DNA of 64,000 bases from Gracilinanus agilis (lineage: Eukaryota). Below are positions 1 through 64,000 of this stretch, piece by piece. Positions within the stretch are counted from its first letter, which is position 1. The number at the start of each line of letters is the position of its first letter. The stretch lies in contig NC_058135.1 of the NCBI RefSeq assembly GCF_016433145.1, positions 279,249,876 through 279,313,875 of the forward strand, in the 5' to 3' direction. The translations under genes and the position numbers were made by a program. Below the pieces are notes generated by a model that was given only the letters and a program-made list of their open reading frames with translations, was not told the DNA's origin and did not search any database.

Positions 1-486
1 GTCTGCTGTTTTGGTGTAGCATTTAGGGTAAACTGTGCTGAACATACAGCTTCTCTACACTTGCCCCATCTCAAGACTCAACATTTCCATCCAGATGAAA
101 GTAGGATAAATGATCACCAAACTTAACTCACATTCATGTACTCCAGATGATCCAGAGAACGAGCATTACTTCCATCACCTGCCTACATTGACTTTGCTCA
201 GGTTGCCCTCAAGTCATGAAACGCATTCCCTTTTGGCCTCTGCCTCCTGGAAGAGCTGGATTCCTTCTACGCTTATCTCAAGTGATCAGAAGCCTTTCCT
301 GATCTTCCCAGTTATTTATGTCCCAACTGAGCCCCCCCTCCCCATCCAATTTGTATTTACTTTATACTTGAAGAGATGTATCTCTGTGCATATTCTTTTG
401 TCCCAACAGAATGTATGGTCCTTTAAGGAAGGGAATGCTATTTAAAAAAAAATAAATGTATCCCTGATGCCTGGCACATAGTAGAT

Positions 487-600
487 TTTAAAATATATAT
501 TTAATATAATATTATAATATAGCTTATAATTATAGTATAATATTAATATAATAATATAATTAATATAATATAATATATATAAATAATAGCACTTAATAGA
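487..600. repeat. AT-rich low-complexity tract (others at 38868-38908, 44325-44375, 60514-60580)
   Basis: Direct reading. Confidence 0.9.
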
Positions 601-1046
601 TTTTTTTAATGAATGAAGGAATGGATAAAATGTTACACTGGTGAGATATATTATAATAATAAATTCTGTGTGGATAGCACATTGCATTAGTGTTTATTAA
701 AAGGTTTTATATGCATAAAACTCATCCATCTGTCCCAACAACTCTATGAGGTAGATAGAGAAGGTCTTCATTTCCCCACATTTGAGATGAAGGAATGGGG
801 TTGGGGAGATGAGATGACTTTCCCCAAACCAAGAAGCCAGGACTCCAACCAGTTCTTCAGATTCCAAGTCCAACTCTTGGCCTTTTGATGGTACAGGGCT
901 TTATGGACAGCTGCATATGCTTGAATCTTGAGTCTCTTTAGCACCAGATTGGGGAAACTCATTGGCTAACCACATACCCCACTACCCTCAATCTCTGCTC
1001 AGTGCTAGATATATGGGTTTAGTATATATTGGTTTCCCATAGTCCT

Positions 1047-1997
1047 CTAGGTACAGCTTTTTTGGGAAAAGAGAATTCTTGTCAGTACTCGTCTTAGGGC
1101 CCCCTTTACCTCACTATTCCTTAGTGTGTAGATCAGGGGATTGAGGAGAGGAGTACCTAGTGTGTAGATCAGTGAGAGCAACTGGTCCTTCTTGGGTGAG
1201 TAGCTGGAGCTTGGTCGAAGGTACATGAACATGCAGCAGCCATACTGTAGTAGGACTACCATGAGGTGGGAAGAACAGGTAGAGAAGGCCCGCCTGCGGC
1301 CTGATGATGAATGGATGCCCAATATTGTCATTGCAATGAAGGCATAGGAAACAGCAATAAGGAGGAAGGGGAAGGCAATGGCCAGTGTGCCTGCGACCAG
1401 CACTGAGAGCTCATGGAGGCGGCTATGGGAGCAAGTCAGACGCATTACAGGGGGCACATCACAGAAGAAGTGCTCGATCCCTTGAGAATGGCAGAAAGGT
1501 AAGCGAAAGATGAAGGCAACTAGCTGCAGTGAGAGGATGAAACCAATGGCCACAGAGGCCACCACCAAATTGACACAGAACTTCTGGGTCATGATCAAGG
1601 GGTACTGCAGGGGATAGCAGATCGCCACATAGCGGTCATAGGCCATAACAGCCAACAGGAAGCAGTCAGCACTACCAAGCCCAATGAAGAATAGCATCTG
1701 GGTAGCACAACCCAGCAAGGTGATGGTCCTATGCCTCTTCATGGTGTTTGCCAAGATGTGGGGAACTACTGTTGCAGTGTACCAGATCTCCACAATGGAG
1801 AGGCTGCCTAGTAGGTAGTACATAGGTGTGTGGAGACGGGCTTCCATTCGGATGGCAGCCACAATAAGGATATTTCCTGTGAGGATCATGGTGTAGACTA
1901 GACTGATCCCCAAGAAAACCAAGATCTGCTGCTCTGGGTGGGTAGGATAAGCAAGGAATACAAACTCTGTTGATAATGATTGGTTCACCCAAGTCAT
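1047..1997 (-). CDS. OR10W1: Olfactory receptor, OR10W1-like, intact (316 aa from ATG at 1997)
   Basis: OR motifs [47 protein letters not shown]-glycosylation sequon NQS. Sequence closely resembles human OR10W1 as I recall it (EFVFLAYP...[14 protein letters not shown]...LGTPLLNP). The ORF-track start at 2081 is GTG and lies upstream of a splice acceptor, so MTWVNQS is taken as the start. Confidence 0.92.
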
Positions 1998-2014
1998 TGA
2001 GGCACTGAGGTCCC

Positions 2015-2050
2015 CTGTGTAGTAAGAGATAAAAGGACAGAAGAAAGAAT
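2015..2050 (-). promoter_or_regulatory. Splice acceptor of OR10W1-like coding exon
   Basis: Minus strand reads ttctttcttctgtccttttatctcttactacacAG|GGGACCTCAGTGCCTCAATG, 17 nt before the ATG. Confidence 0.75.
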
Positions 2051-2589
2051 CAATCTGTGAATATATAGAGCTATACTGCACATTGTAGCTGTAGGTCTGC
2101 TCTAAACAGAGTTTCAGATTAGGGGAAAGATTGTGGTATAATTGAAAGTGCTAAATTTGGAAGCAAGGCTGGGGCTAAAATCCTACTTATGAGACATTTT
2201 GGGGTCCAAGGACAATTGTTTAGCATCTCTGAGCTTCAGTTTCTTAATCTGGAAAAATGGGATAATAATACTTACACTACATACTCATTGAATTGTGGTA
2301 AAGATCAATTGAGATCATGAATGTAAGGTCCTTTTCAGATATTAAAGTATATGTATTTTTAATGGTGATAGTAATGGAAATAGAAGAATGAGAGACAGCT
2401 TGGTGCAAGGTGGGGGCGGCAGGAAATCCACTGAATTTAGTGTCAGATGACTGACTTTTCTGTTATTTGTTACCTGTGTAACCTTGGGTGAATCATTCTC
2501 TCTCTTTATGCCAGTTTCCTCCTCTGTAAAATGGTGATTGGACTAGATGCTCTCCAAGACAGGGATCCCTAATCCATAGTTTGTGAATT

Positions 2590-2776
2590 AAAAAAAAAAC
2601 AACAACTCTTACCTTCTGTCTTAGAATTAGTTTTGGTTCCAAGACAGAATAGTGGTAGGGGCTAGGCATTGGGGTTAAGTGATTGCCCAGGTTTACACAG
2701 TTAGGAAGTGTCTGAGGCCAGATTTGAACTCAAGGCCTCCCATCTCTTGGGCTGGCTCTCAGTCACCTAGCTGCTC
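2590..2776 (-). mobile_element. SINE1_Mdo-like SINE
   Basis: Antisense of ggcagctaggtg...ggaaggtaaggg. Confidence 0.85.
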
Positions 2777-2789
2777 TTGTTCATGAATT

Positions 2790-2980
2790 AAAAAAAAACA
2801 CAACACCTTACTGTTCATCTTATAATCAATACTGTGTATTGGTTCCAAGGCAGAAGAACAGTAAGGGCTATATAATGGAGGTTAAGTGACTTGCCCAGGG
2901 TCACACAGGTAGGAAGTATTAGAGGTGAGATATGAACTCAGGACCTCCAGGCTCCTTGGCTCCCTATCCACTGAGCAACC
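2790..2980 (-). mobile_element. SINE1_Mdo-like SINE
   Basis: As above, tandem with the previous copy. Confidence 0.85.
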
Positions 2981-3646
2981 TAGCTATCTCTATTCATGAT
3001 TTTTTTAAAAAATTGATCATTGTATTTCAATATACTGTTTTTCCTTTGCAATTCTAGCATATTTAAAAACATTCTAAGAATGCCCTACAGACTTTCTCTG
3101 ATCACTAAAGGGATATATGACTCCAAAGGGTTAAGAACTCCTGCAAAGTCTTAGTTCTCTTTTTTTCCCCTCTAACTCCTATGATCTGGTTCTGTTTTGC
3201 CTGGCCCCAGCCATTAACACTAGTTATCCACTTGTTAGTAATACCCAGCCAAGTAATTGATAAAGTCTAGAAGAAAGAATGAAAGATGAAAAGAGGACAG
3301 GAGAAGTGGGAATGATTATGGGGAGAAGTCTGGGAGAATTTTCAGCTTCTCAGATGGTGAAGAAATGTGAACATTCCTTGACAAATCAGGATATGATATG
3401 GTGATGGTATTTCAGAATTGAGGGCACCTGAGAAGACAGCCTAAACTTTATATGAGCTAAATTCTATCTACGATGTCCCCAACAAATGGCCATTCATGCT
3501 TTGGAAGATTTCCAGTGAGCAGAAACCAGCATATCCTACTTTCAGACAGTTCTAATTGTTAGGAAATGAATACTTTAAAAATGTGATATCTTTCTTCCTT
3601 CATTGTCCAAAACCTGCTCCTAATGCTTGGATCAAGAAGTCAAGTC

Positions 3647-3738
3647 TCTCTGTCTCTGTCTCTGTCTCTGTCTCTGTCTCTCTCTCTTTGTCTCTCTGTC
3701 TCTGTCTCTCTCTGTCTCTCTGTCTCTGTCTCTGTCTC
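3647..3738. repeat. (TC)n/(TCTG)n microsatellite
   Basis: Direct reading. Confidence 0.97.
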
Positions 3739-4769
3739 CTTCCTTTTTATGAAAACCTTCCAAAGGCTTTTAGACCTTTCTCACATCTCTGAGAGTTCTA
3801 TTTTCTGGGATGTCCATCCCCATTTTTTTCAATAACTCCTCACATAACTTGGCCTCCAATCTGCTCATGCCATGGTCACCCTTTTTATCATGTGCTCCAC
3901 CTAGTAAGTTTCCTTCAGAATATATCATGTCCTAGATATAGGAATGTCCAGGAGGGGCAAGCATCTTCAGAGGCAGTTGCAAGAGACCCAAAGGAGCATA
4001 GCCATGATATGAGATCATGAAAAATATAAGGGGATGTTCTAGTAATGGAAAGGCAGGAACCAAGAAGGACAGGGAAGTCTTTGCTTCCTCACCTGGAACC
4101 TCATCTGCACTCAGTTTCCCCAACAACCTCAATTAAAAAACTTTGTAGGAACTATAGGAAGTAGAGGGCAATTTCTCCCCTTCCCTCTGGAAAGATCATT
4201 GGACAAGAAAACAAAGGACAAGGTTTTGACTCCTAGCTTTGTCACCTATTAGGAGATTTGGGGACCTCCTATGGGTCTCAGTTTTCTCATCTGAAAAATG
4301 AGTGCAGCGGAGCTCAGAATTCCCTGTTTTACACTTAAAGCCAATGTAACACGGTGCATAGTGGAAGCAAAGCAATGACTCTGGATCTATATTCTTCTAC
4401 TTATGTATTTGTGGGCTGGTCACTTAACCTATCTGAGTGTCAGAATGCAAAAGATGAAGTTGGATTGGATGGCCTCTGAGTCCCCTTTCATCTCAGATCT
4501 ATGATCCCTAATAGTCAAGAATGCTCTTAATTTAGCCCTTTAAAGAAGTGCTACTACTTCAAGGTATAAAAGGGGGTCATTGTTTTGTTATAATAGAGCA
4601 TGTCCATATTGGGACCCATAGATTAAAAGAGTAGGAGATAGAAGGGACCTTTGGAGGTTATTTGACTGAACACATTTTCCAGGTAAAACAACTATGGTCC
4701 AGAGAAGGGAAGGAAGTTGTGGATAGGAGAGCTGATATTTGGACCAAGGTCCTTTGACATTAGATTCAA

Positions 4770-5170
4770 GGTTCATTGTCTATATGATATTCTTGGTCTG
4801 GTGAGACGTAGTCTAGAGCATTGCATATACTTTTGGGCACCACCTTTTAGAGAAGGTATTGGTGAGTGGGAGTGTCTAGAGAAGGCTAACTAGGGGGATA
4901 AGGGAACTTAAGATTATACCCTAAGAGGACTACATGAAGAAACCAGTACTGTATAGTTGCCAAAGAAAAGACATGCTAGCTATATTACAAAATATTAGGG
5001 TCAGTCATTATGGAGAAAAATTAGACTCCCTAACAAGTAGAGCTATCTCAAAAGAGAGTAAGCTGCTTTTAGAGGTGATGGTGTCCTTCTTCCTGGAAGT
5101 TTGCCAGATTGTAAATTGTTTCAGATGTTGTAGAGGTAATTCTGTAAAGAGTTAGACTAGACAGCCTCTG
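4770..5170 (+). mobile_element. CR1/L3 3' fragment
   Basis: ttttgggcaccaccttttagagaagg...gtccttcttcctggaagtt. Confidence 0.7.
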
Positions 5171-5315
5171 TCCCATAAAAATGGGAAATATTATTACCCC
5201 AATGATCCTGGGACTGGAGTTGGGCAGGAAGATGCCATTTTAAGTATGGAGAAACTGAGGCATAGAATGAAATGTAATTCTAACCACAGTTTAGAATGAT
5301 ACACTGAGAGTCAAC

Positions 5316-5508
5316 TAGAGGGCTCAGTGGATTGAAAGCCAGACTTTGTTGATAGGGGAGGTCTTGGTTCAAATCTGGCCTCAGACATTTCCTAGCTTAA
5401 TCAGCCTGGGCTAGTCACTTAGACCCCATTACCTAGCCCTTGCTACTCTTCTGTCTTTGAACAAATACATAGTATTAATTCTAAGATGGAAGGGAAGGGT
5501 TTATAAAA
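5316..5508 (+). mobile_element. SINE1_Mdo-like SINE
   Basis: Consensus-like body. TSD agaatgata. Confidence 0.85.
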
Positions 5509-5841
5509 AGAATGATACTCTAAGATATGGAAACAGCCAAAATTCCTGACTCCTAGGTCATGATTCACTACTTACGCAAAGGTTTGGAACCTTTAAGATA
5601 TTGAAGTAGTCAAAAAAATGATAATTTAGGGAAATGCTATTAAAGACAGAGAACTGGATGAGCAGAACAGTGACATGACATGGGCTTTATTCTTAGTTCT
5701 GCTACTAATAAGCTTATATATATATAACTTTAGTCAAATTAATGCCTTCTCTTTCTCCATTTGGAAAATGAATCAGTTTGTATTAGATGATCTGGAATGT
5801 CCTTTTTAGCTTTCCCATTATATGACCTTATTGTCCTCCCC

Positions 5842-6312
5842 CCTTACCTCAGGGATATGTGGGTGCTGTAGCTCCTAGTTCTTCAGTTATATTTGCATGC
5901 TCATAACCAAGCCATCACACCAAATATCTGATGGGTAGCTCACATCTTTCCAGAGCATAGATCAAGGAGGAGGCAAATCTATAACCCAGAGAGCCCATTC
6001 AAAAGAGACAGACATTTATATAACCTTCTTAAACAAAAACTCAATTCTTCATTCTTTACTAACCAGGCAAGAATAAATTGTAATGGGTCTTAGGGTCTTG
6101 TATCCTCAGTCCTATCTCCCAGAGGTGAGCAATACGGCAAGAGCTGTTCTCCCCAGAGACTCTGTTGGGACATAATTGGCCCACAGTAGATATGTCCCTT
6201 CACTTGGGATCTCCATGTCTCTGGAAAATGAAGGAGACATCTCTGGAGAAGTAAGAGAAACTCTTAAACACTTTCACTGCCATGACATCATGAATTGTGC
6301 TCATGGTTGAAA
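5842..6312 (-). promoter_or_regulatory. Candidate OR10W1 promoter and non-coding first exon (module W1)
   Basis: Strong donor CTGAG|GTAAGG at 5847. Minus-strand TATATAAAT at 6014-6022. O/E(EBF)-like TCCCCAGAGA at 6150. Homeodomain TAATTG at 6173. Non-repeat sequence conserved with 13369-13757. Confidence 0.6.
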
Positions 6313-7024
6313 GTTCAAAATACATTGATGGGGAAATATTTGAAACATCTCCAACAAAGGCAGCTTAAGCCACTCCTTCCTTGGCTCTCCACTTTGCAAT
6401 TATATGCCATCAAAACTAAGAACTAAGAACAAGTAGATGAATGCTTATAAAAAATCTGAGTATAAAATTCCCAGATGAACAAACCAAGAAACAGAAATTT
6501 GAAATACCTCAATCTTGGATGTTTTGTAGCATATAATTTTGTGCTTCTCTAGGGCATGCTTAATTAAATGTTTTATACTATAGTTACTTGGGTTTACATC
6601 TTATCACCCTACTACCCTGCAGGCTCCATGAGAGATAAGACAAGGTTTTACTTAGACACTTTTCTTGTATCAAGTACAGTGAAATGTCCCCCTCCCCCCA
6701 CTCCCAGCAGCTAGCACCTGGGCCATGCAAATTACTTTGAAGCTTCTTAGGTCAGGGAGGTGCTTAGAAATACTGGAGAGAGAGTGGGACTTCTGATATT
6801 TTCTCTTTTTTCTGCTGTGAGGTCAAAAATGTCCTCCATCATCTTTACATTTATAATCATTCTCATAATGTTAATTTAAAGATTTGCATTTTTTCACTGT
6901 GGAGAACCCTTTCACTGTCATAGACTACAGAAAAAATTAGTAAATTTCTTAGAATTGCTGCAACTGGACATGAACCTCTGTTATTTTTAGGCTGATCTGG
7001 GCAACATACAATCTTTTATCACCT

Positions 7025-8045
7025 CAGTTGATAAATGGTCAAAAGATATAAGTGGGCAGTTTTCAGAGGAAGAAATCAAAGCTATCTATAGCCATATGAA
7101 AAATGCTCTAAATCACTCTTCACTAGAGAAACACAAACTAAAACAACTCTGAGGTACCACCTCACTCCTATCAAATTGGCTATTATGAAAGAAAAGAGAA
7201 ATTACAAGTGTTGGAGGGCATGCCAGAAAATTGGGTCACTAATGCACTGTTGGTGGAGTTGTGAACTGATCCAACCATTTTGGAGAGTAATTTAGAATTA
7301 TGCTCAAAGGGCTTAAAATTGTGCATACCTTTTAATCTAGCAATACCACCACTAAATCTGTGTACTAAAGAGATTAAAAACAAAAGAGAAAAGGCCCTAT
7401 CTGTCCAGAAATATTTACAACAGCTCTTTTTGTTATTGCAAAGAATTGGAAATTGAAGGAATGCCCATCAAAATTAGGGAATGCCTGAACAAACTGTGGT
7501 ATATGATTGCAATAAAATACTACTGGGCTATAAGAAATGAAGAATAAGATGATTTCAGAAAAACCTAGACAGACTTACATGAACTGATGCAGAGTGAAGT
7601 GAACAGAACCAGGAGAACATTGGACCTATAACAGCAATATTGTATGTTGAACCACGATGAATGACTTAGCAATTCTAGCAATTCCTAGCAATACAGTGAT
7701 CCATGACAATCCCAAAGGACTCATAATGGAAAATGTCATCTACCTCCAGAGAAAGAACTGATGGATTTTGAATGCAGACAAAAACATGCTATATTTCACT
7801 TTATTTCTCTACATTTTTTTGTTTGAGTTCTCTTCTACAAAATGACTTATGTGGAAAAATTTTTTAAAAAGATTGCATATGTAAAATCTACATTAGTTCC
7901 CTTATCATCTTGGAGAAGGAGGGCGGGAAGAGGGAGAGAATTTGAAAGTTAAAATTAAAAAATCCAAATGTTAAATTAAAATTGTTTTTGCATGTAATCG
8001 GGGAAAAATAAAATATTATTAAGAATCAAAATATAAAAAAAGAAA
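7025..8045 (+). mobile_element. L1 3' fragment (end of ORF2 plus 3' UTR)
   Basis: gataaatggtcaaaagat...cagttttcagaggaagaaatcaaa...ctctgaggtaccacctcac motifs and an A-rich tail. Confidence 0.9.
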
Positions 8046-8049
8046 TTAA

Positions 8050-8825
8050 TGCCAAGATCTGTCATTTTTACCCTTTTAACATCTATAATATTCTTACTTC
8101 TTTCTTCTGGCATTGTCACCATTCTAATGAGGGTTCTTATCTCACACCATGATTAGTGTAATAACCTGCCAGTGGGTCTGCCTTCTTCAAGGCTCTCCCT
8201 TCTCCAATCCATTCCCCATGCAGCCACTAAAGATTTTTTTTTGAAGATTTTTCTAAGATTCCTAAGATTTCTTAAGATCCAGCTCCAATCATACCACTCT
8301 CCCCCATTCAATATAAACTTAGTGGCCTTCTATTGTGTCTAGGAGCAAATATAAAATGCTTTGTTGGGCATTCAAAACTCTTCATGACTTAGCTCCCTCC
8401 TATTTTTCCAGCATTATCACACCTCATTTCCTGACATGTAATTGATCTAGTGACACTGGTCTTATGACTATTCCACAAAAGACACTACATCTCTCAACTC
8501 TGGGCATTATCTCTGGCTATCCCCCATGCCTGCAATGCTAATCCTCCTCCACACCAACTACTTACCTCCCTGTTTTCTTTTAAGTCCCAACTAAAATTCT
8601 GCCTTCTACAGAAAACCTTTCCAGTGCCTTCCCTCTTTCAATTATGTTTCCTATTTATTCTGTATATTAGTTTTCCTTGTATATATTTGTTTGCCTATTG
8701 TCTTCATTATTAGACTGTAAGCTCCTTGAGGTGAAAAACTGACTTTTGCCTCTTTTTGTATCCCCAGTACGTGGCACAGTGCCAAACATGGTAGGAACTT
8801 AAGAAATGTTTATGGATTGATTGGT
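8050..8825 (+). mobile_element. L2 3' end
   Basis: tccaatccattccccatgcagcc ... attagactgtaagctccttgag ... ggcacagtgcc ... aaatgtttat. Confidence 0.8.
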
Positions 8826-9317
8826 AAATGCATTTTTAATATAATTGAGTGATTTCTTTGGAGATATACTGAATAGGGAAGTATTTAGACTGTGACCTTA
8901 GTGGGTGGGACTATGAGCCAGGAGAATTATGAGTTATTGTTAGAGTACCTAAATAGCAATTCAGAACCCAACATGTACTATGCAATCCATAGAAACCGAG
9001 ATATCTGGTGCTTTCTATCCATTCACAGTTGGAAAGTGTGGTGGCATTGAAAGCTGTAAGTGCCACCCAGTGAAATCTGTAGATATAGCACTTTGAGCAG
9101 CTGCTCTAAGGGATACCACTCAGTTCTAGTTGAAACACTGTTCCCTTGCACCCCTAATTGTCCCCGTGTGTGGCAAAAAAAATAATAGATCTATAAGGAG
9201 TTGTATTCTTCAGTATAAACTGGAAGTTAGTGTGCATGTCTGAGAGTGTGTCAGTATCAGCAGTGAGTTAATAGCATCATCCATGTGCAGTTCTAATCAG
9301 ATATTGGGCAAATGCAA

Positions 9318-10082
9318 AGGGCTTTAAAAGACTGTCTACCCTTTGATCCAGCTATACCACTGCTGGGTTTATACCCCAAAGAGATCATAAGGAAAAAGAC
9401 TTGTACAAAAATATTTGTAGCCACACTCTTTGTGGTAGCAAAAAATCAGAAAATGAGGGAATGACCTTCGATTGGGGAATGGCTGAACAAATTGTGGTAT
9501 CTGTTGGTGATGGAATGATATTGTGCTGCAAAGAATGAGGAATTGGAGGAATTCCATGTGAACTGGAAAGACCTCCAGGAAGTGATGCAGAGTGAAAGGA
9601 GCAGAACCAGGAGAACCTTATGCACAGAGACGGATATACTGTGGTGCAATCGAATGTAACAGACTTCTGTACTAGCAGCAATGCAATGACCCAGGACAAT
9701 TCTGAGGGACTTATGAGAAAGAACGCAATCCACAACCAGAGAAAGAATGGTGGGAGCAGAAAAACAGAAGAAAAATAACTGCTTGTCCACATGGGACGAT
9801 GGGGATATGACTGGGGATGTAGACACTAAACCATCACCCTAGAGCAAATATCAAAATTATGGAAATAGGTCTTGATCAATGACACATGTAAAACCCAGTG
9901 GAATTGCACGTTGGCTATGGGAGGGGGGTAGAAGGAGGGGAGGGAAAGAACATGAATCATGTAGCCATGGAAAAATTTTCTTAATAAAAAATATTTAAAA
10001 AAAGAAACAAAAAGAGTAAAGAATCCAGGATGAGCTGAAATTCAACAAACACTTAATAAATTAATGCATTCTTTGAAAAAAA
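9318..10082 (+). mobile_element. 5'-truncated L1 (L1_Mdo-like) with 17-bp TSD
   Basis: ccctttgatccagctataccactgctggg... L1 3' end. TSD atattgggcaaatgcaa at 9301-9317 and 10083-10099. Confidence 0.92.
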
Positions 10083-11899
10083 ATATTGGGCAAATGCAAG
10101 TGAGTGTTTTTTCCCTTGGGTACCCTGGAGGATGAATAATATAGTGTGTACATGAATGAATTATGAATTTAAATGTGGATCCCCGAGTCAATGGCTGATG
10201 CAAAGTCTAATTTTATGGGACCCCTGAGAGTTGGACATTTATAATGGTCCTTTGAGATTCAGAGGTGAGTATATATTAAAGCATTTTGAAGCAAGCAAGA
10301 TTTTCCCATGGAACAACTGAGAGTCTTGTGTCAAAAGCTGTTCTCCATGCTGGTAGCTATTATCTAAGTTTCCAATGGGCTGAAGTCATGATTTTCTGCA
10401 AAGAGAAGAGAAATCCCATTGAGCAATTTGAGAATTTATTTTTTCAAATACTGTATTAATCCTTAAATTAAGGTCTTGATAGAGAGGCCCCAAACCCTGT
10501 TTATTAAAATTACTGTGTTGAAGTCTTAGACCTTAGGCACCACCCAGTCTACAGATTTTTTTTTTTGTCCTTAGGATGAAGATTTTCACAAACTTTTTAC
10601 AGACTTTCAAAAAGTCTGTGCAGAGAGGGATAAAAGAAAGAGAAGAATGAGAATGTGACTATATTAGATTACCTTATATTATGTTGGCACTGGATTCCAT
10701 CCAGTCCTAGGATGAGATGGGGAAAATGTGAATTATTATAACTAGGTGGTGCAGTGGAAAGAATATGAGAGTTGAGGGTCCTACATTTGAACTCCAGCTT
10801 TGCTACCTTTACTTGTATGATTTTGGACAAGTCACTTCTCTCTAAGCCTCAGTTTTTTCAGGCTATAAAACAAGTGGATTGAGTAAGACTACATTGAAAT
10901 TTCTGTCCATATCTTAATTTATTATCCGGGATTCTCTCTAAAATAAGGAGTTGGGGAATGGGTTAAAGGCTTCTAAGTCACATCCATGTCCAACCTTCTC
11001 TGATTTATAGGAAATAAGACATAGTGTTTGGGACGAGCCCCAAAACATAGAATAGTAGCATCTATTTCCCCCAGGGTTGCTGTGTGGCTCCGAGGAGATA
11101 ATATACATAAAAAGCAATCTGAAAACATTGACATGCTATGTAAATATTTCCTAATATTATATGATTATTTTTACTCTGAGTCTCCCATGCCAACTTTATC
11201 AGGAGTCACTTTTTTACTTGGATTACAATGTAATATGGTAGAGTGGCAGGATTGGTAGAATTCCCAGATCCTTCTTGGAAATCTAGCAACAAATTCCAAA
11301 AGCAGGTCTCCCTGATATCCCCAGTCCAAAGGACTGGAAATATATTCAAGTTCTGCTCATTAAAAATTCAACACTGGTCATATTCCAACCTATATTCTGG
11401 AACCAAAAGAAGAGCCTTGCAATCCAGACCTGGGCATAACGATCAAATGAGAGAATGCTGCTAACGTCTCCAAACTTCAAGCCGAGGCAGATATCTGTGT
11501 CAGCCATTAGGCTGTTTATTAGGAAGTGGACTTTGGTTGGATTTGGAGTATGTGTATATTGAGTAGTTGTTACCCAGACTCAAGAAAAAGGATCTAAGTT
11601 TTGAACCATCTTTAAGGAGGTCCAAATTTATGTTAACTTGTCCCTTTTGCCTATGCCTGTCATCTATAAAATGGCTTATGGAATACTTGATGGATCTAGA
11701 TTTCTTTACGAGTAGGGAAATGACATAATATTAACATTAGAGTCTGCTTGCCCTCCATATGTTTATAATCGGGTATGCTCATCTCTGTATCGGAATGAAG
11801 AACAATCAATCATCCCTTAGGTAAAACTGGAACTCTCCCAACATGGTGGATAATGGTAGATAACTCTCTCACTTGCTTTTTTATAGAGTACTTTCCGAT

Positions 11900-12170
11900 A
11901 AAAACAACAACAATAATAATAGTAATAGTAATAATATAGCACATACTATATACTAGTCACTGTGCTGTGTCTTTTACAAATATTTCATTTGATCCTTACA
12001 AGAACCCTGCAAGGTATGTGTTGCTATTAGCCCCATTTTACAGCTGAGGAAACTGAGGCCAATAGAAGTTAAGTCATTTAAATAATACCACATAACTAAG
12101 TGTCTAAGGCTTGTTTGGAACTCAGGTTTTCTTGACTCCAGACTAGCACTCTAACTACCTCACTCCCTAG
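11900..12170 (-). mobile_element. MIR/MAR1-type SINE (similar copies at 24090-24340, 35350-35600, 48030-48290, 57230-57440 and elsewhere)
   Basis: cccattttacagctgaggaaactgaggc core. Confidence 0.7.
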
Positions 12171-13368
12171 ATGCATCATCAAAGAGAGAATGGGGTTCAC
12201 CCGAACTTATGTAATAATGGGACCAATTCACACCTGCTTGTTAATGGAGGCATACTCACAACCTTAACACCCTATTAAAATACTACCTATTAGTGCATGA
12301 TTCCTTGCTCGGAGGCTTGGACACCAGCTTCATCAAGATCACTCTCCCACTTGAGTCACAATGTGGAGTGGTTCAATGAAGGCTCCAGAATCAGAAGACC
12401 TGAATTTAAATCCAATTCCATACATTTACTTCCTAGGTGACCTTGGGAAAATCATTAGCCTTCCTGGGCCTCAGTTTCCTCAAACTGTAAAAGAAGGGAT
12501 TAGTCTAGAAGTCTTCTAACATCTCTGAGACTTCTAAACCTATAAATTAGTGAGGAATTTTTGTATTCAATATCTCAAGCAAATAATTGAACCATGAGAC
12601 CATGATGGCTATCAAGCATCCCAAAGTCTTCATGGTGAAGAGACAGGTATCACTTGCCACATGCTAGAGGGGATCAAAGTAAGCACTCAAAAGTTATTGT
12701 GGAAGGGTAGATGTTCTTACTGGCCATTGTACTAAGGACTCAGAAAGCCCAGATTAGGGCATAGATGAGTATTCCATTTTCACCTTCGTGAAAAGATGAC
12801 ATATTTTTCAATTTACCCTCTCTAGTGTGTGTTCATGATAACTCTGGGTTACCTATTGCAGATGGCCAGGGTCATGCCTAGTCATTCAAGAACCAGTGGT
12901 ATTCCTGGCTTCTTTAGTCCTCCTCCCAAGTCCCAGATTCATACTCAGACCAATCCAACCCAAACCAGTAGCCCCTAAACTTTTCTTTCTTCTGGAAAGC
13001 TTGATTGGCAACTTCATTCCAAACATTATACTGTTATCTCCCCATATGCCAGTGACTAAAAAGCCTAGTCACATCACTTTCCCTTTTATCCCCATCTCCC
13101 ACCTGCTTCCATTTCTGTAACCTTGATTAAATGAACTCTGCCACAGTTTCTGGAGGGAGTGTGTCAATGGATTCTCCTTTCATCCATGCAATTTATGATG
13201 GCTGTTGGAAATACTACTCTCCTTCATGTGTTGAATCCCCTATCAAAATATAAGTTCCTTGAGGTTAGACCCAGCCTTTGCTTTTGTGTTTGTATCCCCA
13301 GTGTTAAGCATGATGTTTATCTCATAAAACACACTTCATAAATATTCATTCATTCATTCATATTTAGA

Positions 13369-13757
13369 ACCAAGCCATCAGACCAAATATCTGGTAGGGA
13401 CTTCTTGCATTTTTGATAGATCAAGGAGGAGATTCTCATAGCCTGGGGTCTCTATTTAACAGGGATTGACATTTATATTACCTCCACAAACAATGCCCCC
13501 AGTTTTTCATGCCTCAGAACTCAGGTCAAGGCAGTTAGGGTCTTGCTTTTTCATTCCCATCTCTCAGATGTGAGCCATACAGGCAGAGAGTTGGTTTCTC
13601 TTGAGATTCTATTGGGAGGTAATTAGCTCAAAGTAGCTCTCTCTGCCCCTTTGAGATCCCTTTGCCCCTGGAAGAAATGGAGGCATCCCTGCAGGAGCAA
13701 GGGAAGGTGTTAAACCTTTGCATGATCACACCATCACTGATCCTGGTCAAGGTTCAA
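13369..13757 (-). promoter_or_regulatory. Paralogous copy of OR10W1 promoter module (W2), donor region replaced by an L2 tail
   Basis: Colinear with 5906-6312 (accaagccatca, caaatatctg, tagatcaaggagg, gacatttata, tagggtcttg). O/E-like TCTCTTGAGA at 13597 and TAATTA at 13620, the same 23-bp spacing as W1. Confidence 0.5.
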
Positions 13758-13963
13758 GACAATTTGTGGATAAATACTAGAAAGGCAGAGAAAACCCCAG
13801 TGGAGTGACAGATAAGCAGGGCGGAACAGAAGTCATTGCTTAGCTATGTGGAGAATTGGATATGAGGCCAGACTCTGTCTCTGGTTCTATGCTTTCAGGC
13901 CAGTTTCTCAGCCCTCTGAATCTCAGTTTCATTAAATTCAGGATGGTGATGTTTGTTCTAGAT

Positions 13964-14151
13964 CAGGGGTTCTAAACTCTTTGGTAGATCCTGGTCTCCT
14001 TGGAAAGCTCATGGGGCCCTTTTCAGAAAAATACCCTTAAATACATAAAATGAACTGTAGAAGATTAAAAAGAGAACCCAAGGATCTTAAATACAGCTAT
14101 CAAAATATTAAAAGAAAACCAAGTTCATAGACCCCAGGCTAAGAATGCCTG
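13964..14151. mobile_element. Old hAT-Charlie MITE
   Basis: caggggttctaaac...aagaatgcctg ends, inserted at ttctagat. Confidence 0.65.
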
Positions 14152-14224
14152 TTCTCTGGTTGTTTTATAATGTTTTCGCCTCTCAGATTCTAGTTATCTG
14201 AATGGAGTCACACATTTAGGAAGA

Positions 14225-14465
14225 GAGTAAAGAGCTTTAAGGGAGAGAGTGCCAGGACTGAAGACCCCTTTTTGAGAGTTCAAATCTGACCTCAAACACT
14301 TATTAGCTGTGTGACCTGGAACAAGTCACTTCACTTTTGGCTTCAGGTTCCTCCTCTGTAAAATGAGCTGGAGAAGGAAATGACAAACCCCTCCATTACC
14401 TTTGTTAAGAAAACCCCAAATGGGATAATGTAGAGATGGACACAACCAAAATGATTGAACAAGAA
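14225..14465 (+). mobile_element. MAR1-like SINE with RTE-type tail (another at 47550-47760)
   Basis: ggagaaggaaatgacaaacccctcc...aagaaaacccca tail. Confidence 0.7.
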
Positions 14466-14656
14466 AAAAGAGCTTTGAACTTGGAGTCAGGAGGCCTAGG
14501 TTTGAGTATGTTGCTTATTAATTCTGTGACCATAAACATGACCTCCTGAGTCTCAGTTTCCTCATCTGTAAAATAGGGACAATGATAAAGCTGAAATTTG
14601 TATGGAAAGCTATGGATATTGGGCTAGTCCTCCAGTGGTACCTCTCTATTCTCAGT

Positions 14657-14658
<2 letters not shown>

Positions 14659-14741
<83 letters not shown>

Positions 14742-14742
14742 A
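14659..14742. repeat. (GA)n microsatellite
   Basis: Direct reading. Confidence 0.97.
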
Positions 14743-14821
14743 AGCTCCTTTATTTTCATCAGACCCTTGGGAATGATCACGCTTCTCAAACTGAACCTGG
14801 GTTCTGACTTGTCTTCTTATT

Positions 14822-15006
14822 AATTTTTTTAAACCCATAACTTCTGTGTATTGGCTCCTTGGTGGAAGAGTGGTAAGGGTAGGCAATGGGGGTCAAGTGA
14901 CTTGCCCAGGGTCACACAGCTGGGGAGTGTCTGAGGCTGGATTTGAACCTAGACCCTCCCATCTCTAGACTTGGCTCTCCATCTGCTTAGACACCTAGCT
15001 GCCCTG
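14822..15006 (-). mobile_element. SINE1_Mdo-like SINE
   Basis: Consensus-like body about 210 bp 3' of the OR10Q1-like stop. Confidence 0.88.
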
Positions 15007-15218
15007 ATACCCTGTATTTCTAAAGAGGCAGATAATTTCTTAGGAAGAGCTTGTATGTCTGTCTTCTTTCTTGAGATAGTTCCATAGTTAACAATGTTCA
15101 TGTATGCTTAGCATTTCAGAGCAACAAAAAAAATGTTAAGAAACTATGTACAAAATGTACAGAAGTATATTAGTCCTAAGCCTTTAAAGTTGAACAACAG
15201 TAAGGTTTCCATTCTACT

Positions 15219-16181
15219 TCATGGAGTTTCAGACGCTGCTTTGCTGCTCATGGATTTTTTCAGAGCACCTTTGACATCCTTGTTCCGTAGAGTGTAAATG
15301 AGGGGGTTAAGCAGGGGAGTAACAAAAGTATAGACCAAAGCGATCTGTCGATCCTCATCCTCTGAGGTGCTGGACCTGGGGCGCAAATAGACCAGGCTAC
15401 AGCAGCCATATTGCAGCAGGACCACAGTGAGATGGGAAGAGCAGGTAGAGAAGGCTCGTCGGCGTCCCTCGGCTGAACGGATGCGCAAGATGGTGGTGGC
15501 GATGAAGACATAAGAGATGCAGATGAGCAAGAATGGCACAGTCAGCACAAGGATTCCTACCACATAGAGAACAGCCTGATGAACTCGGGTATCAGCACAG
15601 GCCAGGCGTAGGACAGGTGGCACATCACAGAGGAAGTGGTTGATCTCTCGGCGGTGACCACAGAAAGGCAGGGTGAAGATCAGGGCCGTTAGCTGAAGTG
15701 AGAGAAAGAGAGCCAGGCCCAGGGAGCCAACTACCATCTGGGTACACAGCTGCTGGGTCATGATGAGGGTGTAGTGCAAAGGATGGCAGATGGCCACATA
15801 GCGGTCATAGGCCATGACAACCAATAGGAAACAGTCGGTACTGCCAAGGGTGACAAAAAAGAACATCTGGGTTCCACAGCCAGCTAATGGGATAGGTTTC
15901 TGAGCTCCAAGCATGTTGGAGAGCATCAATGGTACCACAGTAGTGGTATAACAGATCTCAAGAAAAGACAAGTTGGCCAGGAAAAAGTACATGGGGGTCC
16001 GGAGGGAGGTGTGGGTGCATACGACAAAAATGATGGCAGTATTGCCACAGAGGATCATCATATAAAGGAGGAAGAAGAGAAGGAAGAGGAGGGCCTGGAT
16101 CCTAGTGGAAGTAGTGAACATCCGAAATACAAATTCAGTAGGGCCAGACTGGTTGAGATGGAGAGAGTTGGGAGGAACCAT
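15219..16181 (-). CDS. OR10Q1: Olfactory receptor, OR10Q1-like, intact (320 aa)
   Basis: ATG at 16181. [42 protein letters not shown]. Nearly colinear with human OR10Q1 as recalled, including RSSTSEDED and C-terminal KAASE. One-to-one orthology not tested. Confidence 0.92.
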   Translation of the reverse strand: MVPPNSLHLNQSGPTEFVFRMFTTSTRIQALLFLLFFLLYMMILCGNTAIIFVVCTHTSLRTPMYFFLANLSFLEICYTTTVVPLMLSNMLGAQKPIPLAGCGTQMFFFVTLGSTDCFLLVVMAYDRYVAICHPLHYTLIMTQQLCTQMVVGSLGLALFLSLQLTALIFTLPFCGHRREINHFLCDVPPVLRLACADTRVHQAVLYVVGILVLTVPFLLICISYVFIATTILRIRSAEGRRRAFSTCSSHLTVVLLQYGCCSLVYLRPRSSTSEDEDRQIALVYTFVTPLLNPLIYTLRNKDVKGALKKSMSSKAASETP

Positions 16182-16200
16182 CTCACCTACTAAAGAAAAA
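16182..16200 (-). promoter_or_regulatory. Splice acceptor of OR10Q1-like coding exon (tAG|GTGAG ATG)
   Basis: Pyrimidine tract plus tag at 16188-16187, 5 nt before ATG. Confidence 0.75.
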
Positions 16201-17777
16201 TATAAGATAAAAAAGATGAAGAAAACATAACAGGCGATTTACTGATTTATCTAGACAAAATCAGGAACCCTAAATTTTGTTTTTTGTCATTGCCCAGCAC
16301 ATGTCAAAGAAGAAGCTAATTTGATTGAGACATATTTCCCCCTCCCTTGGGAAGGCTGATCAGAACAAATTCTCCCTGATCACATCTAGGGCCAATTCAA
16401 GGCATCATCTCTTGAGTTCTCTAACCCTACTTCCCATCCCTTTTCTTCCATGAGGGTAGAGAAATCCCAAAGACTTCCCCTTCAAAGAGACCAGTGGCTC
16501 AGAGATAAAAATATTTAACTCCTGAGAGTTTTAGTGTAGTTCTCATTTCCAGGTAGATTTTTTCTTCTTAAAGTTAGAAAGCTTAAAAATACTGATGATT
16601 AGTAAAATTAACTAAAATATTTGATCCCCCAAGATCTTTTAATAATGAGCCAAGGAAGGTGGTTTCCCAGCCAATTAATTATGGTGTACACAATTTTTTA
16701 TCTTCTTTTTGATCCCTACAGAAAAGATGCTAATTCGGGATCCAAAGTAATTAATAATCTTATCTTTATCTAGAAAAACTATCATTAAGACACAAACACA
16801 TTGGAAAACTTAAAAGACTAAAGAAACACTTAGTGGTAAACAATGTCCCAGGGTTGTATGAGCCAGTGAAACAAAAAGAGATAGAACTCAGAGGCATTCA
16901 CAAGACTTCTCCAAGTAGGCATAGTTCTTTAACTACCTGCTGGATTATCTTAATAAGATTTGTGGCAAACTGAGGAAAGGAAAAGGTTGAAGTCAATGTA
17001 AGACTTAAAGCCAACTTCCTGACATGTGTTCTCCACCTTTGGGTGGTGTTTGCCACTTCCCACTATTGCTCTCTGTTCCCCTCACTGAGTCTCACTGGTA
17101 TTTTAAAAATAAATAAATAAATAAAAATCACTGCAGTTGGGTGGGGAGGGGAACTGCCTTCCAATTCAAATCTCATCGATAACTTAGTTGTTTCATATAA
17201 ATCCCATTGCCACTGGAGAACTAGCATCCATATCAAGGCATTTGGTCTATCCTTTGCCTGAATTGTTTTTACATTATGATGTAATTTACATTATGATATA
17301 ATCATACCATTCTGGACTTCAGCTCTCAGTTAAAATCACCTTGGGCAGTCACTTCATCTCTCTGCATCTCAGTTAAGTTATCGTTATCAATATATTTTTT
17401 CTAGTTAAAATAGTTTGTGACATACTTACTAAAGTTTCTTCCAACTCAGAGATTCTATTTTCAAAACCCTAGAGCTTCTTCTGACTTGGATGGAAACCAT
17501 TGTCTCCACCATTTTATATTCTAAAGTTTTTAGTTCTGACATCCTGTGTTCAAAGGTATAGTCTCATTTTTCCATTATATGTCTTATGTTCTAATGTCCT
17601 TTCTCTCTCTGACAATCTATGTTACTTCCCTTGTCATGCTAACATTATGTTCTAGAGATGAAAGTTGAGTTAGCTCTTTTGTGGCAGAAGTTTTCTCTTG
17701 AATTGTACAGAATTATGGTGCCTGGCTCATATGAGCCATTTGTAGGTACTCAACTATCCTGGAAACTCCAGAACTGG

Positions 17778-18420
17778 AGGAGAAAGAAAAGGAGGAGGAG
17801 AAAAAAAGAGGAAGAGGAAAAAATAGGAAGAGGAAGAAGAGAAATATGCAGAGGGGAAGAAGAAAAGGAAGAGGAGGAGGAAGAAGGGAAAGAGTAAGAG
17901 TAGAGGGAGAAAAGGGAGAAGAGAAGGAAGAAAGGGATGAAAAAGAGAAGAGGAGATTGAAAAAACAATGAAGATGATAATGACAAGAATTGGCAAGTAG
18001 ATGATAGGCAGGAGAAGGGGGAAGAGAAAGAGAAAGAAGACAAAAGGAAGAAAGCAATAAAAAGAAGGTAAGAAAAGAGAGCAAAAGAGCAGAAGAAAAG
18101 TAGTTATTTCAGTTAATGCTCACTATGTACCACCATGCCTAACATGATGTTAAGACTCTGTAGGTCACAAGTAAATTGAAAATATAGAATCTTTGGGTTA
18201 GAAGAGAACTTAGAGCTCATTCAGTCTTATGCAAATGTGAATAAGATTCCAGTCTACAACATGGCTATCAAGTGGTTCTTGAACTTTTATCAAAGAGCTC
18301 TATTAAGGAATGATCTATGTTTTTTCCTTCTCCTCCTCATTTTTTTTATCCAATTCTACCTTCTCCTCCTCCTCCTCCTCCTTCTCTTCCTCCTTCTACT
18401 CCTCTTTCTCTTCCTCCCTC
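17778..18420. repeat. Purine-rich tract (17778-18100) and pyrimidine-rich tract (18325-18420)
   Basis: Low-complexity GAA/GGA and CTC/TTC sequence. Confidence 0.9.
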
Positions 18421-18659
18421 TTGGCTTCAGAGGCAATCTATTTCTCCTTAGGCATAGCTCTAATTATAAGAAAGGTTTTTTTCTCCCCTAGGCTTAGAAC
18501 AGTGCCTTGCACATAATAGATACAATAAATGTTTATTCAATATTGACTATATTTATTTATGTGTCTACATAATCTGAGAATGATGGATAGGCATCTGAGT
18601 CTATTAGGAACCTGCCATATACATTTTGAATGACCTGATCAAAACAAATTGACCTGATC

Positions 18660-19080
18660 ATCTTGTACTAGTATTGTGAATCAACACCAGGGGGAAAATG
18701 AGTCAGTGCTAATACTCCAACAATTCATAAAATGTCTGTCTGATGCATAGGTCCAAAGATGAAGAAGGAACGACTTGAAGGTGCCTTGATATATGCCTTC
18801 AAATATTTGAAATACTATTATGTGGGAAAAGAGTTAAATTTTTTCAAGTTGGTCCCAGAAGAAAAAAAATAGAATTACTGAGGGGAAGTTATAGAGAAAC
18901 TGATTTTAGCATGGTTGAAAACCTTACTGAGCATTGGAGCTGGTCCAAAGTATAATGAGCTAGGGCTATTTCCAGAGACTGGAGGGTCTTCATCACTGAT
19001 TACTTGTCAGAAACATAGTAGAAGAGATTCCTGCTCAGATACAGACTGGACATGATGACCTATAAGACTTTTTCCAAGAA
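18660..19080 (+). mobile_element. CR1/L3 3' fragment
   Basis: gccttcaaatatttgaaa...ggtcccagaag...ggggaagttatagaga. Confidence 0.7.
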
Positions 19081-19599
19081 GAGGAAATAGGATATATTGA
19101 GACCTCTAACACCCCCTTCTGAGAAGAAAATAGATATATTGAGATTCTTTTAAGTAACAGAATACCACTACCCTTTGAATAAATCCTAGAGTATAAATAC
19201 CACAGGCACATCTGGAAAGCCTTTGAGATGGTTTAATACTATTTGTTAATTTTACAGAGGAAACTGAGACCCTGAGAAGTATAATGATTTATCTGAGGGC
19301 ACACAGCTGCTAAATAATTCAGTCAAGATTCAAACTCGGGTCTTCCTCCACTCAGTCTAGTATTTTCTGTAACAGATCGACCTTTTTAGTATCTTTAGAT
19401 GGGAGGGAAAATCAGGATCCCTTGCAGAGAGCACACAAGAATTGAAGGAATGAATATTAGTTTCAGTTAACTAAACAAGCGAGATTGAAATACTCTTAGT
19501 GAGTGAAAAAATTCTCTATGAGAATACTTCTTGGGTAAATTATAAATTTGAATTATCTAACTTCACTTGGGTTCTCACTGTAGCAAGGCAAGCCTTTTA

Positions 19600-20760
19600 T
19601 TCTTTTATTGTTTCCCTGTCTTATTTCCCACAAAAGCTTTTCTAAGCCTCTTATTCTCTCAAAACACCCACATCTCTCTCTTTTCTCACAATTGAGGACC
19701 CTGTACATTCCTTTTTTGAAAAAAATTGAAATCATTCACTGTGAGTTTCCTCTTCTCAAAACATCTTCCTATTCCCCACTCTATCACTCTTTATTTTCAC
19801 CAGTCTCTGACAGAGATAGACATTTTTGACAAGACTAGTTCTTTCTTATGTCCCCTTCGTTTCATCTCCTCTCTTTTCCAGTGGATTATAACCTTAATCA
19901 CCCCCTCCATCATTAATCTTCAGACTTTCCCTATTTACTTGCTCCTTTTCTACTGCCTAAAAAAATCTCTATCTCCCACATATTAAAACAAACAAAACCC
20001 AACTTCCACAAGACTTTGCCCTCCCCTCCAGCTAGTGTCCTATTTCCTTCCTTCTTTACTCAACAATACTTCTTGTCTTTACTTAGTTTCAAATGTCCTC
20101 TTTCTCAATCACTCCTCAATCCTTTGCAACCTTGTTTCCAACCTTATCAGTCAACTGAAACTCTTTCTACAAAGTTTCCAAAGATCTCTTGATGATGAAT
20201 CTGATGGTCTTTTTTTGGTTCTCATCATTTTGAAACTGTTTGCTGAATTTAAGACTGTTATACACTCTCTCCTTCTGGATACTTTCTCTTCTCTGGACTT
20301 TTTGACACAACTCTTATTTTCTCTAACTGTTCCTGTCTGGTGTTCTTTGCTTATTCCTGATTCTACCCCCTACTTGGGAGTGTCATCCAAGGTTCTACTC
20401 TTTCTGTATTCTCTTGTTGATCTCATCAGTTCACATTTTAAATGATCATTTTTATGACAGGGCTTCCAAGATCTGGATATTTAGCTCCAATCTCTTTTCT
20501 GACTTAAGAGTTCTGCATCACCAATTGTTTAGTGGGCATTTAAAAACGGTTGCCAGAAGACACATCAAACTCAGGGTGCTCAAAACAGAACTCATTATCT
20601 TCTCCCCTAACCTACCCTTCTTCCAAACCTGTCCATTTCTGTTGAAGAAATTCTTACAGCTTTCTAGGTTCATAATCTTGGTGTTATCCTTTATTCCTTA
20701 TTCTCTTAATCCACATATTCAATCAGTTGGCAAATCTTGACCTTTCTACCTTCCAAAGGT
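19600..20760 (+). mobile_element. L2 ORF2 (reverse transcriptase) remnant
   Basis: ORF 20035-20445 contains SDGLFLVLIILKLFAEFKTVIHSLLLDTFSSL, like the L2 RT motif [32 protein letters not shown]. Confidence 0.8.
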
Positions 20761-22994
20761 TTGGAGTTTTGTGGGAGGACACGGATAAGAATGACCAGGA
20801 TGAGGTATAAATATCTTATCTCTCCCTCTCCCCAAGGAGTGTATAAAGTCTTTGAGTATAGCAATCATAGGCTACCATTTGTACTTGTACAGATGAATAT
20901 CCATCTGCCTGATAAGAATCTTGGCTTCTAGGTAGTGAAGTGAATGGAGCACTTGGAATCAGGAAGACAAATTCAAATTCTGTCTTAGACCTATTAGCTA
21001 GATGAGAATTGGCAAGTCATTTAACTTCTATCTGGGTTTCCTCATCTGTAAAATGAGATTAACAACATCTACCTCAGAGAGTTATAATGAGGATGAAATG
21101 AGTTAATAAATATAAAGTGCTTTGCAGACCTTAAACACTATATGAATTCTTCTTCTTGTTATCAGGACACCTGGGTTCAAATTGCAGCATTAGAACTCTA
21201 ACTCTGGGTAACCACAAGCAAGATATTTTGTTTCTTTGTTCTTTAGTTTTCTCACGTAACATGAAGGGATTGGAATGGATAATCTCTAAGATCTTTTCCA
21301 ACTTCAAATCTGTGATGCTATATGAGATCAGAGATCCATCCACACACATTTAATTATTTAGGTGAGGGATTGTGATATCTGGTTTTAATAACTTTCTCAG
21401 GATGATCTTTCTATGAATTATAGAGGCGAAAGTATCCTGCAGTCTAGTCCTGAAGGATACCTCTTCAACATTATAAGGAATATGTTTGACTATTCTCTGA
21501 CAATAAGTTACCTTCCTTGGGCTTGGGGCTCTGTGCCTAGGTTAGATGAATCAAGGAGGGACAGGTGAACAGGAGAGATTGGGAGATTCTGTGTCCACTT
21601 TCTTCATGATGCATTTGACTACAAGTTAGGGGACTTGCCTGGTGCTTTGTCTGCCTTAATTTAAGAGCTCTCAGTCATTGAATGAACAAACATATGTTGA
21701 ATATTAATTATGTGCCTAGTACTATGCATGGTGACTTGAGAGATACAGAGAAAGGAGAGATGTGGATCCTACCCTTAAGAACCATAATGATTGAATGTTA
21801 GAGTTGGAAGAGACTTTAAAAACTGAGTCCACCTCATTAATTGCACAGATGGGAAAACTGAGGCAGATAGATGTCCCAGTGGATAAAGTGTTGGGCTTGC
21901 AATAAACAAGGGAGACCTGAAATCAAATTTACCTCACACTCTTCCTAGTTATATGGATGGCTATGGGTAACCTAACTAATCTCCCCAAACCTCTTTTTCC
22001 TCCATTTCTAAAAAAATGTGGAGCATGGTTGGGCTAGATGGACTCTCTAAGGGAATTTTCAGTTCTAACTGAAGGGGGGGGGAGTAAGTTGCCCAATGTC
22101 ACAGTGCAAGTTAGCAGTAGAATTGCATTTAGATCTCTTCCTTCTAGAGTCTTTTCTGTATTTCTGTTTAATATGTACTTGGTGAAAAAAGACTGATAAT
22201 ACTTGAGCCATTGAAGCTTTGTATAGATGAACTTGAGGACTGGATCTCATGACAATAAATCCTGAAATCTAAAACATGGGAAGTAGTTCTAATAGACCTT
22301 TTTTCTATCTTTAACCATTTTCTTTTTTTTATTGTGAACTTAACAGTCATCAACAAACAGAAATATTGCAATATATAAAAATAAGATAGAATATTGTGTT
22401 AGAAACTGTGAACTTCTCTAATATACAGAAGCACACATAATTTAATAAGTTTTAATAAAGTTTTTCTATGCTTTCTTCGGTAATATTTCCTATTTTTCTG
22501 TGAATTTAAAACATTTTTGGTACCTTTTTTCTTCATGGTATCAATCACTGCTCTAATCTACTGACCGTTGAACTCTCTCTCTTCCATAGGAACATTCCTT
22601 TTCAACCAAAATAGATAGTCTGGAGAAATTACTATATTGGTCATATCTGAGAAAGCACATTTCTGAATTTGATCAATGTCAAAAATCCCTGTTGTCTTTA
22701 ATAGTCTATACATCTGTGCCATAGCTCCTGCACGAGGGTTGAGTAGTTAGGGAGGCTAGTTTATGGACCCTTCTAAGATAACCATTGAAAATCCTATTAC
22801 AATTAGAAGAATGCTAGATTTGAAGCCAAAACACCTCAGTTGATTATCTTCTCTTGGCCAAGATGCTTCTCACTTGGACTCAGTATTCTTGTAAAATGAG
22901 AAGGTTGGACTGAATTATCCTTATGGGACTATCTCAGCTCTAAATCTTGGATTCTTACCTCCTACAAGTAAATGAAAAGGAAGAAGTGAAATTA

Positions 22995-23700
22995 CATCCC
23001 CTTACCACCTTCCAGTGTCTCTGAATCCTTCAGCCTTCTGAAGAAAAGCTCTTATTTGTAGTCTGCTATTGTCTTGAGATAACCCCATGCCCGTCTACAT
23101 GAAAACTTGATTATTCTCTCCCTTACCTTCTCCTTGGATTAAATGGGGTGAGGTTCCATGACTTTCAAAGGGCATACTAGAAAAATTTACTAGAAAAGAA
23201 AGACCTTGCCTAGTGGGTATTCTCCATTCCTTTACTCTCTGGATAGATCTTACATAGCTGAGGTGGAAAAAAAAAAGCTCTGGTATCCCTCTCTACCTGA
23301 GGGTCTTGGAGTAGAGATAGCTTTAGGATGCAGTGGCCATGGATATCATGGATACTTTCTTGATTGAGATTCAGAATGCTTCTCCAGTGTCAGGAAACCC
23401 AGCAAAGGTAATTCTTGTTGACTCCATTCATTCTAGTAATATTAGGTTATTTACTGCCTTCTCTGAGGCCTCTCATAGGAATGGGTCTCTGAAGCAGAGG
23501 GATTTGGGGAAAACTTTATGGATTGAGGACAACAAAGATAAAGCTAATGGACATTCAGATTTCTATAGGCTTGCTCAGTGTATATTCCATCTGGAGCCTG
23601 GGGACCAGTAGAAGGAAATCTTGCTCTCTCTATGTCATCACTTCTCTTCTTCCCTCCATCAGGGACTTAAGTTGGGTTCTAATGAATTTCTCCAGAGGAA
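22995..23700 (-). promoter_or_regulatory. Candidate OR10Q promoter and first exon (module Q1)
   Basis: Donor GTG|GTAAGG at 23005. TATA-like TAAATAAC (plus gttattta 23446). O/E-like tctcatagga at 23471. TAATGG at 23545. Homologous to 41960-42700 and 45580-46320. Confidence 0.6.
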
Positions 23701-24909
23701 AATGGCTACATTATAATTTTATACTAACTTATGAGGTGTGTGGCTGCAGGCTGGCAAGTTTCAGATTTCTCAAGTGAAAAAATAAGTAAAAAATTGTAAT
23801 GAAACAAAAATGACTTAAAGTATTCATCATATAGAAAGCATTGAACCAGATACTAAAGCTATAAGGAGAAAACAAAATACAGTGGCTTCCTTCAAGGAGC
23901 TCTTACTCTTTAAGGAATGGGAGAATAGAAGACTTATAAAGAGAAATATAAAAGGAAATGATAGTGTATGGAAAATATTCAATAAATGCGATTCAGAAAA
24001 AAATTGAGAAGACAGATTATACTCAGTTGAGGGCATTAAAAAAGGCTTTAGTGACTAGGTAGCATGTGATTAGGGCCTTGGAAAATGAAATTTAGCATTA
24101 ATCATAGCCCATATTTATGTAGCACTTTAGGGTTTGCAAAGCCCTGAAATATGTCACCTCATTTGGTCCCATCAGAGGCTTGTGATAATGGTGCTATTAT
24201 TATCTTATTTTTTATTGATGAAGACATTGAAGAAGAGTTAAGTGACTTGTGTAGATCACAGGTAGGAAGTGTCTGAGGGTGGATTTGAACTCAGGTCTTC
24301 CTGAATCCCCATCCAAGCCCTCTGTCCATTGGGCAGCCAAGTTGCCTTCCCTCACATATCTGGTTGATGTGCTTAATTTCCAGGAGCCTCAACACACTAG
24401 GGTAGGCAAGGAAAATTGTATTCTGGAATCCAGAAAGTCTAGATTTTAATTCTATGGTGACCCTCCCCCAAATAGGTGAGAAGCAGTCTTTGAATGAAAA
24501 ATAGGAGAATTTGGGAACCATAGGCAAGTGGGGAAATACTAGCACACAAACTCATCCCTTCATTCCCAGGACTAATTGTACTAATCAGGGTGCCAATTTA
24601 TCCCACACCAATGGCTGCAAAAAGTCTAGAATAAATAATATTTTAACTACAAAAACTACTTTCCAACAGAGAAAAAGTAAATATCACTAAATTGTCTCAA
24701 TGAGAAATTATGGTTATGGACTCCAAAATGTGGCAAAAATAAAGCTGAGAAAGAGAAGATTTATTGGGAAGAGTGCTGGGCCTGAAATCACATACTATAA
24801 ATTCAAATTCTACCTCTATCACTTTGTACTGGTGTGATCTTGGAAAATTCATATAATCTTTCCGTTTCCAAGTGTCCTCATATATAAAATAAAGGGGTTG
24901 GACTAGATC

Positions 24910-25200
24910 AGTAGTTCTCACAGTGTAGTTCAAAGAGGCTTAAGTCTTTCAGATTCTTTTAGGGGGTCCAAAAGGTCAAAATAATTTTCACGATAATTCT
25001 AAGCCATTTGAATTTCAAATATAGTCACTAACAATATCAACCCCCCTCTTTCTCCCTCCCTCCCTTCCTCCTGCTTTCTCTCTCTCCATCCCCATCCCAC
25101 AAGCACACACACACCCCACATAAACAAAAGTTTTTTTGGCTACTTCATAATTTTTAAGATGTTAAAGTGAGCTAGAAACCAAAAGTTTGATAACTGCTTG
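24910..25200. mobile_element. MER3/MER33-like hAT element (related copies at 45286-45500 and 63930-64000)
   Basis: cagtagttctcacagtgtagt...agggggtccaaaaggtcaaaataatttt...aaaagtttgataactg. Confidence 0.55.
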
Positions 25201-26559
25201 TCTATGATCTCCAAGGTCTCTTCCAACTCTATTACCAATAAGAACAGACTAGGGCCTGATGTCATTAAGTAATATTGATACAAAATATTAAGCAACATAA
25301 TGGAAAATTTACTATAATATAGGTAGAAATTATGCATTTTGATCAGTTGGAATTAATACCAGGAATACAAATATGAATCAAAGTTAGATAAACACTCAGA
25401 ATAATATAACATAATAATTAATAATAGTGAGATTTTTATATCATGCCTTAAGATATGCAAAATAGTTTTTGAGTAGTATCTTATTTTATCCTTAAAACTG
25501 CCAGAGGAGATAGAAACTCTTTATATCTCTGTTTTATAAATGAGAAAACTTTTGATGCTAACTGACTTGGCCCAGAATCACATAAGTAAATATTTGAGGC
25601 CAGATCTAAACTCAGATCTTCCTGACTTCAAGACTAGGACTTTATTGACTGTGACACTTTGCTGTGGATATTTGTTTAAAAATTAATACAAAAAGAATAA
25701 AATAAAAACAAAGAATATTATGAAAAGAATAATTATTTAAAGAATAAAACCAAAAAAAGTCTTAGAAAAAATATAACATTCATTTCTGTTTAAAAGAAAG
25801 AAAGGAAAATATCTAAGGATGGAAAGAATTTATTTGCAACTAGGAGAGAGCATTATATATAATGGAGAAGTATTAGAGCCTTTCTCACTAAGAACAGGGG
25901 TAAGGTAGAGGCTGTCTTATATCATGAGATTCTCAGAATGAAAAGAACTTCAAAAATCATCCATTCTAATCCATATTCAGAGGATGGAGTAGATAATCTC
26001 AAAGATCTCTTCTATCACTAATATGTTGACTCTAAGGTCTTTTTTACTTTAGGAGTATATGAAAGCTATGGAATTAAAATGTTTATTTAGATAGACATAC
26101 CTAGAACAAAACCATTAGACCAAAAATCAGAAATGAAGTACTTGTATTTTTCCACTGGTTAAATCAAGAAGGCAGATGAACCTGTAACTCAAAAACCTTA
26201 CTCAAAATGGGTACAAGCACATGTATGTATATATACACATACCTACATACACACATGTATGATATATACAAAATACACACAGATTCCAAAATATATGCTC
26301 ATGCATGAATACATACACCTTAAAGAAAAGTACAATTCTTTAAACTTCAGGACTCAGGTCAGAAAAAATGGTAATGAAACTTGGGAACTTGCTGAGGATC
26401 TTCACTTTCATTTCCTAGAAGTAATCTCTGCAATGAGAACTAGTCTCCCCTAAATCTCCTTTAGGTGTTCATTAGCTTCCTTCCCATAGATGATTTGGAG
26501 CACCTCTAGATGACTACTAAATTCAATTATCCCTGATCTGTCTTTTTGCTGTAGGTGTT

Positions 26560-26875
26560 CTCTTATAGTACTTCATGCCTGGAATCCTCTCCTTCCTCTG
26601 TTATGAGTATTCACCTCTCTGACTTTATTTAAGTCCCAAATAAAATACCATCATTAATAGGAAACTTTCTCCCACCTCTCTTAATTCTAGTGTCTTCCCT
26701 CTGTTAATCATTTTCTATTCATCCCATCTATTGCTTCCTTTGTATATATTTGTTTATTGTATCCCCTATTAGATTGTAAGCTTCATGAGGATAGGGACTG
26801 TCTTTTGCCTCTTTTTGTATACCTAGAGTTTATTGCTATATCTGGTACATAGTTGGGGCTTAATGCATATTTGTG
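26560..26875 (+). mobile_element. L2 3' end (paralog at 49880-50240)
   Basis: cctattagattgtaagcttcatgaggatagggactgtcttttgcc. Confidence 0.7.
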
Positions 26876-26956
26876 TGTCTGAAATGTGAAAATGTTTGAA
26901 AATCTCTCTCCTGATGTTCAACTTCCAATGACCAATCTCTTGTTGGACATTTCTAC

Positions 26957-27759
26957 TATAAGAATTAAATTTTAATGGTTGACTAAAATATATGAAAATT
27001 ATAGATAATATGGTAGTTGCCAATTCAAAGTATTATTGCTCAAAGTTGAAATGACCTTTAATAGCTTTTATTTACAAAAGAGGTATAAAGAGTGAAAGCA
27101 GAAAAATAACAAAAGGTAGAGAAGACATTAGCCTATCTAACTAAATATTGCTCCAATGCCCAACTCAGCTAGGACTTGTTGACCTTCAACCAAAAAACTT
27201 TCTCCAGAAGACAGGAAGGGGAAGCCAGCTATCCAATCACCCAAGTTCCCTCCAAGAGGCAGGTCAAGACAATGACTTGAGCTGAAGGTGATTCCTGACC
27301 CAACTTTCTTCTTTGAGCTGACCTTCTTCTTGAAGCTGACTTCCCTCTTGAAATCCAACTCCTTCTTAAAGCTGACTTCCTTCTTGGAGTTGACTTCTTT
27401 AGCCCCAGAAATTCAGGGACTTTTATAGTGGCTTCTTGTTTTCCAAATTGTCTAGCACTGCCCAGGGGGCAGTGTTTGTGAGAACCAGTTCTCACCTTCT
27501 GGAGGGGTGAATATTCATCAAAAGGGTTCACAGATTCCTGGCTGATTGAGTTTCTGAGGGTGCGAATTCACTAAGTGGTTTGCAAGCTCCTCCTCCTAGT
27601 TCAAGCTCATGTTGATTCAATCAAATGGTGAACAAAGGAGAGTTGATCCCGTCTTCACAAGATAGTGAGGTACTTAAGTTAGCTCCAACTAGGCAAAGAA
27701 AATAAAGGATTCCTTTTCACAAGTGTAAACTCAAAGAAAACAAAGAATTCCCTTTTACA
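26957..27759 (-). mobile_element. Solo LTR (ERV1-like)
   Basis: T(A)...CA ends, 4-bp TSD ctac/ctag, internal ~20-bp tandem repeat at 27315-27398. Empty site in unit B near 50290. Related to 51089-52012. Confidence 0.8.
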
Positions 27760-28364
27760 CTAGTAGTTGTCCTTGAGGCATCTCAAAAATTGTACATTCA
27801 GTTAACTGTCAAAACTTTTTTCTGTCTCCTCTTCTGCTCTAAGACAACAATCTTAAACCAAGCTATCATCAATCTTGTACTTCTGTAGTAGTCTCCTAAT
27901 CAGTCTCTTTTTCCCCCCATCTCTCCAATATGCCCTCTGTATTGCTATGAAATCCATGATGAAATCAATCTTCCAAATCCCAAATATGACACTGTCCCTT
28001 ATCTCCATGAGAATCTTTAGGGGACTCGATTCTCTCTATGAAAAACCACTTCATATTGGTATTGAAAATTCTGCATAATTTGGCTCCAGGTTATTCTTCT
28101 TCATACTTATTTGATGGAATGCCCCTTAATGTACTTACATTCCAGCCAACTTGTCCTATTTGCTATTCCCTGAGCTCAGCATTCAATATCTCACCGCTCT
28201 GCCTTTACCACAGCTGTTCCCTGTACTTATAATTCACTCTTCACTAACTTTTCCTTCCTGGGATTTAAAGCCTTCATTAAGGCTCTGCTTATTTCTCATA
28301 TTCTTTGAAAATCCTTTTCTGAACCTCTTAGTTTTCAGTGATTTCTCCTTACTCAAAGTTAGTA

Positions 28365-28800
28365 GGTTGTTGTCTGTCATACCTGAAGAGGACCAAAATA
28401 ACATCAGTATTGGTGATGTCTTTGATTCATACATAAATCAGACTTAAGTGAGTCAGAGTTCCTCAAAGTCACTGACCTCATCTCTCTTCCAGAGTCATTG
28501 AGGTCTAGAGTCTAGGCAAAAGTCAAGATGACTGGTGATGGCTCAGATTGCAGTGGATGACCTTGATTACTCTGATGTCTTTCCAACTCCACAGTACTTG
28601 CTTTGGCCACCTTCATAGCCACTGAAAGACATTGTTCTTATCTGCCCCTTCTACTGGGAAAAGTCTTCATATACCTAGGGTAGACACCCACTTAATTCAG
28701 AGAATTCATTGAAGGGTTGAGGCATGTTGGTTATCCTCCACCTGGTTTAATTCACCAGGCAAGATGATGGAGCCTCTTGGAGCCATAGGGGAGAGCTGGG
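28365..28800. mobile_element. RTE-related marsupial SINE (WALLSI-like), unit A only
   Basis: gttgttgtctgtc...gaagaggacca...gacttaagtgag...caaagtcactgacctc. Flanking caaagt duplication. Absent in unit B near 50900. Confidence 0.5.
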
Positions 28801-29676
28801 TTAAGATTATTCAAAGTAACATTCATTTACCTGTTTTCATATTGCATTTGCTAGTAGGATATAATAGCTTGTTTAAATTAAATTTCATCTAAAATAAAAT
28901 ACTTTTCATTGGAGTCATTGTGTTCTCAATATATAGCACAACACTTTGCATGTAGTAGGAGCTTAATAAATAAATGGTGGATTGAATTAAATAGCAAAGG
29001 GATAAACCCTTCTCACCCATTTATACCCACAGCTGTTCATATTCAAATACATTGAGGAGAAATATTAGGAGATTGCTATAGATTAAAGTAATCTAAATCA
29101 GAGATTTGTCCTTCATAGTCTGATATTGCTGAATTCCTTTTAATATCCAAAAGACTATAAGGACTGAAAGACAGGGACCATTTCTTATGTACTTGATCTA
29201 TACTAATCCCCACTGTTAGTAACAATGTTCTCTAACTTTGTTAGAACATAGAAATTTGTTTTGCACTTCATTAACATTAACACTTTGTATGCAATGTTCT
29301 CTGAAACTAATTTTGCATGACAGGATCCTTCTTGAAGTGCAAGGCTTAGGTAAATATGAGGGGCCACTACTTTTCTAACTTGTTTCTTCTCTACCGATGC
29401 ACTTCCTGCTTATAGCCTAGAAACTTCAGTATTTAATCCTTCCCAGAAGAGGGGTGGCAACAACTCCCCTCAGAAGCACACAAATTCACAAGGATTATGA
29501 GCAGGTCAAAAAAAAGCAAATTGTTCTCATCATTCTCATCAGAAAGTAATACTTTCAATACTTTTAACAAGTCTTCTATCAGGAGGCTGGGTAACAACAG
29601 ACACTTGGAGGTCATGCCTCTAAGGTGTCTCTTTAGTTGATATAATCTTGTGTGGTGCTTCCTATACCTAATGTTC

Positions 29677-30421
29677 TGAAGGAATGCAGGTAAGGGGTAG
29701 AGTAAATTTCACGGATTAGTTTAAAGAGGAAAAGAGAAGAATCTGGATACAAGCCCTGGGAGAGGATTCTGACAAGGAGAGAAGGATTGTGGGAGTTTCC
29801 TGGCATTAACTGACAATCATTCTGGGACTCCTGTTTGACTGAAGTAGAAGGAGGTTTTGCTCTGGCAAATTTCCCTTGGTAGTCTTAAATCTTGTGAAGA
29901 GATTAGGATTCCTTGGTTGAGAGTTTGCTTTGGAGTGGACTGCCTTTTCCCTGAGGTACAGAGACCATCTGCCTGTGATCCATCTGCCAAAAATCCACAT
30001 GATCGAGGTAATCCAAGTTATTGTTAACTGGAACTTTGGGTTATCTAGTGAAGCCAACCCTAGGCTTTAGGTAAGGGCTCAAATACACCTGCGAGTCCTT
30101 CCTTCCTCTTTGTCCTTTTTGTTAATCCATATAAATTAGGATAGGTATAGTCAGATTGCTTTGGGAGTATTAGTTAAGAGCAGGGAGTTGTAGGTAGGGG
30201 CCAGAGAAGACAAGAAGGCCATCCTCCTGTGAGATGCATAGAGGTTGGGTGGAGCCTAGATTTTAATAGTGTTAGGATCTTGCCTACCAGTTTCCCTCAC
30301 TCCAACCATCAAATAAACTTGGTTTTCTGTAGGCTAAGGGTTTTTGTGCTTTAATGGCCCTGAGGAGGTTCCTAGGTGGGTTTTATCATCTCTTATTCAT
30401 CTAGGAAGGATCCTTATTTCA
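29677..30421 (+). mobile_element. Solo LTR
   Basis: TGAA...TTCA ends, perfect 4-bp TSD gttc, AATAAA near 30312. Empty site in unit B near 52685. Confidence 0.85.
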
Positions 30422-31867
30422 GTTCTTTTCTAAGGACCCTCAGGTCACCTGGTTAGGGTGTAGACCTCCCAACACTTCCCCAGATGTTATCTTTTTTTTT
30501 TTTTCCTCTGGGTATTCTCTGGAGCATCAGAACTACTTGTGTCCTCATCCTAGGCAGTATTTCAGATGGGTAGCTGGCCTCCTGTATCTCTTTTGGCTGC
30601 AATGTTCAACAGAGTCAGCTTTTGATATCTCCTTCTCTTATGCTTCTAAAATCTTGTTACTCAGAAAAGTGCTCAGTGCTGTCAAGAAAATTCTACTTTC
30701 TACCTCAGCCTTTCTTGGAGCCCATGTTAACCTCTGTGAATTATGGACTTTGATCTCATGCTATTGTCCCTCAGGATCCTTGAATATAGACTGATGATAA
30801 AAATCTATTTAATGTATTTGGAGTATATATAGAGGAAACCAGGCTCTCCATTGATGGGGATTACATGGGTTGAAATTTGCAAGTTTTTCCCCTCCTTTCT
30901 CAAATTAATCTTGATTAAATTTTCTTGATCACTCCTTGACCCTATCACTACTCATTTTGTATGGTCATGCTGTTGGCCTCTTAGTTCAATGTAAGTTCAT
31001 TGAAGGCATGGACTTGCATTAAGAAATGAATACATTTGGTTTTATACTATAAGTAAAACCCAAATACCATGGTCATTGAGCTCTTCCTGGTAATATATAA
31101 AAAATAAACAAAACCTATCTCCCAAATAACTTTACCTTGCAGCAGAGACAACATTATGCTTCTGAGAGTCATTTTTTTCATCTTGATTCACCAACACCTA
31201 GATCAGTGCCTTACAAAGAGAAGAATCTTAATAAAAGGTTTTTTTCATGAATGATAATAGTAAATCTATGTTTCTGTATTTTTTCCATTATGACTATAAT
31301 CTCCACAAGGATAGCTTCTGTCTAATCTCTAAGTTTTTGAATCTGTTCTAGAGTTAGGCACTAGAAAATGCTTAAATGAGTTTTATACTTTAGAGTCTAG
31401 CCTAGTGCTTGGTCCTTAGAAAGTGTCCAATAAATACTTGTTAAATGAATGAGTGAATGAATGAAGACCTCTCCAAAAAACTCCTTTGAACTCTAGACAA
31501 ACCTTTCTTCCCAAAGCCTCTTTCCATGGATAACACCTGACATCAATGAGCCAAAGCTCTCTGGAACTCTCCTATATTTCTACATTGATAAAGTCATTTC
31601 TTCCCCATTATCTCATGTGAACATTAAATGAGAAAAAAGTGGATATAATGTGAGGAGAGTGATTCATGTGAGGAATAATTTCTGATTGGATAGAAAGAAG
31701 CCAGTTAGTAAGAAATTCAGGCCAACTATTCAACTAACCCTTCTGGCTTCAGGCTGACTTCACTGCTTCTGAGAAAAAGAATGTCAGTTAAGGACTTTCT
31801 CTGACAGTCTGAGCCTAACCTGAGGACATCTGTATATTTTCTCCTGAGTGCTATGGAAGAAGACTAG

Positions 31868-32704
31868 TGTTATATTCACAATCTGGGAAGTGATGGATGC
31901 CACCTTGAATGACAGGGATGGCAGTTGGAAGCCTTGAAATGTTCCCAGGTGCCATAAGCCAGGGGCAAACATCAGTTGGCCCCACAGTATACATACCCCT
32001 GACAGCCACTTTGTGGAGGTCTTTCTGGAGGTCTGGACAGGAGTCTCTGGACTGGGAAAAATCTGAGTGGTGGTTGAAGGTTGGCAGGGAGGTCTATGAA
32101 GAAGAGGGCAGGAATAACTCTGAAGCTATTTCCTGATAGACTGTGAGAGCTAGTGCATCATCAACACCGATAGTGAGAAAGCTGAGAGAATAAGATCATC
32201 AATACAGCTGCACCAATAGCTTCCCTGTTCTCTGGCTTGGCTGTGGCCAGGTCTGGCCAGAGGGAGTAGAAGTGAGCAAATCTCCAGCTCTCACTTGATC
32301 AATATCCTCCAGTCCTGATTGTCAACTAGTTTATAGATAATAGATCAATAGGGTCTCTAATCCCCAATCCTTATCCTTGTTATCCTTTTCCTAAGTATAG
32401 ATAAAGAGTGTTCAACAAGTACCTTCCTGAGTGGTTTATATCATGGCCCTAGGGAAGGGAGTCAAATGCAGTTAGATCCTAAACATCATCCAAGGCAAAT
32501 CAATAGCCCAATACTAATCTATCCAATCCCAGGTTAGACCTGGAAAGGTTACCCATCTATATAACCTCTCAAGGGTCCTTCTTGGGCAACTGTTAGAAAG
32601 AAAGGGATAAATTACAGCATCATCTGCAGTTGAGTAGAATACAGATAGATACAGCAACATCATTGTACATTTATACATCTCCTTTGGACCTTTTGTTTAT
32701 AACA
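31868..32704. mobile_element. Solo LTR
   Basis: Perfect terminal inverted repeat TGTTATA...TATAACA and perfect 4-bp TSD ctag. Absent from unit B. Confidence 0.85.
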
Positions 32705-33465
32705 CTAGATAAAATGTGTTTACAGTACCACCATCAACTTCCAACAAAAGACCACTGGAGATCTTAGACTTCCAGGGGAGGAATGAAAGCCAAAAACAGT
32801 CTTGATAATGGACACTATCAGTGGACTGAATTCTGCACTCTTGTCCCAATTCTCTTCTTATTTTCATATTTGTAGCCCAATTAAATATTTTGTGTAGCTG
32901 CGTGCACACACTAGTGCACATATATGTATGTAATTATATACAATGTGTGTCCATAAGCCCAAGTCATTGTATCCAACCTGATCCAGCTCTGGTAAAGGGG
33001 TCTGTACCATCACCTGACTACAGACAGTGTGAGTGCTCCTGTAGTCTTGGTACAACCTGAAATGCTGGACCGTAAAGATTGCTGTAGACAGTATCTTCAT
33101 AATCTTGCCAGAAATTCCGATGAGTGACTGCTCGACCCCTCACCTCAAGAGAACAGCACAAAGAAATAATTCTACCTGTGCCTCCACAATTCACTCTTTG
33201 TCTACCATCAGACTTTGGTAGAGTTTCTATGTTAGTAGAGCTTTATGTTTGTTGATGTTTATTTAAGCAATGAAAGCAATAAACCTGTAAGGAGTTTCAA
33301 TAAGTATACCCTAAAAATAACCAGTCCAGAATTGGCATTATATATTCTGATGAGCCGGAGCCTTCCCTTGCAGGGAGAACTGGAGTAGGGGTTTGGGAAA
33401 TGGAAACAGAAGTAGTTAGAATACTTCATGTTTGCATTATGGGGAGACCTTAATACCAAAGGGAG

Positions 33466-33674
33466 GGGCAGCTGGGTATCTCAGTGGATTGAGAACCAGG
33501 CCTAGAGACAGGAGGTCCTAGGTTCAAATCTTGCCTCAGATACTTCCAAGCTGTGTGATCCTGGGCAAGTCACTTGACCCCCATTGCCTAGCCCTTACCA
33601 CTCTTCTGCCTTGGAACCAATACACAGTATTGATTCCAAGATGGAAGGTAAGAGTTTTTAAAAAATTAAAAAAC
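33466..33674 (+). mobile_element. SINE1_Mdo-like SINE
   Basis: TSD aataccaaaggga. Confidence 0.9.
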
Positions 33675-34052
33675 AATACCAAAGGGACTCCATCAAACTA
33701 TCTTACCTGGCATAATGGAATTAATCTTGAAGTCAGGAACTTTGCTTCTGGTACTAACTCTTTGACACTTACAATTGGTGTATTTAAGATTATGTTTGCC
33801 ATAGATTGGGATATTAATAAAAAATACTATCAAACTGTAAACTATTGGCTAAACTTAAAACAAAACCCCAGTGAACTAAATTTCTCTCTTCAATGCAGGA
33901 GCTGTCAGTAAATTCCATTAGAATCTAAATTCCTTTAAGGCAGGGACTATGAAAAAAATTTTTTTTACATCTCCAATAATTAGCACAATATCCATCATAT
34001 ACAAAGCATGTAGCAAATGCTTTTTAAATTGAATGATTCTGAGCAGGTCTGG

Positions 34053-35000
34053 TTATCTGGTACTGGTCACGACTTTTTTCAGAGCATTTTTGACATCCTT
34101 GTTCCGAAGGGTATAAATAATGGGATTGAGCAGAGGGGTGACAAAGGTATAGACCAAAGCAAGTAGCTTATCCTCATCCTCTGTGGAGCTTGATGGAGGA
34201 CGGAAGTAGACCAAACTGCAGCAGCCATATTGTATCAGGACCACAGTGAGATGGGAAGAGCAGGTGGAGAAGGCCCTCTGGCGGCCCTCAGCTGAGCGAA
34301 TATGCAAGATGGTGTTGGTGATGAAGACATAGGTGATAGAGATAAGCAGAAACGGGATGGTCAAGAGAAAGATGCTCACCACATAGACTACAGCCTGGGG
34401 AATGCGGGTGTCAGCACAGGCCAGTCTTAGGACAGGTGGCACATCACAGAAGAAGTGTTTAATCACCCTATGGTACCCACAGAAGGGCAAGGTAAAGACC
34501 AGTGCTGTGAGATTCAGGGCAAGAAAAAGAGCCAGGCATAGACAGCCAGCCACCATCTGGATACAAAGCTTCTGGGTCATGATGAGAGTATAGTGCAAGG
34601 GATGGCAGATGGCCACATAGCGGTCATATGCCATGACAGCCAGTAGGAAACAGTCAGTGCCCCCAAGGGTGACAAAAAAGAACATTTGGATCCCACAGCC
34701 AGCCAGCGAGATGGGTTTCCGGTTATCAAAGATGTTGGAGAGCATCAATGGTACCAGAGTAGTGGTGTAACAGATCTCCAGGAAGGACAGGTTGGACAGG
34801 AAGAAGTACATGGGGGTGTGTAAGGAACTATGGGTGAACACAACCCAGACAATGGCAGTATTCCCACAAAGAATCATCACATAGAGAAAGAAAAAGAAAC
34901 AGAAGAGGAGGGCCTGGAACTTTGGGGTAGCAGAAAACACTTGGAACACAAATTCAATGGGGCCAGATTGGTTGAGCTGGAGAATATTAGGAGAAGACAT
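34053..35000 (-). CDS. OR10Q1-like: Olfactory receptor, OR10Q-family paralog, intact (315 aa)
   Basis: Full 7TM OR ORF with all hallmark motifs. Close paralog of 55914-56861. Confidence 0.92.
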   Translation of the reverse strand: MSSPNILQLNQSGPIEFVFQVFSATPKFQALLFCFFFFLYVMILCGNTAIVWVVFTHSSLHTPMYFFLSNLSFLEICYTTTLVPLMLSNIFDNRKPISLAGCGIQMFFFVTLGGTDCFLLAVMAYDRYVAICHPLHYTLIMTQKLCIQMVAGCLCLALFLALNLTALVFTLPFCGYHRVIKHFFCDVPPVLRLACADTRIPQAVVYVVSIFLLTIPFLLISITYVFITNTILHIRSAEGRQRAFSTCSSHLTVVLIQYGCCSLVYFRPPSSSTEDEDKLLALVYTFVTPLLNPIIYTLRNKDVKNALKKVVTSTR

Positions 35001-35022
35001 CTCTCACCTGACAAAAAAAATG
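35001..35022 (-). promoter_or_regulatory. Splice acceptor of second OR10Q coding exon (cAG|GTGAGAG ATG)
   Basis: ttttttttgtcag at 35009-35008, 7 nt before ATG. Confidence 0.75.
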
Positions 35023-35599
35023 GAAAAATTGGTTTATTTCTAGATATTGATTCTAAGATGAAAGGTAAGGTTTAAAAAACAGAAAATAAGAGTTTAAAAA
35101 AATCAGCCCTTGTAAAGTGATTTCATATTTCTGTGGTAAATATGTTCATCCACAGAATGAAGAGATTTTATTAAATGTCCTCTAAGCACTCTCCCAACTT
35201 TGATGTTTTGTGTTCAATATTCCAAAATCACCTTTAACCTTGACATGTTCTTAGTTCAAAAAACCTTTAGTTATGCTTTTTGCTTTTATATTATCTACTC
35301 TACTCCCTGACCCTTCTAGAATGTCATATTTTATGACAAATCATTTAATAATAATAACCATTATTTATATAGCACTTTAAGTTCTATATATTAAGTACTG
35401 TAAGATATTATACATATGTTATTTCACTAGATCCTCATTATAACCCTGCAAGGTAGGGGCTATCAGTATCCCTAAGGGAACTGAGGGAATTGAAGACATG
35501 TGACTTTCCCTGAATATCTAGTGTGTGTCTGAGATCAAATTTGAATCTAGCTCTTCCTGATTCCCAGCCTACTGTACATATCCACTGCATTGTTTAGTT

Positions 35600-36840
35600 G
35601 CCCTTAAGTAATTTTTTTAATAATACAATGAAAAGAAAAATGTCACCAAAGCAGATAAACAATTTTAAAAAATCCAATATTGTATCTGATGTTCTACTCC
35701 AGTACATCCCCTATCACTGCACAGAAATAGAAGGTAGTGCCCTTTCACATCTCTTATTTGGAGCCAAGCTTGTGTTTCTGTTTTTATTTTAATTTTATAG
35801 CATTTAGTTCTTGTTGTTTTGTGATTTTAGAGTTCTCCATTTACATTGTTTATGCCTCTCTTCTCTCTGCTTACTTCACTTTACATTGGGTAATGTCAGA
35901 CTTTCTGTGCCTTTCTTTGTCATCTCGTGATTTCATATTCTACATTATATTTCACTACATTTATGCATCATGATGTGTTTAGCCTTTCTCCAAACCATGA
36001 ACATCTATTTTGTTTGTAGCTTTTCCTACCAAAAAAGTGCTGCTATAAATATTTTAAATCTTTCTTTTTGACTTCCTTGGGGTAATAGTGAAATCCCTGG
36101 GCAAAAGGTATTGCTGTTTTCATAATTTTTTTTGTATAATCCCAAATAGCTTTCCAGAATAGTTGCACAACCAATAATGAATCAATTGCCCTATCTTACC
36201 ACAATTCTTCCAACAAGGACTCATTCTCATCTTTTCTTATCTTTTTTTCCAATTTGGTGGTTGTATGTTGAAATCTCAGAATTTTTGGATTTGTGTTTCT
36301 CATATTATTGGTGGTTTGTAGCATTATTTTAGATGATGGTTGACAATTTATTTTTTTTCTTAGAGGGCTATTTGTTCAGGTAGTTTGATCAATTATTTTC
36401 TGGGGAGTGGTTTTTAGTTTCATATATTTCTACTACTTCTTTATAAATCTTATATACCAGCCTTTTGTTAGATGAATCTGTACATTTTTCATTTTTATTG
36501 ATGTTTAAGAAAATAGCTACTTTCTTACTTTTCTGATAGAGAAGCCTTAGTAGAAGTTACCAAAAGAATGTCTGGAATAACATTCTAAGAGATCTTTGAG
36601 CATGATACAGGACCTGGAAGGTACATTAGAGAATACCTCCTATGAGAGGCTGGTCTATAATATATCAATTAAATCTCTGATCAGAGATCTTTGATACAAA
36701 TAATTTCCTAAGTCATCCATTTTCCTTCTTATCCTAGATGTTTTACTTTTATTTGGACAAAAGCATTTTAATTTTGCATACTATATTTTTCTATTTTTTC
36801 TTTTGTAATTGCTTCTGTCTCCTAATTAGTCAATCCATCC
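35600..36840 (-). mobile_element. Old L1 3' fragment (paralog at about 57690-58500)
   Basis: gctgctataaatattt, tagctttccagaatagttg, tttgttcaggtagtttgatc: antisense L1 ORF2-end motifs. Confidence 0.7.
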
Positions 36841-36847
36841 TCTAAAC

Positions 36848-37039
36848 CAGTGATTCCCAAAGTGGGCACCACTGCCCCCTGGTGGGTGCTGCAGCAATCC
36901 AGGAGAGCAGTGATGGCCACAGGTGCATTTATCTTTCCTATTAATTGCTATTAAGATTTAAAAAAATAATTTCCAGGGGGCCAAGTAATATTTTTTTCTG
37001 GAAAGGGGGCGGTAGGCCAAAAAAGTTTTGGAACCACTG
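36848..37039. mobile_element. hAT MITE (192 bp)
   Basis: TIRs cagtgattcccaaa/tttggaaccactg. Perfect 8-bp TSD ctctaaac. Confidence 0.92.
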
Positions 37040-37279
37040 CTCTAAACATAGTCACCCCAAATATATGGTCTACTTGTTTTCTATTTTTATGGTGTGGTCT
37101 TTAATACTCAGATCACATATTCATTTTGAACTTGTGGAATATGGCTTAAGATGTTCTTCTAAGTCTATTTCTTGGTCATTTTCCATTTTTTCCCATGAGT
37201 TACTAACAAATAAAGAGTTCTTTCCTATGTAATTTATGTCTCCAGGCTTATCAAATACACTATATTTTATCTTCCTTAG

Positions 37280-38157
37280 TGTACTTCCAACCAGTATTAT
37301 AGAGAGCCAGCTCTATAATACCAGGGATACTGAGTGGCGTTTAATGGTGTCAGATTGAAATAGTATAGAAATTGAGAACAGTCAGTCTAATGGTTAGCTC
37401 CTAACTGCTCCAACATGCCATGGAGTCTAGAGTTTATTATATACTATTTTCACACAAAGAACACAAAGAAAAACTTTATAGCTTGTAGAGATTACAAATT
37501 ATACAAAAGAAAATCCTTTGAGGCTTCAAAGTAAAGATAGAACAGGGTCCAAGGCCGAATTCTAGCCACCTGGATATCAGTAAGCAAATTCCGAGAATAG
37601 TAACTATATTCTATAGATATATAAATGATTTGAGTCTTGTACTTTTTATCAGGAGGACTGCACCTGGTTGGATAAAGTTTTGTCTAGTTCTGGCCTTGGC
37701 TGACTTAGGATAGTCTTAGAGTTCAGTGATCTTCATTTTCTTGGAGAGAAATTGTTTACCCAGTAATTGCTGGTTTGCTTAAAGCTTTCCATTGGGACTT
37801 GGATCATAAAAGGAGTCAAAAGAAGAGTTTCAGATTTTTACCTTAGATAACCCATTCTGTCTGCATCCTGACATGTAATGCAGAAAAATCATACACACAG
37901 TTTTACTTGCTGATGATTTTATAATGGGATCCAGATAAAATATCTATCACAGATTTTTATTTCTTTTAATGACTTCCAATTTGCCTCCTGGAGGGGTCAA
38001 ATTGTTTTTTGGATTAACCAACCTGTTGGTACCAGAGCTTTTCAGGGCTTAGGATACCAGGACCAAACACAAAGACTGCTTCAGCCTGGTTTGTTCACGT
38101 AGGGAATCCAGATAAAAGGCCCTATCATGACCCTATTTCTCCATTTGGATTTCCACA
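37280..38157 (-). mobile_element. ERV 3' LTR (about 880 bp) preceded by polypurine tract
   Basis: Minus strand AAAAGAAAAAGGGGGAAATA|TGTGGAA at 38177-38157. AATAAA at 37438-37433. Ends CA at 37280, where homology to unit B host sequence resumes. Confidence 0.7.
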
Positions 38158-38301
38158 TATTTCCCCCTTTTTCTTTTAAATTGAAGTGGTTAAAATTTTT
38201 TTTTTATTAATTAGAGGAGTTATAGAGAGTGGTCATAGCTATCAGCTATAGAGAGTTTACAAACTACAGCAGGTTCTGATGGGATTCATAGATTATGGTA
38301 G

Positions 38302-38760
38302 TCAACCACGTGTCTCTCTATTGCTCTCAATATCTCTCCCTTTCTTTTTAAATTGAAGAGACTTGAGTTCAACTTGAATTTGTCTTATAGTAGAACTGAG
38401 TGATCTAATGAGGAATGGAAAGCAAAACAGAACCATAAGCAATAAGAAAAGGGCAAATCCAGCAGTACTGAGGGTGGAAATTAAATTATTATGAGAGATA
38501 TAAGATGAAATATTCTAAAAAAATAAAGAGGCCAGGTTGGGAATGGAATCAGAAATAGAAAAATGACTGATATCCGTGATTTGGTCATCTAAAGTTCTTA
38601 GATCCATAGAGGTCTCTGAATGATTCCACACACCAAGAATATGCTGTTGTATATTTTCCCAAGGAACATCTGATTGATTATAAATAAGGAGGGTCACGCA
38701 GATACACTTAAATGCTGCATGACATTTTGATTTAAATCTGACCTTTATGTTTTGTAACTG
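38302..38760 (-). pseudogene. env: Endogenous betaretrovirus-like env TM remnant
   Basis: Single frame with one internal stop: QLQNIKVRFKSKCHAAFKCICVTLLIYNQSDVPWENIQQHILGVWNHSETSMDL...LFF*NISS...AGFALFLLLMVLFCFPFLIRSLSS...KKKGRD. CX7C loop and W..I..H..G.W pattern resemble JSRV/MMTV/HERV-K TM, followed by a hydrophobic anchor. Confidence 0.85.
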
Positions 38761-39694
38761 GTTGCTGATGCAGTACCAACTGGTTTTAATAATGTTACTT
38801 TATAATATGTTCTAATTGTAAGATCATTTCTAGTTTGATATCAGATGTTCAATTCTTCCACCTCTAGCATATATATATATATATGTATATACATATATAT
38901 ACATATATTATTGATGTTTAAGAAAATGACTCATTTCTTACCTTTCTGATAGTAAAGCATTAGGAGGAGTTACCAACAAAATTTGTGTAATAACATGATA
39001 TATTTAAGCATGAGATAGGACCAGGAAGGTACATTAGAGAATATCTAGCTTAACTTCCCATAGACAAGTTAATTAAATTCCTGAAAGGTCAAATAATTAT
39101 CCCAATACTGCAGTCTTTTCACTTCAAAATGTGGAGATGATGATGAAGGATACTCATTGTAGTGATCTCATTCATTGTGGTGAACTCAAATAGAAATAGG
39201 GGCTACTAAGATCACTGTGGACTGCACTTAAAAAATTATCTTTATTTTATTCCAATAACAAAGTTACACATATGTTTCCCAAAGTTACATGATTCATGTT
39301 GTTTTCCTCCAATCTTCCCTCCTGCCTCCCAGAGTTGACAAGCAATTTGTGGGCTTCATTTTGACTTAGAAAACCACATATTAACATTATCTATAATCTA
39401 TTGAATTTTTATTTATTTTGTTAAATCCTTTTCAATTACATTTTAATCTGGTTAGAACTATACTTAGTGGACAGAAAATATGACACCTATGGTCTATATA
39501 CTTCACCCCCATTACAAGTAGAAGAAACTGGAGATCATAGAATTTAAATTGTTTTGTCTCACATGGTTGGCAAATGTTAGAGCCTAGATTCTAAGTGATC
39601 TCTTGACTCTAAGGCTAGAACTCTTTAGAATACACTGTGATCACTCATAGAAGGACTCAGTTAAGGGAAAGAAGAGCTCTTTAAAAGACCATTA

Positions 39695-39905
39695 GGGGGC
39701 ATCTGGGTGGCTCAGTGGATTGAGTGCCAGGCCTAGAGACAGGAGGTCCTAGGTTCAAATTTGACCTCAGACACTTCCCAGCTGTATGACCCTGAGCAAG
39801 TCACTTCACCCCCATTGTCTAGTTCTTGCCACTCTTCTGCCTTGGAGCCAATACACAGAATTGACTCCAAGATAGAAGGTAAGGGTTTTTAAAAAAAATA
39901 AAAAT
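39695..39905 (+). mobile_element. SINE1_Mdo-like SINE
   Basis: Consensus-like body with A tail. Confidence 0.9.
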
Positions 39906-40329
39906 AAAAGAGAACCATCCATTTAAGGGTTAGAAAAACTGACAAGTATTTGGTGGAGTTTTCTTAAAGTTTCTCCCCTAAATCTACTATCTTGCTTTTT
40001 AAAATTTGCCCCACTTCTTCCTCATGACTATACTATTCTCTAAAGAATAAACCTTGTTGAGAAAGAGGATTAAGATCTTACCTTGCAGAAATTCTTCCAG
40101 GAATGTGATAATAATAATAATAAAAGATAGTTTTAAGAGCTCACATGACTGTATGCATGCAGGTCTTGACAGTGGTTCTGTAAACCCCAAACCTTTAAAG
40201 GAAATAATAGGAAGAAAGGAAAGTAAGAGAATAAAGCCAAAGCACAAAAAGAAAAGGAGCAAATATTTTAAAGAAAGAGGAAAATGATCTTTTTATATAA
40301 ATATATTTGTAGTATCTCTTTTTTGTATT

Positions 40330-40850
40330 ACCTAAGAATTGGGAACTGAGATATTGCTTATCAATCACGGAATAGATGAACATGTTACGATATATGATTG
40401 TGATAGAATATGATTGTGGTATCAAAATGAAGAAGGGCATGGTTTCAGAATGACCTGGGAAATTCTGGATGAACTGCTTCAGAATGAAATCAACAGAACC
40501 AGGAGAACAAATTATGCATAATGATATTATTGTAAAGAAAAATATCAATAGACTTTAGAAATCTGACCAAAATCATGATTCCAGAGGACTCTTGACAAAA
40601 CATGCTGCCTACCAGGATCATGACAGAGAGCTGATGGAGTAAGAGTGCATGTTGAGGCATATTTCATTATTTTATTTCCTTTTTTGGGACATGGCCAATG
40701 GGGAAACTTGTTTTGCTTGACTCTACATATTTCTAAATAAGTTTTTTTTCTTTCTAAATAAAGGGAGAAAGTGGGCTATAGAGATATTTGTATTTTAATT
40801 GATTATACTGAAAAAATTCTAAATTTAACTAAAAAAGGTGAGAAAAATTT
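40330..40850 (+). mobile_element. L1 3' fragment
   Basis: gatgaactgcttcagaatgaaatcaacagaaccaggagaaca motif shared with the L1 at 7580-7620. Confidence 0.8.
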
Positions 40851-41639
40851 GAAAAGAATAGCAGATGAATCCTTGGTAAAACCAATCTCATACACATTTC
40901 ACTGTGAATGAATGTCATTCCTTTCGTGTTGAGTCACTATAGACTTCTACTGAAATGAGAATATCCCACAATCTGAGTATTTGAAGGGACCACAGAGACC
41001 ATCAAGTCCTGTACAAGAATATCTCTTACAATGTGACCAACACGTGATCATACAACTATTGTTTATAAGTTTTTCCCCAACTCCTGATATCACCCATTCT
41101 ACTTGGGATTGCTCTAATTGTGAGAAAGCTTTTCCCTGCATGGAATTGAAATAGTATCCACTCCATCTTCTTTGTTCTTTCTTCTAGAACCAAGCAGAAA
41201 ATTCAAATTCCTTGCTACATGGAAGCCCTTAAAATACTTGATGGTAGCTAACATGCATCTCTTTAAATTTTACAAATGTTAAAAAAAACATATCAATAAG
41301 AATTAGAAATCTTGGAGTTTGAGTCTGTAATTTGTTAGCAAAGTATATCCCTACTCTACCTGAGGCTTATTTCTTTTTTTTTCATCAGCAATATAAGGAA
41401 GCTAGAAAAGATGACCTCTCCTAACCCTAAATCCCATGGTCCATTGATATTTTATTCAACTATTAATACCAGGGATGATGGATAGGAATTATACTTTACT
41501 GGTAACCAACTTGGGCATTGAGGACACACCTAGGGGAAATATTTACCTGTTAGGACAAGGAGTGAATAAGACTGTAGCACAAATGGTGAAAGTAAAAACA
41601 TGTGGACTGATATAAAATCACCTCATCAAGTGCCCAGTA

Positions 41640-41915
41640 GAAGGCTTTGCTTGCCAAGAAAATAAAGAAGACTGGAGGAGAAGTGATGGCTGCCTTTTAA
41701 TATCTGAAGGGCAGATAGATGGAAGAGGAATTTGATTTGTTCTGTTTGGTCCCAGGAAAGAACAAGGTGGCATGGGTAGAAGTTGTGAGGTTGCAGATTT
41801 AACTTGATGAAAGAAAATAAAACAAACATCAATAATGAGTACTGTTCCCAAATGGAATAGACGTTCTGAGTTTGAAATCACTGGAGATATCTAAATCAAG
41901 GAGAGGTTGGACAGG
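41640..41915 (+). mobile_element. CR1/L3 3' fragment (antisense piece also at about 40945-41300)
   Basis: gccttttaatatctgaagggc...gatttgttctgtttggtcccagg...cactggagatatct. Confidence 0.7.
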
Positions 41916-41959
41916 TCCCAATCTCAGGACTCAAGTCAAACAGGGAAAAGGAAGAAAAT

Positions 41960-42700
41960 GTCACCCTCTTACCACATTTCAGTGTTTTTGAGTCCATTAG
42001 CTCTCTGAGGAAAAATTCTGATCCATTGTCTACCTTTCCCTGAAGATGCCCTTGGGGCAAACCTCCTAGGGAGCTATCCACAACTCTCTTATCTCTTCTC
42101 ACTTTGAATCACTTGGAATGAGTGCCCATGACCTTCAGCTGGGATATGGTCTCCTAAATGGAAAGACATTGACCTATGGGAAGGATTCTTGCTTGTGCTC
42201 TCTGTCTGAACCTCATGCAGCTGAAAGTGAGAAGAATCTTTGGTTCCTACTACTATCAAGGGATTTGAGAAGGCAATACTTTGGAGGTACTCTTGTCAGG
42301 AGTATCAAGAAGTTGTCATAGCCTTAGGTTCAAGGTAACCTGCTAGGATTAAAAAATCCATCAAGATCTGTCCCTGATGTCTCCATTCCTAATATACTTA
42401 TGTCTCATTTAATAGGTTTGGTTATTTAGTTCTGTCTTTGCAGGCTTCCTCAAGGTAATGGATTTCTGAAGCACTGGGGTTTGGGAAAAACTTTTAGAGT
42501 GGAGGACAAGAAAGACAAAGTTAATGGATGGTCAGATCCTGTTGGGTTTTCTAGTTGAAGAACACTTATGTTGTATAGGGGACTAGTGGGTGGGAAACTT
42601 ATTCTCCTGCCCTATCTCCCATTAGAAACAACCATATTCTGACAAATCATGCCATTATGAAATGGTAAGGATTTAAATTTATAACATTTTAGTCACAAAA
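41960..42700 (-). promoter_or_regulatory. Candidate OR10Q promoter and first exon (module Q2)
   Basis: Donor GTG|GTAAGA at 41972. gttattta at 42421. tcctcaaggt/TAATGG at 42447-42461. TAATGG at 42522. Confidence 0.55.
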
Positions 42701-43930
42701 AGGTTGAGATGTCCTGAGAAAAATCTGGAATGGAGAGTCAAGAGACTTGGATGCTAGTCCAAGCTACAATAGTCTTTTTCTCTCATTGGCACTTCCTAGT
42801 ACTCACTCTTACCAATAACTTGAACCTTGCGTTGCAAGAAAAACTGTTCATTAAAATGGACTTCTCATTCCTATCCAAAAAACCGAAAACTTTTCTGAGA
42901 GTTTGTGCAATATTCTGCATCTCCAGGGACTGGCCCATTTTGACTTTTTCTTGAGTGTTAAATGAAAGACTTTACAAATAGCAGATATTTAGTAAGTATC
43001 GGTTGATGAATGAATGAATGCTAACTATCACTATTAACTCCCATCCTTGGTATTATCCTTGATTCTTCTTTCTTCCCACATTTCCAAACTGTTGCCGAGT
43101 CTTGATAATTCGACCTTTACACTATGTTTCCTATAAATTCTCCCCTTTCCACTCACTCAGCCACCATGCTTGCTCAGGCCCTTATACCTATAGGTTTGGA
43201 CTAATGCAATAGCTTGCTGCTAGATCTCATTACCTCCATTCTTCTCCCACTCATATTCATCCTCCATTCAGCTTCCAAAATGATTTTCATAAAGGTACAG
43301 ACCTTATTCTTTCTGGTACAAAATACTGTGGCTTTTAAAAGCCATTAATTTCCTAATTCATTATCATCTTGCCCTCCCAGTCTTCTTATACTTATCCTCT
43401 TTCACATTATAGTTGAAGAAATGGAGGCAGATGGAGGTTAAATGACTTGCCCATGGCCATACAGCTAGTAAATATTTAAGACTGAATTTGAATTTTTGTC
43501 ATCCTGACACCAGGTTCAGTTCTCTATCTGTTCTGCCATCCAGCTGCTCTATGGAGTAGGCTCCATATTCCTAATAGTTCTTGGATCTCCTGACCTATAC
43601 CCCTTCTAGATGTATGACGAAAAAGCAGCAGGATTTTCCAAACCTATGATTCCTGGCATGTAGGAAGAGTTTGAAGAATAGTTGTTGAATGGAATTGGCT
43701 TGAATGATGCTTCATTGCAACAAATGCCATTAAGAATCAATACATTTTACTTTATAAGTAAAGCCAAGTACCATAGATATTGAGCTCTTCTTTATAATAA
43801 GGAAAAAATAAGCAAAAACTATCCCTCAAACCATTTTATTAGACAACATAGGCAACATATTGTGATTCTGGCACTCTTGTTTGTTTTTTTATCTTATAGA
43901 ATTAAATTTTATATAATTTATTTATTATAN

Positions 43931-44018
43931 TGGGCAAGTCACTTGACCCCCATTGCCCACCCTTACCACTCTTCCACCTATGAGACAATACACCGAAGTA
44001 CAAGGGTTAAAAAAAAAA
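43931..44018 (+). mobile_element. SINE1_Mdo-like 3' half after single-N junction
   Basis: tgggcaagtcacttgacccccattgcccacc...aagggttaaaaa. Confidence 0.8.
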
Positions 44019-44467
44019 TGGAGTTAGGAAGACCATATAGGAGGCTATTGCAATAGCCCAAGTGAGAGATGGTATATTCTTAAATTAGAGCAGAGAATGA
44101 AGGGAAGATATTACAAGGAGTGAGAACTTATGAGAACTTGCCAACAGATAATATATAGAAGTCAAAGGTAGAGGGAAAAGTCAAGAAAAATGATAAAATG
44201 GCAAGTCTGGACTAATAGAAGAAAAGTGATACTTTCAACAGATGTTGAGAAGTTTGTAGTTTTATACAATTAAAATATTGAAAAGGCTGGTTTGGGGACA
44301 AGAACATCAATTTATTGCTTAGGCTATCATATATATATAAATATATATAATTTATATAATTTATATAATTTTATGTCATTTTTATTTATATCATTTAATT
44401 TTTAATGCTCAATGCATTAAAAAGAGTAGATATTTAATAAACTGTTTATTTTATCAATGAATGATAG

Positions 44468-44670
44468 TGGGGGCAGCTAGGTGACTCAGTGAATTGAGAG
44501 CCAGGCCCAGAGACTGGAGGTCCTAGGTTCATATCTGGTCTCAGACACTTCCTTGCTGTGTGACCCTGGGCAAGTCACTTAACCTCCAGTGCCTAGCTCT
44601 TACTGCTTTTCTTCCTTGGAACCATTACACAGTATTGATTCGAAGACGGAAGGTAAGGGCTTTATTTTAA
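44468..44670 (+). mobile_element. SINE1_Mdo-like SINE (same insertion site as 53701-53905)
   Basis: Identical 5' flank aatgaatgatagtg. 3' TSD missing here. Confidence 0.88.
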
Positions 44671-45579
44671 AAGAAAAGAATCAAATACAAGATTCTGAAC
44701 TAGTTCTAGATGTCAGGTTATACTTGTTAAGTATAATGAGGTTTTTGTTTTAGATAATCTGAAAGACAGTTGCCACCTCTCATAAGTCTCTGAAATGTAT
44801 GATCCCTCCTACCTAAAGACCAGGAGATAGGACAACCGATAAAAATTTTACAATGATTCCAGAAAAGCTTAATATAGTGAAAAGAGTCCTAGATTTGCAG
44901 TCAAAGGATATTAGGTTCAATCTCAAACTTTCTTGGGCAGTTCATTATGGAATTACAGATTTATAGTTGAAAGGTAGCTTTGAGGCCCTCTGGCTCAACC
45001 CATTTCATTTAAACAAATAGAAAACTGAGGCTTACAGTAGCTATGTGACCTAGGATTATAGGAACATTGATCTAGAGCCAGAAGACACCTCAGAGACCAT
45101 CTAGTCAAGCATTCTCATTTTAAAGATGAGAAGCTTGAGCCCAGTGAAAAGAAATTATTTTCTCAGTTACCCAGGCAGTAAAATATTAGATGATGGATTC
45201 AAACCGAGGGCCTCTGACTATGAAGTTCAATTCTCTTTTATGGACCTCAGTTTTCTTTTCAGCAAAATAAGTGGGGGGACTAGACCAGTAGCTTTCAAAG
45301 TGTGGTCTGGTGATCCCTAGGTTTCCTTAAAACCTTCTTAGGGGATCTGCAAGGTTCATAATATTTTCATGCTATTGCTAAGGCATCTTAATTTTTAATG
45401 TGTTAAATACTGATAACTACAACTGACCTGAATAAAAACTCTTTGGGGTTCTTAATAATTTTATTTAAGAGTATAAGGGGGTCCTATGAAAACCACTAGA
45501 GTAACTGAACTCTAAGATGCTTCCAACTCTAAATCCTTGGCTATCTATTCAAGAAGTTTAATGAAAATAAATAAATGAC

Positions 45580-46320
45580 ATTCCTTACCACCATACAGTG
45601 GTTCTGATTCCATCAGCCATTTAGGAAAAATCTTCGTTCCACAGGCTGCCTTCGACTTGAGATGTCCCAGGGATAGTACTTCTGGAAATCTTTGCAATTC
45701 TGTCCTTGTTCTTGTTGAGTTAAGTAGAAAGAGGGTCCATGACCTTGAAAGGGGACAGAGTTTCCTTTAAAGGAGACACCTGAGCTGGTGCATGGGCTCC
45801 CTGGCTCTGCTTTCTGGATGGAATTCATTCAGCTGCAAATAGGGAAAGATTTGAGTATCTTATGTTCACTGACGGCCTTCAAGGGCAGATGATTTGAGAG
45901 TGATGATCATCACAGAATCTTCTTAGACTGTGGTCCAGGATGTATCCCCTGAGTCAGGTAACCTAGCTACCTGACATAGTCCCTCTGTGTTCATTGATAA
46001 GCTAGACATTATCTTCTTATCCAGGTTATTTAAGGTCCTCTTTGGGATCTTTCTCAGGGGAATGAGTCAATGAAGCATTGCAGTTTTCCCCATTGCTGTA
46101 TTTAAGTTGATCTGAGGTTTGGGGAAAACATTCTGAATTGAGGACAACAAAGACAAAGCTAATGGGCAGTCCCATCCTCTTGGGTTTTCTAGGTAGAGGC
46201 CACTGCTGGTCTATGGGGACCAGGAGGAGACAAGTTTGCTTACTCCTCATCAGAGACTTATGTTGTGTCCCAATAATTCTCTCCAGTGGGAAATGATAAA
46301 GACACCCATTTACAGAACCT
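45580..46320 (-). promoter_or_regulatory. Candidate OR10Q promoter and first exon (module Q3)
   Basis: Donor GTG|GTAAGG at 45588. gttattta at 46025. O/E-like tctcagggga at 46052. TAATGG at 46160. Confidence 0.55.
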
Positions 46321-46569
46321 TAATACTTATTTGTTATGGAGAATAGTGAAGGGAAGGGGGAGAGAGACAGGAGCCTTTAATGATTAGTTGATCAAAAGTT
46401 GACTCCTAGAATTTTTTAGATCAGTCATTTTTTAATAAATACTGCCCCACAGTATATTGATCATTGTATTATGACCAAGAAAATTAGTTAAATGGAATTC
46501 ACCTCAAAAATGATTTCATCAGACAGTTCATGCATCCTTGGAACTGTGACTTATTTCTTTTATTTGTAT

Positions 46570-46693
46570 TGTTATGTAAAGGATGGCAGCATGGAATCCC
46601 TGCAAAATACAGGGTCAGCCTCACCCAGAATTCCAGGAGTGAGGCTGATCCTGTATTTTGCAGGGATTCCATGCTGCCATCCTTTACATAACA
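46570..46693. repeat. 124-bp near-perfect inverted repeat (55-bp arms, 14-nt loop)
   Basis: Arms 46570-46624 and 46639-46693 match at 54/55 positions. Confidence 0.97.
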
Positions 46694-49600
46694 GTAGTTT
46701 CTATGAAGCAATTGCCTAATAGCGGTAGCACTTAATATATTGCTTGTCAAATGAATAAAAGAGTTATAGTTATTTCTATTCATGTTTTACTTTCCTTTTA
46801 GTCTTTACACTCCACGAAGTCAAAACGTTCCAAGGTTCTTTAAACTTCATATCTCCTCCAGAGTCATTATCGTAGGTTTTTAAATAGAGAATGCTTTAAA
46901 CCTAATGTGTTTTCTAGATCCCTTTTGGAGTCTGGCAATGTCATGGTTGGACAATTGCAATTGGCTGCTGGGTACTCTGCTTGTTCAAGCCTCTCCCTAC
47001 TCCAATCCAGTCTTCACTAAGCTTCTAAAGTGATTTTCTAGTGTTATGCAGCTAGTGTTTAGTGCTGGATTTGAACTCTGCTCTTCCTGACTACAGGCTC
47101 AGCTCTCTATCCACTATCTCCAAGCTTAGCCATCTATTAACCATCCACTTTGGTCCCAATGCACCAATATCCCCAAAATGACATCTGAGGGTAAGAATGC
47201 CCAAAGAGTGACCATGATAGGAGTTAAGGGAGCTACCTCTATTTCAGGGAGAATTGTAGGGTCTTCCTTTATATTTTTCTATATTCAAAGCAATGGGTCT
47301 ATAAGGATCCTCAGGGGATCTGCTTAGAATATTATCTGTGAAGACTTGATATTTTAAAGTCTATTATGTTGGGTGGGATCTCTTCTATGATAAGGATTCA
47401 TAACCTATATTTCAAGTCACCAGTAACATTAGGTATGTTGAAAATTACATCTTTTTCACATATAGATAACTGAAAATTAACATTTCCTTAAATAATGAAT
47501 GTAGGAAGTAAGCCACAGTAATATTGCTTATATCAATGACTTTCACTGGGACAGTTAGGTGGTACAGTGGATAGAACACATACTAGCCACGTGACAATGG
47601 GCAAGTCTCAGCCCCTATTTACCTCTGTTCCACATACATAAAATGGGAACATACTGGAGAAGGAAATGGCAAACCAGTTTTGTATCTTTGTCAAGAAAAC
47701 TCCATGGACACATCCATGGATTTACAAAGAGTAGGATACAACTGAACACCTGAACAAGAGAATGTCTGTCTCCAATAGAAATCTCAGATATTTTCACATT
47801 TCATTATAGTTATTGTAGATATCACTAAATATTGTTTTTATTTCTGATAACCTAAAATTATTGTGATTCTTAGACCTCATGAAAGATTACATGGTTACAA
47901 TCTTTCTGCATTCAGATGCTATTTCAATATGATTGATTTCCTTTGCAATTCTGTGTATTTTAGTTTATAAATTTAAAAACAATATTCTAAGAAGGGATAA
48001 AATATTCCAAGAAGATGCTTCTACATAGTCATAACAATAATCATAACTCATAGTTATATAGCACTTTAACCTTTACGAAGCACTGTAATTTGTTACCACA
48101 TTTGATTCTATCAACATCCTTGTGATGTAGGTACTATTATTATCTTAATTTTTATAGGTGAGGAAATTGAGGCAAACAGAGGTAAGTGACTAATCCAAAG
48201 TCACATGGTTAGGAAGTGTCTAAGTCTGGATTTGAATTCAATTCTTCCTAACTCTACATCTAGCACTCTTTCCACTGGACAACCAGTCTTCCCTGGCATA
48301 TTTTGTCAATTTGGTTAGTTCCTAGGAGCAGAGAAAATTATATTCTAGGATCTAGAATGTCCAGATTCTAGATCTATGGCAAAGCAGACTTTGACTGACA
48401 AATTGGAGACCTTTTTGGTGTCAGAGGCATGTGGAGAAATTCTGGCACATTAACCTATTCCTTGATTATTAGGACTGATTGGACTCATCAGGATGCCAAC
48501 TTCCCCCATACCTGTGGCTGCAAAAAAATCAATCAAAAGAATAAAAACAAATACTATTTTAAGTATAAAAACTGTTTTTACACAGAGAAATAACAAATAT
48601 CACTAAATTGTCTCAATGAGAAATTATAGTCATGGGCCCCCAAATATGGTGAAGATAAAGGAAAGTAAGAGAAGATTTAGTGGGAAGAGTGCTGGGCTTG
48701 AAGATTCAATAGTATAGGCTGAAATTTATCCATTTTGATCAGTTGGAATTAGAACCAGGAATTAATACCTAAGTCAACATTAAAAAACAGAATGATATGG
48801 CTTGTAATAATGAATAATATTCAGCATTTATATAATTTTAAAGATTTGAAAAATGACTTTTAAATATTATCTTATTTTTATTCCTTAAAATTGGCCAAAG
48901 AGATAAAACCAACTATTTTCTCCATTTTTACAGATAAGGACACTTACATATGATTTTCTCAGGCTCATACAAGTAAGTTTCTAAGGCCAAATTTAAACTC
49001 AGATATTTTGGACTCAATGTCAAAGACACTATCCACCATGCCATAAAGCTGAACATATTTATATAGAGGATAATGCAAAAACAATTACTATAAGAACATA
49101 AAAAATAAGATGAAAAGAATATTTATACAAAGAGAAAAATCAAGAAATGTTTTGGATAAAACACAACACACATTTCTGTTTAAAAATGTATAAGGAAGGA
49201 CAAAATTTATTTGCAACCAGGATTTGGCATTGTTTATGTTAAGAAGTTTTAGAAACCTTCTCACTAAGAACAGGGGTAAGGTAGGTGCTGTCCAATATCA
49301 TGAGATTCTCAGAAAAAAGAAAATTCAAAGATCATCTATTTAAACCTGTATTCAAAGTTTGGAGTAGATAGACTAAAAAATCTCTTTCAGCTCAAATAGG
49401 CTGACTCTAAGATCTTTTTTACTTTAGGAACGCATGAGCACTATAAAATCAAAATCTTCATATAAATAGACATGCTTAGAAGAAAATCATTAGATCCCAA
49501 ATCTGGGATCAAGTACTTATATTTTTCCACTGGGTAAATCAAGGAGGAAAGTGAATCTGTAAATGAAGAGCCTTCCTCAAAATGGATGCATGCACATGTA

Positions 49601-51088
49601 TGTATGCACACATATACATATATGCACACATGTATACATGCAGACTCCAACAACCTGTATATATGTGTGAGTGCATGTATTTATCCTAAACAAAAGTATA
49701 ATTCTATATGATTCAGGACTCAAGTCAGAAAGAAATGATAATGGAACTTAAGATCCTGCCTTTCAATTTCATTTCCTACAAGTAAACTCTGCAATAAGAG
49801 CTGACATTTTCTAAATCTCTTTTGGATGACCATTAGCCTCCTTCCCATAATCTGGACCATCTCTAGTTGACTTCTAAACATAGCTAATCACTGCTCTCTC
49901 TCAACTCTAGGAATTCTCTCTAGCTGTTCCCCATGTCTGGAATCCTCTCCCTCCTCTGCTCTCATCCCTGACCTCCTTGGCTTCCCTTAAGCTCTGGAAA
50001 AACATCTAACCTTTTACTGGAAGCTATCCCCAGCCTCTTTTAATTTTAGTACATTTTGCTGTTAATTATTTCAAATGTATTCCATAGAGAACTTCCTTTG
50101 TATATATTTGCACATTGTCTCTTGTATTAATTTATAAGCTCTATGAGTGCAGATGCTATCTTTTGCTGGTTTTTATTTCCCTAGAGTTTATTACTGTGCC
50201 TGGCATATAGTAGAGACTTAATAAATGTTTATTGCCTAATAATTTTTTTCCTGATTTTCAGCTTCTAATGACCAACTTCTTGCTGGACATTTATATGTAC
50301 ATGTCCTTGAGGTATCTCAAAATCAATGTGTTTAATTTATTGTCAAGTTTTATTGATTTCTGACATCTCTTGCTTCTGCCCCCTTTTCTCCAAAACCACT
50401 AGCCAAGACAAGGCCCTCACCAAGCTTTCCTTGCACTTTTGTTATAGTCTCCTAATCAGTCTCTTTGATTTCACTCTCTTATCTCTTTCTGTGTTCTCCA
50501 TAAAGCTATAAAATCAAACATCGAAATCACAGATCTTCATAGTCCTTTATTTCCACAGGAATCATCAAGGGCTCCCTATTTCCTCATTGAAAGACATCTT
50601 CATTTTGGAATTAAAAATCCTGCATACTTTGTCTACAGACTATCTCTTCACATTTATCTTATAGAATTCACCTTAATGTTCTTTATACTCCAGCCAACCT
50701 GACCTACTTTCTATTCACTATCCTCAGCATTCTATACCTCATTTCTGTGCCTTTGCTGAGGCTCTTCTCTGTACCTGGCATTCACTCTTCACTACCTTTC
50801 CCCTACTGGGATTCATAGATTTCATTAAGGCTCACTTCATTTCTCACATTCTATGGAAATCCTTTTCTGAATCTTTTTTCAGTGATTTTTTTCTTTCTCA
50901 AAGTACCTTATACTTACTAACATATATTCATGTTGTATTTCATGTAGGCTATAGTACTTTGTTGAAATTCAACTTCCTCTAAATGAACTACTTTTCTCTT
51001 GGGTCATTGTGTTCTCAATATATAGCACACCACTTTGCATGTAGTAGGAACTTGAGAAATACTTGGTAGATTGAATTAAGTAGCAAAA

Positions 51089-52012
51089 TGTAAAGGTTAA
51101 ATTTAGTGGTTGGGCTTAAATTATATAAAATAACCTGGCCACCAAAGTTATTATATCTCAAGTCAGAAGTTTATTTACCAAATTAGAGGGGAAACAATAA
51201 AGTAGAGAAATGTGAGAGAGATTAAAGAAAATACCTATACTAGTCCTCAGTCAGGAGGGCCAGTAGTGAGTAACTATGAGGCCTCCTCCAAGATGGAAGC
51301 TAGTCTCTTAGGAAACTAGGAAAGTAGTTAGCCCTTTTCACTCACCCAGTGAAGTAGTCCAGGAGTCAGAATCTAAGTTGAAGCCACAATTCATGCAGCA
51401 GTCCCCAATGAAGTTCCCTGGAAGACTTATCTCCAGGAGACACTCTCCATGAGACTCAACTTTATGAGACTGCCCAGCTCAAGGATTTCGTGGCTTTTAT
51501 GGTGGTTTCCTGTTCTTTCCTCTCTTCACAGGGTCCAATCATAGTTTCCAAATTGTCCAGCCCTGCTCAGGGCAGTGTCTGTGGGATTGACTTGTCACCT
51601 CTAAATGTGTTAATTCTCCTCCTAGGATTCATACATTTCTGAGTTTGGATTTTTTGAATCCAGTTTGGATTCAGCATGTTACTGAGTTATTACCCAGTTA
51701 ACACATGGGTTGCAGACTTCCACCTACTTAAAGTTAAGTAGGGGTGTCTTCCTTTTGGAGGTGTAAATTCCTGTAGTAAGAGTTTCCCTTACTTTAGAGT
51801 TTAGTATGGGTGTATTCACTTTTGTTGATTAATTAAAAAGCAAACAAAGGAGAGTTAATCCTGGCCTCACAATCTGGTTAGGTACTAAGTAGGAGTGTTT
51901 AAGTTATTGTTAACCAAAGTTTTAATTCCTACTAGGCAAAGAGAATAAAGGATTCCCTTTTTAAAAGTGTAAACTCAGAATAGACAAAGAGAACCAAGAA
52001 TTTCCTTTCACA
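51089..52012 (-). mobile_element. Solo LTR (ERV1-like)
   Basis: TG...CA ends, TSD aaaa/aaag. Empty site tagcaaagggat in unit A at about 28992. Terminal sequence shared with 26957-27759. Confidence 0.85.
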
Positions 52013-53204
52013 AAAGGGATAAGCCCTCATCACCCATTTATACCCATGAGTATTCCTATTCAAACACACTGAGGAGAAATATTAGATAGACTGAGACAGA
52101 GTAAACTAATTTAATTCAGAGATTGGTCCTTAATAGTTTGAAATTGCTGCATCCACTCTAATATCTAATAGATTATAAATGCTTAATGGCAGGGCCCATT
52201 TCCTATGTTCTTGATCTGTGTTGATCCCCACTGGTGGTAACAATGTTTTCTCTGTTTGAAATTTGTTAGATTATAAAACTTTGTTCTTTGCCTCATTAAT
52301 ACACTTATGCAGTGTCCTCTGAAATTATAAATCTTGCAACAGAGGATCTTTCCTGATGCGGAAGTCCTAGGCAAAGATTAAGGACGACCACTTTTCTGAT
52401 TCATTTCTTCTCAAGTGACCTTCTCCTGGTTTATAGCCTGGGAATGTCAGTATTTAATTCTTTCCATATCAGGGGTAGGTAATAACCCTCCTGAGAAGCA
52501 TCCAAGTTCACAAGGACTATGAGCAGGCCAAAAAAAAATCAAATGTGTTCATTGTGTTCACAAGAAAGTAATACTTCCTTCCAAGGAGCAAGTCTGCTAT
52601 CAGGAGACTGGATAACATCAGACACTTAATATGTGTAAGGTGCCTCTTCAGTTGATAAACCCTTCTGTGTCCCTTATACCTAATTATCTCCTCTAAGGAC
52701 CTTCAGACCACCTGAACAAGGTAGATATGTCCACAATTCTCCAGATGTGATTCTCTTTATTCTTTAGCTTTTCTCTGTAGCATCAGTGTTATTCCCCTGT
52801 CCTCATTCCAGGTAGCATTTCCCAGGCAGGAAGCTATCCTGTATCTCTTTTAACTACAATATCCAAGAGAAGAGTAAACTCCCAATATCTTCCTTTCTCT
52901 AATTTTCTAAAAGCTTGTTACTCATCAGGATACTCATTTTTCTACCTCTGACTGTCTTGGAGCCCACATGAACTAAGGCTTCCTCTCTCTTGAATATTCT
53001 TGTTTCTCACTCTGGACATCTTCCTGTGATATATGATTACGGATGTACTGGGAACATGGGCAGGCAAAACCAAGTTATCTATTGGTGGGGATCATATGGG
53101 TAGAAATTTACACATTTTTCTCCTTTCTCTAAATATTTTGACTAATGTGTTTTGATCTCTCCTTTGCTCCCATCACCACTCATTTTGTATTATATGTTTG
53201 TTTG

Positions 53205-53389
53205 TTTTTAATTTTAAACCCTTAACTTCTGTGTATTGACTTATAGGTGGAAGAGTGGTAAGGGTGGGCCATGGGGGTCAAATGACTTGCCCAGGGTCAC
53301 ACAGCTGGGAAGTGTCTGAGGCCGAATTTGAACCTAGGACCTCCCGTCTCTAGGCCTGGCTCTCAATCCACTGAGCTACCCAGCTGCCC
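53205..53389 (-). mobile_element. SINE1_Mdo-like SINE
   Basis: TSD gtattatatgttt. Confidence 0.9.
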
Positions 53390-53700
53390 TGGTATTATAT
53401 GTTTTTTGACATTTTGTCAACCTCCTAGTTCAATATAAGCTCAAAGAAGGCATAGATTGTCATTACAAATCAATACATTTTACTTTATAAGTAAAGCCAA
53501 GTACCATAGATATTGAGATCTTCTTTATAATAAGGAAAAAAAGCAAAAACTATCTCCCAACCCATTTTATTAGACAACATAGACAACATATTGTGATTCT
53601 GGAACTCTTTTTTTTTTTTGGTCTTATATCATCACCTTGTTCAATGTCTTAAAAACAGTAGATCTTTAATAAACTGTTAGTTTTATCAATGAATGATAGT

Positions 53701-53905
53701 GAGGGCAGCTAGGTGGCTCAGTGAATTGAGAGCCAGGCCCAGAGATGGGAGGTCCTAGGTTCAAATCTAGCCTCAGACACTTCCTTGCTGTGTAACCCTG
53801 GGCAAGTCAATTAACCCCCATTGTCTAGCCCTTACTGCTCTTCTGCCTTAGAACCAATATACAGTATTGATTCTAAGATGGAAGGTAAGAGTTAAAAAAA
53901 ATAAT
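53701..53905 (+). mobile_element. SINE1_Mdo-like SINE
   Basis: TSD aatgaatgatagtg. Confidence 0.9.
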
Positions 53906-55619
53906 AAATGAATGATAGTGACCCTGTGTTTCTCTGTTTTTCCCTTCTGACTATAATTTCCATAGGGATAGGTTCTGTGTATTCTAATTTTTTTTATCTC
54001 CTCTAGTACTGAACACCAAGCTCTTTACAAAGTAAGCATTTAACATATGTTTATTGTATACTTTTAAGGATCTAGCACAGTGTTTGTCTCTTAATAAGTA
54101 TCCATTAAATACTTGTAGAATAAGTGAGAAAACAAATGAATGAATAGATAGAGAGGTCTCAAAACTTCCTTCAAACACAGCTAGAAATAATACATTTCTC
54201 CCTGAAGCTGCCTACCATGCTTAATACCTGATATTAATCAGCCCAAGGTTTCAGTAATGATCCTATATTTCTACATTGACAAAGCAATTTCTTGTCCATT
54301 ATCCCATGTGATCTGTAAAAGGCCATTAGAGGAAGGTGGATCAGTCATTATTATCTCCATGATTAATATAAGTTAACTTTGACTTAGAAGTTCTAGAATT
54401 TCTTTCCATATAGACAGAAACCAGTTGGTAACCAACTAAAAATCTCCTGCTGGACTCAGGCTGATTTCACTGTGATGGTGTTACTATAAACATGTCTGCT
54501 CTCAAGCACTATAGTAAGAATATAATATAGTAAGATAGAATGGGATGAGTAGAGCAGACATATTTACAGTAACACTGTCAATCTCCAAGAAAAGGTCAGA
54601 GGAGATCTTGGTCTGCTAGGGGAGAAATAAAAGCAATAAGAAGCTTTGATAATGGATGTTATCTAACATTGGGCTGAATTCTTCACTCAATCTAATTTTT
54701 CCTTTATTTCCAACCAAATTTGTGGCACAATTAATTTTTTGTGTATATATGTGAACACACTCATGAGTATAAATATATGCAGTCATGTGTACACATGTGT
54801 ATAATGCACACTTGTGGATATAAACATCTGAGTCACTGGTTCCAACCAGATCCAATTCTAGTAAAGGGATCTGCATCACCACTGCACTACAGACAATATG
54901 AGTGCTCTCTTGGTCTGTGATACCACCTGAAATGCTGGGCAATAATGATTGCTAGTCTAGACAATAGCTTTATACTCTTACTCTCACCAGAAATTCAAGC
55001 AAGAAATGACTCTACTTTAATGCCAAGAGAACCACCACAAAGAGAACTCTACCAATGTCTCCTCAATTCATTTTTTGCCTACATTTGGACTTTGGCAGAA
55101 TTCCTTTTTAAGTAGATCCTGTTGACTTTTAAAAAGTAATCAAAGCAATGAACCTATAAAGAGTTTCATTAGCTACCTCCTGAAAATCATCAGTCCAGAA
55201 TTTGACAGTGTGATGAGCCAAAACTTTTCCCTTCAGGGAGAACTGGAGTGGCAGGACAGGACGGGGGATGGAGACAGACACAGTTAGAATACTTCATGGC
55301 TTGACTATGGGCAAGATTTAATAACCAAGGACTTCCACTAAATTCTTTATTCATTTAACCTGGTATAAAGGAAAGAGTTGGTCTTGTATCCAGGAATTTG
55401 CATTTGAATTTTCCCTCTAGGCACTTACTAGCTCTGTGACATTCATACTTGTTGTATTTGAAGATAATGGTTGTACTTGCCACAGTCTGAAATATTTACA
55501 AAGCAAAACAAAATTTCATCCTTCTTCATCAAACTTAAAATAAAACTCCAGTGAACTTAATTTCTCTCCTTCATTCAGAAATGGTCAGTAAATTTCATTA
55601 GAATTTAAATTCTAATTTA

Positions 55620-55786
55620 ATTAGTGGATTCAGAGCCAGGCCTAGAGATGGGAGGTCCTAGGTTAAATCTGGCCTCAGACACTTCCCAGCTGTGCGACCC
55701 TGGGCAAGTCACTTGACCCCCATTGCCCACCCTTACCACTCTTCCACCTAGGAGCCAATACATAGAAGTTAAGGGTTTAAAAAAAA
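55620..55786 (+). mobile_element. SINE1_Mdo-like SINE, 5' truncated
   Basis: TSD gaatttaaattc. Confidence 0.88.
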
Positions 55787-55913
55787 GAATTTAAATTCCT
55801 CAAAGGCAGGGATTATCTTTTATTTCTTTATCCCCCAACCTTGACACAGTATCTGCCATATAACACATATGTAGCAAATGCTTTTAAAATAGATTGATTC
55901 TGAGCAGGTCTGG

Positions 55914-56861
55914 TTATCTGGTACTGGTCATGACTTTTTTCAGAGCATTTTTGACATCCTTGTTCCGAAGGGTATAAATGAGGGGATTAAGCAGGGGAGT
56001 GACAAAGGTATAGACCAAGGCCAGCTGCCGACCCTCGTCCTCTTGGGTGTTTGATGGAGGACGTAAATAGACCAAACTGCAGCAGCCATATTGTAGCAGA
56101 ACCACAGTGAGATGGGAGGAACATGTGGAAAAGGCCCTCTTCCGGCCCTCAGCTGAGCGAATGTGCAAGATGGTGTTGGCAATGAAGACATAGGAGATGC
56201 AGATAAGCAGGAATGGGATAGTCAGGACAATGATACTCACCACATAGAGAACAGCCTGGTGAATGTGTGTATCAGCACAGGCCAATCTTAGGACAGGTGG
56301 CACATCACAGAAGAAGTGTTTGATTTCCCTGTGGTACCCACAGAAGGGCAAGGTAAAGACCAGTGCTGTGAGTTGCAGAGCCAGAAAAAGAGCCAGGCTC
56401 AGGGAGCCAGCCACCATCTGGATACAGAGCCTCTGGGTCATGATGAGAGTATAGTGCAATGGATGACAGATGGCCACATAGCGGTCATATGCCATGACAG
56501 CCAGTAGGAAACAATCAGTGCCCCCAAGGGCGATAAAAAAGAACATTTGGACTCCACAGCCAGCGAGTGGAATTGGCTTCTGGGCACCAAAGATGTTAGA
56601 GAGCATCAATGGTACCAGAGTAGTGGTATAACAGATCTCCAGGAAGGACAGGTTGGATAGGAAGAAGTACATGGGGGTGTGCAGGGAACTATGGGTAAAC
56701 ACAGCCCAGACGATGGCAGTGTTCCCACAGAGAATCATCACATAGAGAAGGAGGAAAAAACAGAAGAGGAGGGCCTGGATTGTAAGTGAAGTGGAGAACA
56801 CTTGGAACACAAATTCAATGGGACCAGACTGGTTGAGCTGGAGTGTGTTGTAAGAAGGCAT
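55914..56861 (-). CDS. OR10Q1-like: Olfactory receptor, OR10Q-family paralog, intact (315 aa)
   Basis: Full 7TM OR ORF with all hallmark motifs. Same length and C-terminus (KKVMTSTR) as 34053-35000. Confidence 0.92.
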   Translation of the reverse strand: MPSYNTLQLNQSGPIEFVFQVFSTSLTIQALLFCFFLLLYVMILCGNTAIVWAVFTHSSLHTPMYFFLSNLSFLEICYTTTLVPLMLSNIFGAQKPIPLAGCGVQMFFFIALGGTDCFLLAVMAYDRYVAICHPLHYTLIMTQRLCIQMVAGSLSLALFLALQLTALVFTLPFCGYHREIKHFFCDVPPVLRLACADTHIHQAVLYVVSIIVLTIPFLLICISYVFIANTILHIRSAEGRKRAFSTCSSHLTVVLLQYGCCSLVYLRPPSNTQEDEGRQLALVYTFVTPLLNPLIYTLRNKDVKNALKKVMTSTR

Positions 56862-56885
56862 CTCTCACCTGCCAAAGAAAAACAG
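56862..56885 (-). promoter_or_regulatory. Splice acceptor of third OR10Q coding exon (cAG|GTGAGAG ATG)
   Basis: tttctttggcag at 56870-56869, 7 nt before ATG. Confidence 0.75.
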
Positions 56886-57459
56886 AAAATTTATCCCAGT
56901 TACTAGATATAATAAAAAACTAAATCATTGAGTTGTGGAAGCCTGAGCACTTTCAAAGATCACTTTAGATAAATCACTTCACACTTATGTGGGTCAGTAT
57001 TTTTTAAATGAATTATTAAAGGTTTTATTAAATGTCCTCTAAGTACTCTTTCAATTTTGATATTTTATTTTCAATATTCTGAAGTCACTTTTAGCCCGGA
57101 CATTATAGGTTCTAAGTTTTTGTTTTCAAGAATAGGTCCTTCCTTAGAGATGTCTTCTGTTTTTGCATTGCATATTCTATTCCCTCCCTTTTCCAGAAAA
57201 TATCTCTTATGGCAAATAATTTAAGAATAAAACTATCACTTATATACCACTTTAAAGATAGCAAAATACTGTATGTGTCATTTCACGAGATCATCATTAT
57301 CACCCTGTGACTAAGTGCTATCAGTATCTTCATTTTACATGAGGGAACTGAGGTGGATCATGTTTCTGTCTGGACAGATTTGAATTCAGGTCTCCTTGAG
57401 TCCATGTCTAACACTCTTATCCACTATACTGCCTTAGTTGCCCTTAAATAGCTTTTTTT

Positions 57460-57663
57460 TTTAAATTTATTTTTATTTATTTATTTTTAAGCCCTTAACT
57501 TCTGTGTATTGGTTCCTTGGTAGAAGAGTGGTAAGGGTGGGCAATGGAGGTCAAGTGACTTGCCCAGGGTCACACAGCTGGGAAGTGTCTGAGGCTGGAT
57601 TTGATCCTAGGACCTCCTGTCTCTAGGCCTGGCTCTCAATCCACTGAGCTACCCAGCTGCCCC
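57460..57663 (-). mobile_element. SINE1_Mdo-like SINE
   Basis: TSD ccttaaatag. Confidence 0.9.
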
Positions 57664-58602
57664 CCTTAAATAGTTTTAAGAAAAGAAGAGAAAAATTCAT
57701 TTCCTGCATTGTTGTACAATCAACAATGCAATGACTTTCCTGCCTCTGCATAACCCTTCCAGTAGAGACTATTCTCATCTTTTGTCATCTTTTTCCAAGT
57801 TTCTGGTTGAGGGGGAAAAAAATTTCAGAATTTTTGGATTTATATTGTTCTTATTATGGGTAATTCATAGCATTATTTGAAATAATTGTTGACAATTTTT
57901 TTTCTTGAATGAAATTTTTTTGTCTAAATCATTTGATCACTTGTTTGTTGGGAATGGCTTTTAGCTTCATATATTTCTTGTAGTTCTTTATATATTGTGT
58001 ATATCAGAGACTGGTATGGAATATATCAATTATATCTCTCACCAGAGATATTTGAAACAAACATTTTCCCAGACCAACTACTTTACTTCTTATCTTAGAT
58101 GAATTAATTTTAATTGAGTGAAAACTTCAAAATTTTATGTACTAACATTTTTCATTTTGTCTTTTGTAATTGCTTCTGTTTCTTATTTAATTTACTCATC
58201 ACCTTCCTGTAGCTATCAAAGGTATATGACTTACTTCTCTTTTATTTTTATGTTCTGATATTTAATATTCAAATTTCCTATTCAATGTGAATTATTATAG
58301 AATATGATATAGGATCTTCTTCTAAGACTAATTTTCTAGGCTGTTTTCCAATTTTAAAAATGATTTCCTAATTTCTTATTATTTTATGTTTTCAGGTTTA
58401 TCAAATATATTTTATCTTCCTTGGTTAGTGTTGATCTTTTCTATTTTTTGACCAAGACCAAGTGGTTTTAATATTTTTATTTTATAATATGTTCTCAATT
58501 ATAAGGTGATTCTCAGCTGTTATTCCATGTTTAATAGTCAAAGATTTCTTCCACTTCTGGCACTTTATGTGACTCTACCCATATACCTCATACCCATATA
58601 CC

Positions 58603-58868
58603 TGTAAGATTTAAATTAACATCTAATACTATAATAATATTATATTTTATAAAGTTTATTAATAATCACTTGAAGTAAAGGAATAAAAAGGTAATTATCT
58701 AACAAAATATAAGGTCACATTGCCAATCATCTCACACCACCTGCACCAAATGGGATCACAGGAAGAGAGAGTGAGAGGTGGGGATACACCAAATTTATAT
58801 CCTACCTAACGTCAGCACATAATATCAAAAGGAGAGTGGGGTGCTGGGAATTGTAGTTCTAGGGTACA
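58603..58868 (-). mobile_element. Short LTR-like element
   Basis: TGTAAGATTTAAATT...GGGTACA ends, tttatt signal. TSD not evident. Confidence 0.5.
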
Positions 58869-58879
58869 GAAATAGACAA

Positions 58880-59112
58880 GCACTAGTTAAGTATTGGCAT
58901 GTGTGCCATCCCCAACATGGGGGAACTGCTCTGTTCCCTCTTTTCCCAGCGCACAAGGACATTTTTTGCATGCCTTACCCTTCTGTCCAGCCACCCAAAA
59001 CAAGCACTTCCTCCCTCAACTCTCTTCCTCCAGTAATGGTGGGGAGTGGAGGTCACAGACAACTTGAATTTGCCCTCCTGGCACTTGAACTCAAAAACCT
59101 TTACCAAAACTG
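58880..59112. mobile_element. Decayed hAT MITE (OposCharlie-like)
   Basis: ggcatgtgtgcca near the left end and accttt/accaaaactg at the right end resemble OC1-type non-autonomous elements. Confidence 0.45.
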
Positions 59113-59128
59113 GCCTAGACTATTTCAA

Positions 59129-59186
59129 TAACCCACCACTAGCAACCAAACTCAATCCCCCCATAGATAGGTGAAGACTTAGAAGT
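59129..59186 (-). pseudogene. MT-ND6: Second short ND6-derived NUMT fragment
   Basis: acccaccactagcaaccaaactcaatccccccatagataggtgaagacttagaagt encodes SKSSPIYGG(fs)LSLVASGG on the minus strand. Overlaps the ND6 segment at 60838-60892. Confidence 0.75.
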
Positions 59187-59619
59187 ATCTAAATACTTCT
59201 TTTTTTTCCTTCACTGCTATTCATCTTCCACTCGGCTGCCATTTGGGTTTTTCTTGGCAAAGATACTGGTGTGGTTGGTCATCTCCTTGTCTTGTTCATT
59301 TTATAGAGACAAACACAGTTAAGAGACTTGCCCAGTGTCACATGGCTAGTAAGGGTCTGAGACCATATTTGAACTCACAAAGATAAGACTTTCTGACTCC
59401 AGACTTGGCACTCTATCCACTGTAGCTAAAGGGCTTTACAATTATATTATTAATCCTTATCACAACTCTGGGAAATAGATTTTAAAAGTCTTTACAGGTG
59501 AGGAAACAGGCAGGTGGAGGTTAAGTGACTTGCTCAGTGTCACATAGCTCATAAATATTTAAGACTAGATTTGAACTTGTGTTCCTGACTCCAGATCCAG
59601 TGTCCTATCCAGTCTTCCT

Positions 59620-59820
59620 TTTTTTAAAAACCATTACCTTATGTCTTGGAATCAATACTATGTATTGGTTCCCAGGCAGAAGAGTGGCAAGGGCTAGGCA
59701 ATGGGGGTTAAGTGACTTGCCCAAGGTCACACAACTAGGAAGTGTCTGAGGTCAAATTTGAAACCAGGACCTCCCGTCTCTGAGCCTGACTCTCAATCAA
59801 CTGAGCTACCTAGCTGCCCC
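59620..59820 (-). mobile_element. SINE1_Mdo-like SINE
   Basis: TSD ccagtctt. Confidence 0.88.
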
Positions 59821-59919
59821 CCAGTCTTTATCTTGATTTCCTATGAAGTAGGCACCAGAGTCCTTACTGTTCTTGGATTTCCTGATCCACAGTTCTCCTA
59901 GTTTTCTTTTTCTTTAAGA

Positions 59920-60103
59920 AAAAAAGCCCTTACCTTCCATCATACTGTGAATTGGTTCCAAAGAAGAGCAGTAAGGGCTAGGAAATGGAGGTTAAGGGAT
60001 TTGCCCAGAGTCACATAGCTCGGAAGTGTCTGAGATCAAATTTGGATCTAAACCCTCCCATCTCTAGGTTTCAATCTCAATCTAACAAGTCACCTAGCTT
60101 CCC
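59920..60103 (-). mobile_element. SINE1_Mdo-like SINE
   Basis: TSD ttctcctagtttt. Confidence 0.88.
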
Positions 60104-60310
60104 CTTCTCCTAGTTTTTTGATGGTAGATGAATAGGGTTTTCCAAACCTGATTCCTGGCATGTAGCAAGATTATCTGACTTCAAAGCCAGTTTTTTTTGA
60201 TACTGCACCATGCTAAATTTACTTCTATTGGTATTGATAGAATGCCAACCATGCCTTTTCATCTTATATGTTTGTGGAACTGGTTTTGCTGACCTGGTCA
60301 GTTCAGGTTT

Positions 60311-60335
60311 CTGAGATGTAAATTATGGCTGACTG
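60311..60335 (+). pseudogene. MT-CYB: Short CYTB-derived fragment (RDVNYGWL region) running into assembly gap
   Basis: ctgagatgtaaattatggctgactg matches 61234-61255 at 21/22 nt. Confidence 0.65.
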
Positions 60336-60513
60336 NNNNNNNNNNNNNNNNNNNNNNNNNNNNNNNNNNNNNNNNNNNNNNNNNNNNNNNNNNNNNNNNN
60401 NNNNNNNNNNNNNNNNNNNNNNNNNNNNNNNNNNNNNNNNNNNNNNNNNNNNNNNNNNNNNNNNNNNNNNNNNNNNNNNNNNNNNNNNNNNNNNNNNNNN
60501 NNNNNNNNNNNNN
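60336..60513. other. Assembly gap (178 N)
   Basis: Run of N. A single N also occurs at 43930. Confidence 1.
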
Positions 60514-60546
60514 TATATATATATATATACACACATATATATATAC

Positions 60547-60580
<34 letters not shown>

Positions 60581-60582
<2 letters not shown>

Positions 60583-60953
60583 CCTAAAACAGTATCTTCT
60601 AAACCAGTGATGGGCAAACTTTTTAAAGAGGGGGCCAAAGGAAAGGAAATGCTCATCTGTCAGTCTGTTTCTAAGGCAACTCTTTCCATGTTTCATTGTA
60701 TTATATCCTACTCATTGTATTTGTTAGATTAGGAATAATGTGGCTGGGCTGGAGAGAACATTTCAGGGGGCTGCATGTGGCCCACAGCTGGCTGTAGTTT
60801 GCCCATCACTGTTCTAAACTAACAACAGTTGCACAACCTAACCCACACTACCAACCAAACTCAATCCCCCATAGACAGGTGAAGTTTAAAAGTGAAAGCT
60901 ACAAACTGAACAATTAATACCAAAGAAAAGAAGAAAATAATGATCATTTTCAT
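60581..60953 (-). pseudogene. MT-ND6: NUMT: 5' part of mitochondrial ND6, frameshifted and interrupted by a hAT MITE
   Basis: Minus strand from ATG at 60953 reads MKMIIIFFFSLVLIVQFVAF, then a frameshifted KPSP(I/V)YGGLSLV-like segment, and LEDTVLG across the MITE. Matches marsupial ND6 N-terminus and mitochondrial gene order. Confidence 0.85.
60605..60811. mobile_element. hAT MITE (207 bp) inserted in NUMT ND6
   Basis: Perfect 16-bp TIR cagtgatgggcaaact and perfect 8-bp TSD ttctaaac. Confidence 0.93.
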
Positions 60954-61021
60954 TATTTAGTATGGACTCTAACCATAACCTGTGACACGAAAAGCCATTG
61001 TTGTATTTCAACTACAAAATC
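60954..61021 (-). pseudogene. MT-TE: NUMT: mitochondrial tRNA-Glu copy
   Basis: gtatggactctaaccataacctgtgacacgaaaagccattgttgtatttcaactacaaaa lies between the ND6 start and the CYTB start, as in mammalian mtDNA. Confidence 0.85.
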
Positions 61022-61024
61022 CTA

Positions 61025-61255
61025 ATGACTAACCTACACAGAAACCACCCACTTATAAAAATCATCAACCACTCCTTCATTGATTTATCAGCACCATCTA
61101 TCGTTTCAGGCTGATGAAACTTGGGCTCCCTTCTTGGGATCTGCCTGGTTATGCAAATCCTAGCAGGACTATTTCTAGCTATACGTTACCCAGCAGACAC
61201 CCTCACAGCCTTCTCATCAGTAGCCCACATCAGCTGAGATGTAAACTATGGCTGA
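61025..61255 (+). pseudogene. MT-CYB: NUMT: first 77 codons of cytochrome b
   Basis: In the vertebrate mitochondrial code reads [76 protein letters not shown] with no indels. Confidence 0.93.
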
Positions 61256-61699
61256 AGGATTTGAAACCTATAAGGCCTGAATTAGCTGAAACCTAAACTG
61301 GCCTGAAAGAAGTTTCAGTGTAAAAAAAGATGCTCTGAGTCTGGATGAGTAACGATGTCAAGGGAAAGAACCCTGGAGACCTGGGACATTTCTCCTCTGC
61401 ACTTAAGGTTCATCCTTTTAGGACTCATATAAGGTTAATAAAACATTCCAGACAGTGCATTCATGCCTCGGAAATATACAGAGACCTTGAAGATGGCGCT
61501 CAGTACATTGGGCAGCTTTTCTAAGGTGGGTTTATGGGAAGACATGGATGAAAATGATATCAGATGAAAAGGCATGATTTTATACATACCAGTAGAGGTA
61601 AATTACTCCTCCCTCAGCATGGAGCAGTTCAAAGAACACTGGATTTGGAGTCAGATCAGGATTTGAATACAAGTTCTGCCACCAACTTCAGTGTGGCAA

Positions 61700-62640
61700 T
61701 GGCCACTTTGACTATCTTGGTCTCCACTTCTATATCTTTCACTTTTACTCTTTCTTCTTCTAAACTTCCCTTTTTCTGCCATAAGCACCATTGTCTTTCA
61801 AATCTTTCAGGTTTAGGATCCTGGAGTTATTCTGGACTCTTTACTCTTCCCTCATCCATGTAACCAATCATTGTTTCTACCCAATAATATTTCTAGCTTC
61901 TCAACAACTCTTGCATCTGATTCTTTGTCTTCACTCACACACCTATGACTTATTTAAGCTCTCATTGAGCCTCCCCTAGACTATTGTGATAGTCTTTCAA
62001 TTAATATCTCCACCTCAAGTTGGTCCTCATTCATGTCCATACTCCATTCTACCCACAAAGACATTTTCCTTAAGCATAGATTTGACCATGTGACTATCCC
62101 TACCTAGTCAATGCCAGTGACTTCCTATTGCCATTGTCATAAAATACATACCCCTTGTCTATCCCTACACACCTCATCTCCAAATTCTTTTTTGATTCAT
62201 TAAATTTTAGTCCCCCTTTCCCACTCTGTGATATAGCCAAACTGGTCTCCTCTCTATTCCTTAGAATATAAAGATCCATCCTTATACATTCACCCTGTCC
62301 ATCTTCTAGACCTGGAAAGCATTCTCTTCTTTACTCTTCCATATTGAGTTCCTTTCTTTCTTTAATATGTATCACAAGCATCATCTTCCGCATGAAACTT
62401 TTCCAGATTCCCCAAAAGAGTAAGTACTTTCCCTCCCAAATAAATTCTTTGCATATATTTACAGTATGTTTGTTCTCTTTATACTTATGGTCATATATTT
62501 ATAGAAACAGACACAAGACACATATTTGTATATATTTGTCTCCCCATTAGGATAGAAATTTCTTGAGAGTAGAGCTTATTTCATTATTTGTACTCGTATT
62601 CCATGTGCCTAGAATAGTACTTAGCATAGCACTTTCAATG
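61700..62640 (+). mobile_element. L2 3' fragment
   Basis: agactattgtgatagtc, gcatagatttgaccatgtgact, gtctccccattaggatagaaatttcttgagagtag. Confidence 0.65.
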
Positions 62641-63218
62641 CTACTTAGTGGTCACTTGTTTATTATAAAATAAGAGAGTTGGACTCATTTGACTTTTAAT
62701 ATAACTTCAAAGTTCTAGATCTAGGATCCTGGGATCAAAGCTCCCATGAAACTTCAGCCTAACTCACAGGTCATGGACAGTGGACTCTAGATTTAGGATG
62801 ATCCAAAAGAAGGAGATTTTTTTTTAACATATTAAAAAGATGCAAATGCCTTGTAGCCCTGCCTATGAGGGAAGTGGTTTCATCATCAAAGCCCTTAGGC
62901 TGTTGCTCAACCAAGGAAGCTGGATTTCATGCTATTGACTAGTGCTATAGAATATGGGACTTCAGGGAGCTAATTACTGAGGGACTGGAGAGTGGTCAGT
63001 AATGGGCCATAATATATCTCCTTCTTCTCTAGCATCTGGTGATATTAGGGCCAGAGGTTGGAGCTCTTCCTGGAGCTCTCTGAGCTACTTGAAGAGTTCT
63101 CCATTGTTTGGCCAATAAATACTTATTGATTGATTATGATGTACCCCCAACAGCACAGTATGTACTATGTGGCATAAAGAGGAAGAAAAGATGTGAGCTC
63201 TGCCCTAAGGATTCGGGT

Positions 63219-63383
63219 TCAGAGCTAGAAGAGACAACAGAGCACAGAATATCAGAACTAGGAAGGAATGTGGAAGAGAGAATGTCAGAGCTTGAGGGAA
63301 TATTAGAAAACTACAAGTCAGAGCTAGAAGGGACTTTAGAAAATATAATCTCATATGTGGAAGTGACATTTAAAGAAAGGGTA
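63219..63383 (+). repeat. Degenerate 33-bp tandem repeat, 5 units
   Basis: Units start at 63219, 63252, 63285, 63318, 63351 with tcagagctagaag-like heads. Confidence 0.75.
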
Positions 63384-64000
63384 TGGAATGTGTTAAAGTT
63401 GAAAGGTACCTTTGAGATAACTGAATTTAATAGATGAGAAACCAAAGTCCAAAAAGGGAACCTGATATACCCCAGGTCATAAAATGAATTCTAGGAAACA
63501 GGACAGTTGACAGAACTTTCTAATTTGATGTGAAGAAAATTAATCTATTGGAAAGTGATATAGATTTGGAGTTAAAGGACCTTGAGTTCCAACTCAAATT
63601 TTCTTGGGCAAGTCATTATGGAGATATGGATCTGTAAGTGGAAAGAACCTCCAAGATCATCTGGTCCAACCTCTTACATTTGACAGAAGAAGAAATTGAA
63701 GCCCAGAGTGGTTAAGTGATCTATTATTATAGGAACATTGGTCTAGAGTCAGAAGAGACATCAGAAACTATCCAGTCATATACTGAAGCCCAGACAGGGC
63801 TTAAAGTTTCAGACATAGAAAGTGTTAGAGGAAGGATTTGAGTCAAATTCCCCTGCCTGTGGAACCAGTGTTCAATTTTCCTTTATGGACCTCAATTTTC
63901 TTTTCTGCAAAATAAATGAGTTGAACTAGACCAGTAGCTTTCCAAGCATGGCCTGGTGACCTCTAGGTTTCCCCAAAACCTTTTTAGTGCATCTGCAAGG

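What the first reader, a model, noticed from the sequence alone, without database searches (positions are those of the whole stretch)
22995..46320. Three copies of an OR10Q promoter/first-exon module for two genes
Seen: a ~700-bp non-repeat module occurs at 22995-23700, 41960-42700 and 45580-46320. Each keeps a minus-strand splice donor (GTG|GTAAG), a TAAATAAC TATA-like box 437-449 bp upstream of the donor, an O/E-like site 25-27 bp beyond it, and a TAATGG homeodomain site in the conserved string aggacaa.aaaga.aaag.taatgg. Known: OR promoters use juxtaposed homeodomain (Lhx2/Emx2) and O/E (EBF) sites, and adding such sites raises OR choice frequency. Inference: the 34-35 kb gene has two stacked promoters (promoter dosage), or one module is an orphan left by a deleted OR10Q gene.
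Basis: partly seen in the sequence, partly recalled or inferred. Interest (0 to 1): 0.72.

Follow-up and report, generated by a model that had tools for sequence, protein, structure and literature searches.

The report
Duplicated promoter/first-exon module of OR10Q genes
Three old copies of the promoter plus non-coding first exon of a smell-receptor gene family sit upstream of tandem receptor genes in an opossum, and one gene has two in a row; this is ordinary receptor-gene architecture with one extra first exon whose use is untested.

Summary
Exactly three homologous ~765-bp modules lie on the minus strand at 22971-23738 (Q1), 41938-42698 (Q2) and 45560-46329 (Q3). All keep the GTG|GTAAG donor, a TAAATAACC box, and a 26-nt block with a TAAT core. 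Only Q3 has a good O/E-like site.

The window (Gracilinanus agilis) holds three OR10Q1-like genes, not two: g2 at 15219-16181, g3 at 34053-35000 and g4 at 55914-56861.

The modules look like the family's promoter plus non-coding exon 1:
- Conservation peaks at the promoter core and at the donor.
- CpG is nearly absent.
- The last 25 nt of each exon match the 10-residue N-terminal extension annotated in three RefSeq paralogues of two species.

Q1 serves g2. Both Q2 and Q3 lie upstream of g3. The intron flank of Q3 is colinear with the start of g4's intron, so Q3 is probably g3's original first exon and g4's own module lies just past the window end. Q2 is an equally old extra copy.

No RNA data could be obtained, so "two stacked promoters" is untested. 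A lost gene has only circumstantial support. The scan noted a duplicated non-coding OR first exon elsewhere in this genome. Verdict: known kind, moderate to low interest.

The parts
22971..23738 (-). Module Q1: putative promoter plus non-coding exon 1 of g2. It lies 6.8 kb upstream of the g2 acceptor.
   Evidence: Profile hit; alignment A1.
41938..42698 (-). Module Q2: surplus, anciently diverged copy, 7.0 kb upstream of the g3 acceptor and inside the interval from Q3 to g3.
   Evidence: A palindromic element (41088-41866) sits just on its intron side. It has no flank homology to the other units.
45560..46329 (-). Module Q3: 10.6 kb upstream of the g3 acceptor. It is the positional counterpart of g4's off-window module.
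23525..23550 (-). Conserved 26-nt homeodomain-type block of Q1 (CCATTA is TAATGG on the + strand). The Q2 copy is at 42502-42527 and the Q3 copy at 46140-46165.
   Evidence: 3 matches, 0.00 expected.
23446..23453 (-). TAAATAAC (TATA-like, invariant TAAATAACC) of Q1. Q2 has it at 42421-42428 and Q3 at 46025-46032.
   Evidence: A role as TATA box is inferred; the TSS is unknown.
46052..46061 (-). O/E-like TCCCCTGAGA of Q3 (1 mismatch). A second site lies at 46282-46291. The aligned sites in Q1 (23471-23480) and Q2 (42448-42457) have 2 and 3 mismatches.
23001..23008 (-). Donor GTG|GTAAG of Q1; the exon ends at 23006. Q2 has it at 41968-41975 (exon ends 41973) and Q3 at 45584-45591 (exon ends 45589).
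45589..45613 (-). Last 25 nt of the Q3 exon: ATG plus 7 codons plus 1 nt (MESEPLYG). Q2 at 41973-41997 reads MDSKTLKC. Q1 at 23006-23030 reads KDSETLEG and has no ATG.
   Evidence: Homologous to the N-terminal extensions MESEAFNGGG, MESETLDGGD and MESDALEDDE of RefSeq paralogues P0049, P0014 and P0111.
23139..23159 (-). Conserved 6-codon uORF (invariant GTCATGG, stop in the same column) in Q1. Q2 has it at 42109-42129 and Q3 at 45720-45740.
15219..16181 (-). g2, the OR10Q1 orthologue (320 aa). Acceptor TAG at 16187-16189, then 5 nt (GTGAG) before the ATG.
34053..35000 (-). g3, OR10Q1-like (315 aa). Acceptor CAG at 35008-35010, then 7 nt (GTGAGAG) before the ATG.
55914..56861 (-). g4, OR10Q1-like (315 aa). 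Acceptor CAG at 56869-56871, then 7 nt before the ATG. Its own module is not in the window.
44816..45354 (+). Intron flank of Q3, homologous to 63487-64000. The match is cut off by the window end.
   Evidence: E 1e-62; 68.6% identity.
43725..44737 (+). Copy, 85-93% identical, of g4's 3' flank 53458-53957, including a SINE that unit X lacks at that position. It is interrupted by a 507-bp insert (43899-44405) that holds the single N at 43930.

Best explanation
**What the modules are.** The three modules are paralogous copies of the OR10Q family's proximal promoter plus non-coding exon 1.

**How they would work (inferred).**
- An olfactory neuron that chooses the gene starts transcription downstream of the conserved core, which holds the TAAT-type block and the TAAATAACC box. 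In Q3 the core also holds O/E-like sites.
- The transcript runs through a uORF-rich leader.
- It then splices from GTG|GTAAG to the YAG acceptor that lies 5 nt (g2) or 7 nt (g3, g4) before the receptor ATG.

**Which module serves which gene.**
- Q1 serves g2.
- g3 has two modules in series on its strand with no coding exon between them.
- Q3 is its original first exon, because it is colinear with g4's intron start.
- Q2 is an equally old extra copy lying inside what is the Q3-to-g3 intron.
- Either module, if active, would give the same receptor protein with a different leader. They would be alternative first exons and promoters.

**Shown versus inferred.**
- Shown: homology, motif and donor retention, uneven conservation, colinearity, and exon homology to annotated paralogues.
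- Inferred: the TSS, actual splicing, and activity of Q2 and Q3.
For: **Copies and position.** There are exactly three copies, all on the gene strand, 6.8, 7.0 and 10.6 kb upstream of acceptors that are conserved in g2, g3 and g4.

**Conservation.**
- It peaks at the core (70-85% pairwise) and the donor (65-77%). The exon body is at 45-60%.
- Invariant runs are clustered (P=0.0004).
- Each lineage, Q2 and Q3 included, has about half as many private changes in core plus donor as elsewhere. Odds ratios are 0.36, 0.39 and 0.52, with P of 1e-4, 2e-4 and 0.011.
- Q2 (25/145) and Q3 (25/145) are no more decayed than Q1 (21/141), the sole module of g2.

**Composition.** GC is 40-43% and CpG observed/expected is 0.00-0.08. 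This fits the AT-rich, CpG-island-free OR promoters with O/E, homeodomain and TATA enrichment described in PMC3247239.

**Exon end.** It is 8 codons plus 1 nt in all three modules. It is homologous to the 10-aa extension of RefSeq models of paralogues in G. agilis and Dromiciops. The same donor-to-acceptor join is therefore modelled in sister genes.

**Colinearity.** The Q3 flank 44816-45354 matches 63487-64000 (E 1e-62), at the divergence seen in the g3/g4 unit duplication (73% in aligned non-coding blocks).

**No coding remnant.** No OR coding remnant lies between Q2 and Q3.

**Literature.** 5' non-coding exons, several isoforms and TSSs, and uORF-rich leaders are usual for OR genes (PMC4154679; PMC4627058).
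Against: - There is no RNA, CAGE or chromatin evidence.
- The private change rate in core plus donor (0.15-0.17) equals the minimum neutral expectation since the g3/g4 duplication. Recent loss of function of Q2 or Q3 therefore cannot be excluded.
- O/E-like sites are poor in Q1 and Q2.
- Each putative 445-nt exon has 8-10 ATGs, which is the chance level. The true TSS may lie nearer the donor.
- The ATG at the exon end of Q2 and Q3 would open a roughly 50-codon frame overlapping the g3 start out of frame. That would lower translation.
- The mouse Or10q1 upstream 10 kb shows no convincing match.
- The RefSeq model of g3 uses neither module.
Confidence: 0.55

Rival explanations
1. One of Q2 or Q3 is a dead or dying orphan. 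It would be the promoter and first exon of an OR10Q gene that was deleted, or that was never copied with it. It would contribute nothing to g3 expression.
For: - An 85-93% identical copy of about 500 bp of g4's 3' flank lies between Q2 and Q3. It includes a SINE that unit X lacks at that position. It sits in the order expected for a unit that lost its coding exon: 3' flank piece, then intron flank, then Q3.
- Monodelphis has two g4-type proteins (XP_001376796.3 and XP_001376812.2, 96.5% identical). G. agilis has only g4 in that 90% cluster.
- Private change rates do not exclude neutrality over the last tens of millions of years.
- Q2 lacks a good O/E-like site.
Against: - No coding remnant survives anywhere outside the four ORFs.
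- Q3's intron flank is 69% identical to g4's, not 90%. The recent copy and Q3 therefore do not come from one recent unit.
- Q2 and Q3 keep the donor, core block, TAAATAACC and uORF as well as Q1 does.
- The Monodelphis pair may be a Monodelphis-only duplication. g4 is 96.2% identical to one protein and 93.7% to the other.
- Even an orphan in this position would splice to g3's acceptor.
Confidence: 0.3
2. The surplus module is an assembly artefact. A collapsed or misjoined tandem array around the N at 43930 would hide a gene between Q2 and Q3.
For: - A single N sits at 43930, between Q2 and Q3.
- A SINE fragment is cut exactly at that N.
- A second gap, with a rearranged mitochondrial insert, lies in g4's intron.
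Against: - The sequence on either side of the 507-bp insert that holds the N (43725-43898 and 44406-44737) matches one contiguous 500-bp source, 53458-53957. The N therefore sits inside a local insertion, not between two distant units.
- Q2 and Q3 are about 57% identical, so they cannot be collapsed copies of each other.
Confidence: 0.07
3. The module is an interspersed repeat or other non-promoter sequence that happens to lie near OR genes.
For: - No repeat library could be consulted.
- No match was found in mouse.
- The O/E evidence is weak.
Against: - There are only three copies in 64 kb, while the local SINE has more than ten.
- All copies lie on the gene strand at matching distances from acceptors.
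- The exon end is homologous to annotated coding extensions of paralogues in two marsupial orders.
- The conservation pattern fits a promoter plus donor.
Confidence: 0.04

Closest known systems
Class II mammalian OR gene proximal promoter with non-coding 5' exon (O/E, homeodomain and TATA type; Young et al. 2011, PMC3247239; gene models in Ibarra-Soria et al. 2014, PMC4154679)
   Same: - An upstream non-coding exon spliced to an acceptor just before the ATG.
- AT-rich, CpG-poor sequence.
- A TAAT-core site and a TATA-like box; O/E-like sites in Q3.
- Several possible first exons for one gene.
   Different: - The TSS and factor binding are not shown here.
- O/E-like sites are weak in Q1 and Q2.
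- The putative exon 1 (about 415 nt from the box) is long.
- Two full promoter-plus-exon copies of ancient origin lie in series upstream of one gene.
Duplicated non-coding first exon of an OR gene noted elsewhere in this genome by this scan (s1-153945), and family-wide OR promoter cassettes (s1-181971, s1-170993)
   Same: - A conserved promoter plus exon-1 unit shared by tandem OR paralogues.
- An old extra copy inside the first intron.
   Different: - Those notes concern other OR families and shorter units.
- Here the extra copy is full length (about 760 bp) and keeps all the conserved elements.
- Those notes were not re-tested here.
[quoted passage not shown] 2020, PMC7055050)
   Same: - The end of exon 1 carries an ATG-led mini-frame, 8 codons plus 1 nt.
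- In RefSeq models of paralogues (P0049, P0014, P0111) this frame reads in phase into the receptor.
   Different: - In g3 and g4 the 7-nt leader (GTGAGAG, with an in-frame TGA) puts that ATG out of frame.
- In Q1 the ATG is AAG.
- The three genes of this window are therefore not split-ORF genes.
Engineered multimerised homeodomain sites that raise OR choice probability (Vassalli 2011 and D'Hulst 2016; recalled from memory, not read here)
   Same: The idea that extra copies of choice-relevant sites upstream of one OR raise its representation.
   Different: - Those are short multimerised sites next to one promoter.
- Here there are two whole promoters 3.6 kb apart.
- No expression data exist for this locus.

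Membership tests
OR proximal promoter plus non-coding exon 1 | Lies upstream of an OR coding exon, on the same strand, within a few kb. | tested here: met
   The modules lie 6.8, 7.0 and 10.6 kb upstream of g2 and g3, all on the minus strand.
OR proximal promoter plus non-coding exon 1 | The exon ends in a donor that pairs with an acceptor just before the ATG. | tested here: inconclusive
   The donor GTG|GTAAG and the acceptors YAG|GTGAG(AG)ATG are present and conserved. The homologous join is used in RefSeq models of paralogues. No reads were available.
OR proximal promoter plus non-coding exon 1 | A homeodomain (TAAT) site near the TSS. | tested here: met
   A conserved 26-nt block with CCATTA/TAATGG lies 97-133 nt upstream of the TATA-like box. 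Binding was not tested.
OR proximal promoter plus non-coding exon 1 | An O/E (EBF) site, TCCCNNGGGA-like. | tested here: inconclusive
   Q3 has two sites with 1 mismatch, against about 0.3 expected. Q1 and Q2 have none within 1 mismatch.
OR proximal promoter plus non-coding exon 1 | AT-rich sequence with no CpG island. | tested here: met
   GC is 40-43% and CpG observed/expected is 0.00-0.08. Compare PMC3247239.
OR proximal promoter plus non-coding exon 1 | A mapped TSS and expression in olfactory neurons. | not testable with these tools
Interspersed repeat | Many dispersed copies, either orientation, unrelated to gene position. | tested here: not met
   There are three copies, all in one orientation and at matching positions. 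Only the window was tested; no repeat library was available.
OR enhancer (Greek-island type) | A composite homeodomain plus O/E motif in tight fixed spacing, not followed by an exon. | tested here: not met
   The TAAT block and the O/E-like site are 70-105 nt apart, and the unit ends in a donor. The definition is recalled from memory.
Split-ORF OR gene | The start codon lies in the upstream exon, in frame with the receptor ORF. | tested here: not met
   For g3 and g4, 1 nt plus 7 nt puts the upstream ATG out of frame, and an in-frame TGA lies before the ATG. Q1 has AAG in place of ATG.

The most novel reading that the evidence does not exclude
g3 is driven by two independently choosable, anciently retained promoters in series. 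This would raise the share of olfactory neurons that choose it, a natural case of promoter dosage. The stacked arrangement may predate the g3/g4 duplication. If so, the counterpart in g4 would be hidden at the gap and mitochondrial insert at about 60.3-61.3 kb.
Probability: 0.15. Interest if true: 0.6.

Novelty: new member of a known kind. Interest (0 to 1): 0.3.

Why it matters
- If both modules are active, this locus is a natural test of whether extra promoter copies change how often an odorant receptor gene is chosen. That question has so far been addressed mainly with transgenes.
- It gives marsupial OR10Q genes a proper gene model: a non-coding exon 1 lying 7-10 kb upstream. It also flags a dubious RefSeq model of g3.
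- It shows how unit duplication can leave surplus first exons.
- As it stands, it is ordinary OR gene architecture.

Tried and rejected
- **Orthologous and neighbouring DNA.** The look-up of encoding contigs returned no DNA for G. agilis, Monodelphis, Petaurus or Vombatus because the files are too large. Neither Q4 nor other marsupial loci could be read.
- **Metagenome scan.** A scan for the 26-nt core block gave 0 hits.
- **Mouse Or10q1 locus.**
  - L001 is a JGI contaminant contig whose protein is 100% identical to the mouse protein, so I take it for mouse and not human.
  - It gave only an 8.7-bit profile hit at L001:1230-1340.
  - Single-module queries gave nothing. I treat this as inconclusive.
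- **Coding remnants.** tblastn for OR remnants between Q2 and Q3 found none.
- **Q2 as a recent copy of Q3.** Rejected: the pair is 57% identical and the three-way tree is star-like.
- **Q1 and Q3 as duplicates of the same age as the g3/g4 spacers.**
  - Rejected as a simple statement: 60% identity against 73%.
  - The distal part of the module is closest between Q1 and Q3. Unequal crossing-over within modules therefore remains possible.
- **N positions.** They were neither filled nor looked up.

Full report
**Setting**

The window comes from the agile gracile opossum. The g4 protein is on record only in GCA_016433145.1, and RefSeq proteins of Gracilinanus agilis match the window's ORFs.

Four minus-strand ORFs carry the 7tm_4 olfactory-receptor domain:
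- g1 at 1047-2081
- g2 at 15219-16181
- g3 at 34053-35000
- g4 at 55914-56861

g2, g3 and g4 are OR10Q1-like and 77-87% identical as proteins. g1 is a more distant receptor, about 55% identical.

In a protein tree:
- g2 is the conserved OR10Q1 orthologue, 97% identical to Monodelphis.
- g3 groups with its Monodelphis orthologue (95%) and with Australidelphian orthologues, to the exclusion of g4 (support 100/99).
- The g3/g4 duplication is therefore older than the split of the living marsupial orders.

**The observation**

A three-way alignment and a profile search show exactly three homologous modules. All are on the minus strand: 22971-23738 (Q1), 41938-42698 (Q2) and 45560-46329 (Q3). No fourth copy appears anywhere in the window, not even upstream of g1 or in the 7.1 kb of g4's intron that the window holds.

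- GTGGTAAG donors
- TAAATAAC boxes 437-449 nt from the donors
- a 26-nt block with a TAAT core that matches three times against zero expected

The weak point is the O/E-like site. The aligned decamer has 2, 3 and 1 mismatches to TCCCNNGGGA in Q1, Q2 and Q3. Only Q3 has sites within one mismatch: two sites, against about 0.3 expected.

**Is it more than neutral duplication?**

Overall identity is only 55-60%, but it is very uneven.
- The core around the TAAT block and the TAAATAACC box reaches 70-85%.
- The last 80 nt before the donor reach 65-77%.
- The exon body is near the level that forced alignment of unrelated AT-rich DNA gives.
- Invariant runs of 6 nt or more number nine against 2.7 expected (P=0.0004). 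They are GTCCCCA, CCATTA, TTGTCCTC, CCCAAA, TGCTTCA, TGAGAG, TAAATAACCT, GTCATGG and GTGGTAAG.

On a three-branch star tree, each lineage has about half as many private changes in core plus donor as in the rest. Odds ratios are 0.36, 0.39 and 0.52. Q2 and Q3 are as well kept as Q1, which is the only module g2 has.

There is a limit to this test. The absolute private rate, about 0.15-0.17, equals the least that neutral decay since the g3/g4 duplication would give, because non-coding blocks of the two units are 73% identical. Loss of function in the last tens of millions of years cannot be seen with three sequences.

**Evidence that the unit is an exon with a used donor**

All three genes keep a pyrimidine tract and YAG directly before GTGAG(AG)ATG.

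The last 25 nt of each module exon form 8 codons plus 1 nt before G|GTAAG:
- Q1 reads KDSETLEG.
- Q2 reads MDSKTLKC.
- Q3 reads MESEPLYG.

Three RefSeq models of other OR10Q-like genes carry a 10-residue N-terminal extension of the same shape:
- G. agilis P0049: MESEAFNGGG-M
- Dromiciops P0014: MESETLDGGD-M
- Dromiciops P0111: MESDALEDDE-M

That shape is exactly 8 codons plus 1 nt, then 5 nt, then the ATG. The same exon end and the same join are therefore modelled in sister genes of two marsupial orders. This also argues against an interspersed repeat.

In this window the mini-frame is not coding.
- g3 and g4 have 7 nt rather than 5 before the ATG, with an in-frame TGA.
- The ATG of Q2 or Q3 would open a frame of about 50 codons that overlaps the receptor start out of phase.
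- Q1 has AAG instead of ATG.

I counted frames on each exon separately.

A second feature is a 6-codon uORF with an invariant GTCATGG and a stop in the same column in all three modules. uORF-rich leaders, 5' non-coding exons and several isoforms or TSSs are usual for OR genes (PMC4627058; PMC4154679; PMC7055050). The modules have 40-43% GC and almost no CpG, as described for OR promoters (PMC3247239).

**Which module belongs to which gene?**

Self-comparison shows an old tandem unit duplication. The stretch 24093-37280 is colinear with 48032-58425, at 73% identity in aligned non-coding blocks.

The 540 bp on the intron side of Q3 (44816-45354) match 63487-64000 (E 1e-62, 68.6%). That match is cut off by the window end. 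Two inferences follow:
- g4's own module should lie just past the window, with its donor near 64,235.
- Q3 is the positional counterpart of that module, which makes it the original first exon of g3.

Q1 belongs to g2. Part of g2's intron (21233-21871) is still faintly homologous to g4's intron (62635-63281).

Q2 is the surplus copy.
- It is about equally distant from Q1 and Q3. Star-like Jukes-Cantor branch lengths over the whole module are 0.28, 0.35 and 0.26.
- It is therefore not a recent copy of Q3.
- It has no flank homology to any other unit. A palindromic element at 41088-41866 sits just on its intron side.
- By weak colinearity (43046-43357 with 61820-62129, E 0.008), its counterpart in g4's intron would fall at about 60.7-61.5 kb.
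- That is where the mitochondrial insert and the N gap lie.
- Whether the ancestral unit already had two modules therefore cannot be told.

**The deleted-gene idea**

Between Q2 and Q3 lies an 85-93% identical copy (43725-43898 and 44406-44737) of g4's 3' flank 53458-53957. It includes a SINE that the older paralogous unit lacks at that position. A 507-bp insert that holds the single N at 43930 interrupts the copy. Both sides of that insert match one contiguous source, so the N does not look like a place where a whole gene is hidden.

Monodelphis has two g4-type proteins that are 96.5% identical to each other. G. agilis has one in that cluster. This fits a g4-like copy once present here and later lost.

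It fits other histories equally well:
- a Monodelphis-only duplication together with an unrelated small ectopic copy;
- no coding remnant survives;
- Q3's own flank is at the old divergence level, not at 90%.

Origin and use are in any case separate questions. Whatever its origin, a module on this strand upstream of g3 would splice to g3's acceptor.

**What could not be done**

- DNA of other marsupial assemblies, and of the window's continuation, was not obtainable.
- A metagenome scan for the core block found nothing.
- The mouse Or10q1 locus gave only an 8.7-bit hit, and nothing with single modules. It is held on a JGI contig that I take for mouse, because its protein is 100% identical to the mouse protein.

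**Verdict**

The modules are real and are best read as the OR10Q family's promoter plus non-coding first exon. The window holds three such genes. g3 has a surplus, old, well-kept copy, so alternative first exons are the most likely present state. Their activity is untested.

This is a known kind of OR gene architecture. The scan has noted a duplicated non-coding OR first exon elsewhere in this genome (s1-153945). The promoter-dosage reading is possible but unsupported.

Noticed in passing
window 43233-43267 (-), 36200-36220 (-): The RefSeq model of g3 (XP_044537891.1, 325 aa) starts at an ATG at 43267, between Q2 and Q3. It adds a 7-residue mini-exon at 36220-36200 and enters the receptor ORF at an internal acceptor after codon 8. 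It uses neither module and replaces the conserved N-terminus, so it is probably an ab initio artefact.
   Followed up: partly
window 43725-44737 and 53458-53957: An 85-93% identical ectopic copy of about 500 bp of g4's 3' flank, SINE included, lies in the Q2-Q3 interval. It is split by a 507-bp insert that holds the single N at 43930, and a SINE fragment is cut exactly at that N.
   Followed up: partly
window 16182-16189, 35001-35010, 56862-56871: The leader between the acceptor and the ATG is 5 nt (GTGAG) in g2 but 7 nt (GTGAGAG, with an in-frame TGA) in g3 and g4. In paralogues with 5 nt, the exon-1 mini-frame MES(E/D)... reads into the receptor. The 2-nt difference breaks that frame in g3 and g4.
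   Followed up: partly
window 41088-41866: A palindromic element (self-inverted match 41155-41866 with 41778-41088) has relatives at 18574-19063 in g2's intron. It is probably a DNA-transposon-like insertion, 72 bp from Q2's intron-side edge.
   Followed up: no
window 8097-8239, 43142-43288, 46943-47038, 61973-62129: A weakly similar element of about 100-150 bp occurs in four places on the + strand. In three of them it lies upstream of a module or in an OR intron. It may be an old repeat or a remnant of unit homology.
   Followed up: no
protein clusters: Monodelphis carries two g4-type genes (XP_001376796.3 and XP_001376812.2). G. agilis has one. An OR10Q clade with members in Monodelphis and Australidelphians (P0108 and relatives) had no G. 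agilis member among the 120 best hits.
   Followed up: partly
window 60171-60273 and 61553-61658: An inverted repeat (about 73% identical) brackets the mitochondrial insert and the N gap in g4's intron.
   Followed up: no

What the first reader, a model, noticed from the sequence alone, without database searches (positions are those of the whole stretch)
60311..61255. NUMT with terminal redundancy: circularly permuted mitochondrial insert across an assembly gap
Seen: the mitochondrial block ND6-tRNA-Glu-CYTB(1-77) ends at ctgagatgtaaactatggctga (61234-61255). The same 22-mer (21/22) starts a second CYTB piece at 60311 that continues (…ctgactg) into the N gap. Inference: the order CYTB(downstream)-gap-ND6-trnE-CYTB(upstream) is what a circular mtDNA opened inside CYTB would give, or a tandem NUMT duplication. 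The gap may hide much more mitochondrial sequence than 178 bp.
Basis: partly seen in the sequence, partly recalled or inferred. Interest (0 to 1): 0.7.

Follow-up and report, generated by a model that had tools for sequence, protein, structure and literature searches.

The report
Rearranged mitochondrial insert at assembly gap
An old, decayed piece of mitochondrial DNA in an opossum chromosome carries the same 22 letters of the cytochrome b gene at both ends, so it is not one simple pasted fragment, but the unread gap hides whether a circle, a repair copying slip or an assembly error made it.

Summary
A 22-nt stretch of cytochrome b (CYTB nt 210-231) lies at 60311-60332, against the 178-N gap, and again at 61234-61255, the right end of a NUMT. 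The copies match 21/22, and no shuffle of 100 gave two matches.

- **The NUMT:** ND6 5' part (inferred), mt-tRNA-Glu and CYTB codons 1-77. It is decayed and split by a MITE.
Only 3 nt (CTG) follow the left copy. They fit CYTB codon 78, but they fit the nuclear CTGAA-type tandem repeat at the right junction equally well.
- **The gap:** it abuts a (TA)n(TG)n microsatellite, an ordinary reason for a short-read gap. Mitochondrial-like sequence on the right contig stops about 52 ND6 codons in.
- **New here:** a second 73-nt ND6 piece lies at 59126-59198. The nuclear flanks form an imperfect inverted repeat around the insert (130-nt arms plus a 15-nt motif at the left junction).

I read the locus as a complex break-repair scar, not a hidden whole mitochondrial genome.

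The scan flagged similar permuted NUMTs at two other places in this genome (s1-179290, s1-171003).

Interest is modest.

The parts
59126..59198 (-). Second, isolated ND6-like fragment, a duplicate of part of the main ND6 piece
   Evidence: blastn gives 59129-59186 versus 60839-60893 at 88% over 58 nt on the same strand. A gapped alignment extends it to 59126-59198, and it translates to SSPIYGG versus TSPVYGG in the main copy. Composition is G-poor, 11%.
60139..60269 (.). Left arm of the nuclear inverted repeat that flanks the insert
   Evidence: Local alignment to the reverse complement of 61557-61699 scores 117, against shuffles of 34 +/- 5 with a maximum of 58. Identity is 94/118 ungapped columns. 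A profile of the pair finds no third copy in the window.
60296..60310 (.). Last 15 nt of the left flank, an inverted near-copy of right-flank 61289-61303
   Evidence: 13/15 match; 0.45% of 2000 shuffles reach the score in a 41 x 75 nt comparison. A third, direct copy lies at 59103-59116, 13/14.
60311..60332 (+). Left copy of the 22-nt CYTB segment (nt 210-231, codons 70/71-77)
   Evidence: 21/22 to 61234-61255. A profile of the window's SINE family does not hit it.
60333..60335 (+). CTG, the only letters between the left copy and the gap
   Evidence: Read directly. Ambiguous: fits CYTB codon 78 (Leu) or the start of a CTGAA-type nuclear repeat unit.
60336..60513 (.). Assembly gap, 178 N (estimated length). 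Not filled and not looked up.
60514..60580 (.). (TA)n then (TG)n microsatellite at the right edge of the gap
   Evidence: TRF: TA x19.5 at 60514-60552 and TG x14.5 at 60552-60580. The sub-threshold Rfam miRNA hits here are low-complexity noise.
60581..60604 (-). Probable continuation of ND6 left of the MITE (about codons 45-52); includes the left target-site duplication
   Evidence: Contiguous with 60820 onward once the MITE and one TSD copy are removed, and almost G-free. Mitochondrial origin is inferred, not tested.
60605..60811 (.). 207-bp hAT-like MITE inserted into the NUMT
   Evidence: Perfect 16-nt terminal inverted repeats and an identical 8-bp target-site duplication TTCTAAAC at 60597-60604 and 60812-60819. 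No other copy in the window.
60820..60952 (-). ND6 5' part (inferred), about 44 codons, with stops and probably one frameshift
   Evidence: Lies next to tRNA-Glu on the same strand, as in vertebrate mtDNA. A/C-rich and G-poor, 11% G. Not recognised by Pfam or the solved-structure search.
60953..61021 (-). Mitochondrial tRNA-Glu (anticodon TTC) pseudogene
   Evidence: ARAGORN -mtmam; Rfam RF00005 37.4 bits.
61025..61255 (+). CYTB codons 1-77 (pseudogene)
   Evidence: Mitochondrial-code translation; Pfam PF00033 E 3.8e-9; solved cytochrome b E 2.8e-12.
61234..61255 (+). Right copy of the 22-nt CYTB segment, at the right end of the NUMT
61252..61307 (.). Nuclear 25-bp tandem repeat (2.2 units) whose first 4 nt, CTGA, are also the last 4 nt of the NUMT, giving junction microhomology
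   Evidence: TRF, score 63; sequence read.
61557..61699 (.). Right arm of the nuclear inverted repeat

Best explanation
This is a genuine, old, single-locus NUMT. A fragment of mitochondrial DNA (ND6 5' part, tRNA-Glu, first 77 codons of CYTB) was captured when a chromosome break was repaired.

The break lay at or near the centre of a nuclear inverted repeat. The repair was of the copying kind, with template switching (microhomology-mediated, polymerase-theta or MMBIR type). Short pieces of the captured DNA and of the flank were therefore written a second time nearby:
- the last 22 nt of the insert at the left junction;
- 73 nt of ND6 about 1.1 kb upstream;
- a 15-nt flank motif, in inverted orientation, at the left junction.

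Later, four SINEs and one MITE were inserted, and a dinucleotide microsatellite grew at the left side of the insert. That microsatellite, not hidden mitochondrial DNA, is why the short-read assembly has a small gap there.

Shown: the NUMT, the repeats, the MITE and the junction microhomology. Inferred: the repair mechanism, the single event and the small true size of the gap.
For: - **NUMT identity:**
- **Terminal 22-nt direct repeat:**
- **Other low-copy local duplicates of insert and flank within 2.6 kb:** the ND6 piece at 88%, inverted arms at 80%, the 15-nt inverted motif abutting the left junction at 13/15, and a 13/14 direct copy beside the ND6 fragment. Pooled identity is about 84%, and 21/22 fits that figure (my calculation), so one event is possible.
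- **Enrichment:** the locus is in the upper tail for such pairs, 7 of 77 sliding 3.2-kb regions having 3 or more.
- **Junction:** CTGA microhomology at the right junction, as found at about half of human NUMT breakpoints (PMC9630118).
- **Age of the copies:** both 22-mers carry TGA where CYTB has an Arg CGA codon. Copying after CpG decay in the nucleus explains this more easily than two parallel decays.
- **Gap:** it abuts (TA)n(TG)n, and the assembly came from 100-bp reads.
- **Parallel case:** an earlier follow-up at another locus of this genome reached a similar reading (s1-179290). That is a lead, not evidence.
Against: - The content and true size of the gap are unknown. Nothing here shows that the left copy stops after 22-25 nt.
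- The left copy sits exactly at the nuclear junction and the right copy exactly at the other end. A circle copied or opened once explains that very simply.
- The short motif matches were noticed post hoc (p about 0.003-0.02).
- Without a repeat library, the 130-nt arms could be two members of a low-copy old repeat family. Parts of them look MIR-like to me, from memory only.
- The enrichment test is weak.
- No mitogenome of the species could be reached, so the limits of mitochondrial homology and any shared derived substitutions are untested.
Confidence: 0.4

Rival explanations
1. Slightly more than one turn of a small circle, or a mitochondrial circle opened once with staggered ends. In the first form, a mitochondrial fragment of about 0.7-0.9 kb (ND6 5' part to CYTB about nt 234-400) was circularised and then copied or opened inside CYTB. 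In the second form, a whole mtDNA circle was opened there and later lost its interior. Either way nt 210-231 ended up at both ends. The left copy would then continue as CYTB for up to about 150 nt inside a gap that really is small.
For: Direct terminal repeat exactly at both mitochondrial-nuclear junctions, with a start-to-start spacing of 923 bp. CTG after the left copy fits codon 78. Chance overlap of two unrelated fragments is only about 0.2-0.3%. Two other NUMTs of this genome were noted as permuted with short terminal overlaps (s1-179290, s1-171003), but those are unchecked AI notes.
Against: It rests on 3 ambiguous nucleotides. It does not explain the second ND6 fragment or the inverted flank copies. 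The shared CGA-to-TGA change then needs two parallel decays. G at a third codon position is rare on this strand of vertebrate mtDNA (general knowledge).
Confidence: 0.25
2. The gap hides a whole mitochondrial genome (about 16.3 kb plus 22 nt), or further units of a tandem NUMT array that the short-read assembler collapsed.
For: The topology is what a collapsed head-to-tail array or a more-than-unit-length insert would give. Multi-copy and concatenated NUMTs exist in humans (PMC9630118). The assembly is short-read with 8% N.
Against: - The right contig does not continue into ND6 beyond about codon 52. It enters a microsatellite instead.
- A sized 178-N gap in a Supernova/GapCloser assembly normally rests on spanning read pairs (inference).
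- The insert is old and decayed, with no sign of near-identical units (21/22 and 88% between copies).
Confidence: 0.1
3. Assembly artefact. The last 25 nt of the left contig are a wrong local extension (GapCloser or a chimeric read) taken from another NUMT copy, or the two contigs are wrongly joined.
For: Gap edges in this assembly come from local re-assembly with 100-bp reads. The mitochondrial-like stretch at the contig end is only 25 nt long.
Against: - A k-mer walk cannot cross from unrelated nuclear sequence into CYTB-like sequence without reads that hold the junction.
- The twin is not at the other edge of the same gap but 720 nt away, and the copies differ by one base.
- The piece carries TGA at the Arg codon, so it is not the abundant true mtDNA.
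- The left flank's last 15 nt are related to the right flank, which ties the two contigs to one locus.
Confidence: 0.15
4. Two unrelated mitochondrial fragments were ligated side by side into one break (an ordinary concatenated NUMT), and the 22-nt overlap of their ends is a coincidence.
For: Multi-fragment NUMTs are common (PMC9630118).
Against: The probability of such an overlap is about 25/16336 per pair of ends.
Confidence: 0.05

Closest known systems
Ordinary NUMTs captured at double-strand breaks by end joining
   Same: Mitochondrial origin, preserved mitochondrial gene order (tRNA-Glu on minus, CYTB on plus, 3-nt spacer), loss of coding capacity, location among transposons, and 4-nt junction microhomology. 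Didelphids are NUMT-rich (PMC10764098).
   Different: An ordinary NUMT is colinear with mtDNA and has no piece of itself repeated at the opposite junction.
Concatenated or complex NUMTs and multi-copy mega-NUMTs in human genomes (Wei et al. 2022, PMC9630118)
   Same: Non-colinear mtDNA-to-mtDNA arrangement inside one nuclear insertion.
   Different: Those were shown by split reads and long reads, and some are many full mtDNA copies. Here the internal mtDNA junction, if there is one, lies in an unread gap, and only 22-25 nt of the second piece are visible.
Tandemly amplified NUMT of the domestic cat (Lopez et al. 1994; from memory, not checked here)
   Same: Head-to-tail topology of mitochondrial sequence in the nucleus.
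   Different: No evidence here for more than one unit. Copies differ by 5-12%, and read depth is untested.
Templated insertions and short local duplications at repair junctions (polymerase-theta end joining, MMBIR/FoSTeS; general knowledge)
   Same: Short direct and inverted copies of nearby sequence (15 to 130 nt) next to the junctions, with microhomology.
   Different: These mechanisms are defined experimentally. Here only the scar is seen, tens of millions of years later by rough judgement.
Circle-mediated permuted duplications (eccDNA re-insertion, for example the cattle KIT colour-sidedness alleles; from memory)
   Same: The end of a unit joined in front of its start, in direct orientation.
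   Different: In those cases the circle junction was sequenced. Here it would lie in the gap.
Permuted NUMT beside a fold-back copy at another locus of the same genome (scan note s1-179290)
   Same: Slightly more than one turn of mitochondrial sequence, plus an inverted copy of flanking DNA.
   Different: That locus is 1.7 kb, made of two mitochondrial fragments and without a gap.

Membership tests
NUMT (nuclear mitochondrial DNA segment) | Sequence homologous to mitochondrial genes | tested here: met
   CYTB: Pfam PF00033 E 3.8e-9 and solved cytochrome b E 2.8e-12. mt-tRNA-Glu: ARAGORN -mtmam and Rfam 37.4 bits. ND6 is inferred only (searches found nothing).
NUMT (nuclear mitochondrial DNA segment) | Vertebrate mitochondrial gene order and strands kept (ND6 minus, tRNA-Glu minus, CYTB plus) | tested here: met
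   tRNA-Glu 60953-61021 on minus; CYTB from 61025 on plus, 3 nt apart. ND6 placed by position and motif.
NUMT (nuclear mitochondrial DNA segment) | Embedded in nuclear DNA and no longer coding | tested here: met
   Flanked by multi-copy SINEs, split by a MITE with a target-site duplication, with an AGA stop in CYTB and stops in ND6 under the mitochondrial code.
NUMT (nuclear mitochondrial DNA segment) | Similarity to the species' own mitogenome, with measurable divergence | not testable with these tools
Circularly permuted or more-than-unit-length NUMT | The same mitochondrial segment at both ends of the insert, in direct orientation | tested here: met
   60311-60332 and 61234-61255, 21/22.
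Circularly permuted or more-than-unit-length NUMT | The left copy continues downstream on the mitochondrial map | tested here: inconclusive
   Only CTG is readable. It fits codon 78 and also fits a CTGAA-type nuclear repeat unit.
Circularly permuted or more-than-unit-length NUMT | Uninterrupted mitochondrial sequence between the two copies | not testable with these tools
What is readable argues against it: the right contig begins with a microsatellite, and mitochondrial-like sequence starts only at about 60581.
Tandem NUMT array | Two or more full units, or raised read depth | not testable with these tools
   Only one unit plus 22 nt is in the assembly. Depth is unavailable.
Gap-edge duplication artefact of short-read assembly | The same sequence directly on both edges of one gap, identical | tested here: not met
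   The twin lies 720 nt from the right edge, the copies differ at one base, and they are followed by different letters.
hAT-type MITE (for 60605-60811) | Terminal inverted repeats and an 8-bp target-site duplication | tested here: met
   16-nt perfect TIRs and TTCTAAAC on both sides. Family assignment against a repeat library was not possible.

The most novel reading that the evidence does not exclude
In this opossum lineage, NUMTs are repeatedly made by copying slightly more than one turn of small circular mitochondrial DNA fragments during replicative repair of breaks at nuclear inverted repeats. This would leave a short terminal redundancy and inverted flank copies. This locus would be one of at least three such scars in the genome (with s1-179290 and s1-171003).
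Probability: 0.15. Interest if true: 0.6.

Novelty: new member of a known kind. Interest (0 to 1): 0.3.

Why it matters
NUMTs are usually treated as passively ligated linear fragments. An insert whose two ends overlap on the mitochondrial map, flanked by inverted nuclear copies, points to copy-type repair or a circular intermediate.

If the pattern recurs in the NUMT-rich didelphid genomes, it would say something about how mitochondrial DNA enters chromosomes and where chromosomes break.

There is also a practical point. NUMT surveys that merge BLAST hits would count this locus as two or three insertions. The CYTB 5' region is a common marker, so a decayed nuclear copy is worth knowing about.

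As it stands, the locus is an ordinary old pseudogene fragment with an unresolved structure.

Tried and rejected
- **Reads across the gap:** Continuity, depth and junction support are untested.
- **Getting a marsupial mitogenome for comparison:**
  - The search for homologous proteins needs 40 aa and the piece is 39, bounded by TGA on both sides. I did not read through the stops.
  - A degenerate DNA pattern for the motif [12 protein letters not shown] found nothing in metagenome, viral or prokaryote contigs.
  - The exhaustive representative search was not used. The operators asked to spare it, the protein is not in doubt, and 50%-identity representatives would hardly be didelphid.
- **ND6 confirmation:** Pfam and the solved-structure search returned nothing for the 24-aa and 31-aa pieces.
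- **Left 22-mer as a decayed SINE fragment:** there is a 14/18 resemblance to the SINE core (family D7). I rejected the idea because a profile of 13 SINE copies from the window gives no hit at the left junction, even with filters off, while the CYTB copy matches 21/22.
- **Left region 59187-60310 as a decayed colinear second copy of ND6, tRNA-Glu and CYTB:** rejected, with no similarity beyond the listed pieces.
- **Extension of the inverted arms outward or inward:** none found.
- **Other mitochondrial tRNAs in the window:** ARAGORN's permissive mode lists 9, but only tRNA-Glu is backed by Rfam. One call spans the N gap and is spurious.
- **Literature:** no paper found describing terminal redundancy of NUMTs. 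Searches for rolling circle or eccDNA with NUMT gave nothing relevant.

Full report
**What is in the sequence**

- **The repeat.** The copies match 21/22, and nothing else in the 64-kb window matches at up to 3-4 mismatches. None of 100 dinucleotide shuffles gave two matches.
- **What follows each copy.** The left copy is followed by CTG and then the 178-N gap (60336-60513). The right copy is followed by AGG and unrelated sequence.
- **tRNA-Glu.** The block to the right is mitochondrial. ARAGORN in mammalian-mitochondrial mode finds tRNA-Glu (TTC) at 60953-61021 on the minus strand. Rfam's tRNA model scores it 37.4 bits, and it is the only hit above gathering score in the whole window.
- **CYTB.** It starts 3 nt later at 61025 and reads 77 codons without a frameshift, with one AGA stop in the mitochondrial code. 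Codons 32-70 match Pfam Cytochrome_B (E 3.8e-9) and residues 32-69 of solved mammalian cytochrome b (E 2.8e-12).
- **Position of the 22-mer.** It is CYTB nt 210-231, that is the last base of codon 70 through codon 77.
- **ND6.** It is placed only by position, strand, composition (11% G) and an SPVYGG-type motif. Its short pieces are not recognised by Pfam or the solved-structure search.

- **MITE.** The ND6 part is split by a 207-bp MITE (60605-60811). It has perfect 16-nt terminal inverted repeats and an intact 8-bp target-site duplication, so it arrived after the NUMT.
- **Left limit of mitochondrial-like sequence.** With the MITE removed, G-poor sequence runs left to about 60581, roughly 52 ND6 codons. 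It then gives way to a (TA)19.5(TG)14.5 microsatellite that runs up to the gap.
- **Right junction.** The last four bases of the NUMT (CTGA) are also the first four of a nuclear 25-bp tandem repeat at 61252-61307. This is a microhomology junction of the kind seen at about half of human NUMT breakpoints (PMC9630118).
- **Why CTG proves nothing.** The three letters after the left 22-mer fit CYTB codon 78 (Leu). They fit the start of another CTGAA-type repeat unit just as well. They do not show that CYTB continues into the gap.

**More local duplicates**

- **Second ND6 piece.** It lies at 59126-59198, on the same strand, 88% identical over 58 nt to 60839-60893. It is isolated: neither side aligns with the main block. 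Between it and the left junction lie four multi-copy SINEs.
- **Inverted arms.** 60139-60269 matches the reverse complement of 61557-61699. The alignment scores 117 against 34 +/- 5 for shuffles, with 94/118 ungapped identity. A profile of the pair finds no third copy in the window, and the homology does not extend further.
- **Inverted motif at the left junction.** The last 15 nt of the left flank, which directly abut the left 22-mer, are an inverted 13/15 copy of 61289-61303 (0.45% of shuffles reach it).
- **Third copy of that motif.** A 13/14 direct copy sits 10 nt left of the second ND6 piece.
- **How unusual this is.** In a sliding-window control the locus is among 7 of 77 regions with three or more low-copy local pairs. 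That is modest support only.
- **Divergence.** Pooled, the duplicates are about 84% identical, and 21/22 is compatible with that, so a single old event is possible.

**The gap**

- **Not tested.** The program's first question was whether the two sides are continuous or in frame. 
- **Species and assembly.** Earlier scan notes name the genome as the agile gracile opossum. This agrees with seven pieces and 37.9% GC. Its paper says the assembly was made from stLFR and 100-bp reads with Supernova 2.1.1 and SOAPdenovo GapCloser, and that the mitogenome is 16,336 bp (PMC8390783).
- **What follows from that (inference).** Gap edges are products of local assembly. A sized gap of 178 normally rests on spanning read pairs. 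A long dinucleotide repeat is a routine cause of such gaps.

**Weighing the readings**

- **Chance.** Overlap of two unrelated fragments is improbable, about 25 in 16,336.
- **Classical artefact.** A gap-edge duplication does not fit. The twin is 720 nt from the right gap edge, differs by one base and is followed by different letters. The piece also has TGA at the Arg codon, so it is not true mtDNA. A wrong extension from another NUMT copy cannot be excluded without reads (0.15).
A whole mtDNA or an array in the gap is not excluded, but two things speak against it: the right contig leaves ND6 after about 52 codons for a microsatellite, and the gap is sized (0.10).
- **Two readings of a real, small structure remain.**
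  - The first is a small circle, or a once-opened circle, copied slightly beyond one turn (0.25).
  - The second is a copying type of break repair that wrote short pieces of insert and flank a second time (0.40).
- **Why I prefer the second.** It also accounts for the extra ND6 piece, the inverted motif at the junction and the inverted arms. The shared CGA-to-TGA change in both 22-mers is also easier to explain if the copy was made from nuclear, already decayed DNA.
- **Limits of that preference.** The margin is small, the motif matches were seen post hoc, and the arms could be a low-copy repeat family. Parts look MIR-like to me, from memory only.
- **Possible link to fragility.** The inverted flanks around the insert suggest that the break occurred at a hairpin-prone inverted repeat. 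That is inference.

**Comparison with what is known**

NUMT capture at breaks, microhomology at junctions, concatenated multi-fragment NUMTs and multi-copy mega-NUMTs are all described (PMC9630118). Didelphids are known to be NUMT-rich, and tandem or post-insertion duplication is acknowledged as hard to score (PMC10764098).

I found no paper on terminal redundancy of NUMTs. The scan itself has flagged two other permuted NUMTs with short terminal overlaps in this genome, and one NUMT between inverted SINEs (s1-179290, s1-171003, s1-179289). These are unchecked notes and count as leads only.

**Verdict**

This is a new member of a known kind (a complex NUMT).

Interest is 0.3. It would rise if gap closure showed CYTB continuing, or if a genome-wide census showed the pattern to be recurrent.

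- The exhaustive protein search was spared.

Noticed in passing
window 60605-60811: A 207-bp hAT-like MITE with perfect 16-nt terminal inverted repeats and an intact 8-bp target-site duplication (TTCTAAAC) sits inside the NUMT. There is no other copy in the window. It looks young relative to the NUMT, so the family may have been active recently in this lineage.
   Followed up: partly
window 59126-59198: An isolated 73-nt ND6-like fragment, 88% identical to the main NUMT's ND6 part, lies 1.1 kb left of the left junction. Four SINE insertions lie between them.
   Followed up: yes
window 60139-60269 and 61557-61699: A 130-143-nt inverted pair (80% identity) brackets the NUMT, with no third copy in the 64 kb. 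It is either a locus-specific inverted duplication or a low-copy old repeat; part looks MIR-like from memory.
   Followed up: partly
window 61252-61307: A 25-bp nuclear tandem repeat (2.2 units) starts inside the last 4 nt of the NUMT. Short copies of its motif also lie at 59103-59116 (direct) and 60296-60310 (inverted), each beside a mitochondrial piece.
   Followed up: partly
window 60514-60585: The (TA)n(TG)n microsatellite gives sub-threshold Rfam hits to several miRNA families (mir-297, mir-3149 and others, 26-47 bits against cut-offs of 75-100). These are low-complexity false positives.
   Followed up: yes
window 60282-60358: ARAGORN in mitochondrial mode calls a 'tRNA-Tyr' that spans the N gap, which is spurious. 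Seven further permissive mt-tRNA calls elsewhere in the window have no Rfam support.
   Followed up: yes
window 7305-7757 and 9315-9747: A roughly 300-450-nt direct low-copy duplication (about 69-72% identity) with copies 2 kb apart, seen in the control scan for local repeats.
   Followed up: no
window 43930: A single N, probably a residue of gap closing.
   Followed up: no
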